Virus record (IMG/VR): IMGVR_UViG_3300045988_122718
Span: 64,001-128,000 of that record
Reading direction: 5' to 3' (one strand)
DNA length: 64,000 nucleotides
From: a virus
Part shown: one piece after another, positions 1 through 64,000 of the stretch
Layout of the letters: each line of letters begins with the position of its first letter
Numbering within the stretch: the stretch's first letter is position 1
The notes under the pieces: model-generated
What the model saw: only the letters and a program-made list of their open reading frames with translations
Told to the model about the DNA's origin: nothing
Database searches by the model: none
Translations under genes and position numbers: made by a program

Positions 1-701
1 GGTCTAATATAGTTGGCGATAGGTTTGGAAATCTTGTTGTTAAAGAAATGTTATATAACTATAGGAATGGAAAAACATATTGTTTATGCGATTGTGATTG
101 TGGCAAAGAACATATTTGTTCCTTATCTAATTTATCTACTGGTCATACGACTTCATGTGGTTGCATGAAATCTGAAAAAAATTGGAATGGTAGACGTACA
201 AATTTAGTGGGGAATAGATTTGGTATGTTAGTTGTTGATGAGATGTTGTATGGATATATAAACAAGCAAACATGTTGTAAATGTACTTGTGATTGTGGGA
301 ATACATCAATTGTATATATGAGTAATTTGTTGCAAGGCTTTACTCATTCATGCGGATGTAGCGAACATAATTCTGTTGGAGAGCAATTAATTAAAAGTAT
401 ATTGGATAAAAATGAAATTAAATATATTTATAATTATAGGTTTGATGATTGTAGAAATGTTCTTCCACTTCCATTTGACTTTTATCTTCATGAATATAAT
501 ACTTGTATAGAATATGATGGTATTCAACATTTTGAGCCAATTGAATATTTTGGTGGAGAATATGCACTTCAACAACGACAAATGAATGATAATATTAAAA
601 CACAGTATTGTATTGATAATGATATCAAATTAATACGATTGCCATATACATTGTCAGAAGATGAAATAATAAATATAATTTTAAATATTTGGAATCCGTA
701 A
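1..701 (+). CDS. homing-endonuclease-like protein, 5' partial (Zn-ribbon repeats + Vsr/DUF559-type PD-(D/E)XK nuclease domain)
   Basis: The frame is open from the window edge (SNIVGDRFGNLVVKEM...). There are three copies of G-x-RFG-x-LVV...C-x-C-DCG...SCGC. The C-terminus FDFYLHEYNTCIEYDGIQHF resembles Vsr/DUF559 endonuclease cores. It sits just upstream of, and in the same orientation as, an N-terminally truncated tape-measure ORF. Confidence 0.6.
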   Translation, partial: SNIVGDRFGNLVVKEMLYNYRNGKTYCLCDCDCGKEHICSLSNLSTGHTTSCGCMKSEKNWNGRRTNLVGNRFGMLVVDEMLYGYINKQTCCKCTCDCGNTSIVYMSNLLQGFTHSCGCSEHNSVGEQLIKSILDKNEIKYIYNYRFDDCRNVLPLPFDFYLHEYNTCIEYDGIQHFEPIEYFGGEYALQQRQMNDNIKTQYCIDNDIKLIRLPYTLSEDEIINIILNIWNP

Positions 702-866
702 CGAGTAAGTGTTTTATATGGTGACATATAATTCCACGCCAACCACCCTATTATATAGGGTGATGATGTACTCTGTTCTGCACATATAATCTAAAAATGA
801 AAGTGCAGAGGCAAGGAGAAATCACTTGCCCCTTTTACTTTATGTAAAAGAGTAACAAATAGATAG
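1..866 (+). mobile_element. putative group I intron (3' portion, carries the endonuclease ORF) interrupting the tape-measure gene
   Basis: After the ORF stop (701), four consecutive hairpins follow: ACCCTAT/ATAGGGT 745-761, CTGCAC/GTGCAG 778-808, GGCAAG/CTTGCC 811-830, CTTTTAC/GTAAAAG 832-850. A GTGCAGAG string resembles the P7 region of T4 td-type introns. The tape-measure frame reopens at 856 without a start codon or RBS. The 3' splice site is only approximate (G862 or G866). Confidence 0.5.
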
Positions 867-906
867 TATTGAAGAGGCCGGTGAACTCGCTAAGAGTACA
901 GCGGTC

Positions 907-3900
907 TTGCTGAATGTTTCAGAATTCGAGAGTGCTGATGAAGCGTCAGAAGCGTTAATCAGTACCATGCAAGCTTATGGATACGCTGCAGAAGATAGTA
1001 TGCATGTTGTTGATATACTTAACGAAATAGGAAACAATTTTGCGATTTCTAGTGACGGATTGGCAACAGCTCTACAAGATTCAGCAAGTTCCTTAATGGC
1101 TGCGGGGAATTCGTTAGAACAAAGTGTAGCAATGGTAGCAGCTGCCAACAAAGTGCTTCAGGATCCTAATTCCGTAGGAAGTGCGTTGCGTACAATTTCG
1201 CTAAGAATTAGAGGAACTAGCGTAAAAGTTTTAGAAGAAATGGGTGAGGAAACTGATGGCGTTATCGAGAGCGTCAGTAAACTCCAAGCCAAAGTCAAAG
1301 GTCTAAGTGGAGTCGATATCCTAACCGACACTGGTGCTTATAAAGATACATACACAATTATCAAAGAAATTGGTCAAGTATGGGAGCAAATGAACGACAT
1401 TGACCGTGCTGCGTTACTTGAGTTGTTAGCAGGTAAGAATCGTTCGAATGCAATGGCAGCCCTACTAACTAACATGGAAGACCTTGAGGGTGCATACGAA
1501 AGTGCAATGGAAGCACAAGGTTCAGCAGAGGCCGAGAACAAAAAGTACATGAATAGTATTCAAGGTAGAATTGATCAATTTACTAATGCTTTGCAAACTA
1601 TGTGGAAAAATGCAATTGATTCTAATTTTGTAAAGTTTATTGTTAGTGTAGGTACTGGATTAGTAAAAGTTGTTAATTGGCTCGGAATGATACCAACCAT
1701 ACTTGGCACAATAGCCGGAGCTATGTCTGCAATTAAAGGACAGAATCTTTTTGTTAACTTAACTGGAAATGGAAAGTCTGGGATTATAACTGAGTTAATT
1801 CAAAAGGTTAAAGAAGGCATACCCGCTATAAGAGAATTTAATTCAATTCAAGGCGTAGATAATCAAGCCAAATTTTTAAATAGTTTAAAAGAAACTAATC
1901 CCGAACTTTCAAATTATATTACAAAGGTTATGTCGGCCTCTGCTGTAACAACCGAAAATGGAGTTGCTACAAATATAGCAAGTGTATCTCAAAAGAGATA
2001 TATAGGAAGTTTAGTTGCAGCGAAAGTGGCTTCAATAGGGTTAAAGGTTGCAACAGTTGCACTAAATGCCGCACTAACAATTGGCATTAGTTTATTGATT
2101 TCTGGAGCTATATCCGCTATATCTAAAGTAATCAATGGTGTTAAAGAGGCAAAAGAAGAAACAAAGAGGTTGACAGAAGAATTGAAGCAGCAACAAGCCG
2201 AAATAAAATCTAATATTTCTTCGTTGGAGTCATTAAAAGATGAATTTGATAAATTATCAAAGGGTGTAGACGAGTATGGCAATAATATTTCTTTGTCAAC
2301 AGAAGAATATGCAAAGTATAAATCAATAGTTGAGCAAATATTTGGGTATACTCCTACTTTAATTAGTGGATATGATAAAGAAGGAAATGCTATTGCTAAT
2401 AAAAATAGCCTCATTGAAAAATCTATAGAGCTACTAAAGGAAGAAAGAAAACAAAAGCTTTTAGAACTTGTTACAGATGATAAGCTTAAGGTGGCGTATG
2501 ACTCAGCAAAGGAAAATCATGATAAGGCAAAAAAAAAGCTTAAAAATGTAAATGTCCCATCTACATTAGCATATAGCGGTGTTAAGATTGATGATAATGG
2601 CAAAGAACATAGTGGATATGTAAATCAAATTGATAAGTATATTGAAGATGTAATTGGCGTAGAAAAAAGTGTGTGGGAGTCTCTTACTGAATATATAGCT
2701 AGAAATTCTGATGCCGTAAGAAAGAATATAGGGAAGATTATTGAGCGCTCTGGCCAAACAAAAGATGGATGGAAGGGTTTGAACGATAAACAACAAGCAG
2801 AACTTTTAAACTATTTGAACAATGTTTTATCTGGTGTGAGAGAAACAGATGCTGCGTGGGATAGTTTTATTCAGACATTGCAGCTTGTTCCACAAATATC
2901 TACTTATTATGATAAATTATCAGATTCACAGAAGAGCTTCATATCATCCTATATTAATGGGCTTGGTGATTTGAGTAATAAAACAGAAGCAGAAATTAAT
3001 AATATAAAAACCAGTATTTTATCTTTAACAAATGCAATCGGAAGTGACAAAGAGGCACAGTCTTTAATTGACCAATTATTTTCTATTGATTCAAATCTTT
3101 CTGCAAAAGAATATTCTGACAAAATATCTGAAATTTTTAATAAGCTTGTTGAAAAAGGAATAATTTCAAACGACAACAAACAAAAGTTTATAGAACAACT
3201 GTTCCCAGATTTGAAAGATATCGAAACTATGCAAGAAGATGTCAAAAAGAAAATAAAAGATGATCAACAAGATTTAGTAAATAGCTTAAATGTTCAAGAT
3301 TTAAAAATTGCATATTCAATAGATGCCAGTGATCTTTCATTTGATGAATTAAAGAAAAAAATTCAAGAAGTAAAAGTTGCTACTATTGGCGATTTTGATA
3401 TTTCTAACTATTCTGATTCAATTTCGAGTCTAAGTGAAAATATTGGTGTTCTCCAAGCCGCCCTTGAAAAATTGAATAGTGGCTCGTTTACTATGGACGA
3501 TTATGTCAAACTAATTAAGGACTTCCCAAAACTTGCAAAAGGTGTTGATGTTAGTTCTAAGAGTTTCAAGGGGTTAACTTCTAATCTAGTAAGAGCAATA
3601 AAGGCATCCCCAAAGAGCATGGTTAAGGACTTAAAAGCGTTAAAGTTACAATTAATGCAAACTGGTAGGTCTACTTCTGATATTGACCAGCTTATTTATT
3701 CCTTGGAACATATGCCAGAAAATGCTCTTGATAGTATGATTACCAAATATGCTACACTTGCAGATAATATAACTGAAGCTACTGAGGCTCAAAATGAACT
3801 AAAAGCCGCTATGGAAGAAAATCCAAATGAGGGATTTGAAACACGTGGCGAAGCTATGGATTATATGAAAGAGGCTATGAGTCGTGGAGAAATTGGTAGT

Positions 3901-6900
3901 GAATCTAACCTTTGGAATGTCGCAGAAAAATATGGATTTACTTTTGATTCTGCAAAATCAATAAATGAAAATGCTGATGCATTAGCTAAGTTCATTGCAA
4001 CACGTGAAAAGTGGTTTAAGCAGGATGATGATGGTAATTATACATATGAAGGAACAGAGGACTTCATCAAAAAAGTAGATGCGGCTGTTGCTTCTATGCC
4101 AGAGCTTCAAGAACTTATGAAGTGGGATTATAACGAAAGTACTGGGGTTCTTGATTTTGACTTTAAGAATAAAGATTGGGATCAAATTGTTAAGTATTTA
4201 AGTACATGTGAAGGCTTAATCGGATTGACATCTGATGAATGGGCGGACATGCTAGTTCAGGTCGGTCAGTATTTTAATATTGATTGGTCAAATTATAATG
4301 ATGAATTAGAATACTTAAAGAAAATAACAACTGAAGATATGGATAATAAGACCAAAGTAGAAAAATATGGTTCTGCTATGCAGGAATATTTTGGCAAGGA
4401 TTCTTCTATAGACTTGGCTAATCGCCCAATGATTAGCAGTTCAAAGATGAATACAAAGGGATGGGATATAGAAGACGGTAGTTATGCAACTGTACTTTCT
4501 AGTGCTTATTCTAATGAAGGGGGAACTGTTGCCATAACTGTAACACCAATTCTTCCAGATGGAGAAGTTTTAACAGAGGATGAACTAACAAAATATGCTA
4601 CAGAAATTGTAAACGGCGCAGACCCAGTAACATATGAATTCGAAGTCAATGGTAAGACTTATACTGGAGAAGACATTATTCTAGCAAAGCATAATGGTAA
4701 GAACCCAATAGAGGAAGCAAAAGAATATGGTAAAGCACTGCATGAAGCACAAGAAGAATATGATAAACTAAGAGACACTCTCAACATCAACACTACAATT
4801 GACGAAAAGGGTATTAATGGTCTATCTGAAATTAAAGAAATTCAAGGTGCAATCCAGAAGAATGCAGATGGTACTACTATAATTGACGAGCAGGCATTCA
4901 GAAAAGCACTAACGAGTGCCGAATACACAGAAGATCAAATTGATTTAATTATTGATAAAATTAAATACTTAAATAAAGAAGCTTTTGCTTCTGACACATT
5001 TAATATTGGCAAGATACTTGACAAAGAAACTGGCTCTGGAATTGATGGATTGTTAGAAATTAAGGAACTACAAGACGCAATTGAAAAAGATGCAAATACC
5101 GGGTTTACAGTTATTGATACGGACATGTTTACTTCTGTTCTTTCTGAGGCTGGATATACAAAAGCTCAAATTGATGAACTTATCCAAAAAATTCAAGAAT
5201 ATGAAAATGTTGTTTCTGTGGCTGGGAATACAGATCCACTTGGACTTAGTGGTGCAAATTTAAGTATTGATACATTAAAAGCATCTCTTAGTACTTTAGG
5301 TGTGTTTTTTGAAGACACTCTTGGTGACTGGTTTGATGGAAAAAGAGATCTTGTAATTAATGTTCCAAATTTAGTTTCTACACTTAAAGAAAAGGGTTGG
5401 TCTGAAGAAGCAATAAGAAGTTATTGTGAACAGCTATCTAAAGCCAACATTGAAGGATTCAATATTAAAGTCAATTCTCAAGAAATAGATGAAGCATTGG
5501 CAAAATCAGATGATGTTCCTGAAGAAAAAACGACAAACTATGAAGTAACCGGAAATGGTGCTACTACTCTTGATGGAATAGAAGATACATGGTCAAATGT
5601 TACAAAGGATAAAACAACGAATTATACCATTAATGAGACAACGGTAAAGAAAACTGTAGATGATAGTCCTAAGTGGTATAAACCATGGACCTGGTTTGCA
5701 GATGGAACTGCAAATGCTCAAGGGAATTGGGGTGCAGAACGAACAGAAACATCTCTTGTTGGTGAGTTAGGCCCAGAACTTCGTGTACGTGGAAGTCGTT
5801 GGGAAATGCTCGGTGAAAACGGGGCAGAATTTACTGATGTTAAAAAGGGCGATATTATATTCAACCATAAACAAACAGAAGAATTGTTGAAGAATGGGCA
5901 TATTACTGGTCGTGGTAAAGCGTATGCCAATGGAACAGCTTATGCTGCTGGTGACGGCACTTTTTCTAGATATAATTTTAGTGGCAATGGTGGATATACG
6001 AAGTACGATGTAAATAATAGCATAGTTGATTCGTTTGGTAATGCTGCTAGTTCAGTATCTGACGCTGCCGATGATATTTCTGATGCCGCTGATAAATTCG
6101 AAGAAGTATTCGACTGGTTTGAAGTTCTTCTAGAAGAAATCGAAGACAATATCAGCTTAATGAATGCCAAGCTAGAAAATGCAGTTGGTATAAGTGCAAA
6201 GAAAGGTATTTATTCTGAAATTCTAAATACAGAACAATTCAAGTTACAAGAATTATATGAGGGTGTCAAACTATATTCCGATTATGCCAATAAGCTTCTT
6301 GCTAAAGTTCCAGACCAGTATAAAGAAATGGCTAAAAATGGCGCGGTCGCTATCACAGACTTCCTTGGTGAAGCAAACGAAGAAGTTGTAGACTCAATTA
6401 ACAACTATCGTGAGTGGGCAAAGAAGGTATCCGACCTTAATCAGCAATTAGAAGAAACAAAGAAGACTATTGCCGATACTCATGTAGAAATACAGAATAT
6501 GCTTAAAGATGAATATGATAATCGTATATCTTTAATTACTTCTGTAAACGACCGTATACAAGATACAATAGACTTACTCGATGAAGAAGGCAAACGTTCT
6601 TCTGCTGTAATGTATGAAGAAATGATAAAAAATAGTACAAAACAATTATCAGAACTTCAAAGCAAACGTGCAGAAATGCAGAGAGCATTAGACGAAGCCG
6701 TGAGAAGCGGAGACGTAGCTAGAGAAAGCTCACAATGGTACGAGATGGTCAATGCAATCAATGATGTCGATAGTGAAATTAATGATTGTAGAATTGACCT
6801 TGAAAGTTTCCAAAACTCTATCAACCAGCTTCATTGGGATAACTTTGAAAAGTTCATTGATGCCATTGACAATGTTGGCAACGAAATTTCCAATCTAGGA

Positions 6901-8490
6901 GACCTAATCGACGAAGAAGACATTGTTGATGAAGTCGGTAATTGGACAGATAAAGGTATCACTGCACTTGGTTTGTATGCTCAAGAGATGGAACGTGCCA
7001 AATACAGAGCAGAACAGTATGGCAAAGAGATTGAGTATCTAAACCAAGAATATGCCGCTGGAAAGTATAGCGAAGATGAATATCTTGAGAAACTACAAGA
7101 ATTACGAGACGGCCAATGGGATAGCATTAAATCTTATGAGGCTGCAAAAAAGGCTATTGTTGATTTAAATAAAACTCGTATTGAGGCTATAAAAAATGGT
7201 ATTCAGAAAGAAATAGACGCTTATTCGGAACTTATTGACAAGAAGAAGGAAGAACTTAGCTTACAGAAAGAGTCACATGACTTCCAGAAGCAAGTAGCTG
7301 AACAGCAAAAAAATATTGCAAATATTCAAAAACAATTGGCTGCAATGGCCGGAGATAATTCTGCGTCTGCAATTGCTAGGAAAAAACAATTAGAAGCAGA
7401 ACTTGCCGCAGCACAAGAAGAACTCGATGAACTATATTATAATCATAGTGTTGAGAAGCAGCAAGAAGCACTTGATAAATCCTTAGAGAATTATCAGGAC
7501 AATAAGCAAGACGAAATGGACGCTCTTGACGAGTCTCTCAAGAACGAAGAACAAATCATTGCCGATAGTTATGCCACTATTACGGCAAATACGGAATCTG
7601 TAGCACAAACATTATCTGATATAGCAAGTCAGTATGGGATTACCCTATCTGATTCTGTTATGCAGCCTTGGCTAGATGGTGCTAACGCCATTGGTACTTA
7701 TCAAGAGCAGTTAGACACCTCTATGAGTTCTTTCACTCAGCAACTAGAGGCTCTTAAGCAGATGTATGCCGACTTACAAAATCAGGCTGATAGTGCTGGT
7801 AAGAGTATGGTTGATGCGATAAATGGTAGCAAGTCTAAAACAGAAGGTGCAACATATACGCCACCAATTCCATCACAACCAAGTACCCCATCAAAGCCAT
7901 CAAAACCATCTGCTCCATCTACTGGTTCGTCCGTTACAGTGAAAAAATCTGCAACACGCTTTTCAAGAGATGGTGGTAATGGTACTAGAATGCAGTCATG
8001 GGTCCCTGGTTCAACATTTACTGTTTATCAGGTTAGTGGTTCAGAAGTTCTAATTGGAAGAAATGGTCAATATACTGGATGGGTGCGTCTATCTGATATT
8101 GAAGGATATGCAAAGGGTACTAAAGAAATTCAAAATAACCAATTAGCAATGCTAGACGAACTTGGAGACGAGTTGGTTTTACATGCCGGTAAGAATGGCA
8201 GGTTAGAATATCTAACTAAGGGTACATCTGTTGTTCCAGCAGATATTACAAGCAACTTAATGAAGCTTGGCTCCTTAGACCCGAAGGATATTCTTGAAAG
8301 AAATAGACCTTCTATTGGTGCTCCACATGTTATTGATAATAGTATAGAGTTAAAAATGGAATTTGGCAGTCTTGTACATGTTGATACTGTTTCAAACGAT
8401 ACATTGCCATACTTGCAAAAGATGGTCAGAAATGAGTTTGATAATTGCATGAAACACGTAAATCAAGGGCTAAAGAAATTTGTTCGTTAA
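907..8490 (+). CDS. tail tape measure protein (C-terminal exon; frame is open back to 856)
   Basis: The N-terminus (ALISTMQAYGY...DILNEIGNNFAISSDGLATALQDSASSL...SALRTISLRIRG) matches the TP901-type TMP core. The body is long coiled-coil and TM segments are present. It is followed by Dit/Tal genes. The called TTG start lies inside the conserved domain, and in-frame upstream residues IEEAGELAKSTAV continue the domain. Confidence 0.9.
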   Translation: MLNVSEFESADEASEALISTMQAYGYAAEDSMHVVDILNEIGNNFAISSDGLATALQDSASSLMAAGNSLEQSVAMVAAANKVLQDPNSVGSALRTISLRIRGTSVKVLEEMGEETDGVIESVSKLQAKVKGLSGVDILTDTGAYKDTYTIIKEIGQVWEQMNDIDRAALLELLAGKNRSNAMAALLTNMEDLEGAYESAMEAQGSAEAENKKYMNSIQGRIDQFTNALQTMWKNAIDSNFVKFIVSVGTGLVKVVNWLGMIPTILGTIAGAMSAIKGQNLFVNLTGNGKSGIITELIQKVKEGIPAIREFNSIQGVDNQAKFLNSLKETNPELSNYITKVMSASAVTTENGVATNIASVSQKRYIGSLVAAKVASIGLKVATVALNAALTIGISLLISGAISAISKVINGVKEAKEETKRLTEELKQQQAEIKSNISSLESLKDEFDKLSKGVDEYGNNISLSTEEYAKYKSIVEQIFGYTPTLISGYDKEGNAIANKNSLIEKSIELLKEERKQKLLELVTDDKLKVAYDSAKENHDKAKKKLKNVNVPSTLAYSGVKIDDNGKEHSGYVNQIDKYIEDVIGVEKSVWESLTEYIARNSDAVRKNIGKIIERSGQTKDGWKGLNDKQQAELLNYLNNVLSGVRETDAAWDSFIQTLQLVPQISTYYDKLSDSQKSFISSYINGLGDLSNKTEAEINNIKTSILSLTNAIGSDKEAQSLIDQLFSIDSNLSAKEYSDKISEIFNKLVEKGIISNDNKQKFIEQLFPDLKDIETMQEDVKKKIKDDQQDLVNSLNVQDLKIAYSIDASDLSFDELKKKIQEVKVATIGDFDISNYSDSISSLSENIGVLQAALEKLNSGSFTMDDYVKLIKDFPKLAKGVDVSSKSFKGLTSNLVRAIKASPKSMVKDLKALKLQLMQTGRSTSDIDQLIYSLEHMPENALDSMITKYATLADNITEATEAQNELKAAMEENPNEGFETRGEAMDYMKEAMSRGEIGSESNLWNVAEKYGFTFDSAKSINENADALAKFIATREKWFKQDDDGNYTYEGTEDFIKKVDAAVASMPELQELMKWDYNESTGVLDFDFKNKDWDQIVKYLSTCEGLIGLTSDEWADMLVQVGQYFNIDWSNYNDELEYLKKITTEDMDNKTKVEKYGSAMQEYFGKDSSIDLANRPMISSSKMNTKGWDIEDGSYATVLSSAYSNEGGTVAITVTPILPDGEVLTEDELTKYATEIVNGADPVTYEFEVNGKTYTGEDIILAKHNGKNPIEEAKEYGKALHEAQEEYDKLRDTLNINTTIDEKGINGLSEIKEIQGAIQKNADGTTIIDEQAFRKALTSAEYTEDQIDLIIDKIKYLNKEAFASDTFNIGKILDKETGSGIDGLLEIKELQDAIEKDANTGFTVIDTDMFTSVLSEAGYTKAQIDELIQKIQEYENVVSVAGNTDPLGLSGANLSIDTLKASLSTLGVFFEDTLGDWFDGKRDLVINVPNLVSTLKEKGWSEEAIRSYCEQLSKANIEGFNIKVNSQEIDEALAKSDDVPEEKTTNYEVTGNGATTLDGIEDTWSNVTKDKTTNYTINETTVKKTVDDSPKWYKPWTWFADGTANAQGNWGAERTETSLVGELGPELRVRGSRWEMLGENGAEFTDVKKGDIIFNHKQTEELLKNGHITGRGKAYANGTAYAAGDGTFSRYNFSGNGGYTKYDVNNSIVDSFGNAASSVSDAADDISDAADKFEEVFDWFEVLLEEIEDNISLMNAKLENAVGISAKKGIYSEILNTEQFKLQELYEGVKLYSDYANKLLAKVPDQYKEMAKNGAVAITDFLGEANEEVVDSINNYREWAKKVSDLNQQLEETKKTIADTHVEIQNMLKDEYDNRISLITSVNDRIQDTIDLLDEEGKRSSAVMYEEMIKNSTKQLSELQSKRAEMQRALDEAVRSGDVARESSQWYEMVNAINDVDSEINDCRIDLESFQNSINQLHWDNFEKFIDAIDNVGNEISNLGDLIDEEDIVDEVGNWTDKGITALGLYAQEMERAKYRAEQYGKEIEYLNQEYAAGKYSEDEYLEKLQELRDGQWDSIKSYEAAKKAIVDLNKTRIEAIKNGIQKEIDAYSELIDKKKEELSLQKESHDFQKQVAEQQKNIANIQKQLAAMAGDNSASAIARKKQLEAELAAAQEELDELYYNHSVEKQQEALDKSLENYQDNKQDEMDALDESLKNEEQIIADSYATITANTESVAQTLSDIASQYGITLSDSVMQPWLDGANAIGTYQEQLDTSMSSFTQQLEALKQMYADLQNQADSAGKSMVDAINGSKSKTEGATYTPPIPSQPSTPSKPSKPSAPSTGSSVTVKKSATRFSRDGGNGTRMQSWVPGSTFTVYQVSGSEVLIGRNGQYTGWVRLSDIEGYAKGTKEIQNNQLAMLDELGDELVLHAGKNGRLEYLTKGTSVVPADITSNLMKLGSLDPKDILERNRPSIGAPHVIDNSIELKMEFGSLVHVDTVSNDTLPYLQKMVRNEFDNCMKHVNQGLKKFVR

Positions 8491-8497
8491 ATGATAT

Positions 8498-8528
8498 GGA
8501 GGGGTGCTTCGGCACCTCTCCTTTAATT
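8498..8528 (+). terminator. hairpin after the tape-measure gene (possible attenuator or weak terminator)
   Basis: GGAGGGGTGC-TTCG-GCACCTCTCC followed by TTTAATT. The T-run is short. Confidence 0.35.
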
Positions 8529-8558
8529 ACATAAAGTAGTTATAGGAGGTGTGGTCTG

Positions 8559-9662
8559 TTGATTTATCACCCTAAAATTAGATTTAGAGAAAGAAGTAAT
8601 TACGATGAAAGACTCGTGGTTTCTACATTTGAACCAGATTCTGGAGAGACCGATTCATATTTAACTATGGAACCAGTTTATACAGATAACTATGATGGTG
8701 CGATTCGTACAGATTATGGAGCCAAGTATAGCGATGTTGCAAGACCATCTGTTACTCTTATAGATGTTGATGGAGAGGATATCATACCATCTAAAGTTAG
8801 GTCGGTTTTGAGATGGCTTACTGGTTCAAGACAAAATTCCTGGATGGATGTTTATAATGTAGATGATGAGATTGTTTGTTCTTATCTTGGCAGATTTACA
8901 GATGTTAAGTTACAAAAAATGGATTCAAGGGTTATTGGTATCAGAGCTGAATTTACCTCTGTTAGTCCTTGGGCTTATTCAGAAGTGAAAGAAGTAGAAA
9001 TGGAGATAGATGGGAAAACGGATTTCAGTATAGATAATGATAGTGATGATTTATATTCTTGTGTTTATCCGCAAATGACATTTACGAACAATCAAAATGG
9101 AGCAGGACTTTCTGTTAAGAATAATACGATTGGAGAAGAAACGAAGTTTAGTGGTCTTCAGCAAGAAGAAATTGTGACGATAGATAACAATTTTGTTGTA
9201 TATTCCGATAATAAATCACGAATTTTCAACAATGATTTCAATTTCATATTTCCTGCGCTATCTTCTGGAACAAACAGTTTTGAAGCAAATGGAAATGGTA
9301 CTTTGATAATGAGGTTTCGTTATCCTATGAAAGTATCAGATGGCTTATTGGATGAATATGAAACAAGGAATAGGGTCGTTGTTTATGTCAAAGAGAAAAC
9401 TGTCAAAATTAAGGGAGACACAAGTAAGAATCCACCAAGTGGTGTAAATATTAAAGTTGATGGTACGACTATGTTTATAAGAGGAGAACTAAAAGGCGTG
9501 AGTAAGGTTTCAAGTGAAAACTCCGTATTCAGCGAGAGTAATGGTACATTGACAATTGATGATAGCAACAATGTATGCCCGTTCGATGAGTTTAATGCAG
9601 AAGTAAGAAACGGAATATTGATTATAAAAAAAGATTTTAAAGATGCAGAGATTAAAGAATAG
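8559..9662 (+). CDS. distal tail protein (Dit)
   Basis: Immediately downstream of the TMP and upstream of Tal. The size and position are typical of siphovirus Dit. GGAGG RBS. Confidence 0.7.
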   Translation: MIYHPKIRFRERSNYDERLVVSTFEPDSGETDSYLTMEPVYTDNYDGAIRTDYGAKYSDVARPSVTLIDVDGEDIIPSKVRSVLRWLTGSRQNSWMDVYNVDDEIVCSYLGRFTDVKLQKMDSRVIGIRAEFTSVSPWAYSEVKEVEMEIDGKTDFSIDNDSDDLYSCVYPQMTFTNNQNGAGLSVKNNTIGEETKFSGLQQEEIVTIDNNFVVYSDNKSRIFNNDFNFIFPALSSGTNSFEANGNGTLIMRFRYPMKVSDGLLDEYETRNRVVVYVKEKTVKIKGDTSKNPPSGVNIKVDGTTMFIRGELKGVSKVSSENSVFSESNGTLTIDDSNNVCPFDEFNAEVRNGILIIKKDFKDAEIKE

Positions 9663-9676
9663 GGAGGTGGCATAAA

Positions 9677-12600
9677 ATGATATTACCTAAAGACTTATTG
9701 TCAGAGAGTTATAGAAAACCAAAGGTTATATTGTGTCAAACAAACAAGGATAAAATTTGTCAATTAGATGCAACAGGACTGACTGGAACCTTTAAGTTTA
9801 ATAGCTATAGTGAAATTTCATTTAATGTTGCCTCTATTTATCATGATTTAATTACTGGTGAACAAAAGCGTACTCCATATTATGATTATATTGAAGGGCT
9901 TAGATTAGTTTATCTTGAAGGCTTTGGATACTTTCAGCTTCAGAATCCAGAGTTATATAGTGATGGTATTCAGGAATATAAACAAATAAATGCTTATTCT
10001 TTGGAGTATACACTATCTCAAAAATATCTAGAAACATTTATTATAAATAAGGGAGATGTAGGAGATACAATCGGCAGTATTGATGGAGCTGTTTTATATA
10101 ACCCATTAGATGTTGACCATAGTTTGCTTCATCTTGTATTACAAAAGGCATACGGTTGGACTATTGGACATGTTGATGATGAATTAGCATCACAAAGCCG
10201 TAGTTTCGAAGTTGATAGAGAGTCTATTTATGATTTTATCATGAATGATATGTGCGATACATTTAAATGTTATGTTGAATTTGATACTATCAACAATACA
10301 GTAAATGTGTATTCTGAAAATGAAATTGAGCGCTTTATCGGAGATGGAGAAACAGATACGTTTAAATTATCAAATGGGATTTCTGAAACTACTACTGTTA
10401 CCATCAATGGTCATGTAGTTACACAGTATAAATACAATGAAGATACAAAAGAGCTAATACTTACTCCTGCTCCGGCTCAAGGAGATATTGTAGAGGTTAC
10501 GGATGAATTCAAGCACAAATATGACACAGATATAATTATTGCATTTGAAAATCTGTCAAATGAAATGAAAGTAAACTATTCTTCAGATGATATAAAGACA
10601 GTTCTTACGGTAAAAGGCGCAGACGACTTAGACATTCGTAATGTTAATTTTGGATTGCCTACAATTATGAATCTTGACTACTATTGTACTCCAGAATGGA
10701 TGGGCGAGAAGCTTTATAATGAATACCTTTCATATGTTGACAAACAAGATAAATATATGAGCGGATTCTATAGTAGAGACATTGCAGGTTCTACAGAGGA
10801 AACATTTAATGTTGAAACAACTAAAGAAAGTTTTGTTGTTGGTAACACGCAAGAATTTATAGCAAAAGGATCACAAGAATCTTTTAACGCAAATGGTGAT
10901 GTGTCATATTTTAATATAGATAAAGCACAAGTAACTTATCAGATAAATAGTGTAGTTGAAAAATTAGATGTCAAGGCAGAATCAATGGTATTTGTTCAGC
11001 CAAAACTTTTATCAGAGAAGCATACTGTTGAGCTTGATGAAAAAACATTTATTCTTAAAAATAAAATTATTGTTCCAAAAGATACGAAGGTTTATGTTAA
11101 TGACGAAGAAATAAACGAAAATCAGTATGAATATGATGCTAATAAAAAAGAGTTGACAATTGTTGATGATTCACTTCAATTATCGACGGGAGATATAATT
11201 AAGATAGAAACACCAGAAAATAGCATTCAAACTAATTTTATCTTTGACAATCCTGATAACAAAAATATAGTCGTTAAAGTTAACGGAGAAGAAACTGAAA
11301 AATATGAAACTAACACAACCGGATTAAAAATTGCTGACGATGCAATTTTAAACTATGGAGACACTGTTATTGTAGAATTGATTGATAACAAGTTCAATTT
11401 AAGTAGTACAAAAGATAGAATTATTTCTGTAACTGTAAACGATAGAGATGTGGAGAAATATATTAGGAACGGAAACGTCTTATCTATAACCGACAATAGT
11501 TTGCGTAGTGGTAATATAGTTTCTGTAAAGTCTGTTGGCACAGAAAATACTATTGATTTGTCTCAACATAAAGATAAGGTTGTTGTATCTGTTAGTGTTG
11601 GTGAGAATGAAATTGATTCATATACATTAGAAAATTATAGGCTAACAGTTAATTATGAAGTCAGCCCTGGTGATGAAATAGTTGTTAAGTTGGTCAACAA
11701 CAAATTCGCTGTGCCTCAAGTAAAAGACAGAATATTGTCAGCCGAGATTGATTCTAATAACATCCAAGATTATTCTTTTTCTTTTATTAATGACGTACTA
11801 ACCATCAATGAATTGAAAGCTCTATACAATGGCACACAAGTTATATTGAAGTCTGTTGACGAATACTTTATTTTAAATAAAGAAGGCAGGGCTACATCTG
11901 TTTTTATTGATGGTATAGAAATTGGTGATAGTGAGTTTGATTATGATGATAATAAGTTAACTATCACATCAAATGTAATAACACCAGAAAGCAATATAAT
12001 AGTAGAGTTTGTAGGCACCTCTTTTCATTTAACCATAAGTGGAAGAATTAGTTCTGTTAGTATCAATGGAAAGAAAATAGAAAATTATAGCTTTGATGAA
12101 TCAAAAAGAATGTTAATTATTGATGATGAAAGTTTAATTTCGAATTGTAAAGTTAGTGTAGAAATAATTAACAATATGTTTTATTTATCAAATGTTCAGG
12201 AAAATGTGTCGTTATATGTTTATATTAATGGAATAGAAACGAAAAATTATGAACTTAAAAATAATGAATTAACTATAAAAGACACTCTGAAAATAAAAGA
12301 TACTGTGTCTGCTGAATATACAGACAACCATTTCCAAATATCGGGAGATATTGGATTAAGGCATGTAGTCGAAAAAGAATCGTCAGATGGTTCTTCCGAA
12401 AGTATTCAAGAAGGAACCGGATATGAATATGATGATACTACTAAAATATTAACAATCAATATTCCTCTTAAAAATGGAGAAAAAATAGTAGTTAAAAACA
12501 TTGATACTACAAACGCTTTAAGAGTCGTTCAATCAAATGCAAAAGAAGGAGAAATCCTGCTTGAAGATGTAACCCCAACATTGAAGTCATATGAACCAAA

Positions 12601-14569
12601 GGTCGGAGACTATGTTATAAAAATAGAAAGCTATACAACTATTTTGAAACAACTGTACGAGTTGATAGATAAACAGTTAACAGAAGAAAACTCTGTACCA
12701 GATGATTATGAAATTATAGAAATAAAACTAAACCCAGATAACTTCAATGAGGTCAATAAGTTTTTACCAGAAGCTGACATAGAGCATCTTGGAAATGTTT
12801 ATAAGATTACTAACCAAGAGAAAATCGTTGATGAAAGTGGTGGCGTTTCATATAACGACATAGCTTATAAGTATTATGTCTGTGAAATGAAGATGTCAAC
12901 ATATGTAGATGATGATGGAAAAGAGCAGCAACAGTATAAGTATGTTTGGAATGAAAGAGAATTAGTGTTTGGTGGAGATGGTATAAACTCTCTTAAGGAA
13001 AGAATAGATATTTATTCCGCCATTAATGATATACAAATTGCTGCAGAATGGGATCAAAAGCCACAAGGTAGCGATGAATATCAAAGCTATTCTGATAACT
13101 TGAAGAAGCTACAAGATACCAAAAAGGAATTAGAAGAGAAACAAAAAGCAGTTGATAGTATAGAAGAAGAAATAAAAAGTGCTCAAGACGAAATCAGAAT
13201 GATATCAGAAGATATCAATGTTGATAAAAACTTTTCGCCAGAGAGCTTAGATAGGCTTTCTTTATTCTTACGTGAAGATGAATATTCTGATGATTGTTTC
13301 TGTACTACAGACATTGATACGGATTTAGACATAATCAACACACAGAAAGAGCTATTAGTTGCTGGATATAAAAAGTTAAAGACCATTTCAAGACCAACAT
13401 TATCATTCTCTGCTTCTATGAAAAACATTTATGCAATCCCAGAGTTTGAGCCAATATTACATCAATTCAAACTTGGAAATTTTATAAAAGTTAGAATCAG
13501 AAAAGATTTTATTAAGAAGGCAAGATTACTTGAGGTGCAATTAGATTTTGACGACTTAAGCAATTTCTCATGTACATTTGGAGATTTACTGTCTGCAAAA
13601 GACCAAGGAGATATTCACGCTGATTTGTTGGCGCAAGCAATTAATGCCGGAAAAGCAGTGGCAAGTGGCTCTGCAAACTGGCAAAAGGGCTATAATGTTG
13701 CTACTGCGATTGATGAAAAAATTAAGCAAGGATTGATTGATGCAACGACTTCTATAAAATCAAATTCTGCCGGTCAGGACATTTCATGGGACAATTATGG
13801 TATTCATTTACGCAAAGTTGTTGATGGTATTCTAGACAAACATGAAGGATGGATTACGAACAACAAGTTCTTATATTCTGATGATAATTTCCAAACTACA
13901 AAATCTGTATTCGGTAATTATACTATTGAAGGAGAAACATATTGGGGCATTCTTGCTGGATGCGTTAGTGCTGGTCTTATTGAAGGTAGCCATATTATCG
14001 GTGGAGAAATATGTATTGGCTTACAAGAAGATGGAACTTATGCGTTTAAAGTAGACAAAGACGGAACGGTAACGATGAATAAAGGTGACGCAGCAGAAAA
14101 GTTATCCTACTTTAGTTTTGATGGAGATAATGGTTTGATTGTTGGTGAAAATAAAGAGGGAGATTATTTCTCAAGAGTTTCTGCGCAAAAAATTGAATTT
14201 TGTCGCAAAGCAAGAATTATTGTTGTAACATCTGAACCAACACATAAATACGATAATTATGATTATGTTCTATATCAACACACAGAAGGTTCGACTACTT
14301 ATTTTGATTATTATAAGAATCCAGACTTCGTATATAAAAATGAAGAACCATTATATGAGGCACGTGCCATTGGAGAAAATTTTGAAGACCCTGAAATAAA
14401 ATTCGGCATCCCAATTACTTATTTTGCAAATAATACAGCATATATGAAACAGGCAGAAATAGAAGGAAGTTTAAAGGTTGGTACAGAAGAACAAACCCCA
14501 TCTATTTCTTTGAAGAATTTCAGAATACAAATAGAGAGCAATGGTAGTTTGTCTATTGTAGCAACATAA
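9677..14569 (+). CDS. tail-associated protein Tal (minor structural protein / tail endopeptidase family N-terminus) with an internal domain array
   Basis: Position after Dit. The N-terminal ~380 aa resemble prophage tail endopeptidase / minor structural protein N-terminal regions. A long repeat-containing extension follows. GGAGG RBS. Confidence 0.75.
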   Translation: MILPKDLLSESYRKPKVILCQTNKDKICQLDATGLTGTFKFNSYSEISFNVASIYHDLITGEQKRTPYYDYIEGLRLVYLEGFGYFQLQNPELYSDGIQEYKQINAYSLEYTLSQKYLETFIINKGDVGDTIGSIDGAVLYNPLDVDHSLLHLVLQKAYGWTIGHVDDELASQSRSFEVDRESIYDFIMNDMCDTFKCYVEFDTINNTVNVYSENEIERFIGDGETDTFKLSNGISETTTVTINGHVVTQYKYNEDTKELILTPAPAQGDIVEVTDEFKHKYDTDIIIAFENLSNEMKVNYSSDDIKTVLTVKGADDLDIRNVNFGLPTIMNLDYYCTPEWMGEKLYNEYLSYVDKQDKYMSGFYSRDIAGSTEETFNVETTKESFVVGNTQEFIAKGSQESFNANGDVSYFNIDKAQVTYQINSVVEKLDVKAESMVFVQPKLLSEKHTVELDEKTFILKNKIIVPKDTKVYVNDEEINENQYEYDANKKELTIVDDSLQLSTGDIIKIETPENSIQTNFIFDNPDNKNIVVKVNGEETEKYETNTTGLKIADDAILNYGDTVIVELIDNKFNLSSTKDRIISVTVNDRDVEKYIRNGNVLSITDNSLRSGNIVSVKSVGTENTIDLSQHKDKVVVSVSVGENEIDSYTLENYRLTVNYEVSPGDEIVVKLVNNKFAVPQVKDRILSAEIDSNNIQDYSFSFINDVLTINELKALYNGTQVILKSVDEYFILNKEGRATSVFIDGIEIGDSEFDYDDNKLTITSNVITPESNIIVEFVGTSFHLTISGRISSVSINGKKIENYSFDESKRMLIIDDESLISNCKVSVEIINNMFYLSNVQENVSLYVYINGIETKNYELKNNELTIKDTLKIKDTVSAEYTDNHFQISGDIGLRHVVEKESSDGSSESIQEGTGYEYDDTTKILTINIPLKNGEKIVVKNIDTTNALRVVQSNAKEGEILLEDVTPTLKSYEPKVGDYVIKIESYTTILKQLYELIDKQLTEENSVPDDYEIIEIKLNPDNFNEVNKFLPEADIEHLGNVYKITNQEKIVDESGGVSYNDIAYKYYVCEMKMSTYVDDDGKEQQQYKYVWNERELVFGGDGINSLKERIDIYSAINDIQIAAEWDQKPQGSDEYQSYSDNLKKLQDTKKELEEKQKAVDSIEEEIKSAQDEIRMISEDINVDKNFSPESLDRLSLFLREDEYSDDCFCTTDIDTDLDIINTQKELLVAGYKKLKTISRPTLSFSASMKNIYAIPEFEPILHQFKLGNFIKVRIRKDFIKKARLLEVQLDFDDLSNFSCTFGDLLSAKDQGDIHADLLAQAINAGKAVASGSANWQKGYNVATAIDEKIKQGLIDATTSIKSNSAGQDISWDNYGIHLRKVVDGILDKHEGWITNNKFLYSDDNFQTTKSVFGNYTIEGETYWGILAGCVSAGLIEGSHIIGGEICIGLQEDGTYAFKVDKDGTVTMNKGDAAEKLSYFSFDGDNGLIVGENKEGDYFSRVSAQKIEFCRKARIIVVTSEPTHKYDNYDYVLYQHTEGSTTYFDYYKNPDFVYKNEEPLYEARAIGENFEDPEIKFGIPITYFANNTAYMKQAEIEGSLKVGTEEQTPSISLKNFRIQIESNGSLSIVAT
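11060..12520 (+). repeat. about 8-9 tandem copies of a 52-61 aa domain inside Tal
   Basis: The recurring pattern is (V/I)-N/D-G-x-E/x-x-x-x-Y-x(5-10)-L-x-I-x(6-10)-G-D/N-x-I/V-x-V-x. Examples are VKVNGEETEKYE..., VTVNDRDVEKYI..., VSVGENEIDSYT..., SINGKKIENYSF... and YINGIETKNYEL.... An isolated copy lies at about 10395-10500. Confidence 0.8.
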
Positions 14570-14584
14570 TGGAGGTGAAATAGA

Positions 14585-16345
14585 ATGGGAGTATCAAGCG
14601 GAGCATTTGAAACAAGTGTATATAGTATTGGTGATCAATATCCAAATAGAATAAGAGTAGAATGGTCTTCTTCTCAAAGTGTTGCAAATAATACATCAAC
14701 TATTTATTGGAAAGCAGTAGCTGCTGGTGGGTACGGAAATTGGTTTGTAACAACAGGGCCAGTAATTATTAATATTGCAGGTGTAGAAGTTTTACGTAGG
14801 TCAAGTCGATTTGATATGACACCAGGTATGCAGATTGGTTCAGGTAGTTTTACTTTAACACACGATTCTCAAGGAAACAAAACATTAACAGCGTGGGCAG
14901 AAGCTGCAATTTATACATATGCAATTAGTAGCACAAGATATGGCTACTCTGTTGATTTGCCACAGATTCCAAGGTCGTCTAGTTTTAGTATAAGTGGAAG
15001 TACAATGGGTTCACCATTAACTATTCAGATTTCGAAAGCAGTATCTTCTTTTACACATACATTAACTTGGCAATTTGGAAATAAAAAAGGCACAATAGCG
15101 ACCCAAACTTCTAATTCATCTGTAACATGGACCCCTCCATTAGATTTGGCAGACCAAATTCCAAATGCAACATCTGGCTATGGAACTATTTGGTGTACGA
15201 CTTATAATGGAGGAAGTAATGTTGGACAAAAATCTGCTAATTTTACTTTAAATATTCCATCAAATATAATTCCTTCGATTAATAGTTTTACATCATCTAT
15301 TGCTAGTACTAAACCATCTGGATGTGGAATGTATGTTAAAAATAATTCAACAGTAAGGTGGAACGCATCGGTTTCTGGAATTTATGGGTCAACTATTAAG
15401 AAATGTGTTATTAATGGTCCCAATTTGTATTATGAAACTACAAACTCTTCTAGTTCATATAGTGCAACGAGTTCTACATTAACAACTTATGGTAGAAAAG
15501 AATATACAATTACAATTACAGATAGTCGTGGAAGAACGACAAGTAGAACACAAGGAATTGATGTAGTAGATTATAATGCTCCATTAATTACTTCATGTAC
15601 TTCATTTAGAAGTGATTCATCTGGTAATATTAATGGATCTGGAACATATGTAACTCATAAAATTACAGCATCGTTCTATACATTAAGTGGTAAAAATAAT
15701 ATAAAAATTATTGCATATAGCAAAGAGGGGAAATCTAATACGTATGGCAATAATGTAACTATTAAAAATGATACAAACAATACAATAAGTTATGTGCGTA
15801 CATTTAGTTCTTTTGATGTATCAAAAACATATGATTTTAAATTTGTAATTTCTGATAGCGTTGGTGGTTCTTATACATCTTATACACATGTTGGTACTAA
15901 AAATTTGCCAATAAATATTGCAAATGACAACAATTCTATAGCAATCGGTGGATTTGCACAAACATCTAAAAATAATACAGGTAGATTTGATTGCTTTTGG
16001 GAAACACATTTGCCATCAGAACCTATAATCGGCTCGGATAGAAAACTAAAGACAGATATTGAAGATGTTGATATTGATATAATAGACCTTCTTCATCCAG
16101 TGAAATATAGGCTAATCAATGAATCTTCTGGAACTATTCATTACGGACTTATTGCACAAGATGTAGAAGATACTCTTTCTAGTGTTGGAGTAAATTATAA
16201 AACTGGAATTGTTCATTATGATGAAGACGACAAAACAAATGAACGTTCAAATTATGCATTGGCATATGGCGAAATCATCCCCCTGTTAGTAAAGAAGTGT
16301 CAGGAGCTTCAACAGGAAATAAATGAGTTGAAGAAAAAACAATAA
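14585..16345 (+). CDS. tail fibre / receptor-binding protein with C-terminal intramolecular chaperone (peptidase S74) domain
   Basis: The C-terminus SDRKLKTDIEDV...YGLIAQDVEDTL...YALAYGEIIPLLVKKCQELQQEINELK is the S74 auto-cleaving chaperone signature. The N-terminus resembles the DUF859 siphovirus tail proteins. Confidence 0.8.
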   Translation: MGVSSGAFETSVYSIGDQYPNRIRVEWSSSQSVANNTSTIYWKAVAAGGYGNWFVTTGPVIINIAGVEVLRRSSRFDMTPGMQIGSGSFTLTHDSQGNKTLTAWAEAAIYTYAISSTRYGYSVDLPQIPRSSSFSISGSTMGSPLTIQISKAVSSFTHTLTWQFGNKKGTIATQTSNSSVTWTPPLDLADQIPNATSGYGTIWCTTYNGGSNVGQKSANFTLNIPSNIIPSINSFTSSIASTKPSGCGMYVKNNSTVRWNASVSGIYGSTIKKCVINGPNLYYETTNSSSSYSATSSTLTTYGRKEYTITITDSRGRTTSRTQGIDVVDYNAPLITSCTSFRSDSSGNINGSGTYVTHKITASFYTLSGKNNIKIIAYSKEGKSNTYGNNVTIKNDTNNTISYVRTFSSFDVSKTYDFKFVISDSVGGSYTSYTHVGTKNLPINIANDNNSIAIGGFAQTSKNNTGRFDCFWETHLPSEPIIGSDRKLKTDIEDVDIDIIDLLHPVKYRLINESSGTIHYGLIAQDVEDTLSSVGVNYKTGIVHYDEDDKTNERSNYALAYGEIIPLLVKKCQELQQEINELKKKQ

Positions 16346-16381
16346 AAAATGGATTAAAAGGAGATAATTTATTATGAATGG

Positions 16382-16852
16382 GTGATTTTTATGGAATTGA
16401 TAAAAGATATCGCGGCTGTTATTGGCTGTATATCTGCTTTTATCGCACTTATTACTACAATTTTTAAACCAGTTAGAAAAAAGATTATCAATTGGATTAA
16501 ACATACATCTGAGGCAAGTGAGACTTCTGCGGCAATTAAAGATATTAATGCTAATATTACGGCACTTGAAAGTAATGTAGGGGCGATTCTTGAGCGTTTA
16601 GATAAAATAGATAATCGTATTAAAACATTAGACGAGAGAGTGTTTGAGAATGAGCGTGATAGGATTAAAGCAGAATTATCAGAGTGCGCATCTCGTTGTG
16701 CCCGTAGTATAAAACTTTATCCAGAAGAAAAGCTTCATATTGATGAAATTTATTCTAAATACAGCAACAAACTTCACTGTAATTCTACTGGATCTGAGGC
16801 GTACCATGAAATAGTAAAGTATTATGAAAATCAAGATTGGCTAAATGTATAA
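16382..16852 (+). CDS. membrane-anchored coiled-coil protein (possible holin-like or lysis-associated; function unknown)
   Basis: One N-terminal TM segment (IAAVIGCISAFIALITTIF) followed by coiled coil. It is the last + strand gene before a strong terminator. The start could be GTG 16382 or ATG 16391. Confidence 0.5.
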   Translation: MIFMELIKDIAAVIGCISAFIALITTIFKPVRKKIINWIKHTSEASETSAAIKDINANITALESNVGAILERLDKIDNRIKTLDERVFENERDRIKAELSECASRCARSIKLYPEEKLHIDEIYSKYSNKLHCNSTGSEAYHEIVKYYENQDWLNV

Positions 16853-16861
16853 TAAATATTT

Positions 16862-16896
16862 AAGGACTGAGATTAATTTCTCAGTCCTTATTTTTT
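16862..16896 (+). terminator. rho-independent terminator of the tail operon
   Basis: AAGGACTGAGA-TTAATT-TCTCAGTCCTT followed by ATTTTTT. Confidence 0.85.
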
Positions 16897-17107
16897 GCGT
16901 TATTATAATTATCTATATATTCTTTTAGCACCATATTAATTAAATTAGTTACTGTTCTACTCTCTTTCATTGCAATTTGCTCCAATTGAAAGCGCTGTGA
17001 AGCCGGCATTCTTAATGTGAAATTTACACTATCTTTAGCTTTTATTTCCAAATTTATCACTCCCCTCTCATATAATTTTACTTCATTCTCGTGTCATTTG
17101 CAATGCA

Positions 17108-17136
17108 AAAATAGAAAGAGTGGTTGAAACCACTCT
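17108..17136 (-). terminator. rho-independent terminator after int
   Basis: In - sense: AGAGTGG-TTTCAA-CCACTCT followed by TTCTATTTTT. Confidence 0.7.
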
Positions 17137-18288
17137 TTACTTAAGATTTTTTATAACAGATATAGATTCATTTTGTGTTTCTTGCAACAAATGAGAATAT
17201 ACTGTCATTGTAACGTCAATTTTTGCGTGTCCAACTATTTTCGAAATCATTGTTATCGGAACACCTTGGTCAATAAGCGTACTTACGAATGTGTGCCTCA
17301 ATGAGTGTGGCCCACACTGTTTTATGTTTGCTTGTTTTAATATACGCTGAAATACCTTATACGCATCAGCAGGGCGAACTATTGTATTATATCTTGAGCG
17401 TACAATGTACTGTTCTGGATCATATCCTTTTTCTTTTTTCAAATCGTTAAGAGCCTCTATTGCCATGTCTGATAAAAACACGGTTCTCCCTCTTCCTACC
17501 TTTGTAGTTGATTGATCAATAAGAATTTTGCTTCCATCATTTTTTGTTCGGTCTTTTACATATACTATGGTTCTTGATACATAGACTGTTCTTTTTTCAA
17601 AGTCAATATATTTCCACTTAAGTGCGAGCCCTTCGCCAAGTCTAAGCCCAGTATACATTAAGAAAACATAAAATGCACCATATTTAAATCTTCTTTCCCC
17701 GTTACTATATTTCATATAGCAGGCGTTTACCAACCTAGCTCTTTCCTCTTCTGAAAAGAATCTTTGCTCTTTTTCTTCAAATAGTTCTCGTTTTGGCATC
17801 ACTACATTGTCTATTGGGTTTTTGTTTACTTTTCCTCTGGCTATAGCATAATCAAAAATTTGCCCCAATGTTCCATAAGCTTTGCGAATTGTTGAACGTG
17901 AATACCCGTCTGTTTTAAACTTATTTATTATCATAGTTTGAATTAAACTATCATCTATTTGCTGCAATGCCAAATCCCCTAACTGTTTAATTAAAAAATT
18001 TTCTGTTATGTCTGCAAGTCTATCATATGAGGCTGGTTTAATAGATGGCTGTTTAATATTTTTAAGCCATGAACGAGCAAAATCCTTAAATAAAACGTCT
18101 TTCTCTCCAACAATACCTGTTGACAATAACGCTTCAAATTCTTGCTTTTTATTTAAGCACTCTTGCTTGGTGCCATAGAAATATTTCCTGCCAAATCCCT
18201 TGTATGATACAGATAACTTCCATTTACCATTATCGCGCTGCGTCCAAGATCCTTCTCCGTTCATTCTCTTCTTTGCCACAATAACCAC
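17137..18288 (-). CDS. int: tyrosine site-specific integrase
   Basis: C-terminal catalytic region with ...GLRLGE...HSLRHTFVSTLIDQGV...GHAKIDVTMTVYSHL (R..H-x-x-R..Y). The likely true start is GTG at 18279, behind AAAGGAG. Confidence 0.9.
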   Translation of the reverse strand: MVIVAKKRMNGEGSWTQRDNGKWKLSVSYKGFGRKYFYGTKQECLNKKQEFEALLSTGIVGEKDVLFKDFARSWLKNIKQPSIKPASYDRLADITENFLIKQLGDLALQQIDDSLIQTMIINKFKTDGYSRSTIRKAYGTLGQIFDYAIARGKVNKNPIDNVVMPKRELFEEKEQRFFSEEERARLVNACYMKYSNGERRFKYGAFYVFLMYTGLRLGEGLALKWKYIDFEKRTVYVSRTIVYVKDRTKNDGSKILIDQSTTKVGRGRTVFLSDMAIEALNDLKKEKGYDPEQYIVRSRYNTIVRPADAYKVFQRILKQANIKQCGPHSLRHTFVSTLIDQGVPITMISKIVGHAKIDVTMTVYSHLLQETQNESISVIKNLK

Positions 18289-18320
18289 TCCTTTAACAAT
18301 ACAAAATTAATTGTACTACT

Positions 18321-18350
18321 ATTATAATTTATGTTAACTGATGTGGTCAA
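18321..18350 (-). promoter_or_regulatory. sigma-A-type promoter for int
   Basis: In - sense: TTGACC (18345-18350), 18 nt spacer, TATAAT (18321-18326), then the AAAGGAG RBS. Confidence 0.5.
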
Positions 18351-18650
18351 GTTGTAAATTTCGTACCACATTTATACCACAATTATGGTATTAAATATGG
18401 TGAAAAAACATCAAAAACAATGAATGTTAGTGAAATGCTTATAATTTATATATTAGGGCTAATCCATTGAAAATACTAGACTTGTTAATTCTATAATGAT
18501 AATATTTATTGCACTAATATTTATTCAAATGGATATACTAAACCTACCTAGGTAAGAACTTCAAAGTATTGATTCGACTAGTGTTTGTGTGAATGTGTTT
18601 TGTATTTGACCACATCATTTACCACAATTTGATTGTACCACAATTTGCAA
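18341..18650. other. attP-like region with integrase arm-type repeats
   Basis: Five direct copies of (T/G)ACCACA(A/T)(T/C) lie in two clusters: 18364-18381 and 18608-18646. An inverted ATGTGGTC copy lies at 18341-18348. The clusters flank an AT-rich ~230-bp core between int and xis. Confidence 0.5.
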
Positions 18651-18670
18651 TGCATAGCAAGGCTTAATAA

Positions 18671-18865
18671 TTATTTTTTATATGCCAATGTCTTTTTCTC
18701 GAACCATGCATCAACTTTATCTTCAATGATAAGAAATTTGTTACCGATTCTTACCGAAGGGAAATCTTTTCTTTTGACAAGATCATACACAGAATTGATT
18801 CCTATTATTCCTGGATGTTGTGTATTTAGTTTTTTATATAATTGTTTTACCGTTATATACTTCAT
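18671..18865 (-). CDS. xis: excisionase / MerR-like HTH DNA-binding protein
   Basis: MKYITVKQLYKKL...SVYDLVKRKDFPSVRIGNKFLI matches the excisionase-family HTH pattern. AAGGAG RBS before the internal ATG. It lies next to int. Confidence 0.7.
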   Translation of the reverse strand: MKYITVKQLYKKLNTQHPGIIGINSVYDLVKRKDFPSVRIGNKFLIIEDKVDAWFEKKTLAYKK

Positions 18866-18948
18866 TATATCATCTCCTTGAATATTTTTAATCAAATATG
18901 GAAAATATTAAAATAGTTGCATTGTTATATATAAATTTACGGGGCTAC

Positions 18949-18980
18949 TGGTTTTATTCCAGCAGTCCCGTATTTTTTAT
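18949..18980. terminator. strong hairpin with T-run (module boundary, possibly bidirectional)
   Basis: ACGGGGCTACTGG-TTTTATT-CCAGCAGTCCCGT followed by ATTTTTTATTT on the + strand. It lies between dut and xis. Confidence 0.5.
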
Positions 18981-18987
18981 TTAATTG

Positions 18988-19434
18988 TTATACACCGGTA
19001 GAACCAAACCCACCATTTCTAGTAGATGTAGCATCGTCATCGTCTGTCATTAAATATTTAATAAACATACCCTGTCCAATGCGATCACCTGTATGGATTG
19101 TATAAATGGTTTTACCAAGATTGAATAGTCTAATTCCGATATTTCCATCGTTATCAGGATTGTTTGCATAGTCACTTTCAATCCACCCTTGGGTATTTGC
19201 AATCATTACCGGCTGTTTGCCCATAGAACTACGAACATTGATAAGCAAAGCCTCGTCATTCTCAAAAATTGCTTTGACATCTGTCCAAATCATCTGAGAA
19301 CACATTGGCTCAATGTCCACACTAATTGGACTATAGAAGTCGTATGCAATACTATTCTTTGTAGCACGAGTGGGGAGTTTAATGTCCCCGCTATTTTTTC
19401 TGTGTTCATCTTTAACTACTTCAAAGTGTCTCAT
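18988..19434 (-). CDS. dut: dUTP diphosphatase (trimeric dUTPase)
   Basis: Motifs RSSMG, GDRIGQ and C-terminal GGFGSTG. The ATG overlaps the upstream stop (TAATG). Confidence 0.85.
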   Translation of the reverse strand: MRHFEVVKDEHRKNSGDIKLPTRATKNSIAYDFYSPISVDIEPMCSQMIWTDVKAIFENDEALLINVRSSMGKQPVMIANTQGWIESDYANNPDNDGNIGIRLFNLGKTIYTIHTGDRIGQGMFIKYLMTDDDDATSTRNGGFGSTGV

Positions 19435-19790
19435 TAGAACCACCCACCAAGTAGCTTAGATAGAGCAGGAAAATCATCGAAATAATGAGATTCTCCAAGC
19501 TGTATGGAACCATAATCCTTACAATAGTTGTTTATAAGTTCTACTAGTTCCTTATATTTCTTTTCAATTTCAGCCTTGTTAGCAGCCTTCTTTCTTTCTT
19601 TGATTTCCTTCTCTAGCTTTTCCTGAGCCTTCTTTTTCTCTGCAAGACACTTAGTTTCACAAGCTGCACGTTCACCAACTGTCTTATAAGACTTTCCACA
19701 GATACCACAACGATATAGTGTTTTATCAGATAAATTCTTATCACCATAATTTGAAGTAAAAGTCTTGTTAATGCTATCGTTATTATTCAT
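19434..19790 (-). CDS. hypothetical protein (CxxC...C Zn-ribbon + lysine-rich coiled coil)
   Basis: ORF with a GGAGG RBS preceded by the leader box. No domain recognised. Confidence 0.55.
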   Translation of the reverse strand: MNNNDSINKTFTSNYGDKNLSDKTLYRCGICGKSYKTVGERAACETKCLAEKKKAQEKLEKEIKERKKAANKAEIEKKYKELVELINNYCKDYGSIQLGESHYFDDFPALSKLLGGWF

Positions 19791-19819
19791 AGTATCAATC
19801 CTCCATTAATTTTGTATTA

Positions 19820-22800
19820 TTAACCACAGTGACTATACCCACATGATTTACAAATGTCACATCCCCCTTCGTGCTCAAGTAGCTCCCCACACTCTGGGCA
19901 TCTTCCGTTCTTTTCAGTAACAATCTTAATATCATTAGGAACTCTAGATTCATCATATTCTTCCTCGGAATCTGTGTCATAAGTATCTCCGATTTCATCT
20001 TGCATTTCCTTCCACATGTCTACAAGCGCATTTCCAATAGCCATAGGACAACAAGAACCCTTTGATGTGTCATGCTTTGTGGCTGTTCTTGCTGCGTAGC
20101 TTGGGCATACACCGGTTGAATCTAGCTGGTCTTTAATTGTAGCAATATCAACACCTGCTCTACATAGAAGAGATACTGTACGACTTAAACCAGTCATAAA
20201 ATTAGCACAACCACCAGTGCTACCTTTGTTGAAATATACTTCCTGCAAGTCACCATTGTATGGATCAAAGAAAGCCAATACATGAAGACTTCCACATCCA
20301 GTAGTCAGTTTGCGCTTTTTACCAATAAGGTCATCGGAACAGTTCATGATTGCACCACGTGGAATAGATTCTTCCGTCTGAATTTCTTCTTTGTTTTTAT
20401 CTTCTACAATCAATACACCTTCACGCTTACAGCCAGAACGATAAATTGTAATACCCTTTAGGCCATTCTTCCAAGCTGACATATAGATATTTTTAACATC
20501 ATCAATCGTAGCCTCATTTGGTAGATTTACTGTAGAGCTAATGCTCGCGTCAATCCCCTTTTGCCAAGCAGCCTGCATAGCTACACGTTTGTTATAGTCA
20601 ATTTCGGAAGAATCAACAAACCAATCAGGGAATTTATCGTTGACAGTAAGTCCGTGTTCGTCTGCATACTTTTGATAAATAGGGGTAAGCACATCATAGT
20701 ACTGAGTTGTTTCGTGCAGAGATTCTGTCTTACGCTTGTAGCTCTTTGCGAAAATAGGCTCAATACCACCACTGATTCCAAGCATTGTTGAGATGGTTCC
20801 GGTTGGAGCAATGGTTAGAAGTTGACTATTGCGTAGACCATAATTATCAACCATGTTTCTTGTTATGGTGTCTGCATTTGCTCTAAAGAATGGGGTATCA
20901 ATTGTTGCATTTGTATATTTAGGATATATACCCTTTTCACAAGCTAAGTGAGAAGAAACATAAATTGCGTGGTTAGCCATTGCCATAGAAATATCACGGC
21001 AGTGTTCGATTGCCTCGTCACTATCATAACGTAAATGCATCTTGATGAGCATATCAGCAACGCCGCATACCCCTAGTCCAACTTGACGCCAATCTCTTAC
21101 GCTATCTCTTTGCTCTTGTAGAGGATGAAGAGGAAGACCTTCGTCAAGAACCTCGTTTAAGTATCTAATACCAATATCTACTGTATCATAGAAATCATCA
21201 TACATAAAATTGCCATAATCATCTACAAAGGCAGACAGATTAATGGAACCGAGTAGGCATGACCCACCAGCGGGAAGAGGTTCTTCTGCACAAGGATTGG
21301 TTCCAGCATATTCGAAGTCTGGATTATTACTTAACAGATTATATTCTTCAATATTATCCCAGAATAGAATTCCTGGCTCTGCCCAGTTCCAATTGTTCTC
21401 ACATAGCTTATCAAAAATATCTCTTGCTTTTGCAGTCTTTGTGATTGTTTCACCAGTTTCTGGACGAGTAAAAGACATTACCCAATCGGTATCATCTTCG
21501 ACCGCTTGCATAAAATCATCTGTTACACGAACAGATATATTAGCTTTAGTAACGCTATTTTCTTTGGTCTTGATGTCAATAAAGTCTAGTAGGTCTGGAT
21601 GATGACAATCAAGACTAATCATTAAAGCGCCTCTGCGGCCATTCTGACCGATTTCCTCGGTTGTCTGACTATAGCCCTGCATGAAACTTACGGCGCCACT
21701 AGTCTTTTCTGCTTGATTATGGACCTTTGCACCAGCAGGGGCAAGTTTAGAAATGTCAATTCCGCAGCCTCCACCATACGAATATGTTCTTGCTAGCTTC
21801 TTACGACTTTCAAAAATAGACTCAATGTTGTCTTCTGGAGGTGCAATTACATAGCAATTATGAACAATAACACCATTTACATTATATGTATGCGTGTCTT
21901 CTACAGATAAGTTGTATACTTTGCAGTGGCAATCTTCAGAGATGCTAATTGAACTTAGAGCCGCATACTCAAAATCGCCACGTACATCAAGGCTATTTCT
22001 TCCGTCACTATATTGTTTAGACAATAGTGGATTTAAAAATTTATTAGAAATAGATACCCCAACACGAAATTCATATGTATCGGCTTGACGCTCTACGGAA
22101 TGAATAGGAGATGCGTTAATGCCATTCATCCACATTGTATAATGTAGCCAATCAATTAATTTACGATTTTTTAGCACAATACGAAATGCACCGTGTGTGT
22201 CTAACGTACCATCTGCGTCACATAGTCCGACCATCATTGGAACACAACCAAGATATTCATCAGGAACAAATTTATCGTTGCATTTTTCTCCAAAATGGTT
22301 AATAAACCAAGATGCTACAATTTCACTTTCAAACCTTAAAGCAATAACATTCTGATTGGTTTCACGATAAGATGCATGAATACCAAAAACACTTTCACCA
22401 ATAGATTTACAACGTTCAAACGCATCACGCTCTGTGGTTGCGTTGAATACGATTTGTAGAATAGATGGATTTTTATAACCACGGCGTGCCGTTATACTAC
22501 CATCACCCAACCAACGACCAATAAAATATGCAAAATCATCATCAAATACCCACTCAGCACGTACAGAGTTACCTCTATGCTGATAGGTTGTAGTTCCACG
22601 GTCATTTACAAGCGTATAAATTTGAGCCATTCCGTCTTTTACTTCAACCTTGCTATTGTCTCTAGCCTTAAATCCATCAAGAGCGGATACAATCTTTGGC
22701 GTAAGCTTAATCATATGGCGTTGTGCCATCTTGATTTTATCTTGTGCTTTAATTTGCTCAGAACAAGCAAGTATACGGTCTGCTCGTTTCCAACCGTGGT

Positions 22801-23236
22801 TTGTCAAAAATTTATGATTTGGAGTACATTTGATTGGTTCCATAAAATTTATACTTTTAAGACAATAAATATCTCCAGTATATTCACGACACATAATGTC
22901 ATTTACACGATGAAACTGTTCATCATGAGACAGTACCATGTCTCCAATAGCAATATCTTCAATATTTTTAAATCCGTCAATCGTAAGCACTTTGGAACCA
23001 GCCATAAAACAATTTGAGTAAGTGACTCTAGTGTCCTTTACACCTCGGTTGCTAAGAATACGACCACCAGGAACAAACTTCTTATTGATAATTGCTTTCT
23101 TTGCTCTCTTATTACCGCCACTTACTCTGTCTAGCCATTCATCAAATGACTCTTCGCCCTTACGATATTTTCTCATCCAAATATCAATTCCAAGTTTATT
23201 GTCTTTCCCTAACCACTGTTCTACTGTCATAGGCAT
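19820..23236 (-). CDS. nrdJ: class II (adenosylcobalamin-dependent) ribonucleotide reductase, intein-containing precursor
   Basis: The extein reads ...TYSN|CYVIAPPEDNIES.... Large RNR core motifs are present (NPCAEEPLP..GSCLLGS). The C-terminal Cys-rich tail is CPECGELLEHEGGCDICKSCG. Length is 753 aa without the intein. Confidence 0.85.
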   Translation of the reverse strand: MPMTVEQWLGKDNKLGIDIWMRKYRKGEESFDEWLDRVSGGNKRAKKAIINKKFVPGGRILSNRGVKDTRVTYSNCFMAGSKVLTIDGFKNIEDIAIGDMVLSHDEQFHRVNDIMCREYTGDIYCLKSINFMEPIKCTPNHKFLTNHGWKRADRILACSEQIKAQDKIKMAQRHMIKLTPKIVSALDGFKARDNSKVEVKDGMAQIYTLVNDRGTTTYQHRGNSVRAEWVFDDDFAYFIGRWLGDGSITARRGYKNPSILQIVFNATTERDAFERCKSIGESVFGIHASYRETNQNVIALRFESEIVASWFINHFGEKCNDKFVPDEYLGCVPMMVGLCDADGTLDTHGAFRIVLKNRKLIDWLHYTMWMNGINASPIHSVERQADTYEFRVGVSISNKFLNPLLSKQYSDGRNSLDVRGDFEYAALSSISISEDCHCKVYNLSVEDTHTYNVNGVIVHNCYVIAPPEDNIESIFESRKKLARTYSYGGGCGIDISKLAPAGAKVHNQAEKTSGAVSFMQGYSQTTEEIGQNGRRGALMISLDCHHPDLLDFIDIKTKENSVTKANISVRVTDDFMQAVEDDTDWVMSFTRPETGETITKTAKARDIFDKLCENNWNWAEPGILFWDNIEEYNLLSNNPDFEYAGTNPCAEEPLPAGGSCLLGSINLSAFVDDYGNFMYDDFYDTVDIGIRYLNEVLDEGLPLHPLQEQRDSVRDWRQVGLGVCGVADMLIKMHLRYDSDEAIEHCRDISMAMANHAIYVSSHLACEKGIYPKYTNATIDTPFFRANADTITRNMVDNYGLRNSQLLTIAPTGTISTMLGISGGIEPIFAKSYKRKTESLHETTQYYDVLTPIYQKYADEHGLTVNDKFPDWFVDSSEIDYNKRVAMQAAWQKGIDASISSTVNLPNEATIDDVKNIYMSAWKNGLKGITIYRSGCKREGVLIVEDKNKEEIQTEESIPRGAIMNCSDDLIGKKRKLTTGCGSLHVLAFFDPYNGDLQEVYFNKGSTGGCANFMTGLSRTVSLLCRAGVDIATIKDQLDSTGVCPSYAARTATKHDTSKGSCCPMAIGNALVDMWKEMQDEIGDTYDTDSEEEYDESRVPNDIKIVTEKNGRCPECGELLEHEGGCDICKSCGYSHCG
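21857..23011 (-). mobile_element. intein (385 aa) with LAGLIDADG homing endonuclease domain
   Basis: It begins CFMAGSKVLTIDG (Cys1), ends ...GVIVHN, and is followed by extein Cys+1. The two LAGLIDADG motifs are FAYFIGRWLGDGS and MMVGLCDADGT. Confidence 0.9.
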
Positions 23237-23298
23237 CTCTCCTTATCTAAATAACTTTTTATATCTACTAAGAACGGACACTTGCCGTACTTTTCGAG

Positions 23299-23454
23299 CT
23301 AACAATCCATGAGCGTATCAAATCCTTCTTGGCTAAGAAGACATTCAACAGACCCATCATCAAAAAATCTTGCAAAATGACAACCACAAGCTGCCGTTGG
23401 TTCTTTTGTAACTAAAATGCTTGTCGGACATTTATGAATTTCAAAATGCTCCAT
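23299..23454 (-). CDS. small Cys-rich hypothetical protein (51 aa)
   Basis: MEHFEIHKCPTSILVTKEPTAACGCHF... fills the gap between thyX and nrdJ. It is below the ORF-track cutoff. Confidence 0.35.
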   Translation of the reverse strand: MEHFEIHKCPTSILVTKEPTAACGCHFARFFDDGSVECLLSQEGFDTLMDC

Positions 23455-23455
23455 T

Positions 23456-24166
23456 TTAGTTTCCTCCATTATTGTTTAAAATTTCTTTAAGCCGTTTCTT
23501 AGTTGGATATGCACCACAAGATTTTTTGCCCTCTGGACACCATAGCAAATACTGACACTCTGGCACTAGTTTGGATTCAAGGTTTGGCAAAATCTTAACA
23601 ACCTCTTTCTTCATTTCTACTGCTAGCTGACGAATAATATCTTCCGCCCGAGAACATAGTCTTTTGTGCATAAAGTGGATAATACCTTCCACAGTAAAGC
23701 CAATTACAAAAGCAGTATGTGTTGAAATAGGCAGTACATATCTCGCCTGTTCGTTTGCTCTTTCTTGTGTCTTGCCCTTAGATAAAACATAAGACTGAAT
23801 ATATTCATATAGGTTCGTGACATCTTGCATATGCTTATCATACTTTGCTAGTAGTTCAGGATTATCAGTAATTTCTACTGGCACCTCATATGCAAAATGA
23901 TCCTTCCCTACATATCGAAACGACTGAACGTTCTTAAACACCCCAACCTCATGTCGCACTGCTTGGTCAACAGTGAAGCGAGGAATGTCTGTAACTAAAA
24001 ACTTGATAAAGTCACCGCGACTACCACTAAAATGCCCATTTGCCATACAACCCTTACCAATTGGGATTGGATCGTCAGTATGAGTATCGTAACAAATCGC
24101 ACTTGTTTCACCCCAATTAGTGAACAGTTTTGATACTGCATCTGGATTTAAAATTTTTACATTCAA
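23456..24166 (-). CDS. thyX: flavin-dependent thymidylate synthase
   Basis: GHFSGSRGDFIKF....SRFTVDQAVRHEVGVFKNVQSFRYV approximates the ThyX motif (RH-x(7-8)-S-x-RY). Confidence 0.75.
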   Translation of the reverse strand: MNVKILNPDAVSKLFTNWGETSAICYDTHTDDPIPIGKGCMANGHFSGSRGDFIKFLVTDIPRFTVDQAVRHEVGVFKNVQSFRYVGKDHFAYEVPVEITDNPELLAKYDKHMQDVTNLYEYIQSYVLSKGKTQERANEQARYVLPISTHTAFVIGFTVEGIIHFMHKRLCSRAEDIIRQLAVEMKKEVVKILPNLESKLVPECQYLLWCPEGKKSCGAYPTKKRLKEILNNNGGN

Positions 24167-24738
24167 TTCGACATCAGCTCCTCATCCTGCTTATAAAACT
24201 CCTCTACTGCCGCAACAATTTCATCCCAATTTGTGCAACGCTTAATACTATAAGCTTCATCATGCACATTCTTGTTCCAAGGTTTTTCTAAGACTACCCT
24301 ATTGCATCGAATATTTCCAATAAGATTGTCTAGATTATCATCAATCATTACATCTACGGCTAGAAGGCTCTTGTCTCTGATGCAGATAATATGAGATTCA
24401 TCAATAAACGGGAAATAGCTTTGCAGCCACTCAACCTTCCAAGGAAAGTTCTCCCAATGTGTTGCAGTTGTAATATACACATCATAGCCGTTATCAATCA
24501 GCTTTTTTGTTCCCCATTGAGAATGATATACAGGAGTAAGAGAACGCCAAACGTCCTCTCTTCTCCATAGAGCAGTGTACTTTTCTGCATCTTCAAATGG
24601 TAAGCATTTATAGATATCATACGAAGTAAATGTGTCTTCTGTAATGTCCGTACCATTCTCTTCATTGAATACTTTACATACAGCTTCGTTAAGATTATTC
24701 AGAACATCATCACAATCCAAAGCAATTCTATATCTCAT
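24163..24738 (-). CDS. 5'(3')-deoxyribonucleotidase (HAD/NT5C family)
   Basis: N-terminal IALDCDDVLNNL (DxDxV motif). The size and C-terminal pattern are typical of NT5C-type phage nucleotidases. Confidence 0.7.
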   Translation of the reverse strand: MRYRIALDCDDVLNNLNEAVCKVFNEENGTDITEDTFTSYDIYKCLPFEDAEKYTALWRREDVWRSLTPVYHSQWGTKKLIDNGYDVYITTATHWENFPWKVEWLQSYFPFIDESHIICIRDKSLLAVDVMIDDNLDNLIGNIRCNRVVLEKPWNKNVHDEAYSIKRCTNWDEIVAAVEEFYKQDEELMSN

Positions 24739-25856
24739 ACATTTCCTCCATTAATTTTGTACTGTACAATATAATCAGACCAATTAGTACCATTATCGTT
24801 GAATAGCAGAGAATAGAAGATGGCCACCAAACAGGATGTTACGATAGAATTACCAGCCTGTTTATAAAGGGCAGAGTCACTTACGTACTTAGATGCACGA
24901 TTGCAGTCTTCATCGGAGAAGCTCATCAGCCTCCAGCATTCTTTTGGTGTTAGTTTTCTAATCCTCCATTTAATATTATCCACTACAAGCGGCTGTCTAT
25001 TGCCACCTTGTGCAGTCATAATAGTAGGAGAAACAGAATCCTGATCCCACACATTTCCAGCATATCCAGTACCAAACTGTTCACCGTAGATATTACCAAT
25101 TCTAACTGGGTTGATATCTTCTGACTCAATAACTCTCTTATCACCACAAGCATCAATAGTACGAAGTGTACCAACGACATCATCCTTGAAGAATCTTAGT
25201 CCTTCATCGCAACGCTGCTCACAAACGACGGGTTCCATTACATAATTATCCTTGGCAACAGTAGTAATAGTATTGGTAGTTCCGTTCATATTGGCTTCAA
25301 GTCTCTGCTCCGTAGGAGAACCCGTAGTTCTGTCTGATGAATTCTCTGGATTTCGACCACGAGAAGCTACAATGAAATATTCATCAACAAGAATCTTATG
25401 TGAAGTATATTCACCAGATGTTGAACCATGAGAATTTGACATAACAGTATGTGCAATACATTCTGCACTATATACTCTGCCACTCTGGTCAAAACTAGAA
25501 TCTAGCTGATCGACTTTGATAATGCTAGGCTCAATAACACCAGTCATAGACTGATTACCAAAGCCCTTATAATCTCTAGCCATAAGAGTATGTGCAACAT
25601 TTGTTAGACCATCGAATGTCGTTTCCTGATTTTTTAGATTAATACCACTAGCTTCGTTTTGTCTTGCAATAAAGTTTGCAAGAATGCTTTCTACTTTATC
25701 ACCAGAGAGGTAGTATTTCTCATCTACGGTCTTCTCTAGAATATCCTTTAGACGAGTTGTTAGAGGAATCTGCTCTGGCCAAGTAAAATCTTTCCATAGC
25801 TTGATATTTGGGTTTTTCTCAATTTCTTTCATTATTTCTTGAACTTTATTATTCAT
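24735..25856 (-). CDS. DNA (cytosine-5) methyltransferase, C-terminal fragment (TRD + motifs IX-X)
   Basis: FTWPEQIPLTTRLKDILE..., RKLTPKECWRLMSF and LYKQAGNSIV (motif X). The ATG at 25856 has an AGGTGGG RBS and overlaps the HNH stop. Confidence 0.8.
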   Translation of the reverse strand: MNNKVQEIMKEIEKNPNIKLWKDFTWPEQIPLTTRLKDILEKTVDEKYYLSGDKVESILANFIARQNEASGINLKNQETTFDGLTNVAHTLMARDYKGFGNQSMTGVIEPSIIKVDQLDSSFDQSGRVYSAECIAHTVMSNSHGSTSGEYTSHKILVDEYFIVASRGRNPENSSDRTTGSPTEQRLEANMNGTTNTITTVAKDNYVMEPVVCEQRCDEGLRFFKDDVVGTLRTIDACGDKRVIESEDINPVRIGNIYGEQFGTGYAGNVWDQDSVSPTIMTAQGGNRQPLVVDNIKWRIRKLTPKECWRLMSFSDEDCNRASKYVSDSALYKQAGNSIVTSCLVAIFYSLLFNDNGTNWSDYIVQYKINGGNV

Positions 25857-26379
25857 ATTCCCACCTATATCCTTTATATAATTTATGCAATCTACATGCT
25901 CTTGCAATTCCACTATTGTCATATCCTAAAATACGTCCTGCTTCACGAGTTGATGCGAATTTTGCTATAAAGTTCATATTTGAATCATATTGCAATATTG
26001 GTTTACTCCAATAATTTTTTGCCATTGTTCCACATTGTTCTTTGTTCTTTTTAGAGGCTCTACCTTTGGCATTATTTTCTTCCCATGTTAACAATTGCAT
26101 ATTATCAAAAGTATAATCCCTATAATCATCAATACGATCTATAGATGGACATAAATTTTTATTATAATTACTGTCTTTATAATTTTGTAATAATGATAAA
26201 ATCTTTTCTTTATAATTTGACAAAATCCAATCATTAAATTGATTTCTTGTAAATGATAATTCAGATGAAAATTTATTCTTTTCATCTCTTTTCATTCTTC
26301 CGTATTGCTTTGTTACCCAGTAATGCAAATCACCTTTATGTGTCTGGTCATACCATTTTTTATACTCATTTTTCGTCAT
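25849..26379 (-). CDS. HNH homing endonuclease (with NUMOD/IENR-like DNA-binding C-terminus)
   Basis: PSIDRIDDYRDYTFDNMQLLTWEENNAKG (HNH core) and a C-terminal ...TREAGRILG...GYRWEY. It is inserted between the two halves of the C5-MTase. Confidence 0.8.
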   Translation of the reverse strand: MTKNEYKKWYDQTHKGDLHYWVTKQYGRMKRDEKNKFSSELSFTRNQFNDWILSNYKEKILSLLQNYKDSNYNKNLCPSIDRIDDYRDYTFDNMQLLTWEENNAKGRASKKNKEQCGTMAKNYWSKPILQYDSNMNFIAKFASTREAGRILGYDNSGIARACRLHKLYKGYRWEYE

Positions 26380-27061
26380 TTATATCAATCCTTTTGCTAA
26401 TACAAAAAATACGAAGCCTGTTTTGTGGAACACCGTAATTCTTGCTATTCAATAAGTCAAATGTACTCTCGTACCCAATCTCAGTAAGTTTTTCCAGATA
26501 CTTAATAAAATTATGTTTGTGCTTATCACTCAATACGGCTGCAACATTTTCCCAAATTACATATTTAGGCTTTGATGTTCCAATTAGACGCAGAGATTCC
26601 CACATAAGAGAACTAGTTGTACCACTACCTTCGTCTCCACCAGCACCGAGTCCGGCCTGTGAAAAACTTTGACAAGGGCTACTATGAAAAACGATGTCTA
26701 CGTAAGGAAGACTTTCACAAAGACTTACATCACCAAGATTTTTTGCCAACTTATCCGCTAGATAATATTGCTTGACTTTATTTTCATTAGTTCTCATTGT
26801 GATGGTGTGCTTCGATTTGGCGAAGTCAAAGCCCACATTTTTCTTCTGTAGTTCAGATACCATGGTTTCTTTAGATGGAAATGTATAATTGTTAAATTCC
26901 TTCTCAAAGTCATACCTCATTGCTGCGTAACTTAAAATAGCATCTTTTTCAACATCCATCGTTGCAACAACTTCACAATTGATAGGCAACTGTCTAAGTG
27001 CCCTTTCTTGGGCACCAATACCCGAAAAAATCTCTATCAGCTTAATTTTATTATTGCCCAT
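26366..27061 (-). CDS. DNA (cytosine-5) methyltransferase, N-terminal fragment (motifs I-VIII)
   Basis: IEIFSGIGA (motif I), SSPCQSFSQAG (IV), VIWENV (VI), QNRLRIF (VIII). It ends 10 codons after motif VIII. Confidence 0.85.
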   Translation of the reverse strand: MGNNKIKLIEIFSGIGAQERALRQLPINCEVVATMDVEKDAILSYAAMRYDFEKEFNNYTFPSKETMVSELQKKNVGFDFAKSKHTITMRTNENKVKQYYLADKLAKNLGDVSLCESLPYVDIVFHSSPCQSFSQAGLGAGGDEGSGTTSSLMWESLRLIGTSKPKYVIWENVAAVLSDKHKHNFIKYLEKLTEIGYESTFDLLNSKNYGVPQNRLRIFCISKRIDINDEK

Positions 27062-27075
27062 AAACTTACCTCAAA

Positions 27076-27621
27076 TTAATTTTGTACTGTTTCTACTTCA
27101 ACAATATGTTTCAGCACAGAATACGCTTTATCCTCGTTTAGATTACTAATAGCGTAATCAAACCCACCATGTGCTTTCATATGAATAAACTGTTTCATCT
27201 CTGCCCTATTTCTAGCAAAGAAATCTTCCACAGAATCTCCACGATACAAAGCACGGTCTAGACGAACTTCTGTAGGTACATTGATATAAATAGAACATAG
27301 GTCAATATCTTCAAGTCCCAGACTTTCTAGTGTTTCAAGCCCTGCTGGGTCGATGATATAAATATCATTATTATAAATTTGCTCAATTGTCGTCCAATAG
27401 TGGGACCCGTTAATTTCAGTATAAGCAGCCAAATTATCCTTCATTTGCTCATAAAAGGCATCGTCTACAAAAATATGCGTGTCTCCTTCATTTGCACGAC
27501 GAGGGCGAGTTGTATAGCTGATAATCTTTTTTAGACTAGTATCTTCACATAGTCTATTCACCAAAGTATCTTTACCAGCACCAGTTTCAGCCATAATGCA
27601 AAACAACTTATGATTACTCAT
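27076..27621 (-). CDS. guanylate-kinase-like nucleoside monophosphate kinase
   Basis: P-loop AETGAGKDT and SYTTRPRRANEGDTHIFV (GMP-kinase-type motif). GAGGAG RBS before the internal ATG. Confidence 0.6.
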   Translation of the reverse strand: MSNHKLFCIMAETGAGKDTLVNRLCEDTSLKKIISYTTRPRRANEGDTHIFVDDAFYEQMKDNLAAYTEINGSHYWTTIEQIYNNDIYIIDPAGLETLESLGLEDIDLCSIYINVPTEVRLDRALYRGDSVEDFFARNRAEMKQFIHMKAHGGFDYAISNLNEDKAYSVLKHIVEVETVQN

Positions 27622-27937
27622 ATGTCTTCTCCTCTTCTTCTCCAAACTTCGGTGTCTCTACCTCATGGTCAATAGCCTTCTGACAGAAGTCAAGAACCTT
27701 CTTTACGGTTCTGCGCATATCGGCCATAGTGCGCTTACCAGGCTTATTCAGTTCCGCATTGATAATGTTAGCAATAGTTACCGCCATAGTACGTGCGCCA
27801 AGCAAAAGTGCCTGTGTACGAATCTTTTCTACAACGTCTGTTACCTTATCCTTGAACTCATCCTTCTTCCCATCGGCAATATCGTTATCTACAATGACAT
27901 CCTCATTTTCATTTACGACATTAATGTTTTCGTCCAT
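27614..27937 (-). CDS. hypothetical protein
   Basis: ORF behind promoter + leader box + GGAGG RBS. No domain recognised. Confidence 0.5.
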   Translation of the reverse strand: MDENINVVNENEDVIVDNDIADGKKDEFKDKVTDVVEKIRTQALLLGARTMAVTIANIINAELNKPGKRTMADMRRTVKKVLDFCQKAIDHEVETPKFGEEEEKTYE

Positions 27938-27953
27938 TACTTTTCCTCCTTCA

Positions 27954-27998
27954 TTAATTTTGTACTGTAAGTATAACACCACTTGCAATATTTGTCAA
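27954..27998 (-). promoter_or_regulatory. sigma-A promoter + leader box
   Basis: In - sense: TTGACA (27993-27998, overlapping the ligA TGA), 17 nt spacer, TGTTATACT (-10 at 27970-27975), then ACAGTACAAAATTAA (27954-27968). Confidence 0.65.
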
Positions 27999-29944
27999 GA
28001 GGGATTTTTAATCATATTTAAGAAATCTTCTTCGTTGATGATAGGGATTCTTAAATCTATTGCCTTCTTGTTTTTGCCACTTGTACTATTCTTATCGTTG
28101 TTGATTAGGTAGTCTGTCTTCTTGCTTACACTAGACACATACTTGCCGCCATTATATTCAATAACTTTAACAAGCGTATCTCTATTGGCATAATGAATAA
28201 GGTTGCCAGTAATACAAAAACTTTTACCGTCAAGACTAGCACTAGAAATTGCACCATCATCAACAATAAAGTTTACTTCCATAGGCAACAATTCTACCAT
28301 TGAGTCTTTACTATGCCACCAATCGTGCAATGACTTATTAGTAATCTCGCCGAAATCATCAATCTGAGAAAAATCATAGTTATCATTAGCTAATGCCATT
28401 ATAAAATCATAGTGATTACCATTAAATTTTTTGCTAATAGCCTTTGCTGCAGATAGACCAATATTAGGAATACCTAATGCTGCAATAAAATTCTCTAGCT
28501 TTACATCTCTACTTTTTTCTATACTATTTAATAGATTTTCAACGGACTTTTTGCCCATTCCATCTAAGGTGCACAGTTTACCCACATGCTCCTTTAAATG
28601 ATAAATATCGCGGAAATTCTTTACTAAATTATTAGAAATTAGGAGCGATAATGTCTTCTCCGATAGCCCATCAATATTCATGCATTTACGACTTACAAAG
28701 TGAGTGAATCGAGCCAACTTCTTTGCGGGACAATCTGGATTAGTACACATTAGCACCTTACTATTATCTGTATACTTAACCTCTGTAGGATAGCCACAAC
28801 ATTGGCAGGTAGTAGGAATCTTTAACGTATTGCTGCGAGTTAGATTATCGTCAATTTTAGGAATAACCATGTTTGAACGATACACCGTAATATTATCTCC
28901 AATACCAAGCTCAAGTTGCTCAATAATGGAAAGGTTGTGAAGTGTAGCTCTTGTAGTCAAGGCTCCGTCTAGGTCAACCTCATCGAAAACGGCTACTGGA
29001 GCAATAATTCCGGTTCTTGTCGTATTCCACTCAACATCTCTTAGTACCGTTTCATAAGTTTCATCACCGAACTTAAATGCGTAAGCTGCATTGCTATGAT
29101 GTGATGTTGTCCCAAGGCTTTCGCCATACTTAATATCATCAAAACGTCCAACCAACCCATCAATTGGATATCCAAGCTTTTTAGCCTTATTGACCAAAAA
29201 CTCCTTTGCATCCCAATCAAAAGAACTAGTCCACGGAACAACAGTAAAACCTAACTCATCAATAAGTACTAACTTACGCAAGAAGCTATTTTCATTATCA
29301 AAACCTTTGATTGCATTCCAAGCCACAAAAGTTAGAGGTCTCTTTGCGCATTCATTTGAATCAAGTAATCTGATACTTCCAGAGGCAAAGTTTCTCGGAT
29401 TCTTATACTCTGTAGAGAATGGCTCAAAGTCATCATATGTGCAGATAATCTCACCATCAATAATGAGTTCATCCTTATATGGAATCTTATGTGGAACTGT
29501 TTTTACAGTTTTAATGTTGTGAAAAATATCTTCTCCAATTTCTCCATTACCACGAGTTTCTGCTGATATTAGTTCGCCGTCAATGTATCTTATACTGCAA
29601 GTAAGGCCATCCATCTTTAGCATTCCTATAACATCTTTACTACCAAAGTATCTAATAAATTCATTCCAATCTTTAGTCTTTGCCAAAGATAGCATGGGGT
29701 GGTTATGAGTGACCTTCTGTAGTTCAGACTTTACTTCATACCCAACTTTATGCGTAGGCGATGCCATCATAACAAATCCAGTCTCCTGCTCTAGAGAACG
29801 AAGTTCTTCTAGAAGTGCATCAAACTCATAATCCTCCATAATTGTATTACCAGTATTATAATAAGCATCCGCTGCCTTATTAAGCAATTCTGTTAATTCT
29901 TTAATTCTACCAATTTTCTCCAATACTTGATCCCTCCCATTCAA
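27995..29944 (-). CDS. ligA: NAD+-dependent DNA ligase
   Basis: Adenylation motif LKMDGL, OB domain, Cys4 zinc finger (CQCCGYP...CTNPDCPAK), HhH region and C-terminal BRCT-like domain. 649 aa. Confidence 0.9.
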   Translation of the reverse strand: MNGRDQVLEKIGRIKELTELLNKAADAYYNTGNTIMEDYEFDALLEELRSLEQETGFVMMASPTHKVGYEVKSELQKVTHNHPMLSLAKTKDWNEFIRYFGSKDVIGMLKMDGLTCSIRYIDGELISAETRGNGEIGEDIFHNIKTVKTVPHKIPYKDELIIDGEIICTYDDFEPFSTEYKNPRNFASGSIRLLDSNECAKRPLTFVAWNAIKGFDNENSFLRKLVLIDELGFTVVPWTSSFDWDAKEFLVNKAKKLGYPIDGLVGRFDDIKYGESLGTTSHHSNAAYAFKFGDETYETVLRDVEWNTTRTGIIAPVAVFDEVDLDGALTTRATLHNLSIIEQLELGIGDNITVYRSNMVIPKIDDNLTRSNTLKIPTTCQCCGYPTEVKYTDNSKVLMCTNPDCPAKKLARFTHFVSRKCMNIDGLSEKTLSLLISNNLVKNFRDIYHLKEHVGKLCTLDGMGKKSVENLLNSIEKSRDVKLENFIAALGIPNIGLSAAKAISKKFNGNHYDFIMALANDNYDFSQIDDFGEITNKSLHDWWHSKDSMVELLPMEVNFIVDDGAISSASLDGKSFCITGNLIHYANRDTLVKVIEYNGGKYVSSVSKKTDYLINNDKNSTSGKNKKAIDLRIPIINEEDFLNMIKNPS

Positions 29945-29978
29945 TTTTTGTCATATATCCACATCTTAAAGTATATTT

Positions 29979-39066: not shown

Positions 39067-39843
39067 TTATAGTTCATCGTCTTCTTCTGCAAGCTTCTTC
39101 TTAATAGCCTTAATTGCGGCTTGTACGTCTGGACGAGTAATATTTTCCTCCATCCAAATTACATAATCGTCACCAGAACGATATAGGTCGATTAACTTCT
39201 CGCCCTTATGCTTACCAAATGTCAGCACGTATTCCTCTGGCTTAGATTCTACTCTTGGAGCTTCAATGTTCTCGAAATCCATCATAATAGTTTTACGAGA
39301 TGCAAGGTAGTCTGCAAGATGTACTAGCTCTTGATATGTGTCTTCTGGTTTCGGCAAACATTCTCCGGTTTTTCTATCCACATTCCATTGGCCCATATGC
39401 GATTCAATACAATGAGCAATTAGTTCAATTTCATCGTGATTTAGATACTTGCCATCATAACTACGAATAACCGTTGCCATTTGTAGAGGGTGGTCGAATT
39501 TAGTATACTTACTTCTTTCATAATCTGATTGGGACCCACTCTTACGGCCATCATGAATCAGTCCTGCCACACGTAGCAAGTCTCTTTCTCTACTAGGAAT
39601 TATTTTGTTGTATTGTTCAAGTTCAAGAAAGAAATTTAGGAATCTTACAACTGCAATCTGATGACGCATCAATCCAAGTTCTCCAAGTGAATAGGCCGGA
39701 TGGTACTTTCCAGTAGACGATGCTCCAACATGCCAGATATATTCTGGAAGATTGTCTAGCAACACAATTGCAAAATCTTTAATATCATTATTTTCAAATG
39801 TATTTAGTACTGGTTCTACTATATTTAGTCTTTCAGGCGTCAT
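39067..39843 (-). CDS. HD-domain phosphohydrolase with C-terminal DUF3820/ExoX-C-like module
   Basis: H-x(n)-HDGRK motif. The C-terminus is VLTFGKHKGEKLIDLYRSGDDYVIWMEEN. Confidence 0.6.
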   Translation of the reverse strand: MTPERLNIVEPVLNTFENNDIKDFAIVLLDNLPEYIWHVGASSTGKYHPAYSLGELGLMRHQIAVVRFLNFFLELEQYNKIIPSRERDLLRVAGLIHDGRKSGSQSDYERSKYTKFDHPLQMATVIRSYDGKYLNHDEIELIAHCIESHMGQWNVDRKTGECLPKPEDTYQELVHLADYLASRKTIMMDFENIEAPRVESKPEEYVLTFGKHKGEKLIDLYRSGDDYVIWMEENITRPDVQAAIKAIKKKLAEEDDEL

Positions 39844-39844
39844 A

Positions 39845-40093
39845 TTAATCCTCCGTAGTGTAATACTCTAGTTCATCAAACATATTCGATAGGGTGATGA
39901 CCGCATCTCTGCTATGATTATGTACTGCATCAGTTGGATTCTCATCTTCATAGTTCTCTACAAACCACAGGATATTGCTTAGTACGGTCTTTGCAAAATC
40001 AACAACCTCTACTACATCGTCTGCCTGGACATTTATAATACCATTTTCTGAAATGTTATTACATACATTGAATAGGTCGTTAAAAGCCTTCAT
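39845..40093 (-). CDS. hypothetical acidic protein
   Basis: Packed ORF. Confidence 0.45.
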   Translation of the reverse strand: MKAFNDLFNVCNNISENGIINVQADDVVEVVDFAKTVLSNILWFVENYEDENPTDAVHNHSRDAVITLSNMFDELEYYTTED

Positions 40094-40257
40094 TCGTCAT
40101 CCTCCTTAATATCATCTACAAGCTTTTCAATCTTTCCACAACAGGCACATGCTTCCATATAAGGTGTAAACACAATTCTATCAATATTCTTCTTTGATAA
40201 TTTGTGTTTCTTTAGGAAACATTTCCGGCAATAAATTCCATAATCAGTCTCGTTCAT
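40090..40257 (-). CDS. small Zn-ribbon protein (55 aa)
   Basis: MNETDYGIYCRKCF...CACCGK. ATGA overlap with the next gene. Below the ORF-track cutoff. Confidence 0.4.
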   Translation of the reverse strand: MNETDYGIYCRKCFLKKHKLSKKNIDRIVFTPYMEACACCGKIEKLVDDIKEDDE

Positions 40258-40272
40258 TTCTTTAATCCTTTC

Positions 40273-40680
40273 TTAATCAAATGTCTCTTGAATATATCCA
40301 TTATCCGTTGTATAGTTAATCTTTTTAATGCCAAGGCTCTTGATAAGTTTTTGACATCCAGGACATGGTTTACTCAATGCTTTTGTGCCATTTTTCCACT
40401 CTCTATATATGTAAATCTGTACATCTTTCCAGTTGATGTCTTTGCGATTCATAAGTGGTAAAAGCGCAGACGTTTCTGCGTGAAGAAAATGATTCGTATC
40501 TCCGTCAAAACGTTCTTTATTGAGTTCTTTCTGAAGTGGGTGTGTTTTCATAATATTACAACCGCTTGATATAATACGGTGGCCACACACTATGACACAT
40601 CCTATATGATGCTTTTCAAAATCACTCAATTCAGAAACTGCTCTGGCTGCATTAAAATATGTTCTATCCTTTTTCGTCAT
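40273..40680 (-). CDS. dCMP deaminase
   Basis: HAETSAL (H-A-E) and PCPGCQKLI (PC-x-x-C) zinc motifs. Confidence 0.85.
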   Translation of the reverse strand: MTKKDRTYFNAARAVSELSDFEKHHIGCVIVCGHRIISSGCNIMKTHPLQKELNKERFDGDTNHFLHAETSALLPLMNRKDINWKDVQIYIYREWKNGTKALSKPCPGCQKLIKSLGIKKINYTTDNGYIQETFD

Positions 40681-40697
40681 AAATTAATTTTGTACTG

Positions 40698-41204
40698 TTA
40701 ATCCTTTTTAATAATTGCCCACACGTCATTATATGTAACACTTTTACTTAGTGCCTCATCGTGTGTCTTAACCAAAACATCAATATGATTGCCGTTTACG
40801 GCACCACCTCTATCTTGAGCCGTTCTATATCCAATTCCATCAATATAAACTTTTGTGCCATATGGGATTACACTTGGATCAACTGCAATTGTTGTTCCAA
40901 CATCTGTAGGTGCTCCAGATGCGGTTACTCCAGACCCTCCACAAATATGTTCCCTCCTTTCATCACAATAGTAAGTAATTTTATATGATCCGAGGTACAT
41001 AAATTCAACACCAGGAGATTTTAGGTCCTCAATTTCTTGCTTCAATCGAGAATTTTCATCATCCTTTACAGAAATCACCTCGTTCAATCCATCAATAGAA
41101 CTACTCATCATAGAGATTTCGTTATTTTTCAAATGGATTGTCATTACAAGCAAAACAATCACCGTAGCCAAAATAAGATAAGATATGTATTTCTTTCTAA
41201 TCAT
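40698..41204 (-). CDS. membrane-anchored 3D-domain protein (cell-wall-active, MltA/Sps-like)
   Basis: N-terminal TM, coiled coil, then the 3D domain GVTASGAPT...VDPSVIPYGTKVYIDG...DRGGAV.GNHIDV. Confidence 0.75.
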   Translation of the reverse strand: MIRKKYISYLILATVIVLLVMTIHLKNNEISMMSSSIDGLNEVISVKDDENSRLKQEIEDLKSPGVEFMYLGSYKITYYCDERREHICGGSGVTASGAPTDVGTTIAVDPSVIPYGTKVYIDGIGYRTAQDRGGAVNGNHIDVLVKTHDEALSKSVTYNDVWAIIKKD

Positions 41205-41223
41205 TCTTAATGTCCTTCCTAAA

Positions 41224-41267
41224 TTAATTTTGTACTGTAATTATAACAGATATTTTCTATTTGTCAA
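41224..41267 (-). promoter_or_regulatory. sigma-A promoter + leader box
   Basis: TTGACA (41262-41267, overlapping the TGA of the upstream gene), 16 nt spacer, TGTTATAAT (-10 at 41240-41245), then ACAGTACAAAATTAA (41224-41238). Confidence 0.65.
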
Positions 41268-42388
41268 GATGTTCTTAACCTTTCAATAAGTTTTTTTAGA
41301 ATTTTAGCAATATCAGAAATATCGTGCTGATTCAATGTTTCGTCCAATGTAATACGAATTGTGTTTAAAGCTTCTGTGTCTGTAAGTCCGATAGCTTTTA
41401 ATGTACTACTTGGCACAGCCTCCCCACTACTACAAGCAGAACCTGCAGAGATATAAATCCCATACATACTTGCTAGAGTCACAAGGTCACTAGCTTTTAC
41501 TCCATCAATACGAACAGAAATATTATTGCACAGACGATTAGTATCAAGTTCTGGACCATTTAGATGTACTCCAGGAATTTCAAGAATTTTCTTTGCAAGT
41601 TCATCCCTATTAAATCTAGTACAAATGTTTGTATAGTCGTGTAACGTTCCTCTATTAATCTCTAGCGCTTTACCCATAGCTGCTATTGCAGGAGTATTTT
41701 CAGTTCCTCCTCGTTTGTGTAATTCTTGACTTCCATAAATAATCGGTGATAAATCAATTGTATCTTTGCAGTATAAAAATCCTGCACCTCTTCCACCTCT
41801 AAATTTCTGTGCTGAAATACTCATCATATCTATTCTAAGCTTATCAACATCAATTCTTGATTCAGGGAAATATTGAACGGCATCCACATGTAATATACAA
41901 TTATATTTATGCGTAATATATGAAATAGATTTAATATCTTGGAGTGTTCCAATTTCAGAGTTTGCATACTGAATACTAACAATAGAATTATTATGTTCTT
42001 TTATTGTATCTTCTAAAATATTTGCATCAATATTTCCAAATTCATCTACTGGAATATAATGTACATTAGTAAATTTATGATGATTTAAAATTTCACTAAT
42101 AGATTTATGCTCTAATTGTGTCGTTATAATAGTGTCAAAATTTGTTCCACAAAGTGCTAAAGTGTTTGCCTCTACTCCCCCACTTGTGAAAATTATTTCT
42201 TTAGGTTCACAATTAATGTCTGCTGCAATTTGATCTCTTACATTTTCAATTATATTTTTAGCATCTTGCCCCATCTCATGAGTCGAAGATGGGTTGCCAT
42301 AATGATTATACATTACATCGGCAACCACATCTACAACTTCTTTGTATGGCTGAGTAGTAGATGCGCAATCTAAAAAGTATTTCTTCAT
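41264..42388 (-). CDS. cysteine desulfurase (class V aminotransferase, NifS/IscS-like)
   Basis: The PLP-lysine region SAQKFRGGRGAGFLY corresponds to S-x-HK..GPKG.G. The active-site loop is SAGSACSSG. Confidence 0.8.
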   Translation of the reverse strand: MKKYFLDCASTTQPYKEVVDVVADVMYNHYGNPSSTHEMGQDAKNIIENVRDQIAADINCEPKEIIFTSGGVEANTLALCGTNFDTIITTQLEHKSISEILNHHKFTNVHYIPVDEFGNIDANILEDTIKEHNNSIVSIQYANSEIGTLQDIKSISYITHKYNCILHVDAVQYFPESRIDVDKLRIDMMSISAQKFRGGRGAGFLYCKDTIDLSPIIYGSQELHKRGGTENTPAIAAMGKALEINRGTLHDYTNICTRFNRDELAKKILEIPGVHLNGPELDTNRLCNNISVRIDGVKASDLVTLASMYGIYISAGSACSSGEAVPSSTLKAIGLTDTEALNTIRITLDETLNQHDISDIAKILKKLIERLRTS

Positions 42389-42391
42389 TGT

Positions 42392-42820
42392 CTACTCCTC
42401 AAATTCAATTTTCTCCTGGTGCCCATTACGAACCTCTGTGTACAGATACTTACTAGCAGCATAATCATTGTGAAAGTGCGCCCACTTATAAGCATCAAAC
42501 ATTGAATCGAAATCTACATCGTATCCGTAATAAATTGTATAGAAAGATGTGTCGTCTCTATATCTTCCAATCATTACAAGTACATTATCCTCGTTCTGCA
42601 AAACGTTTCCAAGATACTTATGTGGGATTTCATAGATATTGTTAAGAACATCCTCCACAATATCATAATCTACTGTAGTAACATTCTTTGTGATAAGAAC
42701 TGTATTATTGTTACATTTGCAAACTGCGTGGTAATACTTTAACCCCTTTATCTTATTCTCTGTGAACTCAGCAGATACTACCTCAAGCATTGCCCCTGAA
42801 ACATCATATAATGTGCTCAT
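42392..42820 (-). CDS. hypothetical protein
   Basis: ORF behind promoter + leader + GAGGAGG RBS (ATG at 42820). Confidence 0.5.
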   Translation of the reverse strand: MSTLYDVSGAMLEVVSAEFTENKIKGLKYYHAVCKCNNNTVLITKNVTTVDYDIVEDVLNNIYEIPHKYLGNVLQNEDNVLVMIGRYRDDTSFYTIYYGYDVDFDSMFDAYKWAHFHNDYAASKYLYTEVRNGHQEKIEFEE

Positions 42821-42835
42821 GTCTAACCTCCTCAA

Positions 42836-42879
42836 TTAATTTTGTATTATAATTATAACGCAAATTTCTCATTTGTCAA
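42836..42879 (-). promoter_or_regulatory. sigma-A promoter + leader-box variant
   Basis: TTGACA (42874-42879), 16 nt spacer, TATAAT (42852-42857), then ATAATACAAAATTAA (42836-42850). Confidence 0.6.
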
Positions 42880-42887
42880 GTGCATTT

Positions 42888-42926
42888 TAGAAAAATAGCC
42901 ACCTTTTTACAGGCGGCTTATTTTTT
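42888..42926. terminator. hairpin terminator after glyA (T-runs on both sides)
   Basis: AGCCACC-TTTTTACA-GGCGGCT, flanked by GAAAAAT (a T-run in - sense) and TATTTTTT. Confidence 0.6.
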
Positions 42927-44163
42927 ACATATAAATTGGATGTAGTTCGCATAGTTGACGAGCTATATCGGAGATATATTTCTTATTGCCATCGAAGTCT
43001 TTGATGGCCAACGAAATAAGTCCCGCCACATTTCTTGCGTCAAACTTATCAAAGCCACGTGTAGTAATTGCGGGAGTCCCAATACGAAGACCACTAGTTA
43101 CAAATGTGGATAGAGGGTCGTTAGGAATTGAATTTTTATTCGTTGTAATGTTTACACTATCGAGCTTCTCCTGTAATTCTTTGCCAGTAATTCCTGTGTC
43201 TCTAAGGTCTAGAATCATTAGATGATTATCTGTTCCCCCAGAAATAAGCTTAATGCCATTTGTGTTAAATACACTTGCCATAGCCTTTGCATTATTAATA
43301 ACATTATTCTGATATTCTGCAAATTCTGTCTTCAACGCTTCTCCAAAACATACTGCCTTTGCTGCAATTATATGTTCTAGAGGACCTCCCTGAGTACCAG
43401 GAAATACCGCCGAATCAATCTTCTTTGCAAGTTTACTCTTGCACAAAATAACTGCACCACGAGGGCCTCTCATGGATTTATGAGTCGTAAATGTGCAAAC
43501 ATCAGCATAAGGGACAGGACTTGGATGTACGCCTCCTGCTACAAGGCCAGCAATATGTGCCATGTCTACAAAGAGATAAGCACCGACTTCATCTGCAATT
43601 TCACGGAACTTTGTAAAATCAATGATACGCGGATATGCAGAAGCTCCTGCCAAAATCATCTTAGGCTTGTTCTTTAGTGCAAGGTCTCTCACATTGTCAT
43701 AGTCAATAAAGCCATCTTCTCCTACGCCATAATGAACGACATTAAAATATTTTCCAGAGATATTGAACGATGCTCCGTGACTGAGATGTCCACCGGCAGA
43801 AAGATCCATGGACAGAACGGTATCACCAGGAGATAATAGTGCATAAAATACTGCCAAATTTGCGCTTGCTCCTGAATGCGGCTGCACGTTTGCATGTTCT
43901 GCTCCAAATAGCTTTTTACAACGTTCAATTGCAAGAAGTTCTACTTCATCAATATACTGACATCCACCATAGTATCTCGCATGAGGCTTTCCTTCTGCGT
44001 ATTTATTAGTTAGAACAGATGACATTGCGTCAAGAACTGCTGGAGATACAATGTTTTCTGATGCAATAAGTTCAATTGTACCACGTTGCCTGTTAAGTTC
44101 TTTCAAACAAATATCGTATACTTCTACATCTTGCTTTTTTAGATTGTCTAGCATTATATTCAC
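42925..44163 (-). CDS. glyA: serine hydroxymethyltransferase
   Basis: The PLP site is [12 protein letters not shown], and SHMT-like sequence runs throughout ([10 protein letters not shown]..., GGHLSHG). Confidence 0.9.
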
Positions 44164-44172
44164 TCCTTACTT

Positions 44173-44199
44173 AAAAATAGGGGAGACTTTCGTCTCCCC
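44173..44199 (-). terminator. rho-independent terminator between the tRNA island and the glyA RBS
   Basis: In - sense: GGGGAGAC-GAAA-GTCTCCCC followed by TATTTTT, then AAGGAG and the glyA ATG. Confidence 0.7.
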
Positions 44200-44202
44200 T
44201 TA

Positions 44203-44278
44203 TGGAGCACGTGACGAGGCTCGAACTCGCAACAGCCAGATTGGAAATCTGGAACTCTACCAATTGAGCTACACGTGC
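44203..44278 (-). tRNA. tRNA-Gly(UCC)
   Basis: Cloverleaf GCACGTG..CCAGA-TTTCCAA-TCTGG..GCGAG-TTCGAGC-CTCGT-CACGTGC-T-CCA. The CCA is encoded. Confidence 0.9.
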
Positions 44279-44284
44279 ATATAA

Positions 44285-44356
44285 TATTCCACACAGGAGT
44301 CGAACCTGTCTCTCTACGTTCGCGGCGTAGTGTTCTATCCGATGAACTAGTGGAAT
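44285..44356 (-). tRNA. tRNA-Arg(GCG)-like with C33
   Basis: ATTCCAC..CTACG-CCGCGAA-CGTAG..ACAGG-TTCGACT-CCTGT-GTGGAAT. The anticodon loop has C at position 33. No CCA is encoded. Confidence 0.6.
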
Positions 44357-44364
44357 TTGACTTA

Positions 44365-45120
44365 CTATATATCAAATTCTTTGTGTCTACCACAATCTCT
44401 TGATAACCACGTTATATTTCTTTTACCATTACCTTTGTTTGCTCCTCTATATGTAGGAGTTAATGAATGACAATTAGGGCATAACAATGTTAAATTTTCT
44501 TCTTTATTATTTGTTGCATCTCCATCAATATGTTCTATTTCAAGTGGCAAAGTTCCAGTATATGGATTAATTTCACTCCACCCACATTTTGCACATTTAT
44601 TTTCGTATTTATCAAAAATATATTTTTTAATAGACGAAGATAGGTCTATCCATTTATCACCTGTTAATCCATCCCATTCTCCATCTTTCCATTGTTTTAT
44701 TTTTTGTTTATATCTATATTCATTAAAACATTTTGCAGAACAATATTTATTTTTCTTAGGTATTTCTTTATTACAATTAATACAATAATGATGTCCTACT
44801 TTCTTTTTTCTATGTTGGTTGCTATATGTCACAGAGCATGAACGGGAACAAAACTCAATTCTTTTAAAATCACTATTTTTTTGATTATATTTTTGCGAGA
44901 TTTCTTTCCCACAATTTTTACAAAACTTAATATCTAATTCTTCTTTAATGTGCGGACATTTTTCAATCATACAATATTTTATTGTAGATAATTGCTTTTC
45001 AAATGTTTTATGACACCCATCACATTCTACAATATATATAGTATGATTGTCTTTTGTTCTTTTGTCAGATATCCCTATTATTGTATAACATCCATATTTT
45101 TCTCCTATGTGTTTATCCAT
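44365..45120 (-). CDS. HNH endonuclease (multi-Zn-ribbon N-terminus)
   Basis: The C-terminus LEIEHIDGDATNNKEENLTLLCPNCHS is an HNH core. It is embedded in the tRNA array. Confidence 0.8.
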   Translation of the reverse strand: MDKHIGEKYGCYTIIGISDKRTKDNHTIYIVECDGCHKTFEKQLSTIKYCMIEKCPHIKEELDIKFCKNCGKEISQKYNQKNSDFKRIEFCSRSCSVTYSNQHRKKKVGHHYCINCNKEIPKKNKYCSAKCFNEYRYKQKIKQWKDGEWDGLTGDKWIDLSSSIKKYIFDKYENKCAKCGWSEINPYTGTLPLEIEHIDGDATNNKEENLTLLCPNCHSLTPTYRGANKGNGKRNITWLSRDCGRHKEFDI

Positions 45121-45152
45121 TATGTATCACCACGATGTCTATTATTTTAAGA

Positions 45153-45284
45153 TGGTGGGCCTGGAGGAACTCGAATCCTCGACCAATAGCTTAATGGTGG
45201 GAATGGCAGGTGCTGCCCCTACTTGCAAAAGCTTTTCTGAATACACCCCCAAGGCTACTGCTCTACCTACTGAGCTACAGACCC
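45153..45284 (-). tRNA. tRNA-Lys(UUU) interrupted by a 56-nt tRNA-like minihelix
   Basis: GGGTCTG-TA-GCTC..GAGC-A-GTAGC-CTT[56 nt]TTAA-GCTAT-TGGTC-GAGGA-TTCGAGT-TCCTC-CAGGCCC-A-CCA. The length is 76 nt after removal, and the body resembles bacterial tRNA-Lys. Confidence 0.8.
45195..45250 (-). ncRNA. nested tRNA-like minihelix (intron candidate) in tRNA-Lys
   Basis: GGGGGTG-(21 nt)-GTAGG-GGCAGCA-CCTGC-CATTCCC-A-CCA: a 7-bp acceptor-like helix (2 G-U), a 5-bp stem, a 7-nt GGCAGNA loop, a discriminator and CCA. Confidence 0.7.
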
Positions 45285-45287
45285 ATA

Positions 45288-45363
45288 TGGTCTGAGTGGT
45301 GAGTCCCGCCCTCACGGCCTCGTGGTCCCAGGCCACGCGCTCTGCTAACTGAGCTACACCCAG
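45288..45363 (-). tRNA. free-standing tRNA-like gene: Pro(UGG)-type anticodon loop with C33 and non-canonical T-loop GGCGGGA
   Basis: CTGGGTG-TA-GCTC-AGTTAGCA-GAGC-G-CGTGG-CCTGGGA-CCACG-AGGCC-GTGAG-GGCGGGA-CTCAC-CACTCAG-A-CCA. The D-loop lacks GG. Confidence 0.6.
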
Positions 45364-45368
45364 AAATA

Positions 45369-45445
45369 TGGCACCCCGTGTTGGACTCAAACCAACGACA
45401 CATGGCTTAGAAGGCCATTGCTCTGTTCAACTGAGCTAACGGGGC
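45369..45445 (-). tRNA. tRNA-Arg(UCU)
   Basis: GCCCCGT..ATGGC-CTTCTAA-GCCAT..GTTGG-TTTGAGT-CCAAC-ACGGGGT-G-CCA. Confidence 0.85.
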
Positions 45446-45450
45446 ATATA

Positions 45451-45539
45451 TGGCGCGGCGCTGAGGTGTCGATCCCCATTCCTTTCACAGAACCACTAGT
45501 TTTCAAGACTAGGTTGCAAGCCGTTGCAATTAACGCCGC
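45451..45539 (-). tRNA. tRNA-Ser(UGA), class II
   Basis: GCGGCGT..CTAGT-CTTGAAA-ACTAG, a long variable arm, TGGGG-ATCGACA-CCTCA-GCGCCGC-G-CCA. Confidence 0.8.
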
Positions 45540-45649
45540 ATATTTTTGTAATCTCAAACTCCTCCACACAGATTACTGGGCACCCCTTACCTCGAATGCT
45601 AGTTAGTAGCAACAAACGTTTGTGCCGTTTCCACAAATAAAGATACACT

Positions 45650-45844
45650 TTACTGCGTATTAACCTCTGTATATTCAGTACTAGATAAGGTAATCATTCT
45701 TTCGCATCCGTCCTGTGGACAAAAAATATTTGCAACCCCAAGATTATTTATTCCGTCAGACGGATTAAATGCAAATTCACAACCACAATAAGGGCAGATT
45801 GCCTTATAGGTCTTAACTTTGCCTCCCTTGATAATATACTTCAT
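45650..45844 (-). CDS. small Zn-ribbon protein
   Basis: CPYCGC...CPQDGC. ORF with RBS inside the tRNA island. Confidence 0.5.
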   Translation of the reverse strand: MKYIIKGGKVKTYKAICPYCGCEFAFNPSDGINNLGVANIFCPQDGCERMITLSSTEYTEVNTQ

Positions 45845-45855
45845 AGTAACACCTC

Positions 45856-45975
45856 TTAATTAAACTTGCTTAACTGCCGCTTAACCTTACGGATAAGACC
45901 TTCGTTCATAGTCTCGCCTCGTGCCAGAAGCTTTGCTAAACGATTTTCATAATGTTCCTTAGTGCGAAAATTCAT
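45856..45975 (-). CDS. small basic ORF (39 aa)
   Basis: MNFRTKEHYENRLAKLLARGE... with an AGGAGG RBS. Below the ORF-track cutoff. Confidence 0.35.
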   Translation of the reverse strand: MNFRTKEHYENRLAKLLARGETMNEGLIRKVKRQLSKFN

Positions 45976-46001
45976 AATATGTACCTCCTAAAATTTTTGT
46001 A

Positions 46002-46124
46002 TGGCAGGGGTAGCAGGGTTCGAACCTACGATGCGGGAGTCTGGTCAAGGTAGTTGGTACTGCCCCAACTAAATTCACTTGAATACCTTGAAAGTCCCGT
46101 GCCTTACCACTTGGCTATACCCCT
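46002..46124 (-). tRNA. tRNA-Gln(UUG) interrupted by a 49-nt tRNA-like minihelix
   Basis: AGGGGTA-TA-GCC-AAGTGGTAA-GGC-A-CGGGA-CTTT[49 nt]GAC-TCCCG-CATC-GTAGG-TTCGAAC-CCTGC-TACCCCT-G-CCA. The body resembles bacterial tRNA-Gln (GCCAAG.GGUAAGGCA, weak 1-72 pair, G73). Confidence 0.8.
46042..46090 (-). ncRNA. nested tRNA-like minihelix (intron candidate) in tRNA-Gln
   Basis: CAAGGTA-TTCAAGTGAATTTA-GTTGG-GGCAGTA-CCAAC-TACCTTG-A-CCA. Confidence 0.7.
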
Positions 46125-46127
46125 ATA

Positions 46128-46202
46128 TGGTGGATCTGACGTGACTCGAACACGCAACCTCTTCCTTGCAAGGGAAGCTTTCTCCCATTGAAATACAGAC
46201 CC
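46128..46202 (-). tRNA. tRNA-Ala(UGC)
   Basis: GGGTCTG..CTTCC-CTTGCAA-GGAAG..GCGTG-TTCGAGT-CACGT-CAGATCC-A-CCA. G3:U70 is present. Confidence 0.9.
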
Positions 46203-46363
46203 TTATTTTGTGAGGTAACTACACTATGTATACCTAATGTAGCTACTGGCTTTCAAACTCCCCACCTCAAACCATTTTTATCTGTCTCTCCTCTTGGCCA
46301 ACCAGATTTGAGTGATTTGAACGGCGCGCCGTCCTCACATTGATAAAATAGTAAAATCAACAA
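46203..46363 (-). ncRNA. unassigned structured RNA candidate (~135 nt closed by TGTGAGG/CCTCACA)
   Basis: In - sense there is a 7-bp closing helix and the palindrome ACGGCGCGCCGT. Nested helices are TTCAAAT/GTTTGAA and CTCAAAT/GTTTGAG. A 9-bp hairpin is GTAGCTACA/TGTAGTTAC. There is no ORF. It does not fit a tRNA. Confidence 0.35.
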
Positions 46364-46454
46364 TGGCGCGATAGGAAGGCTTCGAACCTTCGCACGGCTT
46401 TCACCGCCTAGCAGATTAGCAATCTACCCTCTTCAACCACTTGAGTACTACCGC
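46364..46454 (-). tRNA. tRNA-Ser(GCU), class II
   Basis: GCGGTAG..GTAGA-TTGCTAA-TCTGC, a long variable arm, GAAGG-TTCGAAG-CCTTC-CTATCGC-G-CCA. Confidence 0.85.
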
Positions 46455-46457
46455 ATA

Positions 46458-46661
46458 TTAATCTAATGTTTTTCCAGTTGCTAATTCAAAAATTAAATTA
46501 TCAACACAAGGAATGTGCATTACCTCTCTCTCATATTGAGTACGATGTTCAATATCATTAATATAGATAGGACAATCTTTACATTCTACATTTTCACAAA
46601 AACGAACAGCTTTTTCTACTACTTTAGAATTCGCAAATTTTATATATTCTTCCCAACGCAT
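46458..46661 (-). CDS. hypothetical Cys-containing protein
   Basis: ORF with a GGAGG RBS (ATG at 46661) directly downstream of a pseudoknot motif. Confidence 0.5.
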   Translation of the reverse strand: MRWEEYIKFANSKVVEKAVRFCENVECKDCPIYINDIEHRTQYEREVMHIPCVDNLIFELATGKTLD

Positions 46662-46678
46662 AAAATCCTCCATAAAAC

Positions 46679-46709
46679 GAGCAGTTTATACAGTGATACT
46701 CAGCACTAT
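46679..46709 (-). ncRNA. H-type pseudoknot motif, copy 1
   Basis: In - sense: ATAGTG-CT-GAGTA-T-CACTGT-ATAAAC-TGCTC. Both stems pair, with G-U pairs valid only in - sense. Confidence 0.55.
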
Positions 46710-46762
46710 CCGTCTGGGTTCCAATATTAGAACCGTCCACAATTGAGTTTTGACCACCATAG

Positions 46763-46837
46763 TGGAGCTGATGGAGAATTTCGAAATCTCGACCTAGTGA
46801 TTACAAATCACTCGCTCTGCCTCTGAGCTACACCAGC
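46763..46837 (-). tRNA. tRNA-Thr(UGU)
   Basis: GCTGGTG..AGTGA-TTTGTAA-TCACT..T-arm GAGAT-TTCGAAA-TTCTC (one mismatch)-CATCAGC-T-CCA. Confidence 0.8.
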
Positions 46838-46891
46838 AGATCTCCTCGTCTTTCCGAGGTGTCAATCACACTTTTACATTAATAATCTTAA

Positions 46892-46920
46892 ATTATTCTT
46901 TAATAGGAAGATGACGTCAA
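46892..46920 (-). promoter_or_regulatory. candidate sigma-A promoter inside the tRNA island
   Basis: TTGACG (46915-46920), 17 nt spacer, AATAAT (46892-46897). It is enclosed by the inverted repeat AATCACAC/GTGTGATT. Confidence 0.4.
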
Positions 46921-46943
46921 TCTGTGTGATTACCTTTTATGTG

Positions 46944-47012
46944 AGGTCTTAATTGGAATCGAACCAACACCTGCCCTACCATAGGGCCGATCTACCATTG
47001 AACTATAAGACC
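46944..47012 (-). tRNA. aberrant tRNA-like gene (anticodon arm GCCCT-ATGGT-AGGGC, 5-nt loop); identity undetermined
   Basis: The acceptor (GGTCTTA/TAAGACC), D-arm and T-arm (GTTGG-TTCGATT-CCAAT) are canonical. The anticodon loop is 2 nt short. Confidence 0.45.
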
Positions 47013-47015
47013 TAT

Positions 47016-47092
47016 GGTGACGCTACCGGGGATCGAACCCGGACACTCCACGGTGAAAGCGTGGTAACTCTACCAATTCGTCCATAGCGCCA
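47016..47092 (-). tRNA. tRNA-Glu(UUC)
   Basis: GGCGCTA..CCACG-CTTTCAC-CGTGG..CCGGG-TTCGATC-CCCGG-TAGCGTC-A-CCA. Confidence 0.85.
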
Positions 47093-47099
47093 TATCTTT

Positions 47100-47130
47100 G
47101 GACAGTTTATACAGTGATGTCCAGCACTGT
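47100..47130 (-). ncRNA. H-type pseudoknot motif, copy 2
   Basis: In - sense: ACAGTG-CT-GGACA-T-CACTGT-ATAAAC-TGTCC. It ends 8 nt before the tRNA-Glu 5' end. Confidence 0.6.
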
Positions 47131-47142
47131 CACTTTTGGGAG

Positions 47143-47227
47143 TGGTAGCGGTGGTGGGCTACGATCCCACACGTCATAAGACATTGGTTTTTGAGACCAA
47201 CCTGTCTACCTGTTCCAGCACACCGCC
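47143..47227 (-). tRNA. tRNA-Leu(CAA), class II
   Basis: GGCGGTG..TTGGT-CTCAAAA-ACCAA, a long variable arm, GTGGG-ATCGTAG-CCCAC-CACCGCT-A-CCA. Confidence 0.8.
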
Positions 47228-47434
47228 ATATTAAGCACAACCTACACTGAGCTAGCCTCGCTCACACTTGCTTTCCCGAACACGTCCCACCCTCGGTTAT
47301 GCTTTGATATTGTTTATCCTATTTTCACAATAACATATGCCTCGTTCTCTTCTTGTTACTGTGGGTCAGTAACTTAGTAGCTTTTCTCTTGTGGATAGCA
47401 CTTATCAATACACCGAGAACCCCAATAGGCGGCA
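47228..47434 (-). ncRNA. unassigned structured non-coding block (207 nt)
   Basis: No ORF. Long-range pairs are GCCT...AGGC and GTTCTC...GAGAAC. Hairpins are GTTACTG-ACCCA-CAGTAAC and TGAGC-GAGGCTA-GCTCA. A D-arm-like TAGCTCAGTGTAGG lies at the 3' end. Confidence 0.3.
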
Positions 47435-47511
47435 TGGTTGCGTGAGGTTAGATTTGAACTAACGATCTTCAGCTTATGGGGCTGACGAGATGACCACTTC
47501 TCTACTCCGCA
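47435..47511 (-). tRNA. tRNA-Met/Ile2(CAU) with C33 and a bulged acceptor stem
   Basis: TGCGGAG-TA-GAGA-AGTGGTCA-TCTC-G-TCAGC-CCCATAA-GCTGA-AGATC-GTTAG-TTCAAAT-CTAAC-CTC(A)CGCA-A-CCA. Confidence 0.6.
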
Positions 47512-47515
47512 GTAT

Positions 47516-47546
47516 CTAGCAGACTATAATGCCGTCTGCTATGGCA
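47516..47546 (-). ncRNA. spacer pseudoknot between tRNA-Ile and tRNA-Met
   Basis: In - sense: ATGCC-A-TAGCAGAC-GGCAT-TATA-GTCTGCTA. It has two interleaved perfect stems. Confidence 0.45.
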
Positions 47547-47566
47547 TCAGAAAGAGGTGTTGCATG

Positions 47567-47719
47567 TGGTCCCCTACCGGTGGATTGAACACCGAACCTC
47601 CCGATTATTGGCCTCCTCAGTAAGTCCTGCCCTTACATCTCTAAATCCTGCTGTTTAGTAGTTCTACTATTAAACTATGAGGAGAAGTCGGGTGCTCTAG
47701 CCAGTTGAGCTAGCAGGGG
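47567..47719 (-). tRNA. tRNA-Ile(UAU) interrupted by a 76-nt tRNA-like element
   Basis: CCCCTGC-TA-GCTC..GAGC-A-CCCGA-CTT[76 nt]ATAA-TCGGG-AGGTT-CGGTG-TTCAATC-CACCG-GTAGGGG-A-CCA. The length is 77 nt after removal. Confidence 0.75.
47609..47684 (-). ncRNA. nested full-length tRNA-like element (intron candidate) in tRNA-Ile
   Basis: CTCCTCA-TA-GTT-TAATAGTAG-AAC-TA-CTAAA-CAGCAGGA-TTTAG-AGAT-GTAAG-GGCAGGA-CTTAC-TGAGGAG-G-CCA. It is cloverleaf-sized, with an 8-nt anticodon-like loop and a GGCAGGA T-loop. Confidence 0.65.
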
Positions 47720-48133
47720 ATATATAATCCGGCTTTTACGGTACGACCAGTAAGATGGACGCGCTTGAATTTCACAATTGCCTAGCGTTTCAGGTACTTT
47801 TTAGGAGTTTGGATGTAATACCTTATCCATTCACGCATAGTCCATTAGTACCATGGGCTATAGGACTCACTCCAAGTGGCCGGATTCAACTCCCCTGTAA
47901 ATTCAGGTCTTCCTATCCCCTACCCTTGAAGGATGTTTACCATACTTTTATACCGCTGGCACACATCAGGCGGCTGTGGTAATGATAGCAAGCGGAGCCG
48001 TGCATGACTCCATTTCATAGTGTTTCGTCAATTGCCTTCAGCTCATCCAAGTAATATCAACAGTTAGCAAATTCTGTCGAGAGCTTATTCTCATCGGTAA
48101 TCACTTATGAAATTTGCACTACTCACTATCATC
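47720..48133 (-). ncRNA. large unassigned structured non-coding block (414 nt)
   Basis: It is visibly GC-richer than the flanks, has no credible ORF or RBS, and lies between tRNA-Asn and tRNA-Ile. Its 3' ~55 nt are repeated at 48291-48345. Confidence 0.35.
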
Positions 48134-48210
48134 TGGCGGGAGTAGAAGGACTTGAACCTACGACATCTTGCTTAACAGGCAAGCGCTCTAACCAACTGAG
48201 CTATACTCCC
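48134..48210 (-). tRNA. tRNA-Asn(GUU)
   Basis: GGGAGTA..CTTGC-CTGTTAA-GCAAG..GTAGG-TTCAAGT-CCTTC-TACTCCC-G-CCA. Confidence 0.85.
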
Positions 48211-48213
48211 AAA

Positions 48214-48290
48214 TGGCGACCCATACCAGACTTGAACTGGTGTCCTCTTGCGTGACAGGCAAGCGTGATACTCTTCTTCACCAATGGGCC
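48214..48290 (-). tRNA. tRNA-Asp(GUC)
   Basis: GGCCCAT..CTTGC-CTGTCAC-GCAAG..ACCAG-TTCAAGT-CTGGT-ATGGGTC-G-CCA. Confidence 0.85.
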
Positions 48291-48408
48291 ATATTATGCC
48301 GGCTTTTACGGCATATTTAGCTAGAATATGCTTGAATTCCACAAAAGATGTTTTCTCTATATTAGACACAGTTATTCCCCGGTAGAAAATCTAACACCCG
48401 CTGCGTCT

Positions 48409-48493
48409 TGGTGGGCCAGGTTGGTGTCAATCCAACTACTCTCGAAGGAAACGGATTTACAATCCGCCGCGTTTGCCGATTCGCTACTGACCC
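48409..48493 (-). tRNA. tRNA-Tyr(GUA), class II
   Basis: GGGTCAG..GCGGA-TTGTAAA-TCCGT, a long variable arm, GTTGG-ATTGACA-CCAAC-CTGGCCC-A-CCA. Confidence 0.85.
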
Positions 48494-48550
48494 ATATAAC
48501 TATACTTTAGTATTTTGTTTTAATGTTTGAGAATTACTTGCCAAGGTCAA

Positions 48551-48683
48551 TGGTGCGGGTAGCGAGACTCGAACTCGCACGGATATTTCACCGAGGGATT
48601 TTTGGTGGATATTGTAGGTACTGCCCCTACCAAAGCACTTGCTATACCCAAGTCCCTTATGTCTGCCATTCCATCATACCCGC
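48551..48683 (-). tRNA. tRNA-Leu(UAA), class II, interrupted by a 47-nt tRNA-like minihelix
   Basis: GCGGGTA..A-AGGGA-CTT[47 nt]AAAA-TCCCT-CGGTGAAATATCCGT-GCGAG-TTCGAGT-CTCGC-TACCCGC-A-CCA. The length is 86 nt after removal. AAGGGA.UUAAAAUCCCUCGG matches bacterial tRNA-Leu(UAA). Confidence 0.8.
48603..48649 (-). ncRNA. nested tRNA-like minihelix (intron candidate) in tRNA-Leu
   Basis: GGGTATA-GCAAGTGCTTTG-GTAGG-GGCAGTA-CCTAC-AATATCC-A-CCA. Confidence 0.7.
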
Positions 48684-48691
48684 ATATCACA

Positions 48692-48721
48692 GGGCAGCTT
48701 TAAGGTGATGCCCAGCACCAT
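48692..48721 (-). ncRNA. H-type pseudoknot motif, copy 3
   Basis: In - sense: ATGGTG-CT-GGGCA-T-CACCTT-AAAGC-TGCCC. It ends 8 nt before the tRNA-Leu(UAA) 5' end and lies just after the stop of the TROVE-like gene. Confidence 0.55.
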
Positions 48722-48731
48722 ACTTAACTCC

Positions 48732-50285
48732 TTAAGAGTTCTTCAATGCGGCTTCCACCGCATCATATCTATCACTCATAAGCGTCTCAACTAGACACTC
48801 ATAAGGATCGGGTTTACCACTCATAACCATCTTGCAAACATTAGTGGAGAATCCGCTAACAAGAGCAACACCAAGGTCATTCTCCTTTACATGAATAGTT
48901 CCAGTGCGAGAATTTACATTCCAGAAGACTAGTCTAGGCATCTTATACCCAGCATACTCGAAACGCTTTTTGATCACATTAAAAAGTCTTGCATTAGGTC
49001 TATTAATACCATATCTAGCGGAACCATCACATGTTGCACAAGAGTCAAACTCCATGTCTGAAATAATGAGTACATTCTTAGGCATATCCTCTTGCTTCAT
49101 ACGACCATTTACCGCAGTAGTAAGAATCAAATCAAACACCTTTTCAATGTTTGTATTCGAACACTCGTCATGACCATACGCAACACATAACTTATCTCTC
49201 AGAGAATCGCACTGACTAAAATCAACCAACTGAGGTCTGCTAGAGAAAGTAATATATTTATCTTTAAAGTCTCCAGAAGAATGTTCTGCAAAGTAAATTG
49301 CAAGTGCATTTGCAACTTCAAGTGCAGTAACACGGCTACTTTCACCAACGTTACAACACATAGAAGCAGAACCATCTGCAACTACAATGGTGTTTCCACA
49401 CTCATTTACTGTATCAGGCAAAGCCCTCCAAAGAGATTCAAGAGTTGCATCATACTTGTTGACATAATTATTCCATCCAATTGTGTTAGAATACTTATGT
49501 ACAATGTCGTGAGGGAACAAAGTTCTAGCATTAATCTTAGTTTCACCATTTTCAAGCTTACTTAGATACTCTCTGCGACGCTCCTTATCATTACGAAGGA
49601 AAGCTCCGTTATAAATGAGATTTGCACGAGAAGGAACCGTTTCGTACTTAATGTCTCCCCATTTCTTTGCAGACATCTTACTTTCTACAATGTCAATGTA
49701 AGAACGCAGAGAAGAAAGAATCTTACGATACTTACGCTCTGTCATTCCAAGATTCTTGCAAATGTATCTTGCATCCATCTTAGTTTTTGCAGAAGAAGCA
49801 TTCACAGAAGGAAGCCACTTTGCAAGAAGAGATACGGGCTTATTATCAGCCATATTTGCAATGTCATCGGTGAGCTGCTTTTTGATGATGTCAAGAATAA
49901 CACCATCTACATCTGTTCCAAACAGACACCATAGGTCATCATAACGACCATACTCACTCACTAGAGGAGCAAGATGCTTAACAATGTCAACGTCATCCTT
50001 TACCATATTCTTAAGAATCACTCTGAACAAATGTCTCTCACCAAGACCACCATGAACATCTCTGGCGAAGAACAGCCAACGTAGAGCCATCATTTTATCT
50101 TCAAAATAAGCCTTAGTAAACTTATTATAGATATTCTCCTCACTCATACCACGCATAGAAGAAACTGCAAAGTTTAGGTCAACCAGTTCCTTACCAGAGG
50201 TACGATACCCAAGAGCGCCATTCTCAGTTACTGAATAGTTGAAATCCTCGTTCAGAGTATTCTTTACTGCATTCATAAAAGACAT
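48732..50285 (-). CDS. TROVE/DUF2828-like + vWA domain protein (Ro60-related candidate)
   Basis: The N-terminus VTENGALGYRTSGKELVDLNF...RWLFFARDVHGGLGER resembles DUF2828/TROVE. The C-terminal half has the vWA MIDAS motif VVADGSASM (D-x-S-x-S). A GGAGG RBS precedes the ATG at 50285. The size is Ro60-like. Confidence 0.6.
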   Translation of the reverse strand: MSFMNAVKNTLNEDFNYSVTENGALGYRTSGKELVDLNFAVSSMRGMSEENIYNKFTKAYFEDKMMALRWLFFARDVHGGLGERHLFRVILKNMVKDDVDIVKHLAPLVSEYGRYDDLWCLFGTDVDGVILDIIKKQLTDDIANMADNKPVSLLAKWLPSVNASSAKTKMDARYICKNLGMTERKYRKILSSLRSYIDIVESKMSAKKWGDIKYETVPSRANLIYNGAFLRNDKERRREYLSKLENGETKINARTLFPHDIVHKYSNTIGWNNYVNKYDATLESLWRALPDTVNECGNTIVVADGSASMCCNVGESSRVTALEVANALAIYFAEHSSGDFKDKYITFSSRPQLVDFSQCDSLRDKLCVAYGHDECSNTNIEKVFDLILTTAVNGRMKQEDMPKNVLIISDMEFDSCATCDGSARYGINRPNARLFNVIKKRFEYAGYKMPRLVFWNVNSRTGTIHVKENDLGVALVSGFSTNVCKMVMSGKPDPYECLVETLMSDRYDAVEAALKNS

Positions 50286-50530
50286 TTTCTTTCCTCCATT
50301 TTTTTGATTTATTTCTAAATCCCAAGACACATTATTATGTACAATCTCCACATTAAAAATTTGCTGTTAGTGTCTTTGGAGTTTATTCAACGAGACGCCA
50401 AAATAAAACCATTAGTAAAAATATCATTTTCATCTTTTTAAATTACTGTAAGCGTCTCTATGTAAGGCAAGGCACCATCAATACAAATCCATATCATATT
50501 ATGTAAAGTTGCTGTTAGTGCCTTTTTAAA

Positions 50531-50648
50531 GTCTCCTGACAGGACTTGAACCTGCGACCTCTGGTTTAACAGACCAATTAGAAACTTGCTATTTAAGGCT
50601 TTTACAAGTCTCGTTATTAAGCGCTCTATCCGACTGAGCTACAGGAGA
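50531..50648 (-). tRNA. tRNA-Asn(GUU) copy with a 44-nt insertion between the D-arm and anticodon stem
   Basis: TCTCCTG-TA-GCTC-AGTCGGATA-GAGC-G-[44 nt]-TTGGT-CTGTTAA-ACCAG-AGGTC-GCAGG-TTCAAGT-CCTGT-CAGGAGA-C. No CCA is encoded. Confidence 0.55.
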
Positions 50649-50657
50649 CATATTTAT

Positions 50658-50685
50658 GAGCAGTTTAACGAGGTGCTCGGCTCAC
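50658..50685 (-). ncRNA. H-type pseudoknot motif, copy 4 (in the 5' leader of the tRNA-Asn transcript)
   Basis: In - sense: AGTGAG-CC-GAGCA-C-CTCGTT-AAAC-TGCTC. Stem 2 uses two G-U pairs that are valid only in - sense. Confidence 0.5.
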
Positions 50686-50686
50686 T

Positions 50687-50731
50687 TTAATTTTGTACTG
50701 TGATTATACCACAGATTACTTATTTTGTCAA
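50687..50731 (-). promoter_or_regulatory. sigma-A promoter + leader box driving the tRNA-Asn copy
   Basis: TTGACA (50726-50731), 17 nt spacer, TGGTATAAT (-10 at 50703-50708), then ACAGTACAAAATTAA (50687-50701). Confidence 0.65.
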
Positions 50732-50739
50732 ATACTTTT

Positions 50740-50805
50740 TTACTTTTTATTCCAGAGAAGCCATCCACAAGCAACTCCGAACAAGAAACATACAATTTGT
50801 TTCAT
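50740..50805 (-). CDS. micro-ORF encoding a 21-aa hydrophobic peptide
   Basis: MKQIVCFLFGVACGWLLWNKK, with an AAGGAAGAAG RBS, lying between two promoters. Confidence 0.3.
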   Translation of the reverse strand: MKQIVCFLFGVACGWLLWNKK

Positions 50806-50820
50806 CTTTACTTCTTCCTT

Positions 50821-50849
50821 ATTATACCATATTCTGCATCATTTGTCAA
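50821..50849 (-). promoter_or_regulatory. sigma-A promoter
   Basis: TTGACA (50844-50849), 17 nt spacer, TGGTATAAT (-10 at 50821-50826). Confidence 0.6.
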
Positions 50850-51196
50850 GCATTTTCTCGATTTTTTCTTGTGCAACTTACTCGATTGCAGAACTCAAAC
50901 TGCACCGCATTCAAATCCTCTGCAAACTCGTCACACTTGGCATCCAGTGCTGTATAGTACCGATCCAGAAGCTTTGCCTTTGCCATCTTCATGCCGACAG
51001 CAGGATTATACTCATCATCAGGATGGCATACGACAACCGCACGATAAGAACTACTCATCAGGTACTTGCTAGGATTGAAACACAGAGATTTGGTTTGTCC
51101 CATAATCTTTGCAATCTTATGAATAGCGTCATACTTCGTATTTTCAAGAATCGCGATAGTCTTGTTTTGCTCCGGCACATGTACAAACTTAATCAT
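50846..51196 (-). CDS. hypothetical protein
   Basis: ORF behind promoter + leader box. Confidence 0.5.
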   Translation of the reverse strand: MIKFVHVPEQNKTIAILENTKYDAIHKIAKIMGQTKSLCFNPSKYLMSSSYRAVVVCHPDDEYNPAVGMKMAKAKLLDRYYTALDAKCDEFAEDLNAVQFEFCNRVSCTRKNRENA

Positions 51197-51217
51197 TTTT
51201 TGTTATCCTTTCTTGTT

Positions 51218-51262
51218 TTAATTTTGTATTGTGATTATAACATACTTTCTTGAACTTGTCAA
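51218..51262 (-). promoter_or_regulatory. sigma-A promoter + leader-box variant
   Basis: TTGACA (51257-51262), 17 nt spacer, TGTTATAAT (-10 at 51234-51239), then ACAATACAAAATTAA (51218-51232). Confidence 0.65.
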
Positions 51263-51311
51263 GCACCTTTTTAACCATCCCGGTAAAGGTTCTTGCCTCA
51301 TTCATTGTTTG

Positions 51312-51340
51312 TATTATAGCACATTAATTTTGTTTTGTCA
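51312..51340 (-). promoter_or_regulatory. sigma-A promoter (tandem, upstream of the previous one)
   Basis: TTGACA (51335-51340, overlapping the TGA of the PurA-like gene), 17 nt spacer, TGCTATAAT (-10 at 51312-51317). Confidence 0.6.
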
Positions 51341-52486
51341 AGTATCTTTTTTAAATAATTTTCTAGTTTCTTCATAAGACAGGTACTTAATATTAATGCC
51401 CGTCAAATTCAGCAGTTTTTCATTTTTAAACTCGTTAACATGAGTTACTGCCAGAGACACCTCATAGGCAATATCCCCAATATCTTCCTTAATTCTTTGC
51501 ATAAGCTCACCAACATCAAGATGCCCATACCGAATAGACCCCTGATACTGGTTTGTAATATTGGTCTTGTCATCAATGTTAATGTTAATCTCCGACTTGT
51601 CACATTCACATTCAAAATCACCAGCACCATGCTTCGTCATATATGTTCTAGTAACATAGCACACTTCAACGTTTGCATTAGGTAAATACTTTTCAATGAT
51701 TATATGAGGATTTGCAATGCCAGTATTGCTAGGAGTCGTATTATCATAATACTGAACATGACGCTGATCCAACAGCAATCCTTGCCCATTTTCAAATATA
51801 ACGTTATCAAACTTTTGCAAAATCCTACTATAATCAAATACTACATGAGAATGTATAAACTGCACATCGTCAATAAAGTTATAAATCAAATTGTCGGATG
51901 CCAAAATATCTTCCCATTCCTGCAAAACTTCAGGACTAGCCTTTAGCAGCCTCTTAGACGTATATTCATCCCTGACACGCTTAAGAAATGCGACCTGCTC
52001 GTCCTTAGTCATATTATAAAACTGCTGGAAAGACGGACTTGTAGTATTCCTATATCTAAGAACAGTTTCCCAAATACCCATACCACAAGAGCCATACCGA
52101 TTTTTGCCACGACTATCCTCAAGGATTTGATTTGTAATCATATCATATGGAGTAGACCATCTGCAATTCCAATGACTATAAACACGAGGTGCATAGCCTA
52201 ATGCCTTCAGTTCCTCGTACTCTTTTCTAAAAGTCATAGGATTTAGAATATACTCTTCCCCAAAATAAGTATCTGCTCCCGCAAAGGTTCCTGAACCAAA
52301 ATGGTGGAACACATGTCTAATGTCATCTGGAGTAACTACAGTATGTCCTCTTTGTGCGCCGCCATTGCATAGAGCAACGATACAAGATTCATTCCGCTTA
52401 CTTGCTTCGGCACAAAAGTAATCGGTCATCAGACCTTTTCCCTCGTCGCCAAAATTGCTGCCAATTACTACCTTAACATTAGACAT
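51338..52486 (-). CDS. adenylosuccinate-synthetase-like (PurA family) enzyme, divergent
   Basis: P-loop VVIGSNFGDEGKGLMTDYF, GGAQRGHTV and YGSCGMGIWET parallel the PurA motifs (GDEGKG, N-A-GHT, TTG-GIGP). The ATG at 52486 follows AAAGGA. Confidence 0.65.
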   Translation of the reverse strand: MSNVKVVIGSNFGDEGKGLMTDYFCAEASKRNESCIVALCNGGAQRGHTVVTPDDIRHVFHHFGSGTFAGADTYFGEEYILNPMTFRKEYEELKALGYAPRVYSHWNCRWSTPYDMITNQILEDSRGKNRYGSCGMGIWETVLRYRNTTSPSFQQFYNMTKDEQVAFLKRVRDEYTSKRLLKASPEVLQEWEDILASDNLIYNFIDDVQFIHSHVVFDYSRILQKFDNVIFENGQGLLLDQRHVQYYDNTTPSNTGIANPHIIIEKYLPNANVEVCYVTRTYMTKHGAGDFECECDKSEININIDDKTNITNQYQGSIRYGHLDVGELMQRIKEDIGDIAYEVSLAVTHVNEFKNEKLLNLTGINIKYLSYEETRKLFKKDT

Positions 52487-52500
52487 GTGTTTATCCTTTC

Positions 52501-53355
52501 TTACCAAGAAATACCTTCACTAGATGTTGCTACATTGCCACCAGAAAACGCATTGGTGACAATATCAATGATGTCGTCTGCAATCTTATCAACAGATGTA
52601 TCCTTCAGATGATTCTCGTCCAGAAGCTGTCCGAAAGTCTTATGAACATCCTCCTGATAACGACCATAACCATGCTTGACATACAGGTGATAGATATCAA
52701 ACTTCTCGGATGCATCAATGTAAAGCTGCGTCGTTTCAATATCATTCTGTAGGTCATCACCAGTCACTGCAGATAGAGCCTTCTTCGGCAGATATGGATT
52801 CATAGGCTCATCACCCATAGTGATAATGACACCCTTCTGTCCACGATTCCAGCAGTCTAGCTTCGTGTGGTTAAGGCCGAAATACCATGCGGCGCTATAA
52901 GACTCATAAGCATTACCTCCGCCGCCGCCCTCAAAATAAATCTTATCAAGCTGTTCTGCGATACGGATATCAGACTCAAACTGGGATGCCTGAATTGGAG
53001 CGCAATCGTAAGCAAGGTCCCCAATGCCCATAACCATAAACTCTACGTCTGCGATATTCTCGTATAGTTTGGTCATTACTACGTTGATCTGCTTTGCAAC
53101 TTCCATAGCCGCCTTGCCCATGCTACCAGTTACATCGAGTGCTAGAATAACAGGCTTGGTATTAGGATGCTCCACAGAATCAACACACTCACGCATTACA
53201 TTCTTGGGATCAAGGTCTGCTACTAGCATTCTAGATCTGAAATTGTCCTGCACATTAGAGGACATTCCAGTGACTACACCGTCCATTGACACGTTGTACC
53301 CCTTGGTAGTCGTATAAGAGGTAAAAGCGCTTCTAGTCCAACTGCCACCGCCCAT
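52501..53355 (-). CDS. von Willebrand factor A (vWA) domain protein
   Basis: The MIDAS motif is LALDVTGSMG (D-x-T/S-x-S), with a beta-alpha pattern typical of vWA. Confidence 0.7.
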   Translation of the reverse strand: MGGGSWTRSAFTSYTTTKGYNVSMDGVVTGMSSNVQDNFRSRMLVADLDPKNVMRECVDSVEHPNTKPVILALDVTGSMGKAAMEVAKQINVVMTKLYENIADVEFMVMGIGDLAYDCAPIQASQFESDIRIAEQLDKIYFEGGGGGNAYESYSAAWYFGLNHTKLDCWNRGQKGVIITMGDEPMNPYLPKKALSAVTGDDLQNDIETTQLYIDASEKFDIYHLYVKHGYGRYQEDVHKTFGQLLDENHLKDTSVDKIADDIIDIVTNAFSGGNVATSSEGISW

Positions 53356-53357
53356 TC

Positions 53358-53933
53358 TTACTCAGCCTCACTTTCATCATCAATATCAAAATCAAACATG
53401 CCACTAAACATGTCGGATACATTGTTGCCGTTCATAAGCATCATCATAGGAAGCATAGAATTCATACCATTGCCGGTGCCACTGTTGCCCTTCATCATCT
53501 CGGACATAATCATATAAGACATCATCTTGTCCATACCCTTCTTGCCCTTCATGAAGTTGTTGCCGAACATGGATACAATCTTGCCGTAGAAATAAGTGCT
53601 ACCCATAAAGACATGGCGCTCAGGAAGAATAGTTTCTACAGTAGAGTCCTCGTAGTTGATTACGGTGATAGTGTCCTTCTCAGCCTTAATCACACACTTG
53701 GGCTTACCAGAAACCAGAATGATGTCGCCAACCTCAACCTTGTTCGTAGGCATAACAAAGAAGAACTCTTCACCAATGTCAAAAACAAAGCTGTCACAAT
53801 TCGTCAGACGACCATTCTTTACATTGTAGCTCTTGTAACCATTAGAAGTCTTGACCGCGATACCACCGTTCATAGAAAGTCTGCACATACCAGGTGCAAT
53901 CTTGCCGAACATACCATTAAATACGTTTGTCAT
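53358..53933 (-). CDS. hypothetical protein with Met/Gly/Asn-rich C-terminal tail
   Basis: The ATG at 53933 follows AAAAGGAG and the leader box. The C-terminus is MMSYMIMSEMMKGNSGTGNGMNSMLPMMMLMNGNN. Confidence 0.55.
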   Translation of the reverse strand: MTNVFNGMFGKIAPGMCRLSMNGGIAVKTSNGYKSYNVKNGRLTNCDSFVFDIGEEFFFVMPTNKVEVGDIILVSGKPKCVIKAEKDTITVINYEDSTVETILPERHVFMGSTYFYGKIVSMFGNNFMKGKKGMDKMMSYMIMSEMMKGNSGTGNGMNSMLPMMMLMNGNNVSDMFSGMFDFDIDDESEAE

Positions 53934-53955
53934 AATGTTTCTCCTTTTTTGAACT

Positions 53956-54013
53956 TTAATTTTGTACTGTCTTTTGATGATTGAATAATACCACATCAAC
54001 TTCATTTTGTCAA
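53956..54013 (-). promoter_or_regulatory. sigma-A promoter + leader box (box displaced 14 nt from the -10)
   Basis: TTGACA (54008-54013), 17 nt spacer, TGGTATTAT (-10 at 53985-53990), then ACAGTACAAAATTAA (53956-53970). Confidence 0.6.
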
Positions 54014-54088
54014 ATGGTTTCTTCAAGTTTTTTTGAGAGGTGGCTCGGCAGTATGTGTAAGTTTGAACCACCTCTCAACTGTATCTGG

Positions 54089-54117
54089 ATTATAGCACCA
54101 GATGTTTTATTTATCAA
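54089..54117 (-). promoter_or_regulatory. sigma-A promoter (tandem)
   Basis: TTGATA (54112-54117, overlapping the dnaE TGA), 17 nt spacer, TGCTATAAT (-10 at 54089-54094). Confidence 0.55.
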
Positions 54118-57100
54118 GAGGGTAATTGCACGTTTATCAAGTAGTTCGTCAGCCATTTCTCCGTGACAGAATAATTCTTTTGCCACTGGCCATCGACCAA
54201 CTTTGACTTCGGTCGCTGCTCCCAATGGAAATTCAAAAAGCACCCCTTATCAAAAGGATTTTTCTCATATGCCCTTTTTTGCACTTTATATGTCACGATC
54301 TTTCCGTCCCAGAGTTGATAAATCTGTATCTTTGGAGAATATCGGCAATTCACATCCATGACATAACCAATATCCTTTTTGCTTTCATCCTTATAACAAA
54401 TATAACCTAAATACTCTGACTGCCATGTAAATATGCTTTGCATAGGTACGGTGCAATTGCTCGGAATCATACAACAAAGTTCTGTGATAAAGCCGTTTGT
54501 GTCCTGTACTCGCCACTGCTTCTCTGTCTCCGTACAATACTTGGTTAAAATCTCCATAGGAAGTTTACACTTATCCTTCTTGATAATTTTCTTTCCGCCA
54601 TATGCATTATACATTTCAACTGTACGTAGTAAAGTACCTATAGTTCCGAACTCAGAAAAATAATCGAGCTTAATCAAAATGTCTAACATTCTACTGTTTC
54701 CAGGAAACGCCCTAATGATATCTACGAATGAGTCAAAATGCTCATCTTTCATCGCATAAAGTTTATCCGATGTTTCTGCGTTAATAAATTTGACCGAAGA
54801 CATGCCTTTATAGATCGTATTTTCTGTCTTATCACAGTTATAATCAGACTTAGAGTGTCTAAACTTTATGTCCTTCAATGTAATACCGAAGTACGGAAGT
54901 TCATCAATAAGCTTTGCCGTTCTATCCATATCGCCACTATACATAGTAAGTACTACAGTAAAGTATTCAAGAGGATAATGCGACTTCAAATACGCTCCGT
55001 ACATTGAGTCTATTGCCACACTAAGACTATGTGATGCATTGAACGAGTAGTGTGCAGCATCATTAACAACTTGCCATGTTTCTGCGAAGCCTTTTTCTGT
55101 ACCAACATTTTTAATCCAACCTTGTAGAAGCTCTGATTCAAGTTTCTTCAACTCATCCTCTTTGAATTTCTTCTTTGCAATCTTCTTGATGGTATCATAG
55201 GTGCCCTTTTCTTCCATACCTAACCACACAAGATAGCTCATGATATTCTCTTGGTACATAAGAAAATGGAATGAGTCTTCTAGAATATCATCAAGCTCTT
55301 TGACGCCTGTAGTATATGGCTTCCTCTCTACAAATGTATTTAACAATGAAGCAAAGCCAGGGCGAATAGCGGCTACATATGCAGACATCTCTGCTAAGTT
55401 TCTAGGTTTATACCTCTTAAGAATCTGCTTATCATAATCACTATCGGCCTGATTTATTGTCGTAGTAAGACCTTTAGCATAAATATCCCACACCTTATCA
55501 TCGCAGTTTTTGATAAGTGTCGTAATATTGTCAATCGGTCTACCAATCATTTCATATACATCATGAATAATCTGATATACAGAAACAGTTAAATAATCGT
55601 TCTTTAGATACTTATAAACATCACAATTATAACCATCAAGACAGCAACAAGTTACGTCTCCGACCTTAATTAGACCTATCATTTCAGATATTTTATCGTT
55701 GGACAGAAGAAAACTACAAGGACTTGGTGCAACACTTTCTACTACTCCACGGAAAATCTTGCTACCCTCTATCAAATCCTTCCACTTAGGGTCATCCAAA
55801 TGATTTTCCAAATTTTTCGCCACATCATCATACTCTGAAATGTTAAGGCCATTAGCTTTACACCAAAGACGGAACGCAGAAGATTCCTGTAGTGGCTTAT
55901 ACGCAACCATATAATAGATTCCGTCTTCGCCAAGAATATCCTTACTCGCTTGAATAACAGGTGTTACATCCGCAAAGTTAAGATCAATATCTGGGATGCT
56001 GCGACTAGAAAGAATACGCTCTGCCGACATAAATCTCGTAGGATAGAGTTTGATAGGGGCACTAATACGGTCTACCTCGGTAAGCCCTAACAACTTGTTG
56101 ATATAAAAAGACACTGCCGATCCACGCCCGCTACGAGTTAAAATGGCATCATAATCCTTGACTGCCTTTTCTACAACGTAATGGTCTAGAATAAAATAGT
56201 CTGCCATACCACAGTCTTCAATAATCTTATATTCGTACTTGATTTGCTCGATATATTCCTTGTGACGTTCTTTAGGCACATTGACCTTTTCTCTGCGCCA
56301 TCCTTCATTGATAAGCTTTCGCAAAATAGCATTGCTATCGCCTTCAACTACTTTAGGAATTTTAAACTCCTTATCAATATAAATACCTTCGGCATTATCG
56401 AATACAAGGGTATTATTTAGGGCTTCTTCCACTTCTCCTCTTGTGAGTATCCCCTGTTTCTCATAGCGTTCAAAGATAGTATCAGAATCAGGATAGTCAA
56501 GACAGAATCCTGATTCTTCTTCATATACAATGCCTTTAGCCTTTAAGAATAAGTCACGATACTTGGCATCTTCTGGTAAAATATAGTGAGAGTCATTGGC
56601 ATGGATAATAGGCACACCAGTCTCTCTATGCAAAGCAATAATCTTTTTATTATACTCTATCTGGTGAATATCATTATGATTTTGCACCTCAAGATAAAAA
56701 TTTTTCCCAAAATGTTTATAAAGAGGTTCAAAAAAGTTAGCGCTCCAATAATCTGGTTCAATCGGTATCTTTTCGTAAATTGGCTTTTTAACAATCCGAT
56801 CTCCCACATGATAACTGGGGCCAGAATCATTAACCACTACGTCTCTATATCCGATAATATTTCTTGTTTCTTCATAATATTTTGGTTTAAACATTCTCCC
56901 AGCAATACAAGCAGTCGTTACAACAACTTCTTCTGCCGGTAGACTAAGGAGGAGTTTGAGATCAATTCTTGGCTTATAATAATACCCTTCAGTATTGGCC
57001 ACAGACATAATCCTGTTGATTTCTCTACGAGCATTTTCTGTTAAAGCCACAAGCATTATATGATAATTTGTTCGACTTGTTTTATCATTGATGTCGTCAA

Positions 57101-57317
57101 CGTAATACGCCTCAACTGCATAAATACACTTCAAATCATTCTGCTGACAAAGAGTATAAGCTTCAAAAATGTTACCTTGAAACCCATGCTCTGTAGTGAA
57201 ATATGTAGTATGACCAAGCTCCTTAGCACGATTGATGTAGTCAATTGGTTTCACCACACAATCCAATGTGCGCAAATTACTATACATCGTATGTTTATGG
57301 TAGTTGTTATATCTCAC
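54114..57317 (-). CDS. dnaE: DNA polymerase III alpha subunit (DnaE-type, N-terminal PHP domain)
   Basis: The PHP motif is HKHTMYSNLRTLDCV...ELGHTTYFTTEHG. The 1067-aa length and polymerase core pattern fit. Confidence 0.85.
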   Translation of the reverse strand: MRYNNYHKHTMYSNLRTLDCVVKPIDYINRAKELGHTTYFTTEHGFQGNIFEAYTLCQQNDLKCIYAVEAYYVDDINDKTSRTNYHIMLVALTENARREINRIMSVANTEGYYYKPRIDLKLLLSLPAEEVVVTTACIAGRMFKPKYYEETRNIIGYRDVVVNDSGPSYHVGDRIVKKPIYEKIPIEPDYWSANFFEPLYKHFGKNFYLEVQNHNDIHQIEYNKKIIALHRETGVPIIHANDSHYILPEDAKYRDLFLKAKGIVYEEESGFCLDYPDSDTIFERYEKQGILTRGEVEEALNNTLVFDNAEGIYIDKEFKIPKVVEGDSNAILRKLINEGWRREKVNVPKERHKEYIEQIKYEYKIIEDCGMADYFILDHYVVEKAVKDYDAILTRSGRGSAVSFYINKLLGLTEVDRISAPIKLYPTRFMSAERILSSRSIPDIDLNFADVTPVIQASKDILGEDGIYYMVAYKPLQESSAFRLWCKANGLNISEYDDVAKNLENHLDDPKWKDLIEGSKIFRGVVESVAPSPCSFLLSNDKISEMIGLIKVGDVTCCCLDGYNCDVYKYLKNDYLTVSVYQIIHDVYEMIGRPIDNITTLIKNCDDKVWDIYAKGLTTTINQADSDYDKQILKRYKPRNLAEMSAYVAAIRPGFASLLNTFVERKPYTTGVKELDDILEDSFHFLMYQENIMSYLVWLGMEEKGTYDTIKKIAKKKFKEDELKKLESELLQGWIKNVGTEKGFAETWQVVNDAAHYSFNASHSLSVAIDSMYGAYLKSHYPLEYFTVVLTMYSGDMDRTAKLIDELPYFGITLKDIKFRHSKSDYNCDKTENTIYKGMSSVKFINAETSDKLYAMKDEHFDSFVDIIRAFPGNSRMLDILIKLDYFSEFGTIGTLLRTVEMYNAYGGKKIIKKDKCKLPMEILTKYCTETEKQWRVQDTNGFITELCCMIPSNCTVPMQSIFTWQSEYLGYICYKDESKKDIGYVMDVNCRYSPKIQIYQLWDGKIVTYKVQKRAYEKNPFDKGCFLNFHWEQRPKSKLVDGQWQKNYSVTEKWLTNYLINVQLPS

Positions 57318-57529
57318 TATGCCACCTCATATCCTAGAAATTTTATCTTTACATAATACGTCCACTTAGGCTTCCAAATCTGCCACCACTTGCGCTTATA
57401 CTTGTCAAATCCTACAATGCAAAATGGTGCAGCCCAAAGGCTACTTTCTGACATAAAAACATCTAACCCAACAGAAAAGATATCTCCATCGTGTAATTCA
57501 TAAACTCTTACTTCGTCCATCACTCGCAC
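57317..57529 (-). CDS. hypothetical protein
   Basis: ORF behind the promoter at 57541-57582. Its stop overlaps the dnaE start. Confidence 0.5.
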   Translation of the reverse strand: MRVMDEVRVYELHDGDIFSVGLDVFMSESSLWAAPFCIVGFDKYKRKWWQIWKPKWTYYVKIKFLGYEVA

Positions 57530-57540
57530 CTCCCCCTACT

Positions 57541-57582
57541 TTAATTTTGTACTGTTATATCATACTTCTTCTTCTTTGTCAA
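57541..57582 (-). promoter_or_regulatory. sigma-A promoter + leader box
   Basis: TTGACA (57577-57582), 17 nt spacer, TGATATAAC (-10 at 57554-57559), overlapping ACAGTACAAAATTAA (57541-57555). Confidence 0.6.
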
Positions 57583-59164
57583 GTTTAACATAATCATTCA
57601 TTGTAAGCTGAAAAAACTTATTGCGACCATAATACGGGGCTGCCAAAGTGCCAATCCCAACAAACTCTCCGTTATTATCCATAGTTTTCCACGACATATC
57701 GTTCCACTTGACTAGAATAACTCCACTCTCATCAATAATTTTTAAATGTTTCTTAGTAGAGAATGTACTCACTTCATAGTTATCGGTTCTAATAAGCACT
57801 GTAACCGCTGGGGAATCTTTCCCACTGATACGATTAAAAGCGTTAAGCTGCTTAATGAGTTGTTCATTTACCTGTTCTGCTGTGATTTCAATATCAGCCT
57901 CAATATCGACACTAAATTCAATATCTGCTAGTTCATCTTCTATGACATTTCTAAACTGTTCAAATTTATCTGTATCACAAGTAAACCCAGCCGCCGACTC
58001 ATGTCCGTCACAACGAGCTAGACCAGTATTGTTTACTATACCCATGAAATCTGGGATTCCTATGGCCCTCATGCTGCCAGATATTGTGTCACCATAATCT
58101 CTAACTACTATAAGGGGGCGCTGGAATTCTGATAGCAAACGGTTCCCGACCAAGCCCGTTATATCCGCATCTGTTTCGTCAATGAAAAACACCATAAACT
58201 TTTTATCCAATTGCTCTTCACCTTGCTTCATAAGGTCTGGTAATATTCCATTGACAATCTCATTCTGCTCTTCACGACACGCTTTAAGTTTTGGATAAAT
58301 TTCAGCAATTTCATCCTCATCTTCTGCCAAAAACATTTGTGCGGACAAATCATTATGCCTTGTTCTAATTGCAGCATTAACTAGTGGGGCAATACTAAAT
58401 TGAATAGCTTCTGTATTAAACTGATAAGTGCCGATCATTTTTTTAACAATTGGATTTTGATATTGGTTTAATCCCTTGCTAACGATATACCGATTTTCTG
58501 GCTCTGCAAGTGAGCAGACATCTGCAACGATTCCAACTGCTCCATACCACCATAAATCATCTGCATAATCAGTAAGATTCATTTCATCACAATATAAGCA
58601 GCACTTAAGCACAACACCAGCACCTGACAGTTGGCTATTCGGGTAATCTACTGCGCTACTTACAAGAACAAACGGAACATTACTATTTAATAATTCTTGG
58701 CTCGGAATATGATGATCCATCACAATCAAAGAAATTCCAGAGTCTGTAATTTTTTTATATATACTAGGGTCATTATTAAGACTGTCTACTACAATAATAA
58801 TATCTACTCCATCAAAAACTTCCAAATCTATGTTCTGTACGCCATGTTCCTTCTTGTCGTGTACAAAATATGAGACATCTGCGCCGGCTCTTTGTAGGTA
58901 TTTGGTCATAATTGCTCCAGCAGCATGGCCATCTTGGTCTTCGTCCCACACTACGCAAAATTTATATCCCATTGCTATTCCATCGTCAATAATTTCATAC
59001 GCCTTGTCTATGTTTTTTAACTTCTCAAATGGGATTAAGGAGTCCTCACTTGGGTGCAAGAACTCCTGAATATCTTCAATTTCTCTATCATCAAGTATGG
59101 TTTCTATAATTTCACCATTATCCATACCACGACAATCATATTTTGCCTTTAATACTTTCTTCAT
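57560..59164 (-). CDS. DHH-family phosphoesterase (RecJ-like single-strand exonuclease)
   Basis: Motifs DEDQDGHAAGA, VVDS, MDHH and GHESAAGF (DHHA1). Confidence 0.75.
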   Translation of the reverse strand: MKKVLKAKYDCRGMDNGEIIETILDDREIEDIQEFLHPSEDSLIPFEKLKNIDKAYEIIDDGIAMGYKFCVVWDEDQDGHAAGAIMTKYLQRAGADVSYFVHDKKEHGVQNIDLEVFDGVDIIIVVDSLNNDPSIYKKITDSGISLIVMDHHIPSQELLNSNVPFVLVSSAVDYPNSQLSGAGVVLKCCLYCDEMNLTDYADDLWWYGAVGIVADVCSLAEPENRYIVSKGLNQYQNPIVKKMIGTYQFNTEAIQFSIAPLVNAAIRTRHNDLSAQMFLAEDEDEIAEIYPKLKACREEQNEIVNGILPDLMKQGEEQLDKKFMVFFIDETDADITGLVGNRLLSEFQRPLIVVRDYGDTISGSMRAIGIPDFMGIVNNTGLARCDGHESAAGFTCDTDKFEQFRNVIEDELADIEFSVDIEADIEITAEQVNEQLIKQLNAFNRISGKDSPAVTVLIRTDNYEVSTFSTKKHLKIIDESGVILVKWNDMSWKTMDNNGEFVGIGTLAAPYYGRNKFFQLTMNDYVKLDKEEEV

Positions 59165-59173
59165 TCACATCAC

Positions 59174-59353
59174 CTATCCAAAAATACACCCAGACTCAAA
59201 GCAGCACCCATCTAAATCTTCTCTGGTCTCATTTATTTCCACACAAGCAAGAACACATACTCCTTCATAACGATAATTATTATCTTTGTCCATAAACGAA
59301 ACAAGTACTGTTTTGCCAATGGACGGCAGCTCATTCATCTTATGCCAAATCAT
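59174..59353 (-). CDS. DUF551-like small protein
   Basis: MIWHKMNELPSIGKTVLVSF pattern. The RBS is GAAAGAAGG. Confidence 0.45.
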   Translation of the reverse strand: MIWHKMNELPSIGKTVLVSFMDKDNNYRYEGVCVLACVEINETREDLDGCCFESGCIFG

Positions 59354-59511
59354 CAAATACCTTCTTTCTAAACAAATCAAACTTTCGGAAGAACTTTCCC
59401 CATGGTAAGCAACACCAATATGTTACTCTATACCTACCATTTAAAGTAGTCTCGTAATAATGCCAAAAGCCGAAAAACGAATAAATCTTTTGCCATAGTG
59501 TCTTTTTCATA

Positions 59512-59742
59512 TTAGTCCTCCTTAACCAAATCTACTGCAATAATAAACTTATCAGCATCCATACACCAAAAGTCCTTGCAATAGCCGCACCCTCTCGCTA
59601 ATTGTGTATGCTCTTTATCCAAGTGTAATGCACAAAAAATAGGGGCACCTAAAACTTTATCATTTTCGCATTCAATCACTTTGTGAACTACATATTTACA
59701 ATAATCGCAACAAGGGATACATTCTTCACTACATTTCCTCAT
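59512..59742 (-). CDS. hypothetical Cys-rich protein
   Basis: CSEECIPCCDYCKY...CGYCKDFWC. Confidence 0.5.
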   Translation of the reverse strand: MRKCSEECIPCCDYCKYVVHKVIECENDKVLGAPIFCALHLDKEHTQLARGCGYCKDFWCMDADKFIIAVDLVKED

Positions 59743-60233
59743 AGTCTCCTCCCAATTTCATTCGTAATCTTTTCGGCTTCTCTAATTTCTTTCTCTGCTT
59801 GTTTACAAATGCTGTCAATGTCCTTTTGAACAAGTTCGAGCATCCCTCTCATATCTTCGTTGTGCTTGTACTTCTTCTTTATATTTTGTTTATGTTTATC
59901 CCAATAATAGAATCTGATGTATGAGAATAATTTAAATTTGACTTTATATTTGTTTCTAAACTTTACACTAAGTCTACGATACATATCATATCCATCATAT
60001 TCTTCTTTAATATTTAAAGAACATAGTTTCCCATCATAATCGTATCCTATTTCATATCTGTCTGGATTTAAATTATAAAAATCTATAAAATCTTTGAAGG
60101 ATAAAAATATTTCACTTTTGCCATCATCATAACCACTCTGATTGAAATACTCTTGCTTTATAGCAAACACCGCTACAAAAATAGGAACACCAATAATTGT
60201 ACAAAATATCAAACATCCAATCGGAAATATCAT
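59739..60233 (-). CDS. hypothetical membrane-anchored protein
   Basis: N-terminal TM (IGCLIFCTIIGVPIFVAVFAI). Confidence 0.5.
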   Translation of the reverse strand: MIFPIGCLIFCTIIGVPIFVAVFAIKQEYFNQSGYDDGKSEIFLSFKDFIDFYNLNPDRYEIGYDYDGKLCSLNIKEEYDGYDMYRRLSVKFRNKYKVKFKLFSYIRFYYWDKHKQNIKKKYKHNEDMRGMLELVQKDIDSICKQAEKEIREAEKITNEIGRRL

Positions 60234-61261
60234 AACTCCTCCTCCAACTCCGTTTCGTCTTTTATGTTTTCTGCCAATATATATTCAAGAACTTCCTTAC
60301 CTTCGTCAGAGGCCGAAGCCTTGGCTGGAAGATCTAAACATTCTTCCCAATCAAAATAACTTATTTGTAAATCTCTCATAGTTGCTACACTACGCAACAT
60401 ATCTATATTTCTTTTAGTATTATTCAATGGTAAATCATTATCAAGCATAAAAATTACTTTCTGTGGGTTTAGCGATAGAATCATCTTTGCCTGATATTCT
60501 GATAGGCTATTGCTGCCAAGTGCTACCGCATTGTGGTAGCCATAACTTGCACATTGTAACACGGACTTTTCACTCTCGAATATCATTACTGTACCACCAT
60601 ACATTAAACTATAGTTAGTGCTATAGCCGAAGAGTGTTTTGCTCGTTTGACATGGAACTAAATAAAGGTACTTTGGGTCATCATCATTGTCAGTTTCGTA
60701 GTTGCGTCGCCCCTTCAAGCCCATCAAGCTCCCATATTGATCACGAATAGGTATTACAATTCTATCTGTATTTACATCATATGAGATACCAAATTCCATT
60801 TGTGTTTCAAGTGATATATGGTCGCGCTGGAATCTTACATTTGGGACCTTTAGATATGCATCTAAGATTAATTCGTCATATGTTTTTGGAGGAGCATCTA
60901 CTTTATGTATTATATTTTCATAAACACCTCCAAAAATGAGACGACGGCTTTGAGGTCGCCAGTCATCTGATAGGTGGAGAATACGTTTGATTGTTGTAAG
61001 TATAGTTCTAAAGTCTGTATGCTTTTCTTTAATAATATATGAAACAATATCGCAATGCTCAGACCTTGCGTAGTCTGTTACATTGAGATAGTCATTATTC
61101 TCAAGCCTTATACGAATGTTCTGTCCGCCTTCACTGTTTCTAGCAAAGCGAATCTCGTTTCTTTTGATGGTTATATGCTCAAACTCGAACTCCTCAAGGA
61201 GGGTGCAAATGTTTTCTGGGTCTTCTAATAGCTGTTTTTTTAGTTCTGAAATCACATTCAC
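60230..61261 (-). CDS. dnaG: DNA primase (TOPRIM domain, DnaG-like)
   Basis: TOPRIM: MIFESEKSVL...VIFMLDNDLP (E...D-x-D). Confidence 0.75.
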   Translation of the reverse strand: MNVISELKKQLLEDPENICTLLEEFEFEHITIKRNEIRFARNSEGGQNIRIRLENNDYLNVTDYARSEHCDIVSYIIKEKHTDFRTILTTIKRILHLSDDWRPQSRRLIFGGVYENIIHKVDAPPKTYDELILDAYLKVPNVRFQRDHISLETQMEFGISYDVNTDRIVIPIRDQYGSLMGLKGRRNYETDNDDDPKYLYLVPCQTSKTLFGYSTNYSLMYGGTVMIFESEKSVLQCASYGYHNAVALGSNSLSEYQAKMILSLNPQKVIFMLDNDLPLNNTKRNIDMLRSVATMRDLQISYFDWEECLDLPAKASASDEGKEVLEYILAENIKDETELEEEL

Positions 61262-61274
61262 ACCACTCCTTTCG

Positions 61275-61318
61275 TTAATTTTGTACGGTTATTATATCAT
61301 AAAATTTGGATTTGTCAA
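61275..61318 (-). promoter_or_regulatory. sigma-A promoter + leader-box variant
   Basis: TTGACA (61313-61318), 16 nt spacer, TGATATAAT (-10 at 61291-61296), then ACCGTACAAAATTAA (61275-61289). Confidence 0.65.
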
Positions 61319-61360
61319 GAGGGAGATGCTTCTTTATATTTTATTTATTCACTAGGTCTA

Positions 61361-62929
61361 TTAATTTGAACCAATAAACCCATGTTTCGGTTTGCCCCAG
61401 CAACATTCACTAAATGTAGCATATCTACCGTTAAACCTAAACATCAATGCCGAACCAGAAGATGTAGAGTTTTCTGAATTTCTACTTTTTGCCAAGAAGC
61501 AAAATTTCCATGGATACTTTGGGTCGCACAAATAATCTTTCATTACAGAATTTCCATTTTCATCTCTTACAATTTGATATGGATGACAAAAATATTTTGA
61601 AGATTGGTCAAGCTCATCTTTATACACATCTCTAATGCAAAGCAATGTATCAAGCTGCTCTACCATCCCCTTTGCTCCTGATAGCATATTAGAATCTAGA
61701 AACAAAGCTCCCTTTTGGCTTTGTGCTAACTGGACAGAAGCACACATAATCAGGTTAAATTTCTTTGCCAAGATGTCAAGGTCACGGCTATACTGTACAA
61801 GTTCTTCCCATGCTGCCAAATTGCCATCTCTCTTATTGCTATCAGAGATCTTTAGCGTGTCGAAAATAACCATAGAATACCCATACTGTAATGCATAGAA
61901 TCTGATCTTTGACTTTACTACATCAAATGAATTTTCCGAGAGCTGAATAAAATGCATCCTTCCTTTATAATGCTCGTTGAAATAATCCTTTGCCTTTTGA
62001 AGCATCTTTTTATTTTCGTCTGTTAACTTACCAGCCATAAGACTCGACTTTGTGATACCATACTCCTTAAAATGTTTGTATAGAATGAACAGTATCATGT
62101 TAATCTTCCAAACTTTTGATGATTGCTCATTACACAAAATTAATATCTTTTCTTGAAGTGCCATAGACATGGCAATTGAACACCACATTGCAGTTTTACC
62201 ACTTGACGAAAATCCGGCAATATAGTGTGACGCTTGTCGAGTGAATCCCAATGTCAAAGAGGAAAGGTAAGGAAAAACGTTCATATTATCTCCGTTTATA
62301 TCTTTTCCTGCATATGCGTATGGAGTTCCGTACTCTTCTGCATTTTCCAACGACTCTAGAAACTCATCTGTAATTTCAATATCTGTATCTTCAAGTAGCT
62401 TTACATCATATCCGCCAACATACATCTTATTAAGCTGAGTTTCATACCACTCCACAAGTTCTGTTGACGTAAGATTTTTAGAAAACTCAAGGGGTGTCAT
62501 TTCCTTTTTACCGATCTGAACTTTCTTTGTAAGGTTAAAACCAGCATCATATAGGCGTAAAATCGTATTATATCTATAAAGTTCATCTAGAATGCTATCT
62601 CTATTCTTCAACGAAACAACACTTGCCATATTATCAATTGCCTTATACCCTCCACGCTCATTGAACTTTTCTAGTGTTTCTTCGGATAAGTTACTGATTA
62701 CTGCAACTTCATCAAACTCGTTCAAATTTTTCGAACGAAGATGTTTTTCTACACCGAAATAAAAGCGTCCATCTTTGCTGAGAAAGTCCGCCGATGATAA
62801 TGAAATTTCATCTAGAATAAGTGGGTCTTGCCATAGGATACCAATTACAGATGCTTCTGCATTGATACGCCCTTCTAGTAGCTCTTTTGGATATTTATCT
62901 TCTACACCTCTTAGCCAAACATCATTCAT
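61361..62929 (-). CDS. dnaB: replicative DNA helicase (DnaB-like)
   Basis: N-terminal DnaB-like helical domain, Walker A GFSSSGKTAM, and a RecA-like C-terminal domain. Confidence 0.75.
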   Translation of the reverse strand: MNDVWLRGVEDKYPKELLEGRINAEASVIGILWQDPLILDEISLSSADFLSKDGRFYFGVEKHLRSKNLNEFDEVAVISNLSEETLEKFNERGGYKAIDNMASVVSLKNRDSILDELYRYNTILRLYDAGFNLTKKVQIGKKEMTPLEFSKNLTSTELVEWYETQLNKMYVGGYDVKLLEDTDIEITDEFLESLENAEEYGTPYAYAGKDINGDNMNVFPYLSSLTLGFTRQASHYIAGFSSSGKTAMWCSIAMSMALQEKILILCNEQSSKVWKINMILFILYKHFKEYGITKSSLMAGKLTDENKKMLQKAKDYFNEHYKGRMHFIQLSENSFDVVKSKIRFYALQYGYSMVIFDTLKISDSNKRDGNLAAWEELVQYSRDLDILAKKFNLIMCASVQLAQSQKGALFLDSNMLSGAKGMVEQLDTLLCIRDVYKDELDQSSKYFCHPYQIVRDENGNSVMKDYLCDPKYPWKFCFLAKSRNSENSTSSGSALMFRFNGRYATFSECCWGKPKHGFIGSN

Positions 62930-63486
62930 AGATCATCCTCCAATTCCGCAAATGATTTTCGTATCTTTTTATTTTCCCTTACTGGTTCGAATAATACAAA
63001 AGAAGATTCCTTTGGTATAGCATTGTCAACAACTGGAAGTTGTCCTCTATAGTCATGTAGCTTCGATGACACGATAACACTATAGTAGCGCACACGGTTA
63101 AAGTCGTTTGCAAATTCCTTTCGTGCTAATGTGGAAGATAAGAAATCTTCATTCTCTTTGAGATAGCTTAGAATCTTCTTTCTGTCCGCAAGCTTCTCCC
63201 AATTCTTTACTTCTCTTTTCAGTATGCCATAGCCTTGAAATTCGTACCCGAAGATAGCTTTTGTTTCTTCAAAAATTTCATCGTACTCTGCCTTTTCTTT
63301 CACATACTCTTCATTCTCTTGTTTCTTTGCCAGCCTCTCAATTTCTTTCGCTTTCTTTTCTGCGTTTGCTTTGTCATAGCATTCTTGATTACAATAATAT
63401 GTATTATATTTCTCTCCTGGAATTTGAAGAGCATCTTTCTTTTCTATTTTAGACTTGCAGTATCTGCAAGTTACTCTCATTCCCAT
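62926..63486 (-). CDS. hypothetical protein (N-terminal Zn-ribbon; possible helicase-loading accessory)
   Basis: CRYCKS...YYCNQEC. It is translationally coupled to the helicase gene. Confidence 0.45.
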   Translation of the reverse strand: MGMRVTCRYCKSKIEKKDALQIPGEKYNTYYCNQECYDKANAEKKAKEIERLAKKQENEEYVKEKAEYDEIFEETKAIFGYEFQGYGILKREVKNWEKLADRKKILSYLKENEDFLSSTLARKEFANDFNRVRYYSVIVSSKLHDYRGQLPVVDNAIPKESSFVLFEPVRENKKIRKSFAELEDDL

Positions 63487-63497
63487 AGTCTACCTCC

Positions 63498-63526
63498 AAA
63501 AAAATAAGGGGAAGGTTGCCCTCCCC
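63498..63526 (-). terminator. rho-independent terminator
   Basis: In - sense: GGGGAGGG-CAA-CCTTCCCC followed by TTATTTTTTT. Confidence 0.7.
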
Positions 63527-63533
63527 CTGTTTG

Positions 63534-64000
63534 TTAAGCTAGGGCTTCTAGAATTGCCTTTAGAGTGTTTTCATCATGTACGTCTGCAAGCTTTGCACCG
63601 TTTAGAATTCCCTTAATACCCTTCTTAGTTTCCGCATCCGCATTCTTAAATGCAGGTCTGATAGCTGCCTTTGCTGCATCCTCATCAAAAGGCTCCACAT
63701 CCTCCTCGTTGTCTTCATCGAAAAAATCCGTATCATCCTCGTCCCAAGAAGCAGTTTCTACTTCATTTACATCATCTGACTGAACTGGAGTAGCATCAAT
63801 CTCTTCGTCTTCCTCAACGACAGGCTCCTCAACCTTTGCCTTCTTGGTAATCTTCTTAGCAGTCTTCTTGACCGAAGTCTCTACATCACCAGAAGAAGCG
63901 TTGCAAGTCTTACTCTTTTCCATACCGTCCTCGATCACTTTGATAAAATCCTTTGCCATATTTGGCTTATCAAATACTAGATACTCAGGGACTGCACCGA
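63534..64000 (-). CDS. acidic protein, probably 5' partial (frame open to the window edge)
   Basis: No stop lies upstream of the listed ATG (63959) in frame (..GAVPEYLVFDKPNMAKD..), and no RBS precedes that ATG. The central region is very acidic. Confidence 0.45.
   Translation of the reverse strand, partial: GAVPEYLVFDKPNMAKDFIKVIEDGMEKSKTCNASSGDVETSVKKTAKKITKKAKVEEPVVEEDEEIDATPVQSDDVNEVETASWDEDDTDFFDEDNEEDVEPFDEDAAKAAIRPAFKNADAETKKGIKGILNGAKLADVHDENTLKAILEALA

What the first reader, a model, noticed from the sequence alone, without database searches (positions are those of the whole stretch)
1..907. Tape-measure gene apparently interrupted by a group I intron carrying a homing endonuclease
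The 2527-aa TMP ORF starts with a TTG in the middle of the conserved TP901-type core. Its frame is open for 17 more codons upstream (QIDSIEEAGELAKSTAV) that continue the domain, with no start codon or RBS. Immediately upstream lie about 165 nt of dense hairpins, including a GTGCAGAG string like the P7 region of T4 td-type introns. Before that is a same-strand ORF with a Vsr/DUF559-type nuclease domain that runs off the window edge. Introns in phage structural genes are uncommon, and one in a tape-measure gene would be notable. The alternative is a free-standing endonuclease that splits the TMP into two polypeptides.
Basis: partly seen in the sequence, partly recalled or inferred. Interest (0 to 1): 0.7.

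Follow-up and report, generated by a model that had tools for sequence, protein, structure and literature searches.

The report
Group I intron splitting tape-measure gene
The phage tail tape-measure gene is interrupted by a 1.2-kb self-splicing group I intron that carries its own homing endonuclease; this is real and well supported, but the same kind of intron in tape-measure genes has been described since 2008.

Summary
The window starts inside a 1220-nt intervening sequence; its last base is window 862. I recovered the missing upstream part from the source contig (L001 = window + 1442).

- **Exons.** A 3057-codon ORF ends 12 codons after ...MAANWARLG. Joining ...CTAGGGT to ATAGTATTGAA (window 863) rebuilds a Tyr codon and the near-invariant ARLGY motif. 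The TP901 profile then matches in one stretch (121 bits, against 20.9 + 86.8 for the two halves).
- **Structure.** The insert has full group I architecture: P1 with U·G, P2 to P9.2, a P3/P7 pseudoknot, an extra P7.1 helix and a terminal G.
- **Covariation.** Related introns pair at 87–92% of cells, against 31–46% in shifted controls. A model built only from other members hits window 696–866 at 164 bits.
- **Mobility.** The ribozyme is 93–95% identical in a phage whose flanking exons are 57–62% identical. Close relatives lack it at this site.
- **Endonuclease.** The 302-aa ORF sits in loop L6a and has a Vsr-like (EDxHD) nuclease domain.

Two corrections: GTGCAGAG is the 3' strand of P9, not P7, and tape-measure introns were already described (Tourasse & Kolstø 2008). 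Splicing itself is inferred, not shown. Verdict: new member of a known kind, moderate interest.

The parts
1..862 (+). 3' 862 nt of a 1220-nt group I intron. Its first 358 nt lie upstream of the window, at L001 1085-1442.
   Evidence: The source contig was recovered and is identical to the window over the 19,662 nt of overlap. The splice sites come from P1 pairing, the terminal G and frame restoration.
1..701 (+). Homing endonuclease ORF, last 233 of 302 codons (frame of window 3). Stop codon TAA at 699-701. The start is TTG, 207 nt upstream of the window, 9 nt after AGGAGG.
   Evidence: PHROG homing/HNH endonuclease families, E 6e-48. Invariant E, D, E, H, D in the catalytic domain. AlphaFold model with pLDDT 89.7 whose best solved matches include Vsr 1cw0/1vsr. 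More than 7000 homologues, two of them named 'very-short-patch-repair endonuclease' by JGI.
684..697 (+). 3' strands of P6a (684-692, AATATTTGG) and P6 (695-697, TCC). They are formed by the last codons of the endonuclease ORF (N I W N P stop).
   Evidence: They pair with GGA and CTAAATATT just after P4' in the 5' half. P6 covaries GGA/UCC against GGG/CCC, and all 9 P6a pairs covary.
702..707 (+). P7 5' strand, CGAGTA
   Evidence: Pairs with 769-775. Covaries across the family (GAGUA/UACUC, GACUA/UAGUC, GAUCA/UGAUC, GCAUA/UAUGC and others) with an invariant G:C then A:U.
714..731 (+). P7.1 hairpin (7 bp, GUGA tetraloop) between P7 and P3'
   Evidence: All 7 pairs covary and all 6 modelled pairs covary. 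Rfam's alignment of the relative L033 treats it as a 28-nt insertion at the same place.
738..743 (+). P3 3' strand, GCCAAC. It pairs with GTTGGC in the 5' half, outside the window.
   Evidence: 100% of cells paired and 5 of 6 pairs covary, across the ~1-kb ORF.
744..762 (+). P8 hairpin, CACCCTA / TAGGGTG
769..775 (+). P7 3' strand, TACTCTG, preceded by J8/7 ATGATG (763-768)
   Evidence: Rfam aligns the same element of L033 to the consensus AAGAUAUAGUC.
777..809 (+). P9 hairpin.
810..850 (+). P9.1 (810-830) and P9.2 (832-850) hairpins
   Evidence: 99.5% and 88% of cells paired, and all modelled pairs covary.
851..862 (+). Conserved 3' tail AGTAACAAATAG, ending in the terminal G (omega G) at 862, which is the 3' splice site
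   Evidence: AGTAAC is invariant in the 7-sequence alignment. Only this G gives an in-frame junction.
863..8490 (+). Tape-measure exon 2. It supplies the last two bases of the split Tyr codon and then 2541 codons and the stop.
   Evidence: TIGR01760 positions 78-298 alone and 9-298 after joining to exon 1. Intron-less homologues are contiguous across the junction.

Best explanation
A mobile group I intron of the phage IA type, with a P7.1 helix, interrupts the tape-measure gene of a roughly 155-kb gut-metagenome phage. The insertion lies inside the codon for the Tyr of the conserved ARLGY motif of the TP901-type core.

**Splicing (inferred from the anatomy).** The last exon bases GGGU pair with the guide GCCC to form P1, with a U·G wobble at the cleavage site. 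The P3-P9 core binds guanosine at the invariant G:C of P7. The first transesterification cuts after that U, 358 nt upstream of the window. The terminal G at window 862 then directs exon ligation. This recreates UAU and gives a single tape-measure protein of about 5587 aa.

**Mobility (inferred).** A 302-aa homing endonuclease is encoded in loop L6a. It has three Cys-rich repeat modules and a Vsr-like EDxHD nuclease domain. It would cut intron-less tape-measure alleles of co-infecting relatives at or near this site, so that repair copies the intron in. The last codons of the endonuclease ORF are also the 3' strands of P6a and P6, so translation of the ORF's end and ribozyme folding probably compete.

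Shown here: the gene split, the RNA architecture and its covariation, the presence/absence polymorphism, and the nuclease fold. Not shown: splicing and cleavage activity.
For: - **Exon continuity.** The upstream ORF ends ...MAANWARLG plus 12 read-through codons. The joined product matches TIGR01760 positions 9-298 in one stretch at 121 bits, against 20.9 and 86.8 for the halves. PF10145 starts at position 3 instead of 32.
- **Intron-less homologues.** Twelve homologues are contiguous over the junction; R, L and G are invariant and Y nearly so.
- **Full structure.** All 84 proposed pairs are standard pairs in this copy.
- **Covariation.** In 11 family members 87.3% of cells pair, against 31-42% when partners are slid. 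56 pairs change on both sides, and the score is 0.433 against at most 0.121. In 35 members, for the 3' half, 92.4% pair and the score is 0.56 against at most 0.10.
- **Guide matches exon.** Each member's guide sequence is complementary to its own exon end, with U·G at the splice site.
- **Independent model.** A covariance model built without this sequence hits window 696-866 at 163.8 bits, E 7e-39.
- **Rfam.** Intron_gpI aligns the ORF-less relative L033 end to end with the same element assignments (19.7 bits, E 0.007).
- **Mobility.** The ribozyme is 93-95% identical to L020 while flanking exons are 57-62% identical. L004 and L005 lack it at this site. L011 and L025 are the same intron without and with an ORF.
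- **Target preference.** Ten of ten spliced relatives are TP901 tape-measure cores.
- **Recurrence.** The same arrangement occurs in 24 or more contigs of a relative.
- **Endonuclease.**
Against: - Rfam RF00028 gives no hit on this copy or on MaeS, L004 or L005. It reaches only 19.7 bits, against a gathering score of 50, on an ORF-less relative.
- There are no RNA or protein data, so splicing is inferred.
- P10 pairing with exon 2 is weak by eye.
- P7.2, which is typical of IA2 introns, is absent.
- The nuclease has no significant sequence match to I-Bth0305I or Vsr, and the Foldseek E-values are only about 0.02.
- The covariation alignment was fitted to the model, so it leans towards the structure. 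One search used a plain MAFFT alignment.
Confidence: 0.92

Rival explanations
1. A free-standing homing endonuclease gene has landed in the tape-measure gene. The gene is now expressed as two separate polypeptides (3057 aa and about 2510-2530 aa) without RNA splicing.
For: Gene callers annotate it that way: 3057 aa, 302 aa and 2507 aa. A TTG at 907 and an ATG at 967 could start a downstream product. Free-standing endonucleases between phage genes are common (general knowledge).
Against: About 310 nt of non-coding flank fold into a covarying group I core. That core is more conserved (93-95%) than the exons (57-62%). The break falls inside a codon of an invariant motif in the middle of the TP901 domain. 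There is no start codon at the junction, and no AGGAGG-type site was seen by eye before 907. ORF-less copies of the same insert sit at the same site (L021, L033), which an endonuclease-only insertion cannot explain.
Confidence: 0.04
2. It is a group I intron, but a decayed one that no longer splices, so this phage or prophage carries a broken tape-measure gene.
For: Splicing was not tested. The contig carries an integrase, so it could be a defective prophage. Rfam does not recognise the intron.
Against: Every one of the 84 modelled pairs is intact in this copy, with no non-standard pair in the model alignment. The U·G, the terminal G and the invariant P7 G:C are present. The endonuclease ORF and both very long exon ORFs are open. 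Near-identical arrangements recur in many independent contigs.
Confidence: 0.03
3. It is an assembly artefact or chimeric join in a metagenomic contig.
For: The source is a metagenome assembly.
Against: Four contigs carry the identical downstream neighbour gene (the 367-aa ORF). A 76%-identical endonuclease sits in the same arrangement in 24 or more contigs from JGI and ENA samples. An IMG/VR contig (L020) has the same intron at the same site.
Confidence: 0.01

Closest known systems
Group I introns TMP-IVS1, IVS2 and IVS3 in tape-measure genes of Bacillus cereus-group prophages (Tourasse & Kolstø 2008, PMC2504315)
   Same: Phage-type IA group I introns inserted at several conserved sites of a prophage tape-measure gene. 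Related introns adapt P1 and the guide sequence to different sites, and copies exist with and without endonuclease genes.
   Different: No detectable nucleotide similarity to Bacillus records in the phage collection. The host gene here is about four times longer. The Bacillus sequences themselves were not compared with the covariance model.
T4 td intron with I-TevI, and Staphylococcus phage Twort orf142 introns (subgroup IA2)
   Same: Same architecture from P1 to P9.2, an extra helix after P7, the ORF looped out of P6a as in td, and a similar 3' tail (GUAACA...G). This comparison rests on my own knowledge of those introns.
   Different: No P7.2. P7 reads GAGUA/UACUC instead of the canonical GACUA/UAGUC. 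The endonuclease is Vsr-like, not GIY-YIG. Not tested by alignment here.
I-Bth0305I, the EDxHD (Vsr-like) homing endonuclease of the recA intron of Bacillus phage 0305phi8-36 (Taylor et al. 2011, PMC3239194)
   Same: Intron-encoded, two-part enzyme with a C-terminal Vsr-like nuclease carrying conserved E, D, H and D residues.
   Different: No significant sequence match to PDB 3R3P. The N-terminal region here is three Cys-rich repeat modules rather than NUMOD/helix-turn-helix motifs. The ORF is in P6a, not P5.
Unannotated intron in the tape-measure gene of Microcystis phage MaeS (MT362618.1)
   Same: Homologous ribozyme core (blastn E 3e-5; model hit at 45.5 bits). It also splits a TP901 tape-measure core and carries a Vsr-like endonuclease ending in NP-stop.
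   Different: It is inserted about 60 codons further downstream (LNE|V), has the canonical P7 sequence, and lacks P7.1.

Membership tests
Group I self-splicing intron | P1 helix formed by the 5' exon end and an internal guide sequence, with a U·G wobble at the 5' splice site | tested here: met
   GGGU / GCCC in this copy. In 11 relatives the guide changes with the exon (GGUU/GACC, GGAU/GUCC, UCGGU/GCCGA, GAGGU/GCCUC), always with U·G. Read.
Group I self-splicing intron | Conserved core: P4-P6 and P3-P8 domains, with a P3/P7 pseudoknot | tested here: met
   P3 100% paired with 5 of 6 pairs covarying; P7 97%; P4 invariant; P5, P6 and P8 covary. One search confirms P7, P8 and P9 in 35 sequences.
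Group I self-splicing intron | Guanosine-binding G:C pair in P7, and a terminal G at the 3' splice site | tested here: met
   The G:C (34 of 34) and the adjacent A:U (34 of 34) are invariant in P7. The intron ends ...AAATAG at window 862, and all relatives have a G at the in-frame junction. Assigning this G:C as the binding site is an inference.
Group I self-splicing intron | Score at or above the Rfam RF00028 gathering threshold (50 bits) | tested here: not met
   No hit on the window or L001. The ORF-less relative L033 scores 19.7 bits, E 0.007 in a 381-nt search, with a concordant alignment. The ~900-nt ORF and the P7.1 insertion are the likely causes.
Group I self-splicing intron | Self-splicing with guanosine, giving ligated exons | not testable with these tools
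   Needs RNA work. Only the in silico junction is available.
Subgroup IA2 (phage type) | Extra helices P7.1 and P7.2 around P3' | tested here: inconclusive
   P7.1 is present and covaries. There is no P7.2, because P8 follows P3' directly. MaeS lacks both.
EDxHD / Vsr-like homing endonuclease | Composite catalytic motif E, D, x, H, D in a Vsr-like fold | tested here: met
   E6, D38, E49, H55 and D75 are invariant in 6 intron-encoded homologues. Model pLDDT 89.7. Foldseek finds Vsr 1cw0_A and 1vsr at probability 0.99-1.0, TM 0.48-0.50, but E only 0.02-0.04.
EDxHD / Vsr-like homing endonuclease | Detectable sequence homology to I-Bth0305I or Vsr | tested here: not met
   phmmer against PDB finds nothing at E up to 1. 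A profile search gives only DUF559-like 3hrl at E 0.98. No Pfam family passes threshold.
EDxHD / Vsr-like homing endonuclease | Site-specific cleavage of the intron-less allele | not testable with these tools
   Candidate substrates are the intron-less sites of L004 and L005.
TP901-type tape-measure protein (TIGR01760 / PF10145) | Contiguous match to the core-domain profile above the curated cutoff | tested here: met
   Met only after splicing in silico: 121 bits over profile positions 9-298 (cutoff 28.8), and PF10145 at 87 bits over positions 3-201.

The most novel reading that the evidence does not exclude
This intron may be one member of a large, uncatalogued clade of phage IA-type group I introns that Rfam's model misses and that specialises in the TP901 tape-measure core. 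The clade occupies at least six different sites within about 120 codons, occurs at up to three or four copies per gene, and exchanges the DNA-binding half of its endonuclease while keeping the ribozyme and the site. The host gene would encode a tape-measure protein of about 5,600 aa. By the usual 1.5 Å per residue, that implies a tail near 0.8 µm, at or beyond the longest I know of.
Probability: 0.4. Interest if true: 0.5.

Novelty: new member of a known kind. Interest (0 to 1): 0.35.

Why it matters
- **Annotation.** Gene callers split this gene into a 3057-aa protein, a 302-aa 'hypothetical' and a 2507-aa 'minor tail protein'. The biological product is probably one tape-measure protein of about 5587 aa. 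The same error is present in the GenBank record of Microcystis phage MaeS and in many metagenomic contigs.
- **Detection.** Rfam's group I model misses this family. The model built here, or a curated version of it, would find many more copies.
- **Biology.** The family illustrates how one ribozyme retargets to neighbouring sites of a conserved structural gene by changing only P1, and how endonuclease modules are swapped. The principle is established, so the gain is incremental.

Tried and rejected
- **Rfam cmscan.** No Intron_gpI hit on the window, on L001 with the whole intron, on MaeS or on L004/L005. The long ORF and P7.1 defeat the model. It aligns only an ORF-less relative when the search space is small.
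- **Megablast of window 1-3000 against phages.** One hit, to a Klebsiella phage endonuclease gene. Not useful for context.
- **Exact look-ups.** The 2527-aa ORF product is not on record, because the gene caller used a later start. The upstream DNA was obtained through the neighbouring 367-aa gene instead.
- **blastn of the 3' ribozyme half against phages.** Only chance-level hits.
- **Sequence and profile searches of the nuclease against PDB.** Not significant.
- **Genome-collection pattern scan.** By my estimate about half of the 116 hits are expected by chance. Among the 80 loci returned, the model found family copies in seven.
- **First attempt at P7.** I rejected this because too little sequence follows it for P3', P8 and P7', and because comparison with MaeS placed P7 directly after the endonuclease stop codon.
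- **Other element types.** Intein and group II intron readings were rejected. There are stop codons in frame and a separate ORF, and no reverse transcriptase.
Full report
**Observation.**
- An ORF of 2527 codons runs from a TTG at 907 to 8490.
- Its frame stays open for 17 codons upstream (QIDSIEEAGELAKSTAV) with no start codon.
- A same-strand ORF enters from the window edge and stops at 699-701.
- The 161 nt between that stop and position 862 fold into five stable hairpins.
- Exon 2 alone begins at position 78 of the TIGR01760 tape-measure profile and position 32 of PF10145, so the domain is truncated.

**Recovering the missing half.**
- The window lacks the 5' part of whatever interrupts the gene. 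An exact look-up of the neighbouring 367-aa protein returned a 155-kb metagenome contig.
- That contig (L001) is identical to the window over the 19,662 nt they share, at an offset of 1442.
- Upstream lies an ORF called as 3057 aa. It ends ...DLTNMAANWARLG, followed by 12 unrelated codons and a stop.
- Next come 112 nt of non-coding sequence, an AGGAGG site, and a TTG that starts the 302-aa endonuclease ORF.

**Exon junction.**
- Joining ...CTAGGGT (L001 1084) to ATAGTATTGAAG (window 863) makes a TAT codon and reads ...ANWARLG-Y-SIEEAGELAK.
- The joined protein matches TIGR01760 positions 9-298 in one stretch at 121 bits. The separate halves score 20.9 and 86.8. PF10145 now starts at position 3.
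- A database search with the joined sequence found 430 proteins at E of 1e-10 or better, many covering 95-100% of the query.
- In an alignment of twelve of these, R, L and G are invariant, Y is nearly invariant, and no gap falls at the junction.

**RNA structure.** Rfam found nothing on this copy. A blastn hit of the 5' flank led to Microcystis phage MaeS. There, an unannotated, homologous element also splits a tape-measure gene and has the canonical group I R and S sequences. Comparison with MaeS fixed the assignment in this intron:

| Element | Sequence or position |
|---|---|
| P1 | GGGU / GCCC, with U·G at the splice site |
| P2 | 8 bp, GUAA loop |
| P3 | GUUGGC / GCCAAC, pairing across the ORF |
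| P4 | UCGGGA / UUCCGA |
| P5 | CCCA / UGGG, GAGA loop |
| P6 and P6a | 3' strands are the last codons of the endonuclease ORF |
| P7 | CGAGUA / UACUCUG |
| P7.1 | hairpin between P7 and P3' |
| P8, P9, P9.1, P9.2 | hairpins in window 744-850 |
| 3' end | terminal G at window 862 |

- All 84 pairs are standard pairs in this copy.

**Family and covariation.**
- A pattern taken from P4-P5 found 29 IMG/VR loci. Their flanks show the same architecture.
- On a plain MAFFT alignment of 11 ORF-deleted members, 87.3% of cells pair, against 31-42% with partners slid. 56 of 84 pairs change on both sides, and the covariation score is 0.433 against at most 0.121. No shuffle reached the observed values.
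- A covariance model of the 3' half was built from seven members, excluding this phage and its close relatives. It hits window 696-866 at 163.8 bits, E 7e-39, with no non-standard pair, and nothing else in the window reaches E 0.1.
On that alignment, which is fitted to the model, 92.4% of cells pair and the score is 0.56 against at most 0.10.
- Rfam's Intron_gpI aligns the ORF-less relative L033 end to end with the same element assignments. It scores only 19.7 bits, E 0.007, well below the gathering score of 50.

**Mobility.**
- L020 and L035 carry the same intron at exactly the same site.
- Between L001 and L020 the ribozyme halves are 93-95% identical, while the flanking 600 nt of each exon are 57-62% identical.
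- The closest tape-measure relatives, L004 (65% aa identity) and L005, have uninterrupted DNA at this site. They carry about 1.75-kb insertions at other sites of the same domain.
- L011 and L025 are the same intron without and with an ORF.
- In ten relatives, splicing in silico gives an open frame that matches TIGR01760 across the junction (nine of the ten above its curated cut-off).
- The insertion sites across the eleven spliced relatives are AAD|W, RLG|Y (one copy at RLG|E), VGD|G, NFG|T, VSW|I and LNE|V.
- The family therefore targets the tape-measure core and retargets by changing P1.

**Endonuclease.**
- PHROG profiles annotated as HNH, homing or intron-encoded endonucleases match at up to E 6e-48.
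- More than 7000 database homologues exist.
- Pfam and PDB sequence searches are not significant.
- The catalytic domain keeps E, D, E, H and D invariant. This fits the EDxHD composite motif defined for I-Bth0305I.
- An AlphaFold model (pLDDT 89.7) has E. coli Vsr among its best solved matches (probability 0.99-1.0, TM 0.48-0.50), though Foldseek E-values are only 0.02-0.04.
- The N-terminal region is three Cys-rich repeat modules. In L020 it is replaced by an unrelated sequence, while the C-terminal domain and the ribozyme are kept.

**Comparison with what is known.**
- Tourasse & Kolstø (2008, PMC2504315) described IA1 and IA2 group I introns at three sites in tape-measure genes of Bacillus cereus-group prophages. 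Their account includes retargeting through P1 and copies that lack endonuclease genes.
- This locus is therefore a new member of a known kind.
- Beyond that paper, this work adds the breadth of this particular family, its invisibility to Rfam, multi-copy genes, and the very large host gene.

**Limits.**
- Splicing and cleavage are inferred; no RNA or protein data were available.
- The 5' 358 nt of the intron and all of exon 1 lie outside the window and come from the matching contig.
- Subgroup assignment is provisional, because P7.1 is present but P7.2 is absent.

Noticed in passing
window 863-8490 plus the upstream exon on L001 (gene table): The spliced tape-measure protein would be about 5587 aa (3045 + 1 + 2541). 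The relative L035 has exon ORFs of 2531 and 2811 aa, preceded by two small ORFs in the position where tail chaperone genes usually lie. At 1.5 Å per residue this implies a tail of about 0.8 µm. That is longer than the roughly 5000-aa tape measure of Thermus phage P23-45/P74-26, as far as I recall.
   Followed up: partly
L003 (Microcystis phage MaeS, MT362618.1) 2487-3799 of the locus: The GenBank record annotates the tape-measure gene as separate 'hypothetical proteins'. A 1313-nt group I intron of this family with a Vsr-like endonuclease splits it at LNE|V. The spliced product matches TIGR01760 at 146.5 bits.
   Followed up: yes
L021 800-2900: One tape-measure region carries an ORF-less member of this family (about 800-1090). 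Three further Rfam Intron_gpI matches follow within 2 kb (1217-1617, 1838-2214, 2499-2890; 36-48 bits), which suggests four introns in tandem.
   Followed up: no
L020 6016-7284 and 7713-7893; also L012, L011, L034, L016, L018, L059: Several tape-measure genes hold two or three copies of the family. In L020 the exon 2 frame breaks again after ...DPNSVG. The L020 endonuclease has the same C-terminal nuclease domain but an unrelated N-terminal half.
   Followed up: partly
L004 6418-8191 and L005 6971-8725: The closest relatives lack this intron. They have about 1.75-kb insertions, with endonuclease-like ORFs, at two other sites of the same domain. The upstream ORFs both end in ...QKCA, which hints at a shared and different intron type. 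Neither Rfam nor model R1 recognises them.
   Followed up: partly
window 44203-50648, minus strand: An array of 16 tRNA genes by Rfam. Three matches are 118-129 nt long (45156-45284, 46005-46124, 50531-50648) and are not called by ARAGORN. They may be tRNAs with insertions of about 50 nt.
   Followed up: no
window 684-701: The last six codons of the endonuclease ORF (N I W N P stop) double as the 3' strands of P6a and P6 and as J6/7. 'NP-stop' is conserved in every endonuclease of the family, even when the rest has diverged. This suggests that the RNA structure constrains the protein's C-terminus.
   Followed up: partly
L018 6556-6618: A RAGATH-18 RNA match (61.9 bits) lies immediately upstream of a model R1 match at 6610-6769 (44.5 bits), overlapping it by a few bases.
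   Followed up: no

Follow-up and report, generated by a model that had tools for sequence, protein, structure and literature searches.

A 15-nt sequence that recurs along the early genes of this phage is most probably a DNA operator, the counterpart of the SPBRE of phage SPβ, to which the phage's own repressor of the MrpR/SroF type would bind. We infer both the binding of this box by the MrpR-like protein and the resulting repression from sequence comparison. The window, i.e. the whole 64,000-nt stretch of DNA that was analysed, comes, as judged by its genes, from a temperate, distantly SPβ-like phage, whose early/replication arm it represents. A DNA site is favoured because the phage encodes a homolog of the repressor, because some boxes lie in promoter spacers and others form inverted pairs, and because the box changes together with the repressor in related phages. 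Hence, of the three functions proposed in the preliminary description, the DNA site for a phage regulator agrees with the evidence, whereas an RNA processing site and a site for an RNA-binding translational or antitermination factor found no positive support. The system itself is known, being of the SPBRE/MrpR type, and what is unusual is only the copies that lie away from promoters.

A scan of the 64-kb window for ACAGTACAAAATTAA with two or fewer mismatches gave 16 matches, of which 15 are on the gene strand. By chance, 0.56 matches are expected, and the maximum in 100 shuffles was 3, which bears out the earlier count of a 15-nt box repeated about 15 times. Each of the 14 − strand copies described previously was found at its position, and 9 of these 14 are exact. 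The earlier list was nevertheless incomplete, as an additional − strand copy, ACAAAACAAAATTAA, is located at 51324-51338. An inverted partial copy is indeed present near the integrase gene; it is a + strand copy at 18296-18310, however, and not at 18301-18315 as had been reported. The adjoining 9.5 kb contain 7 further boxes. In the window and these 9.5 kb, all copies are oriented with the genes, except for the reverse-oriented members of two inverted pairs, and the motif scan found zero boxes in the structural genes at 1-17 kb of the window. The conserved stretch is limited to 15-16 bp. The copies in the window, together with the integrase gene, are as follows.

61275..61289, − strand: box ACCGTACAAAATTAA, 1 nt past the −10 of the promoter at 61318 (TTGACA-16-TATAAT) and 13 nt before the primase start
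57541..57555, − strand: exact box, overlapping the end of the −10 (TATAAC) of the promoter at 57582, upstream of a 70-aa ORF and the PolIII alpha gene
53956..53970, − strand: exact box, downstream of the −10 of the promoter at 54013 (TTGACA-17-TATTAT)
51324..51338, − strand: box ACAAAACAAAATTAA, within the −35/−10 spacer of the promoter at 51341-51313, with ACA common to the box and the −35 TTGACA
51218..51232, − strand: box ACAATACAAAATTAA, starting 1 nt past the −10 of the promoter at 51262
50687..50701, − strand: exact box, 1 nt past the −10 of the promoter at 50731, heading a tRNA-like RNA
42836..42850, − strand: box ATAATACAAAATTAA, starting 1 nt past the −10 of the promoter at 42879
41224..41238, − strand: exact box, 1 nt past the −10 of the promoter at 41267, upstream of a 3D-domain (YorM-like) gene
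40684..40698, − strand: exact box without a promoter, its first base being the last base of the upstream stop codon
38652..38666, − strand: box ACAATATAAAATTAA without a promoter, abutting the upstream stop codon, 15 nt before the RNA ligase start
35192..35206, − strand: exact box, 1 nt past the −10 of the promoter at 35235 (12/12 match)
27954..27968, − strand: exact box, starting 1 nt past the −10 of the promoter at 27998
27076..27090, − strand: exact box without a promoter, its last three bases being the stop codon of a guanylate-kinase-like ORF, 14 nt before a methyltransferase start
24751..24765, − strand: exact box without a promoter, entirely within the 3' end of a methylase ORF, 12 nt before the NT5C start
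19806..19820, − strand: box ATAATACAAAATTAA, abutting the RNR stop codon, its sole upstream promoter candidate being a weak 10/12 match at 19860
18296..18320, both strands: inverted pair, in which the + box ACAATACAAAATTAA (18296-18310) overlaps a degenerate − copy, AGTACAATTAAT
17137..18288, − strand: tyrosine integrase gene (int), catalytic residues intact (TGLRLGE, HSLRH, GH…Y)

The inverted pair at 18296..18320 lies between the int ribosome-binding site and the int promoter, TTGACC-18-TATAAT (TTGACC at 18350-18345, TATAAT at 18326-18321), and its degenerate − copy reads AGTACAA-TTAAT at about 18306-18317. The int gene, which is not the repressor gene, is probably a regulated target of the box system. 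Close to int there is also a separate repeat, TACCACAATT, of a kind more usual for integrase arm sites.

Promoters were searched for by a regex scan and a tool scan, with σA-type promoters scored out of 12 hexamer positions. Eight boxes (61275, 57541, 51218, 50687, 42836, 41224, 35192 and 27954) lie 1 nt past a 10-12/12 σA-type promoter or overlap its end. With the copy at 53956, which the scans likewise placed 14 nt away from its −10, they make up the nine cases in which the box had been said to follow a near-consensus promoter. Altogether, 10 of the 15 − strand copies and the int copy overlap a σA promoter, lying in its spacer or in the interval from the −10 to the ribosome-binding site. A spacer placement like that of the 51324 copy recurs in relatives (L004:13078, L012:14107/14203 and L002:13474/21488). 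In the promoter-abutting copies, ACAGT occupies positions −5 to −1 of the predicted transcription start, and the first 5-6 bases of the box, which lie upstream of this start, are conserved as in the promoterless copies.

For the five copies at 19806, 24751, 27076, 38652 and 40684, neither scan found a promoter above chance-level matches, in agreement with the preliminary description. The only candidate among them was the 10/12 match at 19860, GTGACA-17-TATAGT. The box is also imposed on the C-termini of upstream proteins, as had been proposed: ORF 25922..24735 (…VQYKINGGNV*) reads through it and ORF 27645..27076 (…VETVQN*) ends on its TAA. At 19806, 38652 and 40684, the upstream stop codon TAA gives its last A as the first base of the box. 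Three promoterless copies are 15/15 matches with no residual promoter hexamers and are coding in two different frames. Since the box is read in two frames, its conservation must be at the nucleotide level. The earlier claim of an independent function for the box holds, and the 50687 copy argues that this function is not purely translational, as it does head a tRNA-like RNA (118 nt, 50531-50648) instead of a protein gene. Every copy linked to a gene points in the sense direction and stops 3-22 nt short of a start codon; the promoterless ones, some of which overlap coding sequence, lie within the same range. The box contains no GGAGG, and the ribosome-binding site begins 1-5 nt past it. The dCMP-deaminase gene (40680) has its ATG 3 nt past the 40684 box and no ribosome-binding site. 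In relatives, about half of the non-redundant copies were without a recognisable σA promoter in a relaxed promoter test. In some relatives the box is found directly after a hairpin.

The putative repressor gene is located about 4 kb past the high-coordinate end of the window on the source contig (L159/L160, about 155 kb). This gene, L159:4736-5641, codes for a 301-aa homolog of MrpR/SroF (YopR), which scored 56 bits (6.7e-15, cutoff 27) against Pfam MrpR_N_CB and 21.4 bits, under the curated cutoff of 27, against MrpR_C_cat. A phmmer search of the PDB gave 9rd5 at 2.9e-11 (residues 3-254) and the YopR/MrpR chains 8bjv, 8bj6 and 8a0a at about 1e-10. The relationship of this homolog to YopR was undetectable by BLAST. 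In the alignment, the mrpR-like protein, like YopR, is without the box-I Arg and HxxR, both of which are kept by Int and by a YopP-like protein; a Tyr occupies the column of the catalytic Tyr, where the alignment, at only 24% identity, is unreliable. The gene of the YopP-like integrase-family protein is directly upstream of the mrpR-like gene, as in the yopP…yopR operon of SPβ. The mrpR-like promoter, cTTGACAAAATTAATATTGTACTGTAGAAT, contains the second inverted pair of boxes. The window is syntenic with the early region of SPβ (yorJ/K/L, yorS, mtbP, nrdE with an intein, and the tape-measure gene), and the shared genes are 22-31% identical at the amino acid level.

A comparison of related phages shows that the box follows the repressor, a co-variation that is confounded by general phylogenetic divergence. 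Relatives whose MrpR-like protein is 71-88% identical have the same box. In L026 and L004, where this identity is 45%, boxes ending in TTAA and TGAA are mixed. The L170/L009 lineage (36% identity in the MrpR-like protein, 71% in PolIII) has the variant box ACAAAATGATTAA / tACAnnACAAAATGATTAa and carries an inverted pair of this variant at its own mrpR-like promoter, and L176 combines a third box type with a distant MrpR-like ORF. Within one genome, all copies belong to one lineage-specific type, and the spacer copies follow the lineage type too.

ChAP-seq and EMSA have established that MrpR of SPβ occupies the 15-bp SPBRE at ten early promoters (PMC10516654). SroF binds as a monomer to an asymmetric A-tract box at multiple genome sites, reads 24 bp, and its boxes differ between phages (bioRxiv 10.1101/2025.11.27.690993). 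Our scan of SPβ found about 12 SPBRE copies (…ACAAATACAAAWAATATGTATA…) co-oriented with genes and positioned in the spacer of TAGACA-17-TATAAT or else downstream of the −10 and ahead of the ribosome-binding site, i.e. in the same classes of position as the box described here. The two elements are alike in this placement and in being asymmetric, A/T-rich, about 15 bp or longer, with an ACAAA core and 10-20 copies co-oriented with early genes. They have ACA..TACAAA…AAT(G) in common, a modest similarity of about 12/18 positions with one gap in A/T-rich DNA. Furthermore, the replication module is syntenic, box specificity varies among related phages as it does for SPβ and phi3T, and the same genome encodes a putative integrase-fold repressor that appears to lack the catalytic residues next to a YopP-like gene. 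The box differs from SPBRE in its sequence and in being shorter (15-16 conserved bp), and it is unlike the phi3T box except for the CAGTA…TTAATG ends. Two further differences from SPβ are the inverted pairs at the repressor and int promoters and the fact that about a third of the copies (5/16 in the window) are promoterless and overlap coding ends, whereas no such SPBRE copy was found in the SPβ scan and none is predicted by the published picture of the SPβ operators.

If the box is an operator, a repressor of the MrpR/SroF (YopR) type, having a tyrosine-recombinase fold minus the catalytic Arg-His-Arg residues, would bind each asymmetric copy singly. At about ten strong σA early promoters, where the box would cover −5 to +10, about +8 to +22, or the −35/spacer, the bound repressor would prevent RNA polymerase from binding or escaping, so that the genes for replication and nucleotide metabolism would stay silent in a lysogen. 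The inverted pairs at the repressor and int promoters would provide autoregulation and control of the integrase. The five promoterless copies at gene boundaries within long operons would most likely be bound by the same protein and act as extra roadblocks to read-through transcription.

The same arrangement could in principle arise from an element of the RNA leader, either a cleavage site that gives uniform 5' ends or a site just ahead of the ribosome-binding site that serves a regulator or enhancer of translation. Such an element would account for the sense orientation and the 3-22 nt distances of the gene-linked copies, for the promoterless copies exactly at gene starts and for the dCMP-deaminase gene with its box but no ribosome-binding site, and RNA ends produced by cleavage after ACAGU would look like the predicted primary 5' ends. 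We nevertheless consider it unlikely, though less so for the promoterless copies. The RNA roles are unsupported because no RNA structure associated with the box was found, its conserved 5' third precedes the predicted start in the promoter-abutting copies, and the promoter in whose spacer a copy lies would not transcribe that copy. There are also lineage-type spacer copies with no following ribosome-binding site, inverted pairs at the mrpR-like and int promoters that fit DNA and not RNA, a copy before the tRNA-like RNA, and no candidate RNA-binding factor or nuclease among the genes examined. Moreover, the SPBRE copies of SPβ, which have been proven to be DNA operators, likewise adjoin ribosome-binding sites. 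An operator of some other DNA-binding protein of the phage, such as the YopP-like integrase-family protein, Int or a helix-turn-helix protein, would account just as well for the DNA-level signatures. The YopP-like recombinase gene is next to the mrpR-like gene and an inverted pair adjoins int, but a partner of this kind is quite improbable, as the experimentally established one in SPβ and phi3T is MrpR/SroF, the mrpR-like promoter has inverted pairs in two lineages with different box types, and the int region has its own more arm-like repeat.

Two further explanations dispense with a repressor. The box might be part of a passive duplicated promoter cassette, a discriminator plus initially transcribed sequence optimised for σA and with no trans partner, whose decayed forms are the promoterless copies. 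Most strong promoters do have the box at a fixed register, and the related phages L006-L008 conserve another post-promoter sequence, CCACAATCGGAGGT. This explanation is very improbable given the three 15/15 promoterless copies with no hexamer trace and coding in two frames, the variable position of the box relative to the promoter (−5, +8 or spacer), the inverted pairs, and the single lineage-specific box type per genome. Alternatively, each box could be a second, host-independent start for a phage RNA polymerase or sigma factor of the YonO type. YonO is an RNA polymerase encoded by SPβ and serves late genes. The box is short, strictly oriented and upstream of genes, it is present at places lacking a visible σA promoter and, in some relatives, follows immediately on a hairpin, and SPβ has yonO. 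However, transcripts beginning at or past the box would in many cases have their ribosome-binding site cut off or crowded, the boxes are in an early region with strong σA promoters and absent from structural genes, which is at odds with a late-gene polymerase, the reverse-oriented boxes at the mrpR-like and int promoters do not fit, and among the genes of the 73 kb surveyed none was recognised as coding for an RNA polymerase. We regard this origin of the boxes as extremely improbable.

With the box taken as an operator, its promoterless copies resemble the stoperators of Cluster A mycobacteriophages, many short asymmetric sites that are oriented with transcription, bound by a monomeric repressor and co-evolving with it in sequence (PMC9283540, PMC6550527). 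Here, too, the copies are many, asymmetric and oriented with transcription, they lie in very short intergenic gaps and at promoters, with one class overlapping the −35, and the site sequence varies together with the repressor, which by analogy may be monomeric. Stoperators offer a mechanism, the block of elongation, that could by analogy apply to the promoterless copies of an MrpR-type protein. They differ from the box in that the L5 gp71-type repressor has two HTH domains, the candidate here being of recombinase fold, in that the site is 13 bp, and in that they occupy both genome arms, whereas 17 kb of structural genes here contain none. It is possible, if somewhat doubtful, that the MrpR-type repressor also blocks elongation at the promoterless coding-embedded boxes, a convergent stoperator strategy of unrelated structure, or that the 15 nt have a second, RNA-level role at gene starts.

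The SAS/ESAS of Cluster K, a conserved sequence of roughly 13 nt directly before the start codons of a subset of genes (PMC3203893), is similar in its sense orientation upstream of starts for a gene subset. The ribosome-binding site is part of SAS, which keeps a constant distance to the start codon, whereas the box lies upstream of that site at 3-22 nt from the start and occurs also in promoter spacers, in inverted pairs and ahead of the tRNA-like RNA. Identity with SAS was rejected on account of the missing GGAGG, the variable start distance and the non-gene placements.

If the operator reading is correct, the recently described integrase-fold repressor with its repeated operators extends beyond the Bacillus arbitrium phages to distant temperate phages of roughly 150 kb, a group for which metagenomes are the sole source. 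The box types (…AAAATTAA, …AAAATGATTAA, AACATATAAAACA), each with a diverged repressor, would then form a natural series usable for studying the change of DNA specificity in a monomeric recombinase-fold protein and the origin of immunity groups. The boxes would mark early promoters and operon structure in an uncultured phage, and the promoterless copies hint that MrpR-type repressors may also stop an elongating polymerase. The replication genes of this group are related to those of Clostridium phages c-st and phiCD211, and the annotation of phage c-st names YorF/I/J/L homologs.

We scanned the window with the 15-mer ACAGTACAAAATTAA, a box also written as ACAGTACAAAATTAAT, and obtained 16 matches at ≤2 mismatches against 0.56 expected. 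All the box coordinates of the preliminary description were recovered at this threshold, but its list was incomplete, as the copy at 51324-51338 had been overlooked. Fifteen of the 16 copies fall between 19806 and 61289 on the − strand, which encodes a 45-kb gene cluster, and the other one, on the + strand at 18296-18310, adjoins the integrase start. The + strand region at 1-16.8 kb, which carries the giant structural proteins, has no box. Start codons follow the boxes at distances of 3-22 nt. One box had been said to head a tRNA transcript, and the Rfam scan indeed places a tRNA-like RNA there and no protein gene. The information content drops to background beyond 15-16 nt in promoter-linked and promoterless copies alike. 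The box is a real and functionally meaningful feature of the cluster, whose genes are as follows.

Gene content of the − strand cluster
DnaB-type helicase, primase, RecJ-like DHH protein, PolIII alpha
3D-domain protein, dCMP deaminase, SHMT, PurA-like enzyme
RNA ligase, PNK, NAD ligase, guanylate-kinase-like protein, methyltransferases
NT5C, ThyX, intein-containing RNR, an ORF at the dUTPase position, 13-16 tRNAs

An 8-kb megablast query had no match among GenBank phages and, without a close DNA match, relatives were reached via proteins. PolIII alpha has 55% identity to its counterpart in Clostridium phage c-st, whose annotation names its matching genes as homologs of SPβ YorF/I/J/L, and 48% identity to the one in phiCD211. 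A blastp comparison of window and SPβ ORFs matched yorJ, yorK, yorL, yorS, mtbP, nrdE, yomI and yomG at 22-31% identity with their order kept. Hence, the window is the early arm of a temperate phage distantly related to SPβ. The RNR large subunit (19820-23236, −) contains an intein (Hint/Intein_splicing domains, residues 76-460), and SPβ nrdE is likewise interrupted by one. The replication module also holds a 389-residue adenylosuccinate-synthetase homolog (51338-52507, −; Pfam 7e-33), followed by two ORFs of unknown function at 52501-53355 and 53358-53933. The synthetase homolog might conceivably serve, as PurZ does, in 2-aminoadenine DNA.

The placement of the boxes was read from aligned contexts, a regular-expression promoter scan and a scan with a second promoter tool. 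In eight copies (placement a), the promoter is a near-perfect TTGACA-16/17-TATAAT, and the box begins 1 nt after its −10 element or overlaps the end of that element, so that the predicted transcription start is the A of GTACAAAA, and ACAGT occupies −5..−1. The box at 53956 is 14 nt downstream of the −10 element (placement b), and that at 51324 is within the promoter spacer, with ACA common to the box and the −35 hexamer (placement c). Five copies (19806, 24751, 27076, 38652 and 40684) had been described as promoterless and overlapping the end of the upstream gene. Both observations hold: nothing at these copies exceeds the chance level of the promoter scan, and each runs into, or directly adjoins, the 3' end of the preceding reading frame. 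As they do so in different frames, the constraint falls on the nucleotides and not on the protein. These copies are situated in long operons with few terminators. Two strong σA-type promoters on the − strand carry no box, one at 54117-54089 (11/12), which is followed by a stable hairpin just past the PolIII stop codon, and another at 50849-50821 (12/12); both are possibly early promoters outside the repressor's control.

The closest parallel to this arrangement is found in SPβ itself. ChAP-seq places its master repressor MrpR (YopR) at ten promoter regions bearing the SPβ repeated element (SPBRE), from which a 15-bp motif was derived, and binding and repression were confirmed by EMSA and lacZ fusions; the protein folds like a tyrosine recombinase but does not function as one (Kohm et al., PMC10516654). 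SroF, its homolog in phi3T, grips an asymmetric A-tract box in monomeric form, has multiple sites across the phage genome and has been described in a DNA-bound structure (2025 preprint, 10.1101/2025.11.27.690993). Our scan of SPβ returned about 12 copies of …ACAAATACAAAWAATATGTATA… in the same orientation as the genes, located either within a TAGACA-17-TATAAT promoter (yorZ, yonP, yosX, yorE) or between the −10 element and the ribosome-binding site (yopV, yopM, yonX). SPBRE sites thus occupy placements c and a/b of the present box. The two share an ACA…TACAAA…AAT(G) skeleton, although the resemblance is modest, and, unlike the present phage, SPβ showed no promoterless copies overlapping coding sequence in the scan.

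A window protein led us to the source contig (L159) in public assemblies. It is ~155 kb long, comes from one JGI sample, as Ga0252325_00018 of 3300056084, and one ENA sample, as scaffold_24 of ERZ28598412, and the reverse complement of the window begins at its position 9487. The 9.5 kb beyond the window contain five further boxes and, ~4 kb past the window end, a 301-aa gene (L159:4736-5641) that comes after an integrase-family gene, as yopR comes after yopP in SPβ. In Pfam, its product scores 56 bits against MrpR_N_CB, with a weak match to MrpR_C_cat. A phmmer search of the PDB gave 9rd5 as the nearest sequence with a solved structure (2.9e-11, residues 3-254), ahead of the YopR/MrpR entries 8bjv, 8bj6 and 8a0a at about 1e-10. 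When aligned, the product lacks the HxxR motif and the Arg of box I, just as YopR does, whereas the window integrase and the YopP-like protein retain both. These matches are evidence that the gene encodes an MrpR homolog. Its promoter reads cTTGACAAAATTAATATTGTACTGTAGAAT; here a forward half-box in the spacer is overlapped by a box in reverse orientation, ACAGTACAATATTAA. The promoter of the sro-like operon upstream has a spacer box (L159:2562).

The box is most probably the operator of a repressor of the MrpR/SroF type. A repressor bound at −5..+10, +8..+22 or in the spacer would silence the strong σA early promoters in the lysogen. Autoregulation and control of int would come from the inverted pairs, and the promoterless copies would be additional binding sites. 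The strict orientation and gene-boundary placement of the latter recall the stoperators of Cluster A mycobacteriophages, at which a monomeric repressor blocks elongation (PMC9283540, PMC6550527), and to regard them as stoperator-like elongation blocks is speculation by analogy. The start-associated sequences of Cluster K (PMC3203893) are superficially alike, but the box lacks their defining features. Such an operator set with an integrase-fold repressor would extend the SPBRE-like arrangement to an uncultured, distantly related phage lineage, in which the promoterless copies imposed on coding sequence are the unusual feature.

Four other explanations are possible, and each is less supported than an MrpR/SroF operator. 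An RNA-level leader or processing element would account for the closeness of the boxes to start codons and for the deaminase gene that has no ribosome-binding site. It leaves unexplained the conserved 5' bases that are not transcribed, the spacer copies, the inverted pairs and the tRNA-like target, and we consider it unlikely. When six box contexts were folded as RNA, nothing consistent appeared around the box and z-scores ranged from −0.3 to +1.1, apart from a hairpin downstream of 50687 that is unrelated to the box. The Rfam scan yielded tRNAs alone, with no known leader or riboswitch at the boxes. An operator for a different DNA-binding partner is slightly less probable still; a passive remnant of a promoter cassette is improbable, and a promoter for a phage RNA polymerase has the smallest chance. 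Pfam and PHROG searches of ~40 window proteins returned no candidate sigma factor, RNA polymerase, nuclease or RNA-binding protein. Chi/KOPS-like polar sequences, iterons and parS, as well as the host-factor boxes of CodY, Spo0A and boxA and complementarity to 16S rRNA, were disfavoured by reasoning, since the boxes stand at promoters and gene starts and agree poorly in sequence with all of these.

IMG/VR relatives were fetched via PolIII, the MrpR-like protein and one neighbouring gene.

Box types of the relatives, with identity of the MrpR-like protein to that of this phage
L161-167, L044, L069, L131: 71-88%; box ACAnTACAAAATTAA, ~1 per 2.5 kb, coding strand
L026, L004: 45%; mixed …AAAATTAA and …AAAATGAA
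L009/L170, L002, L015, L018: 36% (PolIII 71-78%); box tACAnnACAAAATGATTAa
L176 (IMGVR_UViG_3300042923_000607): distant MrpR-like ORF; box aaTAACATATAAAACA

Within each genome the copies share one box type, and the type tracks the fast-evolving repressor, as an operator/repressor pair that sets immunity specificity predicts; it also tracks the overall phylogeny, so that the co-variation with the repressor is confounded. In the L009/L170 lineage the variant box occurs at all three promoter placements and at promoterless gene boundaries, and the mrpR-like promoter carries an inverted pair of the lineage's own variant, ACCACAAAATGATTGCAATAATCATTTTGTTATGTTATAAT. L176 has a third type, aaTAACATATAAAACA, with around twelve copies, all in one orientation, over 21 kb, and its own distant MrpR-like ORF at 4423-5421 (profile E 2e-15). 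Three other relatives (L006-L008) have no box of this kind, and CCACAATCGGAGGT follows their promoters. Among the matches listed, the IMG/VR box scan gave mostly scattered singles. A scan of genome contigs yielded only three relatives, all distant. The site that corresponds by homology to L159:8708 has, in three relatives (L163:12838, L069:10858 and L131:7221), a G+C-rich hairpin, GGGAGAttaatTTCTCCC followed by TTT, directly upstream of a promoterless box and the AAA_24 gene. Simple occlusion of a promoter does not account for this arrangement, in which a box comes immediately after a terminator-like element and no promoter is visible.

An inverted box pair resembling that of the mrpR-like promoter lies between the int promoter and the int ribosome-binding site. 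The window integrase was itself considered as an MrpR-like repressor and rejected: its catalytic motifs are complete and it shows no resemblance to YopR, which makes it a genuine, unrelated integrase. The ~700-bp non-coding stretch from int to the end of the early operon (18300-18990), which has three copies of TACCACAATT and within which an HTH_17 (Xis-like) ORF falls (18671-18865, −), is probably attP with integrase arm-type sites.

Three tRNA-like Rfam matches of 118-129 nt on the − strand (45156-45284, 46005-46124 and 50531-50648), none of them called by ARAGORN, could be intron-bearing tRNAs or tRNA mimics of the Y-RNA/YrlA type. Inspection of one of them, 50531-50648, showed intact acceptor, D and T arms, with ~57 nt in place of the anticodon loop. 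This RNA sits between a box promoter and a DUF2828/DUF7788 gene (48732-50351), and the cluster also encodes an RNA ligase and PNK.

Follow-up and report, generated by a model that had tools for sequence, protein, structure and literature searches.

Four tRNA genes in a viral DNA stretch of 64,000 nucleotides (the whole of which was analysed and is here called the window) are interrupted within the anticodon loop, which raises the questions of what the interrupting sequences are and how such genes could yield working tRNAs. Genes for tRNA-Lys(UUU), tRNA-Gln(UUG), tRNA-Ile(UAU) and tRNA-Leu(UAA) were confirmed on the minus strand, with anticodon inserts of 56, 49, 76 and 47 nt respectively; the anatomy of the inserts is given from their folds.

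45153-45284, minus strand: tRNA-Lys(UUU) gene; 5' exon 45251-45284, 3' exon 45153-45194; split at 34/35
45195-45250, minus strand: Lys insert, 56 nt; GGGGGUG ... GUAGG-GGCAGCA-CCUGC-CAUUCCC-A-CCA
46002-46124, minus strand: tRNA-Gln(UUG) gene; 5' exon 46091-46124, 3' exon 46002-46041; split at 35/36
46042-46090, minus strand: Gln insert, 49 nt; CAAGGUA ... GUUGG-GGCAGUA-CCAAC-UACCUUG-A-CCA
47567-47719, minus strand: tRNA-Ile(UAU) gene; 5' exon 47685-47719, 3' exon 47567-47608; split at 34/35
47609-47684, minus strand: Ile insert, 76 nt, full-size and tRNA-like; acceptor stem CUCCUCA/UGAGGAG, D-arm GUUU-AAUAGUA-GAAC, degenerate anticodon arm (8-nt loop), T-arm GUAAG-GGCAGGA-CUUAC, then G and CCA
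48551-48683, minus strand: class II tRNA-Leu(UAA) gene; 5' exon 48650-48683, 3' exon 48551-48602; split at 34/35
48603-48649, minus strand: Leu insert, 47 nt; GGGUAUA-GCAAGUGC-UUUG-GUAGG-GGCAGUA-CCUAC-AAUAUCC-A-CCA

In their minimum-energy folds all four inserts follow a common plan: each pairs up as a 7-bp stem and a 5-bp stem, the latter capped by the 7-nt loop GGCAGNA, and ends in a single unpaired base plus CCA; the outer stem of the Leu insert has six pairs and an A.A mismatch, and an anticodon arm is absent from three of the four. By folding energy alone the inserts do not stand out significantly (z-scores 0, -1.8, -1.7 and -0.4). This anatomy, and the exact boundaries proposed in an earlier note, are borne out by the folds of all four inserts and by intron-less orthologues in a close relative (L068), whose Gln and Leu genes correspond to these but are uninterrupted, an exact presence/absence of 49 and 47 nt. 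Alignment places the breakpoint between CTTT and GAC in Gln and between CTT and AAAA in Leu, as had been predicted.

ARAGORN in its default mode called none of the four interrupted genes, while in intron mode it reported introns of exactly 56, 49, 76 and 47 nt but positioned them at the canonical site, and therefore returned the wrong anticodons. When the inserts were deleted from the first stem base through the CCA, it called Lys(ttt), Gln(ttg), Ile(tat) and Leu(taa), in agreement with all four deduced identities, of which Gln and Leu are also proven by the L068 orthologues. The Rfam tRNA model covers three of the four genes at gathering score (tRNA-Lys scores 56.8 bits) and the Leu gene at E 8e-6. 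A search of the four loci returned no Rfam family other than tRNA, and no intron or ribozyme family even at E<=5, leaving the inserts assigned to no known intron or RNA family.

That result bears on a catalytic reading of the insert, as a small RNA that cleaves or splices itself (a miniature ribozyme, or a group I intron in degenerate form), which we regard as very unlikely. Bacterial group I introns (cyanobacterial tRNA-Leu UAA, Azoarcus tRNA-Ile) likewise lie within the anticodon and have a U before the 5' splice site, as at the end of the 5' exons here, and the 34/35 split of tRNA-Leu(UAA) is shared with the cyanobacterial group I intron. Group I introns, however, are approximately 200 nt or longer, possess a conserved catalytic core, end in G and splice themselves, whereas the inserts span only 45–77 nt across nested loci, end in CCA with a terminal A, lack a core and have no Rfam match; their conservation is confined to a simple helix plus a T-loop, and the interior is freely replaceable. 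Archaeal and eukaryal tRNA introns (BHB, with EndA/TSEN and RtcB or Trl1) resemble the inserts in being short, protein-dependent, situated near the anticodon loop and joined by a ligase, the heal-and-seal variant using a kinase and a phosphoesterase. Unlike these, the intron here is itself a tRNA-like module, no EndA-like gene or other candidate splicing endonuclease is seen in the window, and both junctions sit together at the same end of the 7-bp helix, within an internal loop that is asymmetric (3–5 nt / 6–8 nt), in place of the two 3-nt bulges 4 bp apart of the BHB motif. Size, terminal A, lack of an Rfam match and junction geometry thus uphold the earlier exclusion of both group I and BHB introns.

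The architecture recurs, with covarying sequences, in 38 independent viral loci that represent nine or more metagenome samples, many of these nested loci deriving from one sample; among 120 viral loci, 34 distinct nested elements were found. Such recurrence refutes the reading of the inserts as assembly or chimera artefacts, a concern raised at the outset for which we found no support and which has a vanishingly small probability. The junction falls at 34/35, 35/36 or 36/37 depending on the locus, but the element ends stay at +1 and N-CCA, and removal always restores a 7-nt anticodon loop with U33. In 43 loci the one 5' boundary able to restore this loop is the start of a helix, with 7/7 pairs in 34 and 5–6 of 7 in nine, against a background of 7/7 pairing at 35 of 4128 positions. 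The U at -1, claimed for the window, is present in 31 of the 34 distinct elements, and the phage's own stand-alone tRNAs have a leader ending in AUAU and an encoded CCA. Two generalisations held in part: the CCA terminus is found in the window's four inserts and most elements, but two lineages have CAA in its place, and the U34 identity common to the four hosts becomes, across the family, mostly U34 with some others.

The stems of the 34 distinct elements covary, as the earlier note had claimed for the window's copies: changes on both sides are seen in 11 of 12 pairs, and the covariation score is 1.01 compared with 0.25 for shuffles and 0.10–0.20 for slid controls. In the stems of these elements G.U pairs are common, while non-pairs and mirror-image A.C are rare; therefore, selection acts on this RNA strand. 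It is hence highly improbable that the inserts are DNA-level selfish elements, such as miniature transposons or homing cassettes with 7-bp terminal inverted repeats, whose likeness to tRNA is incidental. Such elements would suit the presence/absence polymorphism and the differing elements at one site among relatives, and the phage does abound in selfish DNA, with an intein, a methylase gene split by a homing endonuclease, and an HNH gene next to the Lys gene. Yet alignment with L068 reveals no target-site duplication at the Gln and Leu insertion points, conservation extends to the T-arm, the discriminator and the CCA, nested loci show no association with HNH homologues, and excision at the RNA level would still be needed even if the element were mobile.

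Relatives of the phage differ in what their tRNA genes contain. The Lys element, identical or variant, occurs in L084 and L068, and the syntenic Lys gene of L035 is without it; the orthologous Gln genes of L091 and L034 hold different elements at other positions; and variants of the Leu insert are found in L033, L035, L091, L093 and L119. As the same tRNA has different elements or none among related phages, individual tRNAs have acquired and shed elements more than once. The nested insert is thus widespread and repeatedly gained among phage tRNAs, beyond the four in the window.

Judged by their sequences, the inserts are reduced nested tRNAs and not a newly invented free-standing minihelix. 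The acceptor/T-arm/N-CCA geometry first described stands, but not the minihelix as such, since the Ile insert still has a D-arm and some relatives nest a full cloverleaf, the extreme being a canonical tRNA-Sup(CUA) within Ile-UAU (L091). Sizes run from this whole tRNA through cloverleaves with a variant T-loop to minihelices of 45–56 nt; the acceptor/T-arm/CCA module is kept in every element, whereas elements can do without the D and anticodon arms and their internal sequence is freely replaceable. When a canonical T-loop was swapped into homologues of the Ile insert, ARAGORN called tRNAs ('Arg gcg', 'cta', 4-base anticodons), and the CAAGT hairpin of the inserts looks like a vestigial D-arm. 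The loop of the window inserts is indeed not the canonical TTCRANY, which other members of the nested family do possess, but GGCAGNA is a genuine alternative tRNA T-loop, shared with stand-alone tRNAs that include Pelagibacter tRNA-His, tRNA-Pro of three loci (L002, L019, L045) and a gene in the window itself.

45288-45363, minus strand: stand-alone tRNA-Pro(UGG); T-loop GGCGGGA, C33; Rfam tRNA score 43.8 bits, cloverleaf fold

This gene is missed by ARAGORN, is separated by 3 nt from the Lys gene and has a T-loop of the same class as those of the inserts.

If the inserts are tRNAs, the exons might be no more than leader and trailer, or tRNA halves, of disrupted genes that are never spliced, with the nested element as the useful product, serving as a tRNA, as a decoy or by binding a Ro-like protein. 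Certain elements do amount to whole tRNAs whose anticodons are plausible (Sup-CUA, L091), and a gene for a Ro-like DUF2828 protein adjoins the array; even so, we think this reading distinctly unlikely. Three of the four window inserts have no anticodon arm, and the 7-nt loop with U33 is always restored. The exons are also better conserved than the inserts, being 100% identical between the Ile gene and its close relatives where the inserts are 88–97% identical, and the Gln anticodon stem has a compensatory change relative to the L068 orthologue. The interrupted Lys, Gln and Ile genes are the sole genes for those amino acids in the array, and the Leu gene is the sole Leu-UAA there. Exon conservation, the compensatory change and sole-copy status all indicate that the host tRNAs are alive.

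How functional tRNAs might be restored is suggested by an RNA-repair cassette in the same window.

35284-36195, minus strand: polynucleotide kinase (N-terminal half) with C-terminal HD-type motifs; candidate RNA end-healing enzyme
36386-37195, minus strand: RlaP-like nucleotidyltransferase (RNA-repair-pathway Pol-beta family), between kinase and ligase
37473-38636, minus strand: ATP-dependent RNA ligase of Rnl5/NgrRnl type; N-terminal OB domain, motif I intact (KLDG); candidate exon sealer

The ligase, already noticed near the tRNAs, is substantiated by Pfam (PHA02142 OB 1.3e-25, RNA_ligase 1.2e-16) and by similarity to Naegleria NgrRnl (PDB 5cot, E 1.5e-39). The kinase matches Pfam AAA_33 (9.8e-23), the CthPnkp kinase domain (E 3e-13) and the PHROG 'polynucleotide kinase', and we infer its HD assignment from HD...H...D residues in the translation. 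The nucleotidyltransferase matches PHROG nucleotidyltransferase (4e-17) and Pfam RlaP at E 3.5e-4, under that family's curated cutoff; in relatives, too, it accompanies the ligase. In the flanks examined, RNA ligases of two families (Rnl5-like, and T4 Rnl1-like in L072, L101 and L119) were present at 8 of 38 nested loci and none of 81 others, Pnk-type kinases are distributed likewise, and homologues of this ligase occur at nested-element loci only. Lineage confounds this association, as does the role of such cassettes in defence against anticodon nucleases.

We favour, at roughly even chances, the reading that each insert is a nested reduced tRNA interrupting a functional phage tRNA at its anticodon loop, excised by tRNA maturation and followed by ligase sealing. 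The best-fitting mechanism, as yet unproven, is RNase P cleavage, a cut after CCA and ligation; we infer the cleavage sites, end chemistry and ligation alike, and the structure-defined boundaries and ligase co-occurrence are circumstantial support. The boundaries would be defined by the element's own maturation signals, with the host tRNA not involved. RNase P, for which an acceptor/T-arm/CCA module is a known minimal substrate, would cleave 5' of +1 (after the U at -1, a base shared with the stand-alone tRNAs of the phage), leaving a 3'-OH on the 5' exon, and a tRNA 3'-end endonuclease of RNase Z/BN type, or another enzyme, would cleave directly after CCA to leave a 5'-phosphate on the 3' exon. 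Exon halves held together by acceptor and anticodon stem pairing would then have the nick within the anticodon loop closed by the ligase, and the by-product would be a free CCA-ended mini-tRNA, in some phages perhaps a usable tRNA. The relatives are Clostridia-type phages and Firmicutes RNase Z is reportedly inhibited by CCA; therefore, RNase Z is doubtful as the 3' cutter. The Rnl5 ligases characterised so far act on nicks in duplexes and are not known to seal those in loops. The CAA-ended lineages, the unremarkable folding z-scores and the lack of an RNase P or RNase Z gene in the window also speak against the maturation-enzyme route.

A dedicated endoribonuclease could alternatively recognise the minihelix and cut both junctions, leaving 2',3'-cyclic phosphate and 5'-OH ends to be healed by the kinase-HD enzyme and sealed by the ligase, comparable to fungal and plant heal-and-seal tRNA splicing and to T4 Pnkp/Rnl1 repair; we rate this as unlikely but of some substance. 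The kinase-HD enzyme would be needless for 3'-OH/5'-P ends; it suits the usual anti-anticodon-nuclease role of such cassettes, and it would suit the cyclic-phosphate/5'-OH route as well as the ligase suits the maturation-enzyme route. The ligase does share its cassette with the Pnk-type kinase-HD fusion and the RlaP nucleotidyltransferase, distant nested loci (L101, L021, L042) have kinases and metallophosphoesterases, and the conserved GGCAGNA loop could serve as a protein recognition site. The window nonetheless holds no candidate gene, the canonical and other T-loops in the family argue against a loop-specific enzyme, and boundaries at mature tRNA ends are most simply explained by the maturation enzymes themselves. 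Were the maturation-enzyme route true, tRNA splicing by ordinary tRNA-trimming enzymes and a phage RNA ligase would be a previously undescribed pathway.

The earlier note knew of no described intron class of this kind, but there is a precedent, the nearest being the "enigmatic" tRNA introns of Lak megaphages (Devoto et al., 2019, PMC6784885), one of them noted there as one that may 'encode a tRNA'. These also lie in phage tRNA anticodon loops, are absent from some alleles and have no Rfam match, and the published Tyr, Phe, Gly and Thr introns have an acceptor-like stem and a TTCGAAT T-arm akin to the inserts (PMC6784885). They differ in having a 5' hairpin and a AAATTAAA-type spacer before the tRNA-like part and in ending in CA/TA, not N-CCA, so that the Lak nested tRNA does not abut both exons; Lak host tRNAs also include G34 species. 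That paper proposed no mechanism, family definition or ligase link (PMC6784885). MALAT1 mascRNA, mitochondrial tRNA punctuation and engineered tRNA-gRNA arrays likewise use a tRNA-like fold within a longer transcript to bring in RNase P and RNase Z, which cut exactly at the element ends, but there the flanks are simply released, whereas here they need ligation to form a functional tRNA. Phage T4 (PrrC, Pnkp, Rnl1) provides a phage kinase/phosphatase and ligase that mend a break beside U34 of tRNA-Lys; that break is damage by a host defence nuclease, whereas here it would be programmed by gene structure. T4-like cassettes accompany the nested tRNAs, and the L072 ligase belongs to the T4 Rnl1 family.

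Four tRNA genes on the minus strand of the window are interrupted within the anticodon loop by inserts of 47–76 nt that share a single architecture, a claim of the earlier note that is borne out and strengthened by their coordinates, their folds and the relatives described below:

45153–45284, minus strand: tRNA-Lys, with an insert of 56 nt at 45195–45250
46002–46124, minus strand: tRNA-Gln, with an insert of 49 nt at 46042–46090
47567–47719, minus strand: tRNA-Ile, with an insert of 76 nt at 47609–47684
48551–48683, minus strand: tRNA-Leu, with an insert of 47 nt at 48603–48649

In the minimum-energy fold of each insert, a 7-bp outer helix (6 pairs and an A.A mismatch in the Leu insert) encloses a 5-bp stem closing the loop GGCAGNA, which abuts the 3' strand of the outer helix, and four unpaired bases, N-CCA, complete the structure. 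All four inserts thereby possess the 7-bp acceptor stem, contiguous 5-bp T-stem, 7-nt loop, G53-C61 pair, discriminator and CCA of a tRNA minihelix, and the same features occur, with covariation, in 34 distinct relatives. The loop is not the canonical TTCRANY, as had been noticed from the sequence. The Ile insert also has a D-arm (GUUU-AAUAGUA-GAAC) and a degenerate anticodon arm with an 8-nt loop; the Lys, Gln and Leu inserts have at most a small hairpin in place of these arms, and the CAAGT hairpins noticed earlier look like remnants of a D-loop of the Ile-insert type. Folding energies are ordinary (z-scores of 0, -1.8, -1.7 and -0.4, none significant), so the case rests on architecture and comparison, and energy was dropped as evidence. 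The Leu insert (48603–48649, minus strand) combines a G3.U70 pair with an A73 discriminator, the alanine identity set for minihelices, which is not kept in its closest variants, at viral loci L035 and L091 of IMG/VR.

The interrupted genes belong to a tRNA array:

44200–48700 (about 44.2–48.7 kb), minus strand: tRNA array, found by ARAGORN and the Rfam tRNA model

Default ARAGORN reports 13 tRNAs here and misses all four interrupted genes. Its intron mode recovers introns of exactly 56, 49, 76 and 47 nt and gives the anticodons as Thr, Glu, Arg and Pro, identities that are wrong because the introns are put at the canonical site. Three of the four genes are spanned by the Rfam tRNA model at its gathering score; for the remaining one, Leu, the match has E 8e-6. 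No other Rfam family, whether intron, ribozyme or Y-RNA, matches the window or seven related loci, either at the gathering score or with the threshold relaxed to E<=5. When each insert is excised from its first stem base through CCA, the remaining sequences are called as Lys(ttt), Gln(ttg), Ile(tat) and Leu(taa), confirming the prediction that exact removal restores canonical tRNAs. The Lys, Gln and Ile host genes are the sole copies in the array, as is the Leu-UAA gene. Most array genes have an AUAU leader and an encoded CCA, with spacers down to 2–6 nt.

The window is AT-rich (G+C 36%) and carries genes of a large phage for replication, nucleotide metabolism and an integrase. The DnaE-type polymerase shares 55% identity with its counterpart in Clostridium botulinum phage c-st and 49% with those of Clostridioides phages, and protein searches put the phage close to two Clostridium phages, c-st and phiCD211. 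The gene for a C5 cytosine DNA methylase (24735–27061, minus strand) is split into an N-terminal ORF at 26366–27061 and a C-terminal ORF at 24735–25922, between which an ORF at 25849–26379 encodes a NUMOD1 homing-endonuclease-type domain; the split is probably an intron or homing-endonuclease insertion. The large subunit of ribonucleotide reductase (19820–23236, minus strand) contains an intein whose Hint and LAGLIDADG signatures fall within residues ~76–460.

Relatives were sought by scanning IMG/VR with the T-arm/CCA pattern GTWRGGGCAGNACYWRC-N8-CCA, which is biased toward GGCAGNA and returned at least 119 loci. L068 is closely related to the window and agrees with it in gene order, and the SHMT proteins of the two are 99% identical; it has the Lys and Ile inserts and uninterrupted Gln and Leu genes. 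Its alignment with the window leaves clean gaps of 49 nt in Gln (CTTT|GAC) and 47 nt in Leu (CTT|AAAA), the very junctions that had been predicted, with no target-site duplication at either insert. The spliced Gln junction predicted for the window type, GGCACGGGACUUUGACUCCCGCA, is distinct from the intron-less L068 allele, and the Gln anticodon stem shows a compensatory change from C-G to A-U between the two phages. A separate, independent test drew on the 43 pattern matches lying inside a host tRNA: the unique 5' boundary that restores a 7-nt loop is also one whose following bases pair with the seven bases preceding N-CCA, at 7 of 7 positions in 34 cases and at 5–6 of 7 in the other nine. Against this, the background rate of 7/7 pairing is 35 in 4128 positions, and nearly all of the 35 are the true sites. 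At the level of sequence comparison, the relatives prove the boundaries of the inserts.

A second scan, blind to T-loop sequence, yielded 54 nested cases representing 34 distinct minihelices among the loci listed. Their hosts are Leu-UAA (11), Ile-UAU (9), Lys-UUU (6) and Gln-UUG (3), with one case each in Glu-UUC, Pro-UGG, Thr-UGU, Sup-CUA and Asn-GUU; the restriction to U34 hosts suggested by the four window genes holds for those genes and for most, though not all, of the family, given the Sup-CUA and Asn-GUU hosts. The junction lies at 34/35 in 23 elements, 35/36 in eight and 36/37 in three. As expected, U occupies position -1 in 31 of the 34. Most elements begin with G (21) or C (11), and the discriminator is a purine in 32 (A in 23, G in nine). 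Covariation of the stems, which had been proposed from four copies, extends to the family, with 11 of 12 pairs changed on both sides and a covariation score of 1.01 against 0.25 for shuffles and 0.10–0.20 for slid registers. The overall pairing of 98.5% is partly by construction, since pairing was a search criterion; G.U pairs are common and non-pairs rare, and so selection acts on this RNA strand. The loop shared by the window inserts is not kept throughout: there are also nested elements with TTCGAAT, TTCAAGT, TGCAATT or GTCATCA, and T-loop sequence therefore does not define the family. Every tail is four bases long, ending in CCA in the window inserts as had been stated, whereas CAA replaces it in two lineages, namely a 73-nt Ile element of L035 and a 65-nt Thr-UGU element of L025, L059 and L084 (4392–4531), both with A-CAA tails, the latter also with G at -1.

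The smallest elements, of 45–56 nt, contain a tiny hairpin. Others are cloverleaves with variant T-loops, which ARAGORN calls as tRNAs once a canonical T-loop is substituted ('Arg gcg', 'cta', or four-base anticodons), and at L091 (2702–2855) a fully canonical tRNA-Sup(CUA) is nested in tRNA-Ile(UAU). The insert is, in short, a reduced form of a tRNA. On a 240-kb phage contig (L074, 1950–2100) a Sup(CUA) tRNA hosts a 75-nt element, so that amber-suppressor tRNAs are found in both nesting roles.

Seven related phages keep the order of the array and differ in which genes are occupied:

Leu: element of 47 nt; empty in L068 and L034
Gln: 35/36 occupied by the 49-nt element (window, L035); unrelated elements of 48 nt at 34/35 (L091) and of 71 nt (L034); empty in L068
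Lys: element of 56 nt (window, L068) or an unrelated 75-nt element at 35/36 (L119); empty in L035
Ile: element of 76 or 73 nt, or the canonical nested tRNA at 36/37 (L091); empty in L119

Judged from these comparisons, nested elements are gained and lost repeatedly. The Ile element is long inherited as well, its homologues sitting in exons with mutual identity of only 71–84%. In close pairs the exons are 100% identical and the inserts 88–97%, and the host tRNAs are accordingly more constrained than the inserts they carry.

Most matches to the T-arm pattern are non-nested, stand-alone cloverleaf tRNAs of 74–76 nt that have normal anticodon loops and are missed by ARAGORN. Those with GGCAGNA represent a dozen or more anticodons (Gln, Met, Phe, Pro, Trp, Val, Ile, His and others), and variant-T-loop tRNAs of this stand-alone kind occur on many phage contigs (loci L002–L116; L126, L129, L136 and others). 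Their D-loops are AAYAGYA-like and without G18G19; GG is found in the D-loop of four of 39 variant-T-loop tRNAs, versus 359 of 467 ordinary tRNAs from the same loci. This pattern points to GGCAGNA and the GG-less D-loop as a co-adapted alternative elbow. GGCAGNA is a genuine T-loop variant; it also occurs in a cellular tRNA-His, of Pelagibacter, and the window has a related stand-alone gene:

45288–45363, minus strand: tRNA-Pro with T-loop GGCGGGA

Neither established class of tRNA intron accommodates the inserts, as the earlier note had argued. Group I introns are roughly at least 200 nt long, against 47–76 nt here, and there is no catalytic core (P3–P9) and no match to Rfam Intron_gpI; the U at -1 in 31 of 34 elements would fit their ends, but the 3' end is always A (CCA or CAA) and not G. 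In a BHB intron the junctions lie in two 3-nt bulges spaced by a 4-bp helix, whereas both junctions here flank the base, and hence one end, of a single 7-bp helix. Among the 30 window ORFs compared with Pfam or PHROGs, no EndA/TSEN splicing endonuclease was found. The nearest precedent is the set of 'enigmatic' tRNA introns of Lak megaphages, one of which 'may encode a tRNA', reported in 2019 without a proposed mechanism (PMC6784885). In these a hairpin and an A/T-rich spacer precede the tRNA-like part and there is no CCA end (Table S6, PMC6784885), unlike the window inserts, in which nothing precedes the acceptor strand and CCA comes last. A full-text literature search of incomplete coverage returned no description of the architecture or pathway besides the Lak paper; the earlier note knew of no described intron class with these properties, and the Lak introns are a precedent. 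Relative to characterised systems, the inserts are a new kind of tRNA intron. When the region and the Ile gene were compared with 50,697 phage records by megablast and blastn, no useful match emerged, and a T-arm pattern scan of 185,579 reference genomes returned no nested element among the 120 matches listed, which were cellular tRNAs and fortuitous hits within coding sequence of Streptococcus. The structural interpretation of the earlier note is right, with these corrections.

What would be excised equals a tRNA from +1 to CCA: the ends of the element are fixed while its site in the host loop shifts, and the conserved part is the acceptor/T-arm/N-CCA module only. The elements display the sequence features of a bacterial RNase P substrate (acceptor/T-arm coaxial helix, U at -1 and, with the purine discriminator, 3' RCCA), which cleavage requires but which do not by themselves demonstrate it. 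Their U at -1 agrees with the ..AUAU| leaders found on stand-alone tRNAs of this phage, where U(-1) is present in 14 of 18. RNase P would make the 5' cut at +1, leaving a 3'-OH on the 5' exon; an endonuclease would cut after CCA, leaving a 5'-phosphate; and the nicked loop would be sealed by an ATP-dependent ligase, for which the nearby ORF singled out earlier is a candidate:

37473–38636: Rnl5/NgrRnl-type RNA ligase (Pfam PHA02142 OB and RNA_ligase domains; NgrRnl match at E 1.5e-39; intact KLDG motif)

The ORF has the N-terminal OB domain and the nucleotidyltransferase domain with motif I lysine that characterise Rnl5, and its neighbours encode an RlaP-like nucleotidyltransferase and a Pnk-type kinase. 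RNA ligases were found within the examined flanks of eight of 38 nested loci and none of 81 others among the loci listed (Rnl5-like in L022, L034, L047, L062 and L098; T4 Rnl1-like in L072, L101 and L119), and kinases follow the same pattern; the association is suggestive but confounded by lineage, unequal flank lengths and the known anti-nuclease role of such cassettes. Two points of background weigh against this scheme: CCA is reported to inhibit the RNase Z of Firmicutes, and the Rnl5 enzymes that have been characterised show a preference for nicks in duplexes. The C-terminal half of the kinase carries HD-type motifs, and a kinase-HD enzyme would fit a route through cyclic-phosphate and 5'-OH ends equally well. 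The enzymology of RNase P, a CCA-end cut and a ligase is a good hypothesis for a candidate pathway.

We consider it quite possible, while short of probable, that the elements constitute a third kind of tRNA intron, 'tRNA-in-tRNA', with neither catalytic core nor BHB, which relies for its excision on universal enzymes of tRNA end maturation (RNase P at +1 and a post-CCA endonuclease), depends on a phage ligase to join the exons, and may spread at the RNA level. Such spread could begin when an anticodon nuclease opens the loop and the ligase inserts a mature tRNA, an origin that would account for boundaries at mature tRNA ends as well as for the bias toward U34 hosts. If the pathway is true, viruses of bacteria splice tRNA in a protein-dependent manner unlike both known kinds (self-splicing group I; BHB/endonuclease), the intron being a tRNA recognised by the cell's own trimming enzymes; phage RNA ligases and end-healing enzymes would have a housekeeping role besides repair after host defence nucleases, the 'enigmatic' Lak introns would be explained, and the element would be a 'cut here' module of natural origin, portable and very small. 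Standard finders miss or misassign nested genes, and the tRNA sets listed for phages, conclusions from codon usage and calls of suppressor tRNAs would need revision. The comparisons also pose a testable question, namely how one tRNA enters the anticodon of another repeatedly and precisely.

Two protein candidates were rejected as partners of the nested tRNAs. An HNH endonuclease was considered as a homing partner, and its homologues show no association with nested loci. The other is encoded directly upstream of the array:

48732–50351, minus strand: DUF2828+DUF7788 protein

At three distant loci (L010, L048 and L072) DUF2828 likewise adjoins nested tRNAs, and its homologues in cultured phages are annotated as 'Ro-like RNA binding protein' or vWFA. 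It is ruled out as a specific partner, since 710 records of cultured phages contain it, tRNA-rich phages and Lak among them, and it also lies beside stand-alone tRNAs; no nested tRNA lies near the DUF2828 genes of two gut phage fragments or Enterococcus phage PEf771, and a search of the literature for DUF2828 turned up nothing informative.

Other unusual tRNA-like genes were noticed. One lies in the window:

50531–50648, minus strand: tRNA-like gene of 118 nt, with promoter-like, consensus sigma-70-type elements TTGACA (50726–50731) and TATAAT (50703–50708)

It reads as tRNA-Asn(GUU) with a ~44-nt insertion, a 9-bp hairpin containing AUAGCAAGU, that separates the D-arm from the anticodon arm; it is not a nested tRNA. 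The gene is kept in L033, L035, L068, L091, L093 and L119, with a second of its type (motif GAACAGCAA) alongside in L033, L091 and L119; the gut phage fragment MT837596.1 has three (L241, 1194–1621). A tRNA-like RNA of 113–114 nt, found in L016 (3661–3773), L054, L079, L089 and L090, combines an acceptor stem with a lengthened anticodon arm, a long extra arm and the T-loop GGCAGGA; a DUF2828 (Ro-like) gene lies near it in L016 and L089, an arrangement that recalls bacterial Y RNAs, although Rfam returned no YrlA match. Finally, tRNA-Ile(UAU) genes of 88–96 nt in several phages (L001 3174–3261, L033 3709–3804, L054 8236–8325 and others) have a long extra arm with a conserved CCAGAUUAG or CUAGAUAAGG motif.

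Follow-up and report, generated by a model that had tools for sequence, protein, structure and literature searches.

How could a tRNA gene that carries a second, tRNA-like structure inside its own anticodon give rise to a functional tRNA? The question is raised by a 132-nt tRNA-Lys(UUU) gene in a 64-kb stretch of viral DNA (IMG/VR record IMGVR_UViG_3300045988_122718, positions 64,001 to 128,000; hereafter the window, meaning this whole stretch of 64,000 nucleotides), in which 56 nt separate the first anticodon base from the second. On balance we favour the reading that these 56 nt are an intervening sequence requiring exact removal to give a working tRNA-Lys(UUU); this is an inference, splicing being untested and RNA data absent.

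An interrupted tRNA-Lys gene and its neighbours

The insert lies between U34 and U35, and consists of a 7-bp acceptor-like stem (GGGGGUG/CAUUCCC), a mini D-like segment, a 5-bp T-like stem (GUAGG/CCUGC) closing the loop GGCAGCA, a discriminator A and then CCA. The Rfam tRNA model, whose gathering score is 29, aligns to positions 45156-45284 and places a 59-nt insertion within the anticodon loop. In-silico deletion of 45195-45250 leaves 76 nt which fold into a cloverleaf with the loop CUUUUAA. ARAGORN identified the deleted sequence as tRNA-Lys(ttt), its junction falling between anticodon bases one and two. A score above gathering, together with a 7-nt anticodon loop containing U33 after deletion, places the gene within the tRNA family. 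The predicted exon-exon junction (GCAGTAGCCTT/TTAAGCTATTGG) was found uninterrupted in 17 viral contigs, and contig L216 encodes an uninterrupted, near-identical tRNA-Lys which represents the empty site. The arms specific to the window gene are 5' GGGTCTGTAGCTCAGTAGGTAGA and 3' GGTCGAGGATTCGAGTTCCTCCAGGCCCACCA. Contigs L219 and L220, which share a 98% identical ligase, were considered as empty sites and ruled out, as theirs is a different Lys paralog; L216 was used instead. Plain ARAGORN did not detect the Lys gene, and in intron mode detected it with the intron misplaced and the anticodon wrongly named (Thr/tgt); the insert boundaries were re-derived independently of this placement. The folding energy of the Lys insert alone was unremarkable (z = 0.00) and none of the single-sequence folding z-scores was significant, so support for the nested structure comes from covariation and recurrence, not thermodynamics.

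An earlier note, made from the sequence alone, had placed a 56-nt insert after U34, predicted a 76-nt molecule with a CUUUUAA loop on its removal, assigned the body to tRNA-Lys, described the minihelix (7-bp stem, hairpin, discriminator A, CCA) and warned that a naive reading of the anticodon gives UGG (Pro) instead of Lys. All of these claims held, the coordinates to the nucleotide, and the naive reading does give Pro. The removal by splicing which it implied is supported by sequence comparison only, the splicing itself remaining inferred. The note understated the finding, however, as it missed that the window holds four nested genes, the wide spread of such genes in viral contigs, the inserts of full tRNA size and the alphaproteobacterial tmRNA-type T-loop.

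Table 1 Coordinates of the tRNA and RNA-repair genes of the window
Feature	Position	Strand	Evidence or sequence
Metallophosphoesterase, candidate 3'-end healing enzyme	33833..34381	minus	PF12850 1.6e-8; phrog_547 3.5e-35
P-loop polynucleotide-kinase-like protein	35284..36195	minus	PF13671 1e-22; phrog_505 9e-22
RlaP-like nucleotidyltransferase	36386..37195	minus	PF10127 E 3.5e-4 (below cut-off); phrog_388 4e-17
RNA ligase, Rnl5/NgrRnl-like, N-terminal OB + nucleotidyltransferase domain	37473..38636	minus	PF21189 + PF09414; phrog_968 1.6e-60; PDB 5cot
Interrupted tRNA-Lys(UUU) gene, 132 nt	45153..45284	minus	Rfam RF00005 56.8 bits; ARAGORN Lys(ttt) after in-silico deletion
3' exon of tRNA-Lys, positions 35-76, start UUAA..., end CCA	45153..45194	minus	TTAAGCTAT..CAGGCCCACCA
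Nested tRNA-like minihelix of tRNA-Lys, 56 nt	45195..45250	minus	GGGGGTG..GTAGG GGCAGCA CCTGC CATTCCC A CCA
5' exon of tRNA-Lys, positions 1-34, 3' end ...CUU (U34)	45251..45284	minus	GGGTCTG..GTAGCCTT
Free-standing tRNA-Pro(UGG)-like gene, noncanonical-elbow class like the nested inserts	45288..45363	minus	Rfam 43.8 bits
Interrupted tRNA-Gln(UUG); 49-nt nested minihelix 46042-46090, junction 35/36	46002..46124	minus	Rfam 54.2 bits
Interrupted tRNA-Ile(UAU); 76-nt full-size tRNA-like insert 47609-47684, junction 34/35	47567..47719	minus	
Interrupted tRNA-Leu(UAA); 47-nt nested minihelix 48603-48649, junction 34/35	48551..48683	minus	Rfam 39.7 bits

The four tRNA-inside-tRNA genes of the window (Lys UUU, Gln UUG, Ile UAU and Leu UAA) were all missed by ARAGORN. 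No second gene for any of their anticodons was detected in the window, with a plain ARAGORN scan as the comparison, and the four anticodons together read ~15.5% of the window's codons. The Ile insert has the T-loop GGCAGGA and the tail GCCA. Three nucleotides upstream of the Lys gene sits a free-standing Pro(UGG)-like RNA with C33, a D-loop without GG, the T-loop GGCGGGA and an encoded CCA. The module GGGGCAGYACC-N10-ACCA occurs three times in the window (0.00 expected), and the full architecture, a 7-bp stem, a 5-bp stem with a GGC[AG]GNA loop and NCCA, five times, against none in 50 shuffles. Genes for HNH homing endonucleases are also found near the nested-tRNA region.

Recurrence, covariation and an alternative elbow

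Across viral contigs, a survey that relied on no motif identified 77 nested elements, of which 46 are distinct, almost all of them in tRNAs with U34; an initial broad motif scan had returned mostly chance matches and tmRNA genes. The inserts range from 35 to 77 nt and correspond either to the top half of a tRNA (mini) or to a complete tRNA-like RNA, with a general plan of a 7-bp acceptor-like stem on a 5-bp T-like stem, a mini D-hairpin, a GGCAGNA T-loop and an NCCA tail. The resulting 12-bp acceptor and T stack was 98.5% paired, against 34-45% in slid register, with compensatory changes in 11 of its 12 pairs and a level of covariation that was reached by none of 500 shuffles. Covariation was computed on a fixed-register alignment, which replaced MAFFT and RNAalifold on whole inserts, where the ragged 5' strand was misaligned and the T-stem alone was recovered. 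In a test unbiased with respect to boundaries, at least six of the seven closing pairs formed in 53 of 65 genes, compared with 0, 0 and 5 in the slid controls.

Removal of the insert restored a perfect 7-nt loop and cloverleaf in at least 53 distinct genes, and an NCCA tail was present in at least 53 distinct elements; exceptions are a few elements whose tail is NCAA or degenerate, which means that CCA is not an absolute requirement. The insert edges are constant relative to the insert itself, at the first base of the 7-bp stem and after the 4-nt tail, whilst the junction in the host loop varies (32/33, 34/35, 35/36 and 36/37), which suggests enzymes that recognise the nested tRNA-like domain. 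The acceptor-stem sequence is otherwise free, with four to six pair types per position, as would fit a processing signal and not an aminoacylation identity. Interrupted Leu(UAA) genes exhibited compensatory changes in 17 of 23 cloverleaf pairs, which argues that the interrupted genes are under selection as tRNAs. Inserts are present in some and absent in others of closely related genomes, and in one contig (L168) an identical 56-nt insert is found within a diverged tRNA-Lys backbone. Nested elements with ordinary UUCRA T-loops also exist.

The GGCAGNA loop, strictly conserved across very different stems, is also the T-loop of Rfam's alphaproteobacterial tmRNA consensus (RF01849, CCCGG GGCgGUA CCCGG CGcCUCC ACCA, compared with GUAGG GGCAGCA CCUGC CAUUCCC ACCA in the Lys insert). 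The insert meets the T-arm criterion of this permuted tmRNA, GGCRGUA followed by the acceptor strand and ACCA, and the two-piece alphaproteobacterial tmRNA shares with it the T-arm GG GGCAGUA CC, the 7-nt acceptor strand with ACCA, a tRNA-like domain lacking an anticodon arm and a precursor cut internally by tRNA-processing enzymes. The whole tmRNA model, in contrast, is not met by the Lys gene, whose only match to tmRNA_permuted (13.8 bits, gathering score 47) uses the host T-arm and not the insert. The Lys insert contains no tag ORF; the nested inserts differ further in the absence of pseudoknots, in variable acceptor stems without a conserved G3:U70, and in being nested in a tRNA, whereas tmRNA is free-standing. 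Free-standing, full-length tRNAs with a GGCAGNA-type loop are numerous; 27 of 32 full-length examples lack GG in the D-loop, whilst 722 of 831 ordinary tRNAs possess it, and all 21 mini inserts have AG and no GG. This elbow, a GGCAGNA T-loop with a GG-less D-loop, is common to nested elements, free-standing phage tRNAs and alphaproteobacterial tmRNA, and constitutes a second structural finding. A module of a putative RNA-binding protein and a tRNA-like RNA lies nearby. A DUF2828 protein had no sequence match in PDB, and its possible Ro60-like identity is a lead only.

A proposed splicing pathway and its rivals

The ligase, polynucleotide kinase, phosphoesterase and RlaP genes are co-located at 33833-38636 (ligase ~7 kb from the Lys gene, all four within about 7-11 kb), a cassette resembling those reported for the repair of tRNA by phages (PMC7824862; PMC12776372). 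The earlier note had brought up PrrC, Pnk and Rnl; this is context only, and the window does encode PNK-like, phosphoesterase, RlaP-like and RNA ligase proteins. The ligase fits the Rnl5/NgrRnl type in its OB and nucleotidyltransferase domains (PF21189 1.3e-25; PF09414 1.2e-16), its KxxG motif (as KLDGTS) and its homology to NgrRnl (PDB 5cot, E 1.5e-39). Ligases of this type seal 3'-OH/5'-PO4 nicks. In close relatives that carry nested tRNAs, the syntenic site retains a gene of RNA-ligase type, though from different families: L186 has a T4 Rnl1 type and L136 a divergent OB-ligase; absence of a ligase from these two contigs was considered and rejected, as non-orthologous ligases occupy the same site. 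An association of repair genes with nested as against non-nested tRNA clusters could not be shown (3/40 vs. 2/35 loci, p = 1), the loci being too short to be informative, and in 46 of 61 ligase-bearing relatives the accessible sequence contained no nested tRNA. Neither an RNase P- nor an RNase Z-like gene was identified in the 64-kb window. Many ORFs in the window have no assigned function.

We lean towards a pathway in which RNase P makes the 5' cut, a CCA-measuring endonuclease the 3' cut and the phage ligase seals the exons; splicing, cleavage sites and end chemistry are all inferred without RNA data. The insert is in itself a miniature tRNA, whose small D-like hairpin completes an elbow. 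The primary transcript would fold as the host cloverleaf with this tRNA-like domain protruding from its anticodon loop. Treating this domain as a pre-tRNA, RNase P would cut at its first nucleotide and leave a 5' exon ending ...CUU-3'OH. A 3'-end endonuclease measuring the same domain (an RNase Z/BN-type enzyme cleaving after CCA, RNase E or an unidentified phage enzyme) would cut right after NCCA and leave a 3' exon beginning 5'-P-UUAA.... Base pairing would hold the exons together whilst the Rnl5-type ligase closed the nick (3'-OH/5'-P) left in the anticodon loop. The same pathway would serve the genes for Gln, Ile and Leu. The inserts act like mobile or recombining units that are tolerated, perhaps exploited, in phages already equipped with an anticodon-loop repair kit.

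Minihelices of an acceptor and T arm with a 3'-RCCA are RNase P substrates, and the inserts satisfy this minimal requirement with a coaxial stack of ~12 bp and a single-stranded 3' NCCA. RNase P, RNase Z and RNase E all yield 3'-OH and 5'-P ends. Several points stand against the pathway, besides the tails without CCA, the lack of a recognised RNase P- or RNase Z-like gene and the ligase-bearing relatives without nested tRNAs noted above. To our knowledge, no bacterial enzyme has been shown to cleave precisely behind CCA whatever the host. CCA inhibits RNase Z in many bacteria, where 3' maturation is exonucleolytic and would destroy the 3' exon. Recognition by RNase P of GGCAGNA, a non-canonical T-loop, is known only indirectly through tmRNA. 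Finally, the kinase and phosphoesterase would fit 2',3'-cyclic-phosphate/5'-OH chemistry equally well.

That chemistry is the core of the strongest rival, a heal-and-seal route, which we consider unlikely. Here an unidentified phage or host endoribonuclease, metal-independent and resembling an anticodon nuclease or a splicing endonuclease, would recognise the nested domain and cut both junctions to give 5'-OH ends and 2',3'-cyclic phosphates. These ends would be healed by the kinase and phosphoesterase of the phage and sealed by the ligase, as T4 Pnkp and Rnl1 repair tRNA-Lys cut by PrrC. In its favour, the PNK-like protein and metallophosphoesterase would be superfluous for 3'-OH/5'-P ends, the ligase of L186 is of T4 Rnl1 type and many ORFs of the window are unassigned. 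Known anticodon nucleases cut at 34/35 and 35/36, where most of the junctions lie. Against it, the boundaries follow the tRNA end-maturation positions of the insert (+1 and after NCCA) and are not tied to the host loop, the analysis brought up no candidate for the nuclease, and ordinary anti-defence tRNA repair accounts well enough for the kinase and phosphoesterase (PMC7824862).

Selfish insertion without splicing, in which a mobile tRNA-like element has inactivated the gene and left pseudogenes, or carriers expressing a nested small RNA, appears very unlikely. The presence/absence polymorphism, the L168 insert in its diverged backbone, the nearby HNH genes and the degenerate tails of some copies speak for it. 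It does not account, however, for the 53 or more distinct genes that regain a perfect loop and cloverleaf, for the compensatory evolution of the Leu genes, or for interrupted genes being the window's only ones for four much-used anticodons; four simultaneous pseudogenes kept across many genomes would themselves be improbable.

We give equally little credence to the nested RNA as the main product, in which the host tRNA would be a scaffold from which a tRNA-like small RNA with a CCA end is released (for example as a decoy for nucleases that target tRNA, a tmRNA- or Y-RNA-like partner, or a primer) and exon re-ligation would be secondary or absent. The strict loop across different stems, the free-standing paralog next to the Lys gene and the many free-standing full-length versions, the likeness to the tRNA-like domain of tmRNA and the neighbouring putative RNA-binding protein and RNA module favour this reading, yet it leaves unexplained why the exons are perfectly joinable and under selection as tRNA, and the ordinary UUCRA T-loops of some elements and the lack of a conserved identity element in the acceptor stems count against it.

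A ribozyme intron (group I-like or small nucleolytic) is all but excluded: group I introns do occur in bacterial and phage tRNA anticodon loops and a twister-P1-like sequence (49 bits, below gathering score) is present in the L032 tRNA cluster, but the inserts are merely 35-77 nt, conserve tRNA-like helices only and matched no Rfam intron or ribozyme family at E<=1. The L032 element was rejected as an excision mechanism, as it lies outside any nested element.

Relation to known systems and implications

Our literature search found no description of tRNA-like inserts as a kind of intron, and near and distant BLAST searches against GenBank phages returned no cultured phage with a comparable gene. 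Among the closest systems known are the protein-spliced tRNA introns of archaea and eukaryotes, likewise short anticodon-loop sequences excised by protein or RNP and joined by a ligase (on the phage side as proposed here), with the exons kept together by the tRNA body. Those introns are canonically at 37/38, whereas the phage inserts lie from 32/33 to 36/37; by inspection, the phage inserts lack the bulge-helix-bulge (BHB; two 3-nt bulges, a 4-bp helix between, 37/38), one junction lying where the 7-bp stem starts and the other 4 nt past its end. The phage introns are furthermore tRNA-like with NCCA, in viruses of bacteria, whose hosts are not known to have a splicing endonuclease. Bacterial, cyanobacterial and phage group I tRNA introns share the anticodon-loop interruption and presence/absence polymorphism, but self-splice, exceed 200 nt and require a P1-P9 core with a G-binding site, which the 56-nt insert, without any intron family match at E<=1, does not possess. 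In the T4 PrrC/Pnkp/Rnl1 system tRNA-Lys UUU is also broken in the anticodon loop and can be resealed by phage kinase, phosphoesterase and ligase, but there a host defence nuclease breaks the mature tRNA, whilst here the break would be programmed into the gene by the insert; the T4 ligase is Rnl1, that of the window Rnl5-type. In mascRNA (MALAT1), mitochondrial tRNA punctuation and synthetic tRNA-gRNA arrays an embedded tRNA-shaped module is likewise cut out by tRNA end-processing enzymes and its excision sets the ends of the flanking RNAs; these flanks are not re-ligated, whereas the phage flanks are tRNA halves that need rejoining.

A bolder reading, which taken as a whole we would not quite bet on, is that these elements form a new intron class, tRNA-in-tRNA, mini or full-size with a tmRNA-type elbow, residing in phage tRNA anticodon loops, excised by the universal tRNA end-maturation machinery and with exons rejoined by phage RNA-repair ligases. 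Its account of origin is a possibility only: as the insert edges resemble those of mature tRNAs (+1 to CCA) and lie mostly at the cut sites of nucleases of U34 tRNAs, a repair ligase may have sealed a tRNA-like RNA into an anticodon loop that a nuclease had cut, the product then being copied to DNA. It is likewise possible that the supply of AAA, CAA, UUA and AUA decoders depends on, or is shielded by, the phage repair kit. If true, the bacterial world would have its first pathway in which tRNA is spliced by enzymes and not by the intron itself.

Standard tRNA finders miss or mis-name nested genes. As a result, the tRNA repertoires of phages are mis-scored, as are arguments from codon usage and the Lys, Gln, Leu or Ile decoders that seem to be "missing" from viral genomes. 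If the exons are truly joined, phages would possess a protein- or RNP-dependent tRNA splicing assembled from components whose roles were believed to be limited to maturing RNA ends and mending damage, the phage RNA ligases would have a constitutive substrate, and the view of enzymatic tRNA splicing as confined to archaea and eukaryotes would be revised. The strong bias to U34 tRNAs, the usual targets of anticodon nucleases, connects these genes with the arms race over tRNAs in which phages and bacterial immune systems are engaged.

The interrupted tRNA-Lys(UUU) and its setting

The interrupted tRNA-Lys lies on the minus strand, in a phage tRNA cluster at about 44200-48700. Plain ARAGORN did not call it in a scan of the window, and the Rfam tRNA model scored it at 56.8 bits by assigning the surplus bases to the anticodon loop. 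In-silico removal of 45195-45250 left a 76-nt cloverleaf with the loop CUUUUAA, which ARAGORN called as tRNA-Lys(ttt). The earlier note, made from the sequence alone, had described a tRNA-Lys with this insert; its reading of the sequence held exactly, letter for letter, as did the loop, length and Lys identity it gave after removal, and its overall reading was right, yet understated.

An Rfam scan of the window returned two further over-long tRNAs and intron-mode ARAGORN one more. In-silico deletion gave a tRNA-Gln(UUG) with a 49-nt insert at junction 35/36, a tRNA-Leu(UAA) with a 47-nt insert at 34/35 and a tRNA-Ile(UAU) with a 76-nt insert, full tRNA size, at 34/35. All four window inserts are built alike: a closing stem of 7 bp is followed by a short middle segment, a 5-bp stem whose loop reads GGCAG(Y/G)A, 7 nt re-pairing to the start, and a 3' tail of discriminator base plus CCA. 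The motif occurs three times in the window (0.00 expected) and the full architecture five times (none in 50 shuffles), the fifth copy being a free-standing tRNA-Pro(UGG)-like gene, overlooked by ARAGORN, with C33, T-loop GGCGGGA and a D-loop without GG; in relative L219 its place is taken by a canonical tRNA-Pro.

Features of the window and of related viral loci
Feature	Locus	Position	Strand	Remark
tRNA-Lys 5' exon	window	45284-45251	-	GGGTCTGTAGCTCAGTAGGTAGAGCAGTAGCCTT
tRNA-Lys insert, 56 nt	window	45250-45195	-	GGGGGTG-TATTCAGAAAAGCTTTTGCAA-GTAGG-GGCAGCA-CCTGC-CATTCCC-A-CCA
tRNA-Lys 3' exon	window	45194-45153	-	TTAAGCTATTGGTCGAGGATTCGAGTTCCTCCAGGCCCACCA
Free-standing tRNA-Pro(UGG)-like gene	window	45288-45363	-	directly upstream of tRNA-Lys
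Normal tRNA-Pro(UGG)	window	46943-47012		
Over-long tRNAs	window	46005-46124; 48554-48683		Rfam scan
Over-long tRNA	window	47567-47719		intron-mode ARAGORN
tRNA-cluster gaps	window	45446-46001; 47228-47439; 47720-48133	-	200-550 nt each
HNH homing-endonuclease-like gene, zinc ribbon	window	44365-45120	-	starts 33 nt downstream of tRNA-Lys
Second HNH homing-endonuclease-like gene	window	48-701	+	
Rnl5-like ligase	window	37473-38636	-	
T4 Rnl1-like ligase	L186	709-1812	-	syntenic site
Highly divergent OB-fold ligase-like gene	L136	1-1362	-	syntenic site
Nested inserts, NCAA in place of NCCA	L136; L254; L168	9942-10091; 812-947; 4392-4531		
Nested insert, degenerate tail	L130	3003-3120		
tRNA-like RNA	window	50530-50649	-	with spacer 50352-50530; Rfam tRNA 42.3 bits; no CCA
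DUF2828/DUF7788 gene	window	48732-50351	-	phrog_850 'RNA-binding protein', 3.5e-133
Adenylosuccinate-synthetase-like gene	window	51338-52507	-	phrog_1211, 2.2e-62, PurZ-type family
HD-domain protein	window	39067-39843		
dCMP deaminase	window	40273-40680		
Very large ORFs	window	907-8490; 9677-14569	+	2527 and 1630 aa; upstream of tail-protein gene
ROOL RNA	L032	346-946	-	299 bits
Twister-P1-like sequence	L032	2786-2837	-	49.4 bits, under gathering score 67.2; E 4e-10

In the three cluster gaps no ORF reaches 80 aa and nothing matches Rfam at E≤1; they might contain more unrecognised RNAs. The tRNA-like RNA has about 38-44 surplus nt, including the motif ACAGCAA, between its D-arm and an Asn-like anticodon arm; its type recurs in the relatives L134, L136, L159, L173, L186, L043, L196 and L257, in most cases as one of two similar RNAs in tandem, and always adjoins a DUF2828/DUF7788 protein. 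That protein, which has no PDB sequence match, could form with the RNA a phage Ro/TROVE-like protein and Y-RNA-like partner (compare PMC7824862). The phrog_1211 match, near which lie the HD-domain and dCMP deaminase genes, hints at a 2-aminoadenine (Z-base) genome. No counterparts of the ROOL RNA and twister-P1-like sequence, found in the tRNA cluster of related viral contig L032, were detected in the window.

The inserts as top halves of tRNAs with an alternative elbow

A motif scan of public viral contigs returned chance matches, tRNA-nested copies and free-standing copies, the last being the acceptor piece of a permuted alphaproteobacterial-type tmRNA (Rfam, 116 bits). Because the tRNA-like domain of this tmRNA has such a T-arm (RF01849 consensus CCCGG-GGCgGUA-CCCGG-CGcCUCC-ACCA), GGCAGNA is a genuine though unusual T-loop, belonging to a tRNA-like domain that the tRNA machinery processes and uses. 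With a tighter pattern, 85 viral stretches with 89 sites were retrieved: at 40, a canonical tRNA resulted when an element of 46-66 nt was cut out, and the remainder were mostly full-length tRNAs of 73-78 nt with GGCAGYA as their own T-loop. The universal GG is absent from the D-loop in 27 of 32 full-length GGCAGYA tRNAs and present in 722 of 831 ordinary tRNAs from the same loci. Between closing stem and T-arm, each of the 21 distinct mini inserts has AG and lacks GG; the insert is therefore no bare hairpin but a tRNA top half whose elbow is of an alternative kind.

The bases missing from the GGCAGYA-class D-loops are G18-G19. These CCA-encoding full-length tRNAs have anticodons CAU, GAU, UAC, GAC, GAA and others, and occur in viral loci (L122, L127, L132, L133, L142, L145, L160, L169-L172, L175, L176, L183 and others) and MAG loci (L281, L283, L285, L293, L303, L305). 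The class, whose alternative elbow is common to alphaproteobacterial tmRNA, is chiefly viral and rare in cellular genomes.

When 38 distinct elements were aligned in a fixed register, pairing in the 12-bp acceptor and T stack reached 98.5%, against 34-45% with the 3' strand slid; 11 of its 12 pairs had double compensatory changes, and the observed covariation was reached in 0 of 500 shuffles. As these elements had been pre-selected for ≥6/7 closing pairs, we repeated the test with boundaries set solely by ending in CCA and restoring a tRNA, whereupon 53 of 65 distinct genes had ≥6/7 closing pairs (7/7 in 41) and slid controls 0, 0 and 5. Single-sequence folding energies of the inserts were unremarkable (z 0.00 to -1.8).

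Spread and mobility

A motif-independent survey of all fetched loci (ARAGORN intron mode with our own boundary resolution) yielded 77 resolved nested elements (46 distinct ones) in tRNAs for Leu(UAA) (33), Ile(UAU) (18), Gln(UUG) (12), Lys(UUU) (5), Glu(UUC), Thr(UGU) and Asn(GUU) (2 each), and Gly(UCC), Pro(UGG) and a suppressor-like CUA tRNA (1 each). Mini inserts measured 35-56 nt and full-size inserts 66-77 nt, junctions fell at 32/33, 34/35, 35/36 or 36/37, and most nested T-loops read GGCAGNA, with GGUCAUCA and ordinary UUCRA also found. A few additional elements have an NCAA or degenerate tail; the Ile insert ends in ACAA in L136, the window's closest relative, against GCCA in the window. 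Some full-size inserts have canonical T-loops, in Ile(UAU) genes (L193/L219/L173) and a Glu(UUC) gene (L013/L188). The anticodon-like loop of one full-size insert (GGGAATA..TTATA GTCTAGC TATAA..) reads CUA, possibly an amber-suppressor-like tRNA nested in another tRNA.

Cellular genomes yielded only 27 motif matches in 596 Gb: one nested case, which has an identical counterpart in a viral locus and sits on a contig of 147 kb that was binned with a gut Prevotella MAG, a few full-length noncanonical tRNAs, and chance matches. BLAST found no comparable gene in GenBank phages.

In viral locus L168 the window's 56-nt insert recurs identically in a tRNA-Lys diverged in acceptor stem, D-arm and T-arm, the anticodon arm alone being common; in L159 the tRNA body is the window's and the insert differs at 7 positions, some compensatory. 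The 61 loci collected around ligase homologs include genomes with a given tRNA species intact and others where that species carries an insert. Nested elements thus move, or recombine, separately from their hosts. The zinc-ribbon HNH gene was absent from the other Lys-insert loci examined, and no link to insert mobility was established.

Inferred removal of the inserts and sealing of the exons

The predicted Lys exon-exon junction was found uninterrupted in 17 viral contigs, and viral locus L216 has an uninterrupted tRNA-Lys in which 8 of 76 positions, mostly through paired changes, depart from the spliced form of the window's gene. Ten diverse Leu(UAA) genes spliced in silico give a consensus cloverleaf, 17 of whose 23 pairs carry compensatory changes, and an ARAGORN scan of the window called no other gene for the anticodons of the four interrupted tRNAs, whose codons make up about 15.5% of the window's coding sequence. 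Together these points argue strongly against the interrupted genes being pseudogenes, an unlikely reading at odds with both the Leu(UAA) compensatory changes and the codon share, and for precise removal; without RNA data, we consider the insert probably an intervening sequence that needs it.

The window's RNA ligase, 7 kb from tRNA-Lys, is a homolog of the nick-sealing ligase of Naegleria (5cot, E 1.5e-39), and its cassette includes a polynucleotide-kinase-like protein, a metallophosphoesterase and an RlaP-like nucleotidyltransferase. A matching phage RNA-repair kit was described by Iyer and colleagues (PMC7824862), and RlaP for such a kit by Carruthers and colleagues (PMC12776372). In close relatives that have nested tRNAs, the syntenic site still has an RNA-ligase-type gene, drawn from other families, a non-orthologous replacement at one site.

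Measured from the insert, the boundaries stay fixed, at its +1 nucleotide and at the base following NCCA; measured from the host loop they shift, from which we infer that the recognition signal resides in the nested tRNA-like domain; they coincide with the two ends set by tRNA maturation. RNase P needs no more of its substrate than an acceptor/T-arm minihelix with 3'-RCCA. The ends produced by this enzyme, as by RNase Z/BN and RNase E, are 3'-OH and 5'-phosphate, and certain RNase Z/BN enzymes cut directly after CCA. In the route we propose, RNase P would cut at insert +1 and an endonuclease, possibly of RNase Z/BN type, just after the CCA; base pairing would keep the exon halves together, and the phage RNA ligase would seal the 3'-OH/5'-P nick left in the anticodon loop. 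We rate this route as slightly more likely than not, as an inference without RNA data. Its 3' cut is the least secure step because CCA blocks RNase Z in many bacteria, where 3' trimming is exonucleolytic; NCAA-tailed copies speak against a strict need for CCA. Searches of the window turned up no RNase P- or RNase Z-like gene. Alternatively, the junctions might carry cyclic-phosphate ends healed by kinase and phosphoesterase, a possibility that the presence of both in the cassette fits equally well.

The arrangement resembles archaeal and eukaryal tRNA splicing, but the phage inserts fail the BHB test; group I tRNA introns occupy the same niche, but the phage inserts are far smaller and without ribozyme core. 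Alphaproteobacterial tmRNA has the T-arm in common with the inserts, which are not themselves tmRNA. T4 PrrC/Pnkp/Rnl1 has the same loop-sealing chemistry, whereas the phage-insert break would be gene-encoded; mascRNA and mitochondrial punctuation follow the same tRNA-as-processing-signal logic, the phage genes additionally needing their exons re-ligated. The literature searched, which leaves out most subscription journals, gave no account of tRNA-like inserts within the tRNA genes of phages, so an earlier one is possible. We conclude that the feature is real and recurrent, that its structure is conserved and that it is under selection. With splicing and enzymology inferred, and the comparison of ligase co-occurrence limited by short loci, it is likely to represent an undescribed class of tRNA-like introns in phage tRNAs, tied to a phage RNA-repair ligase.
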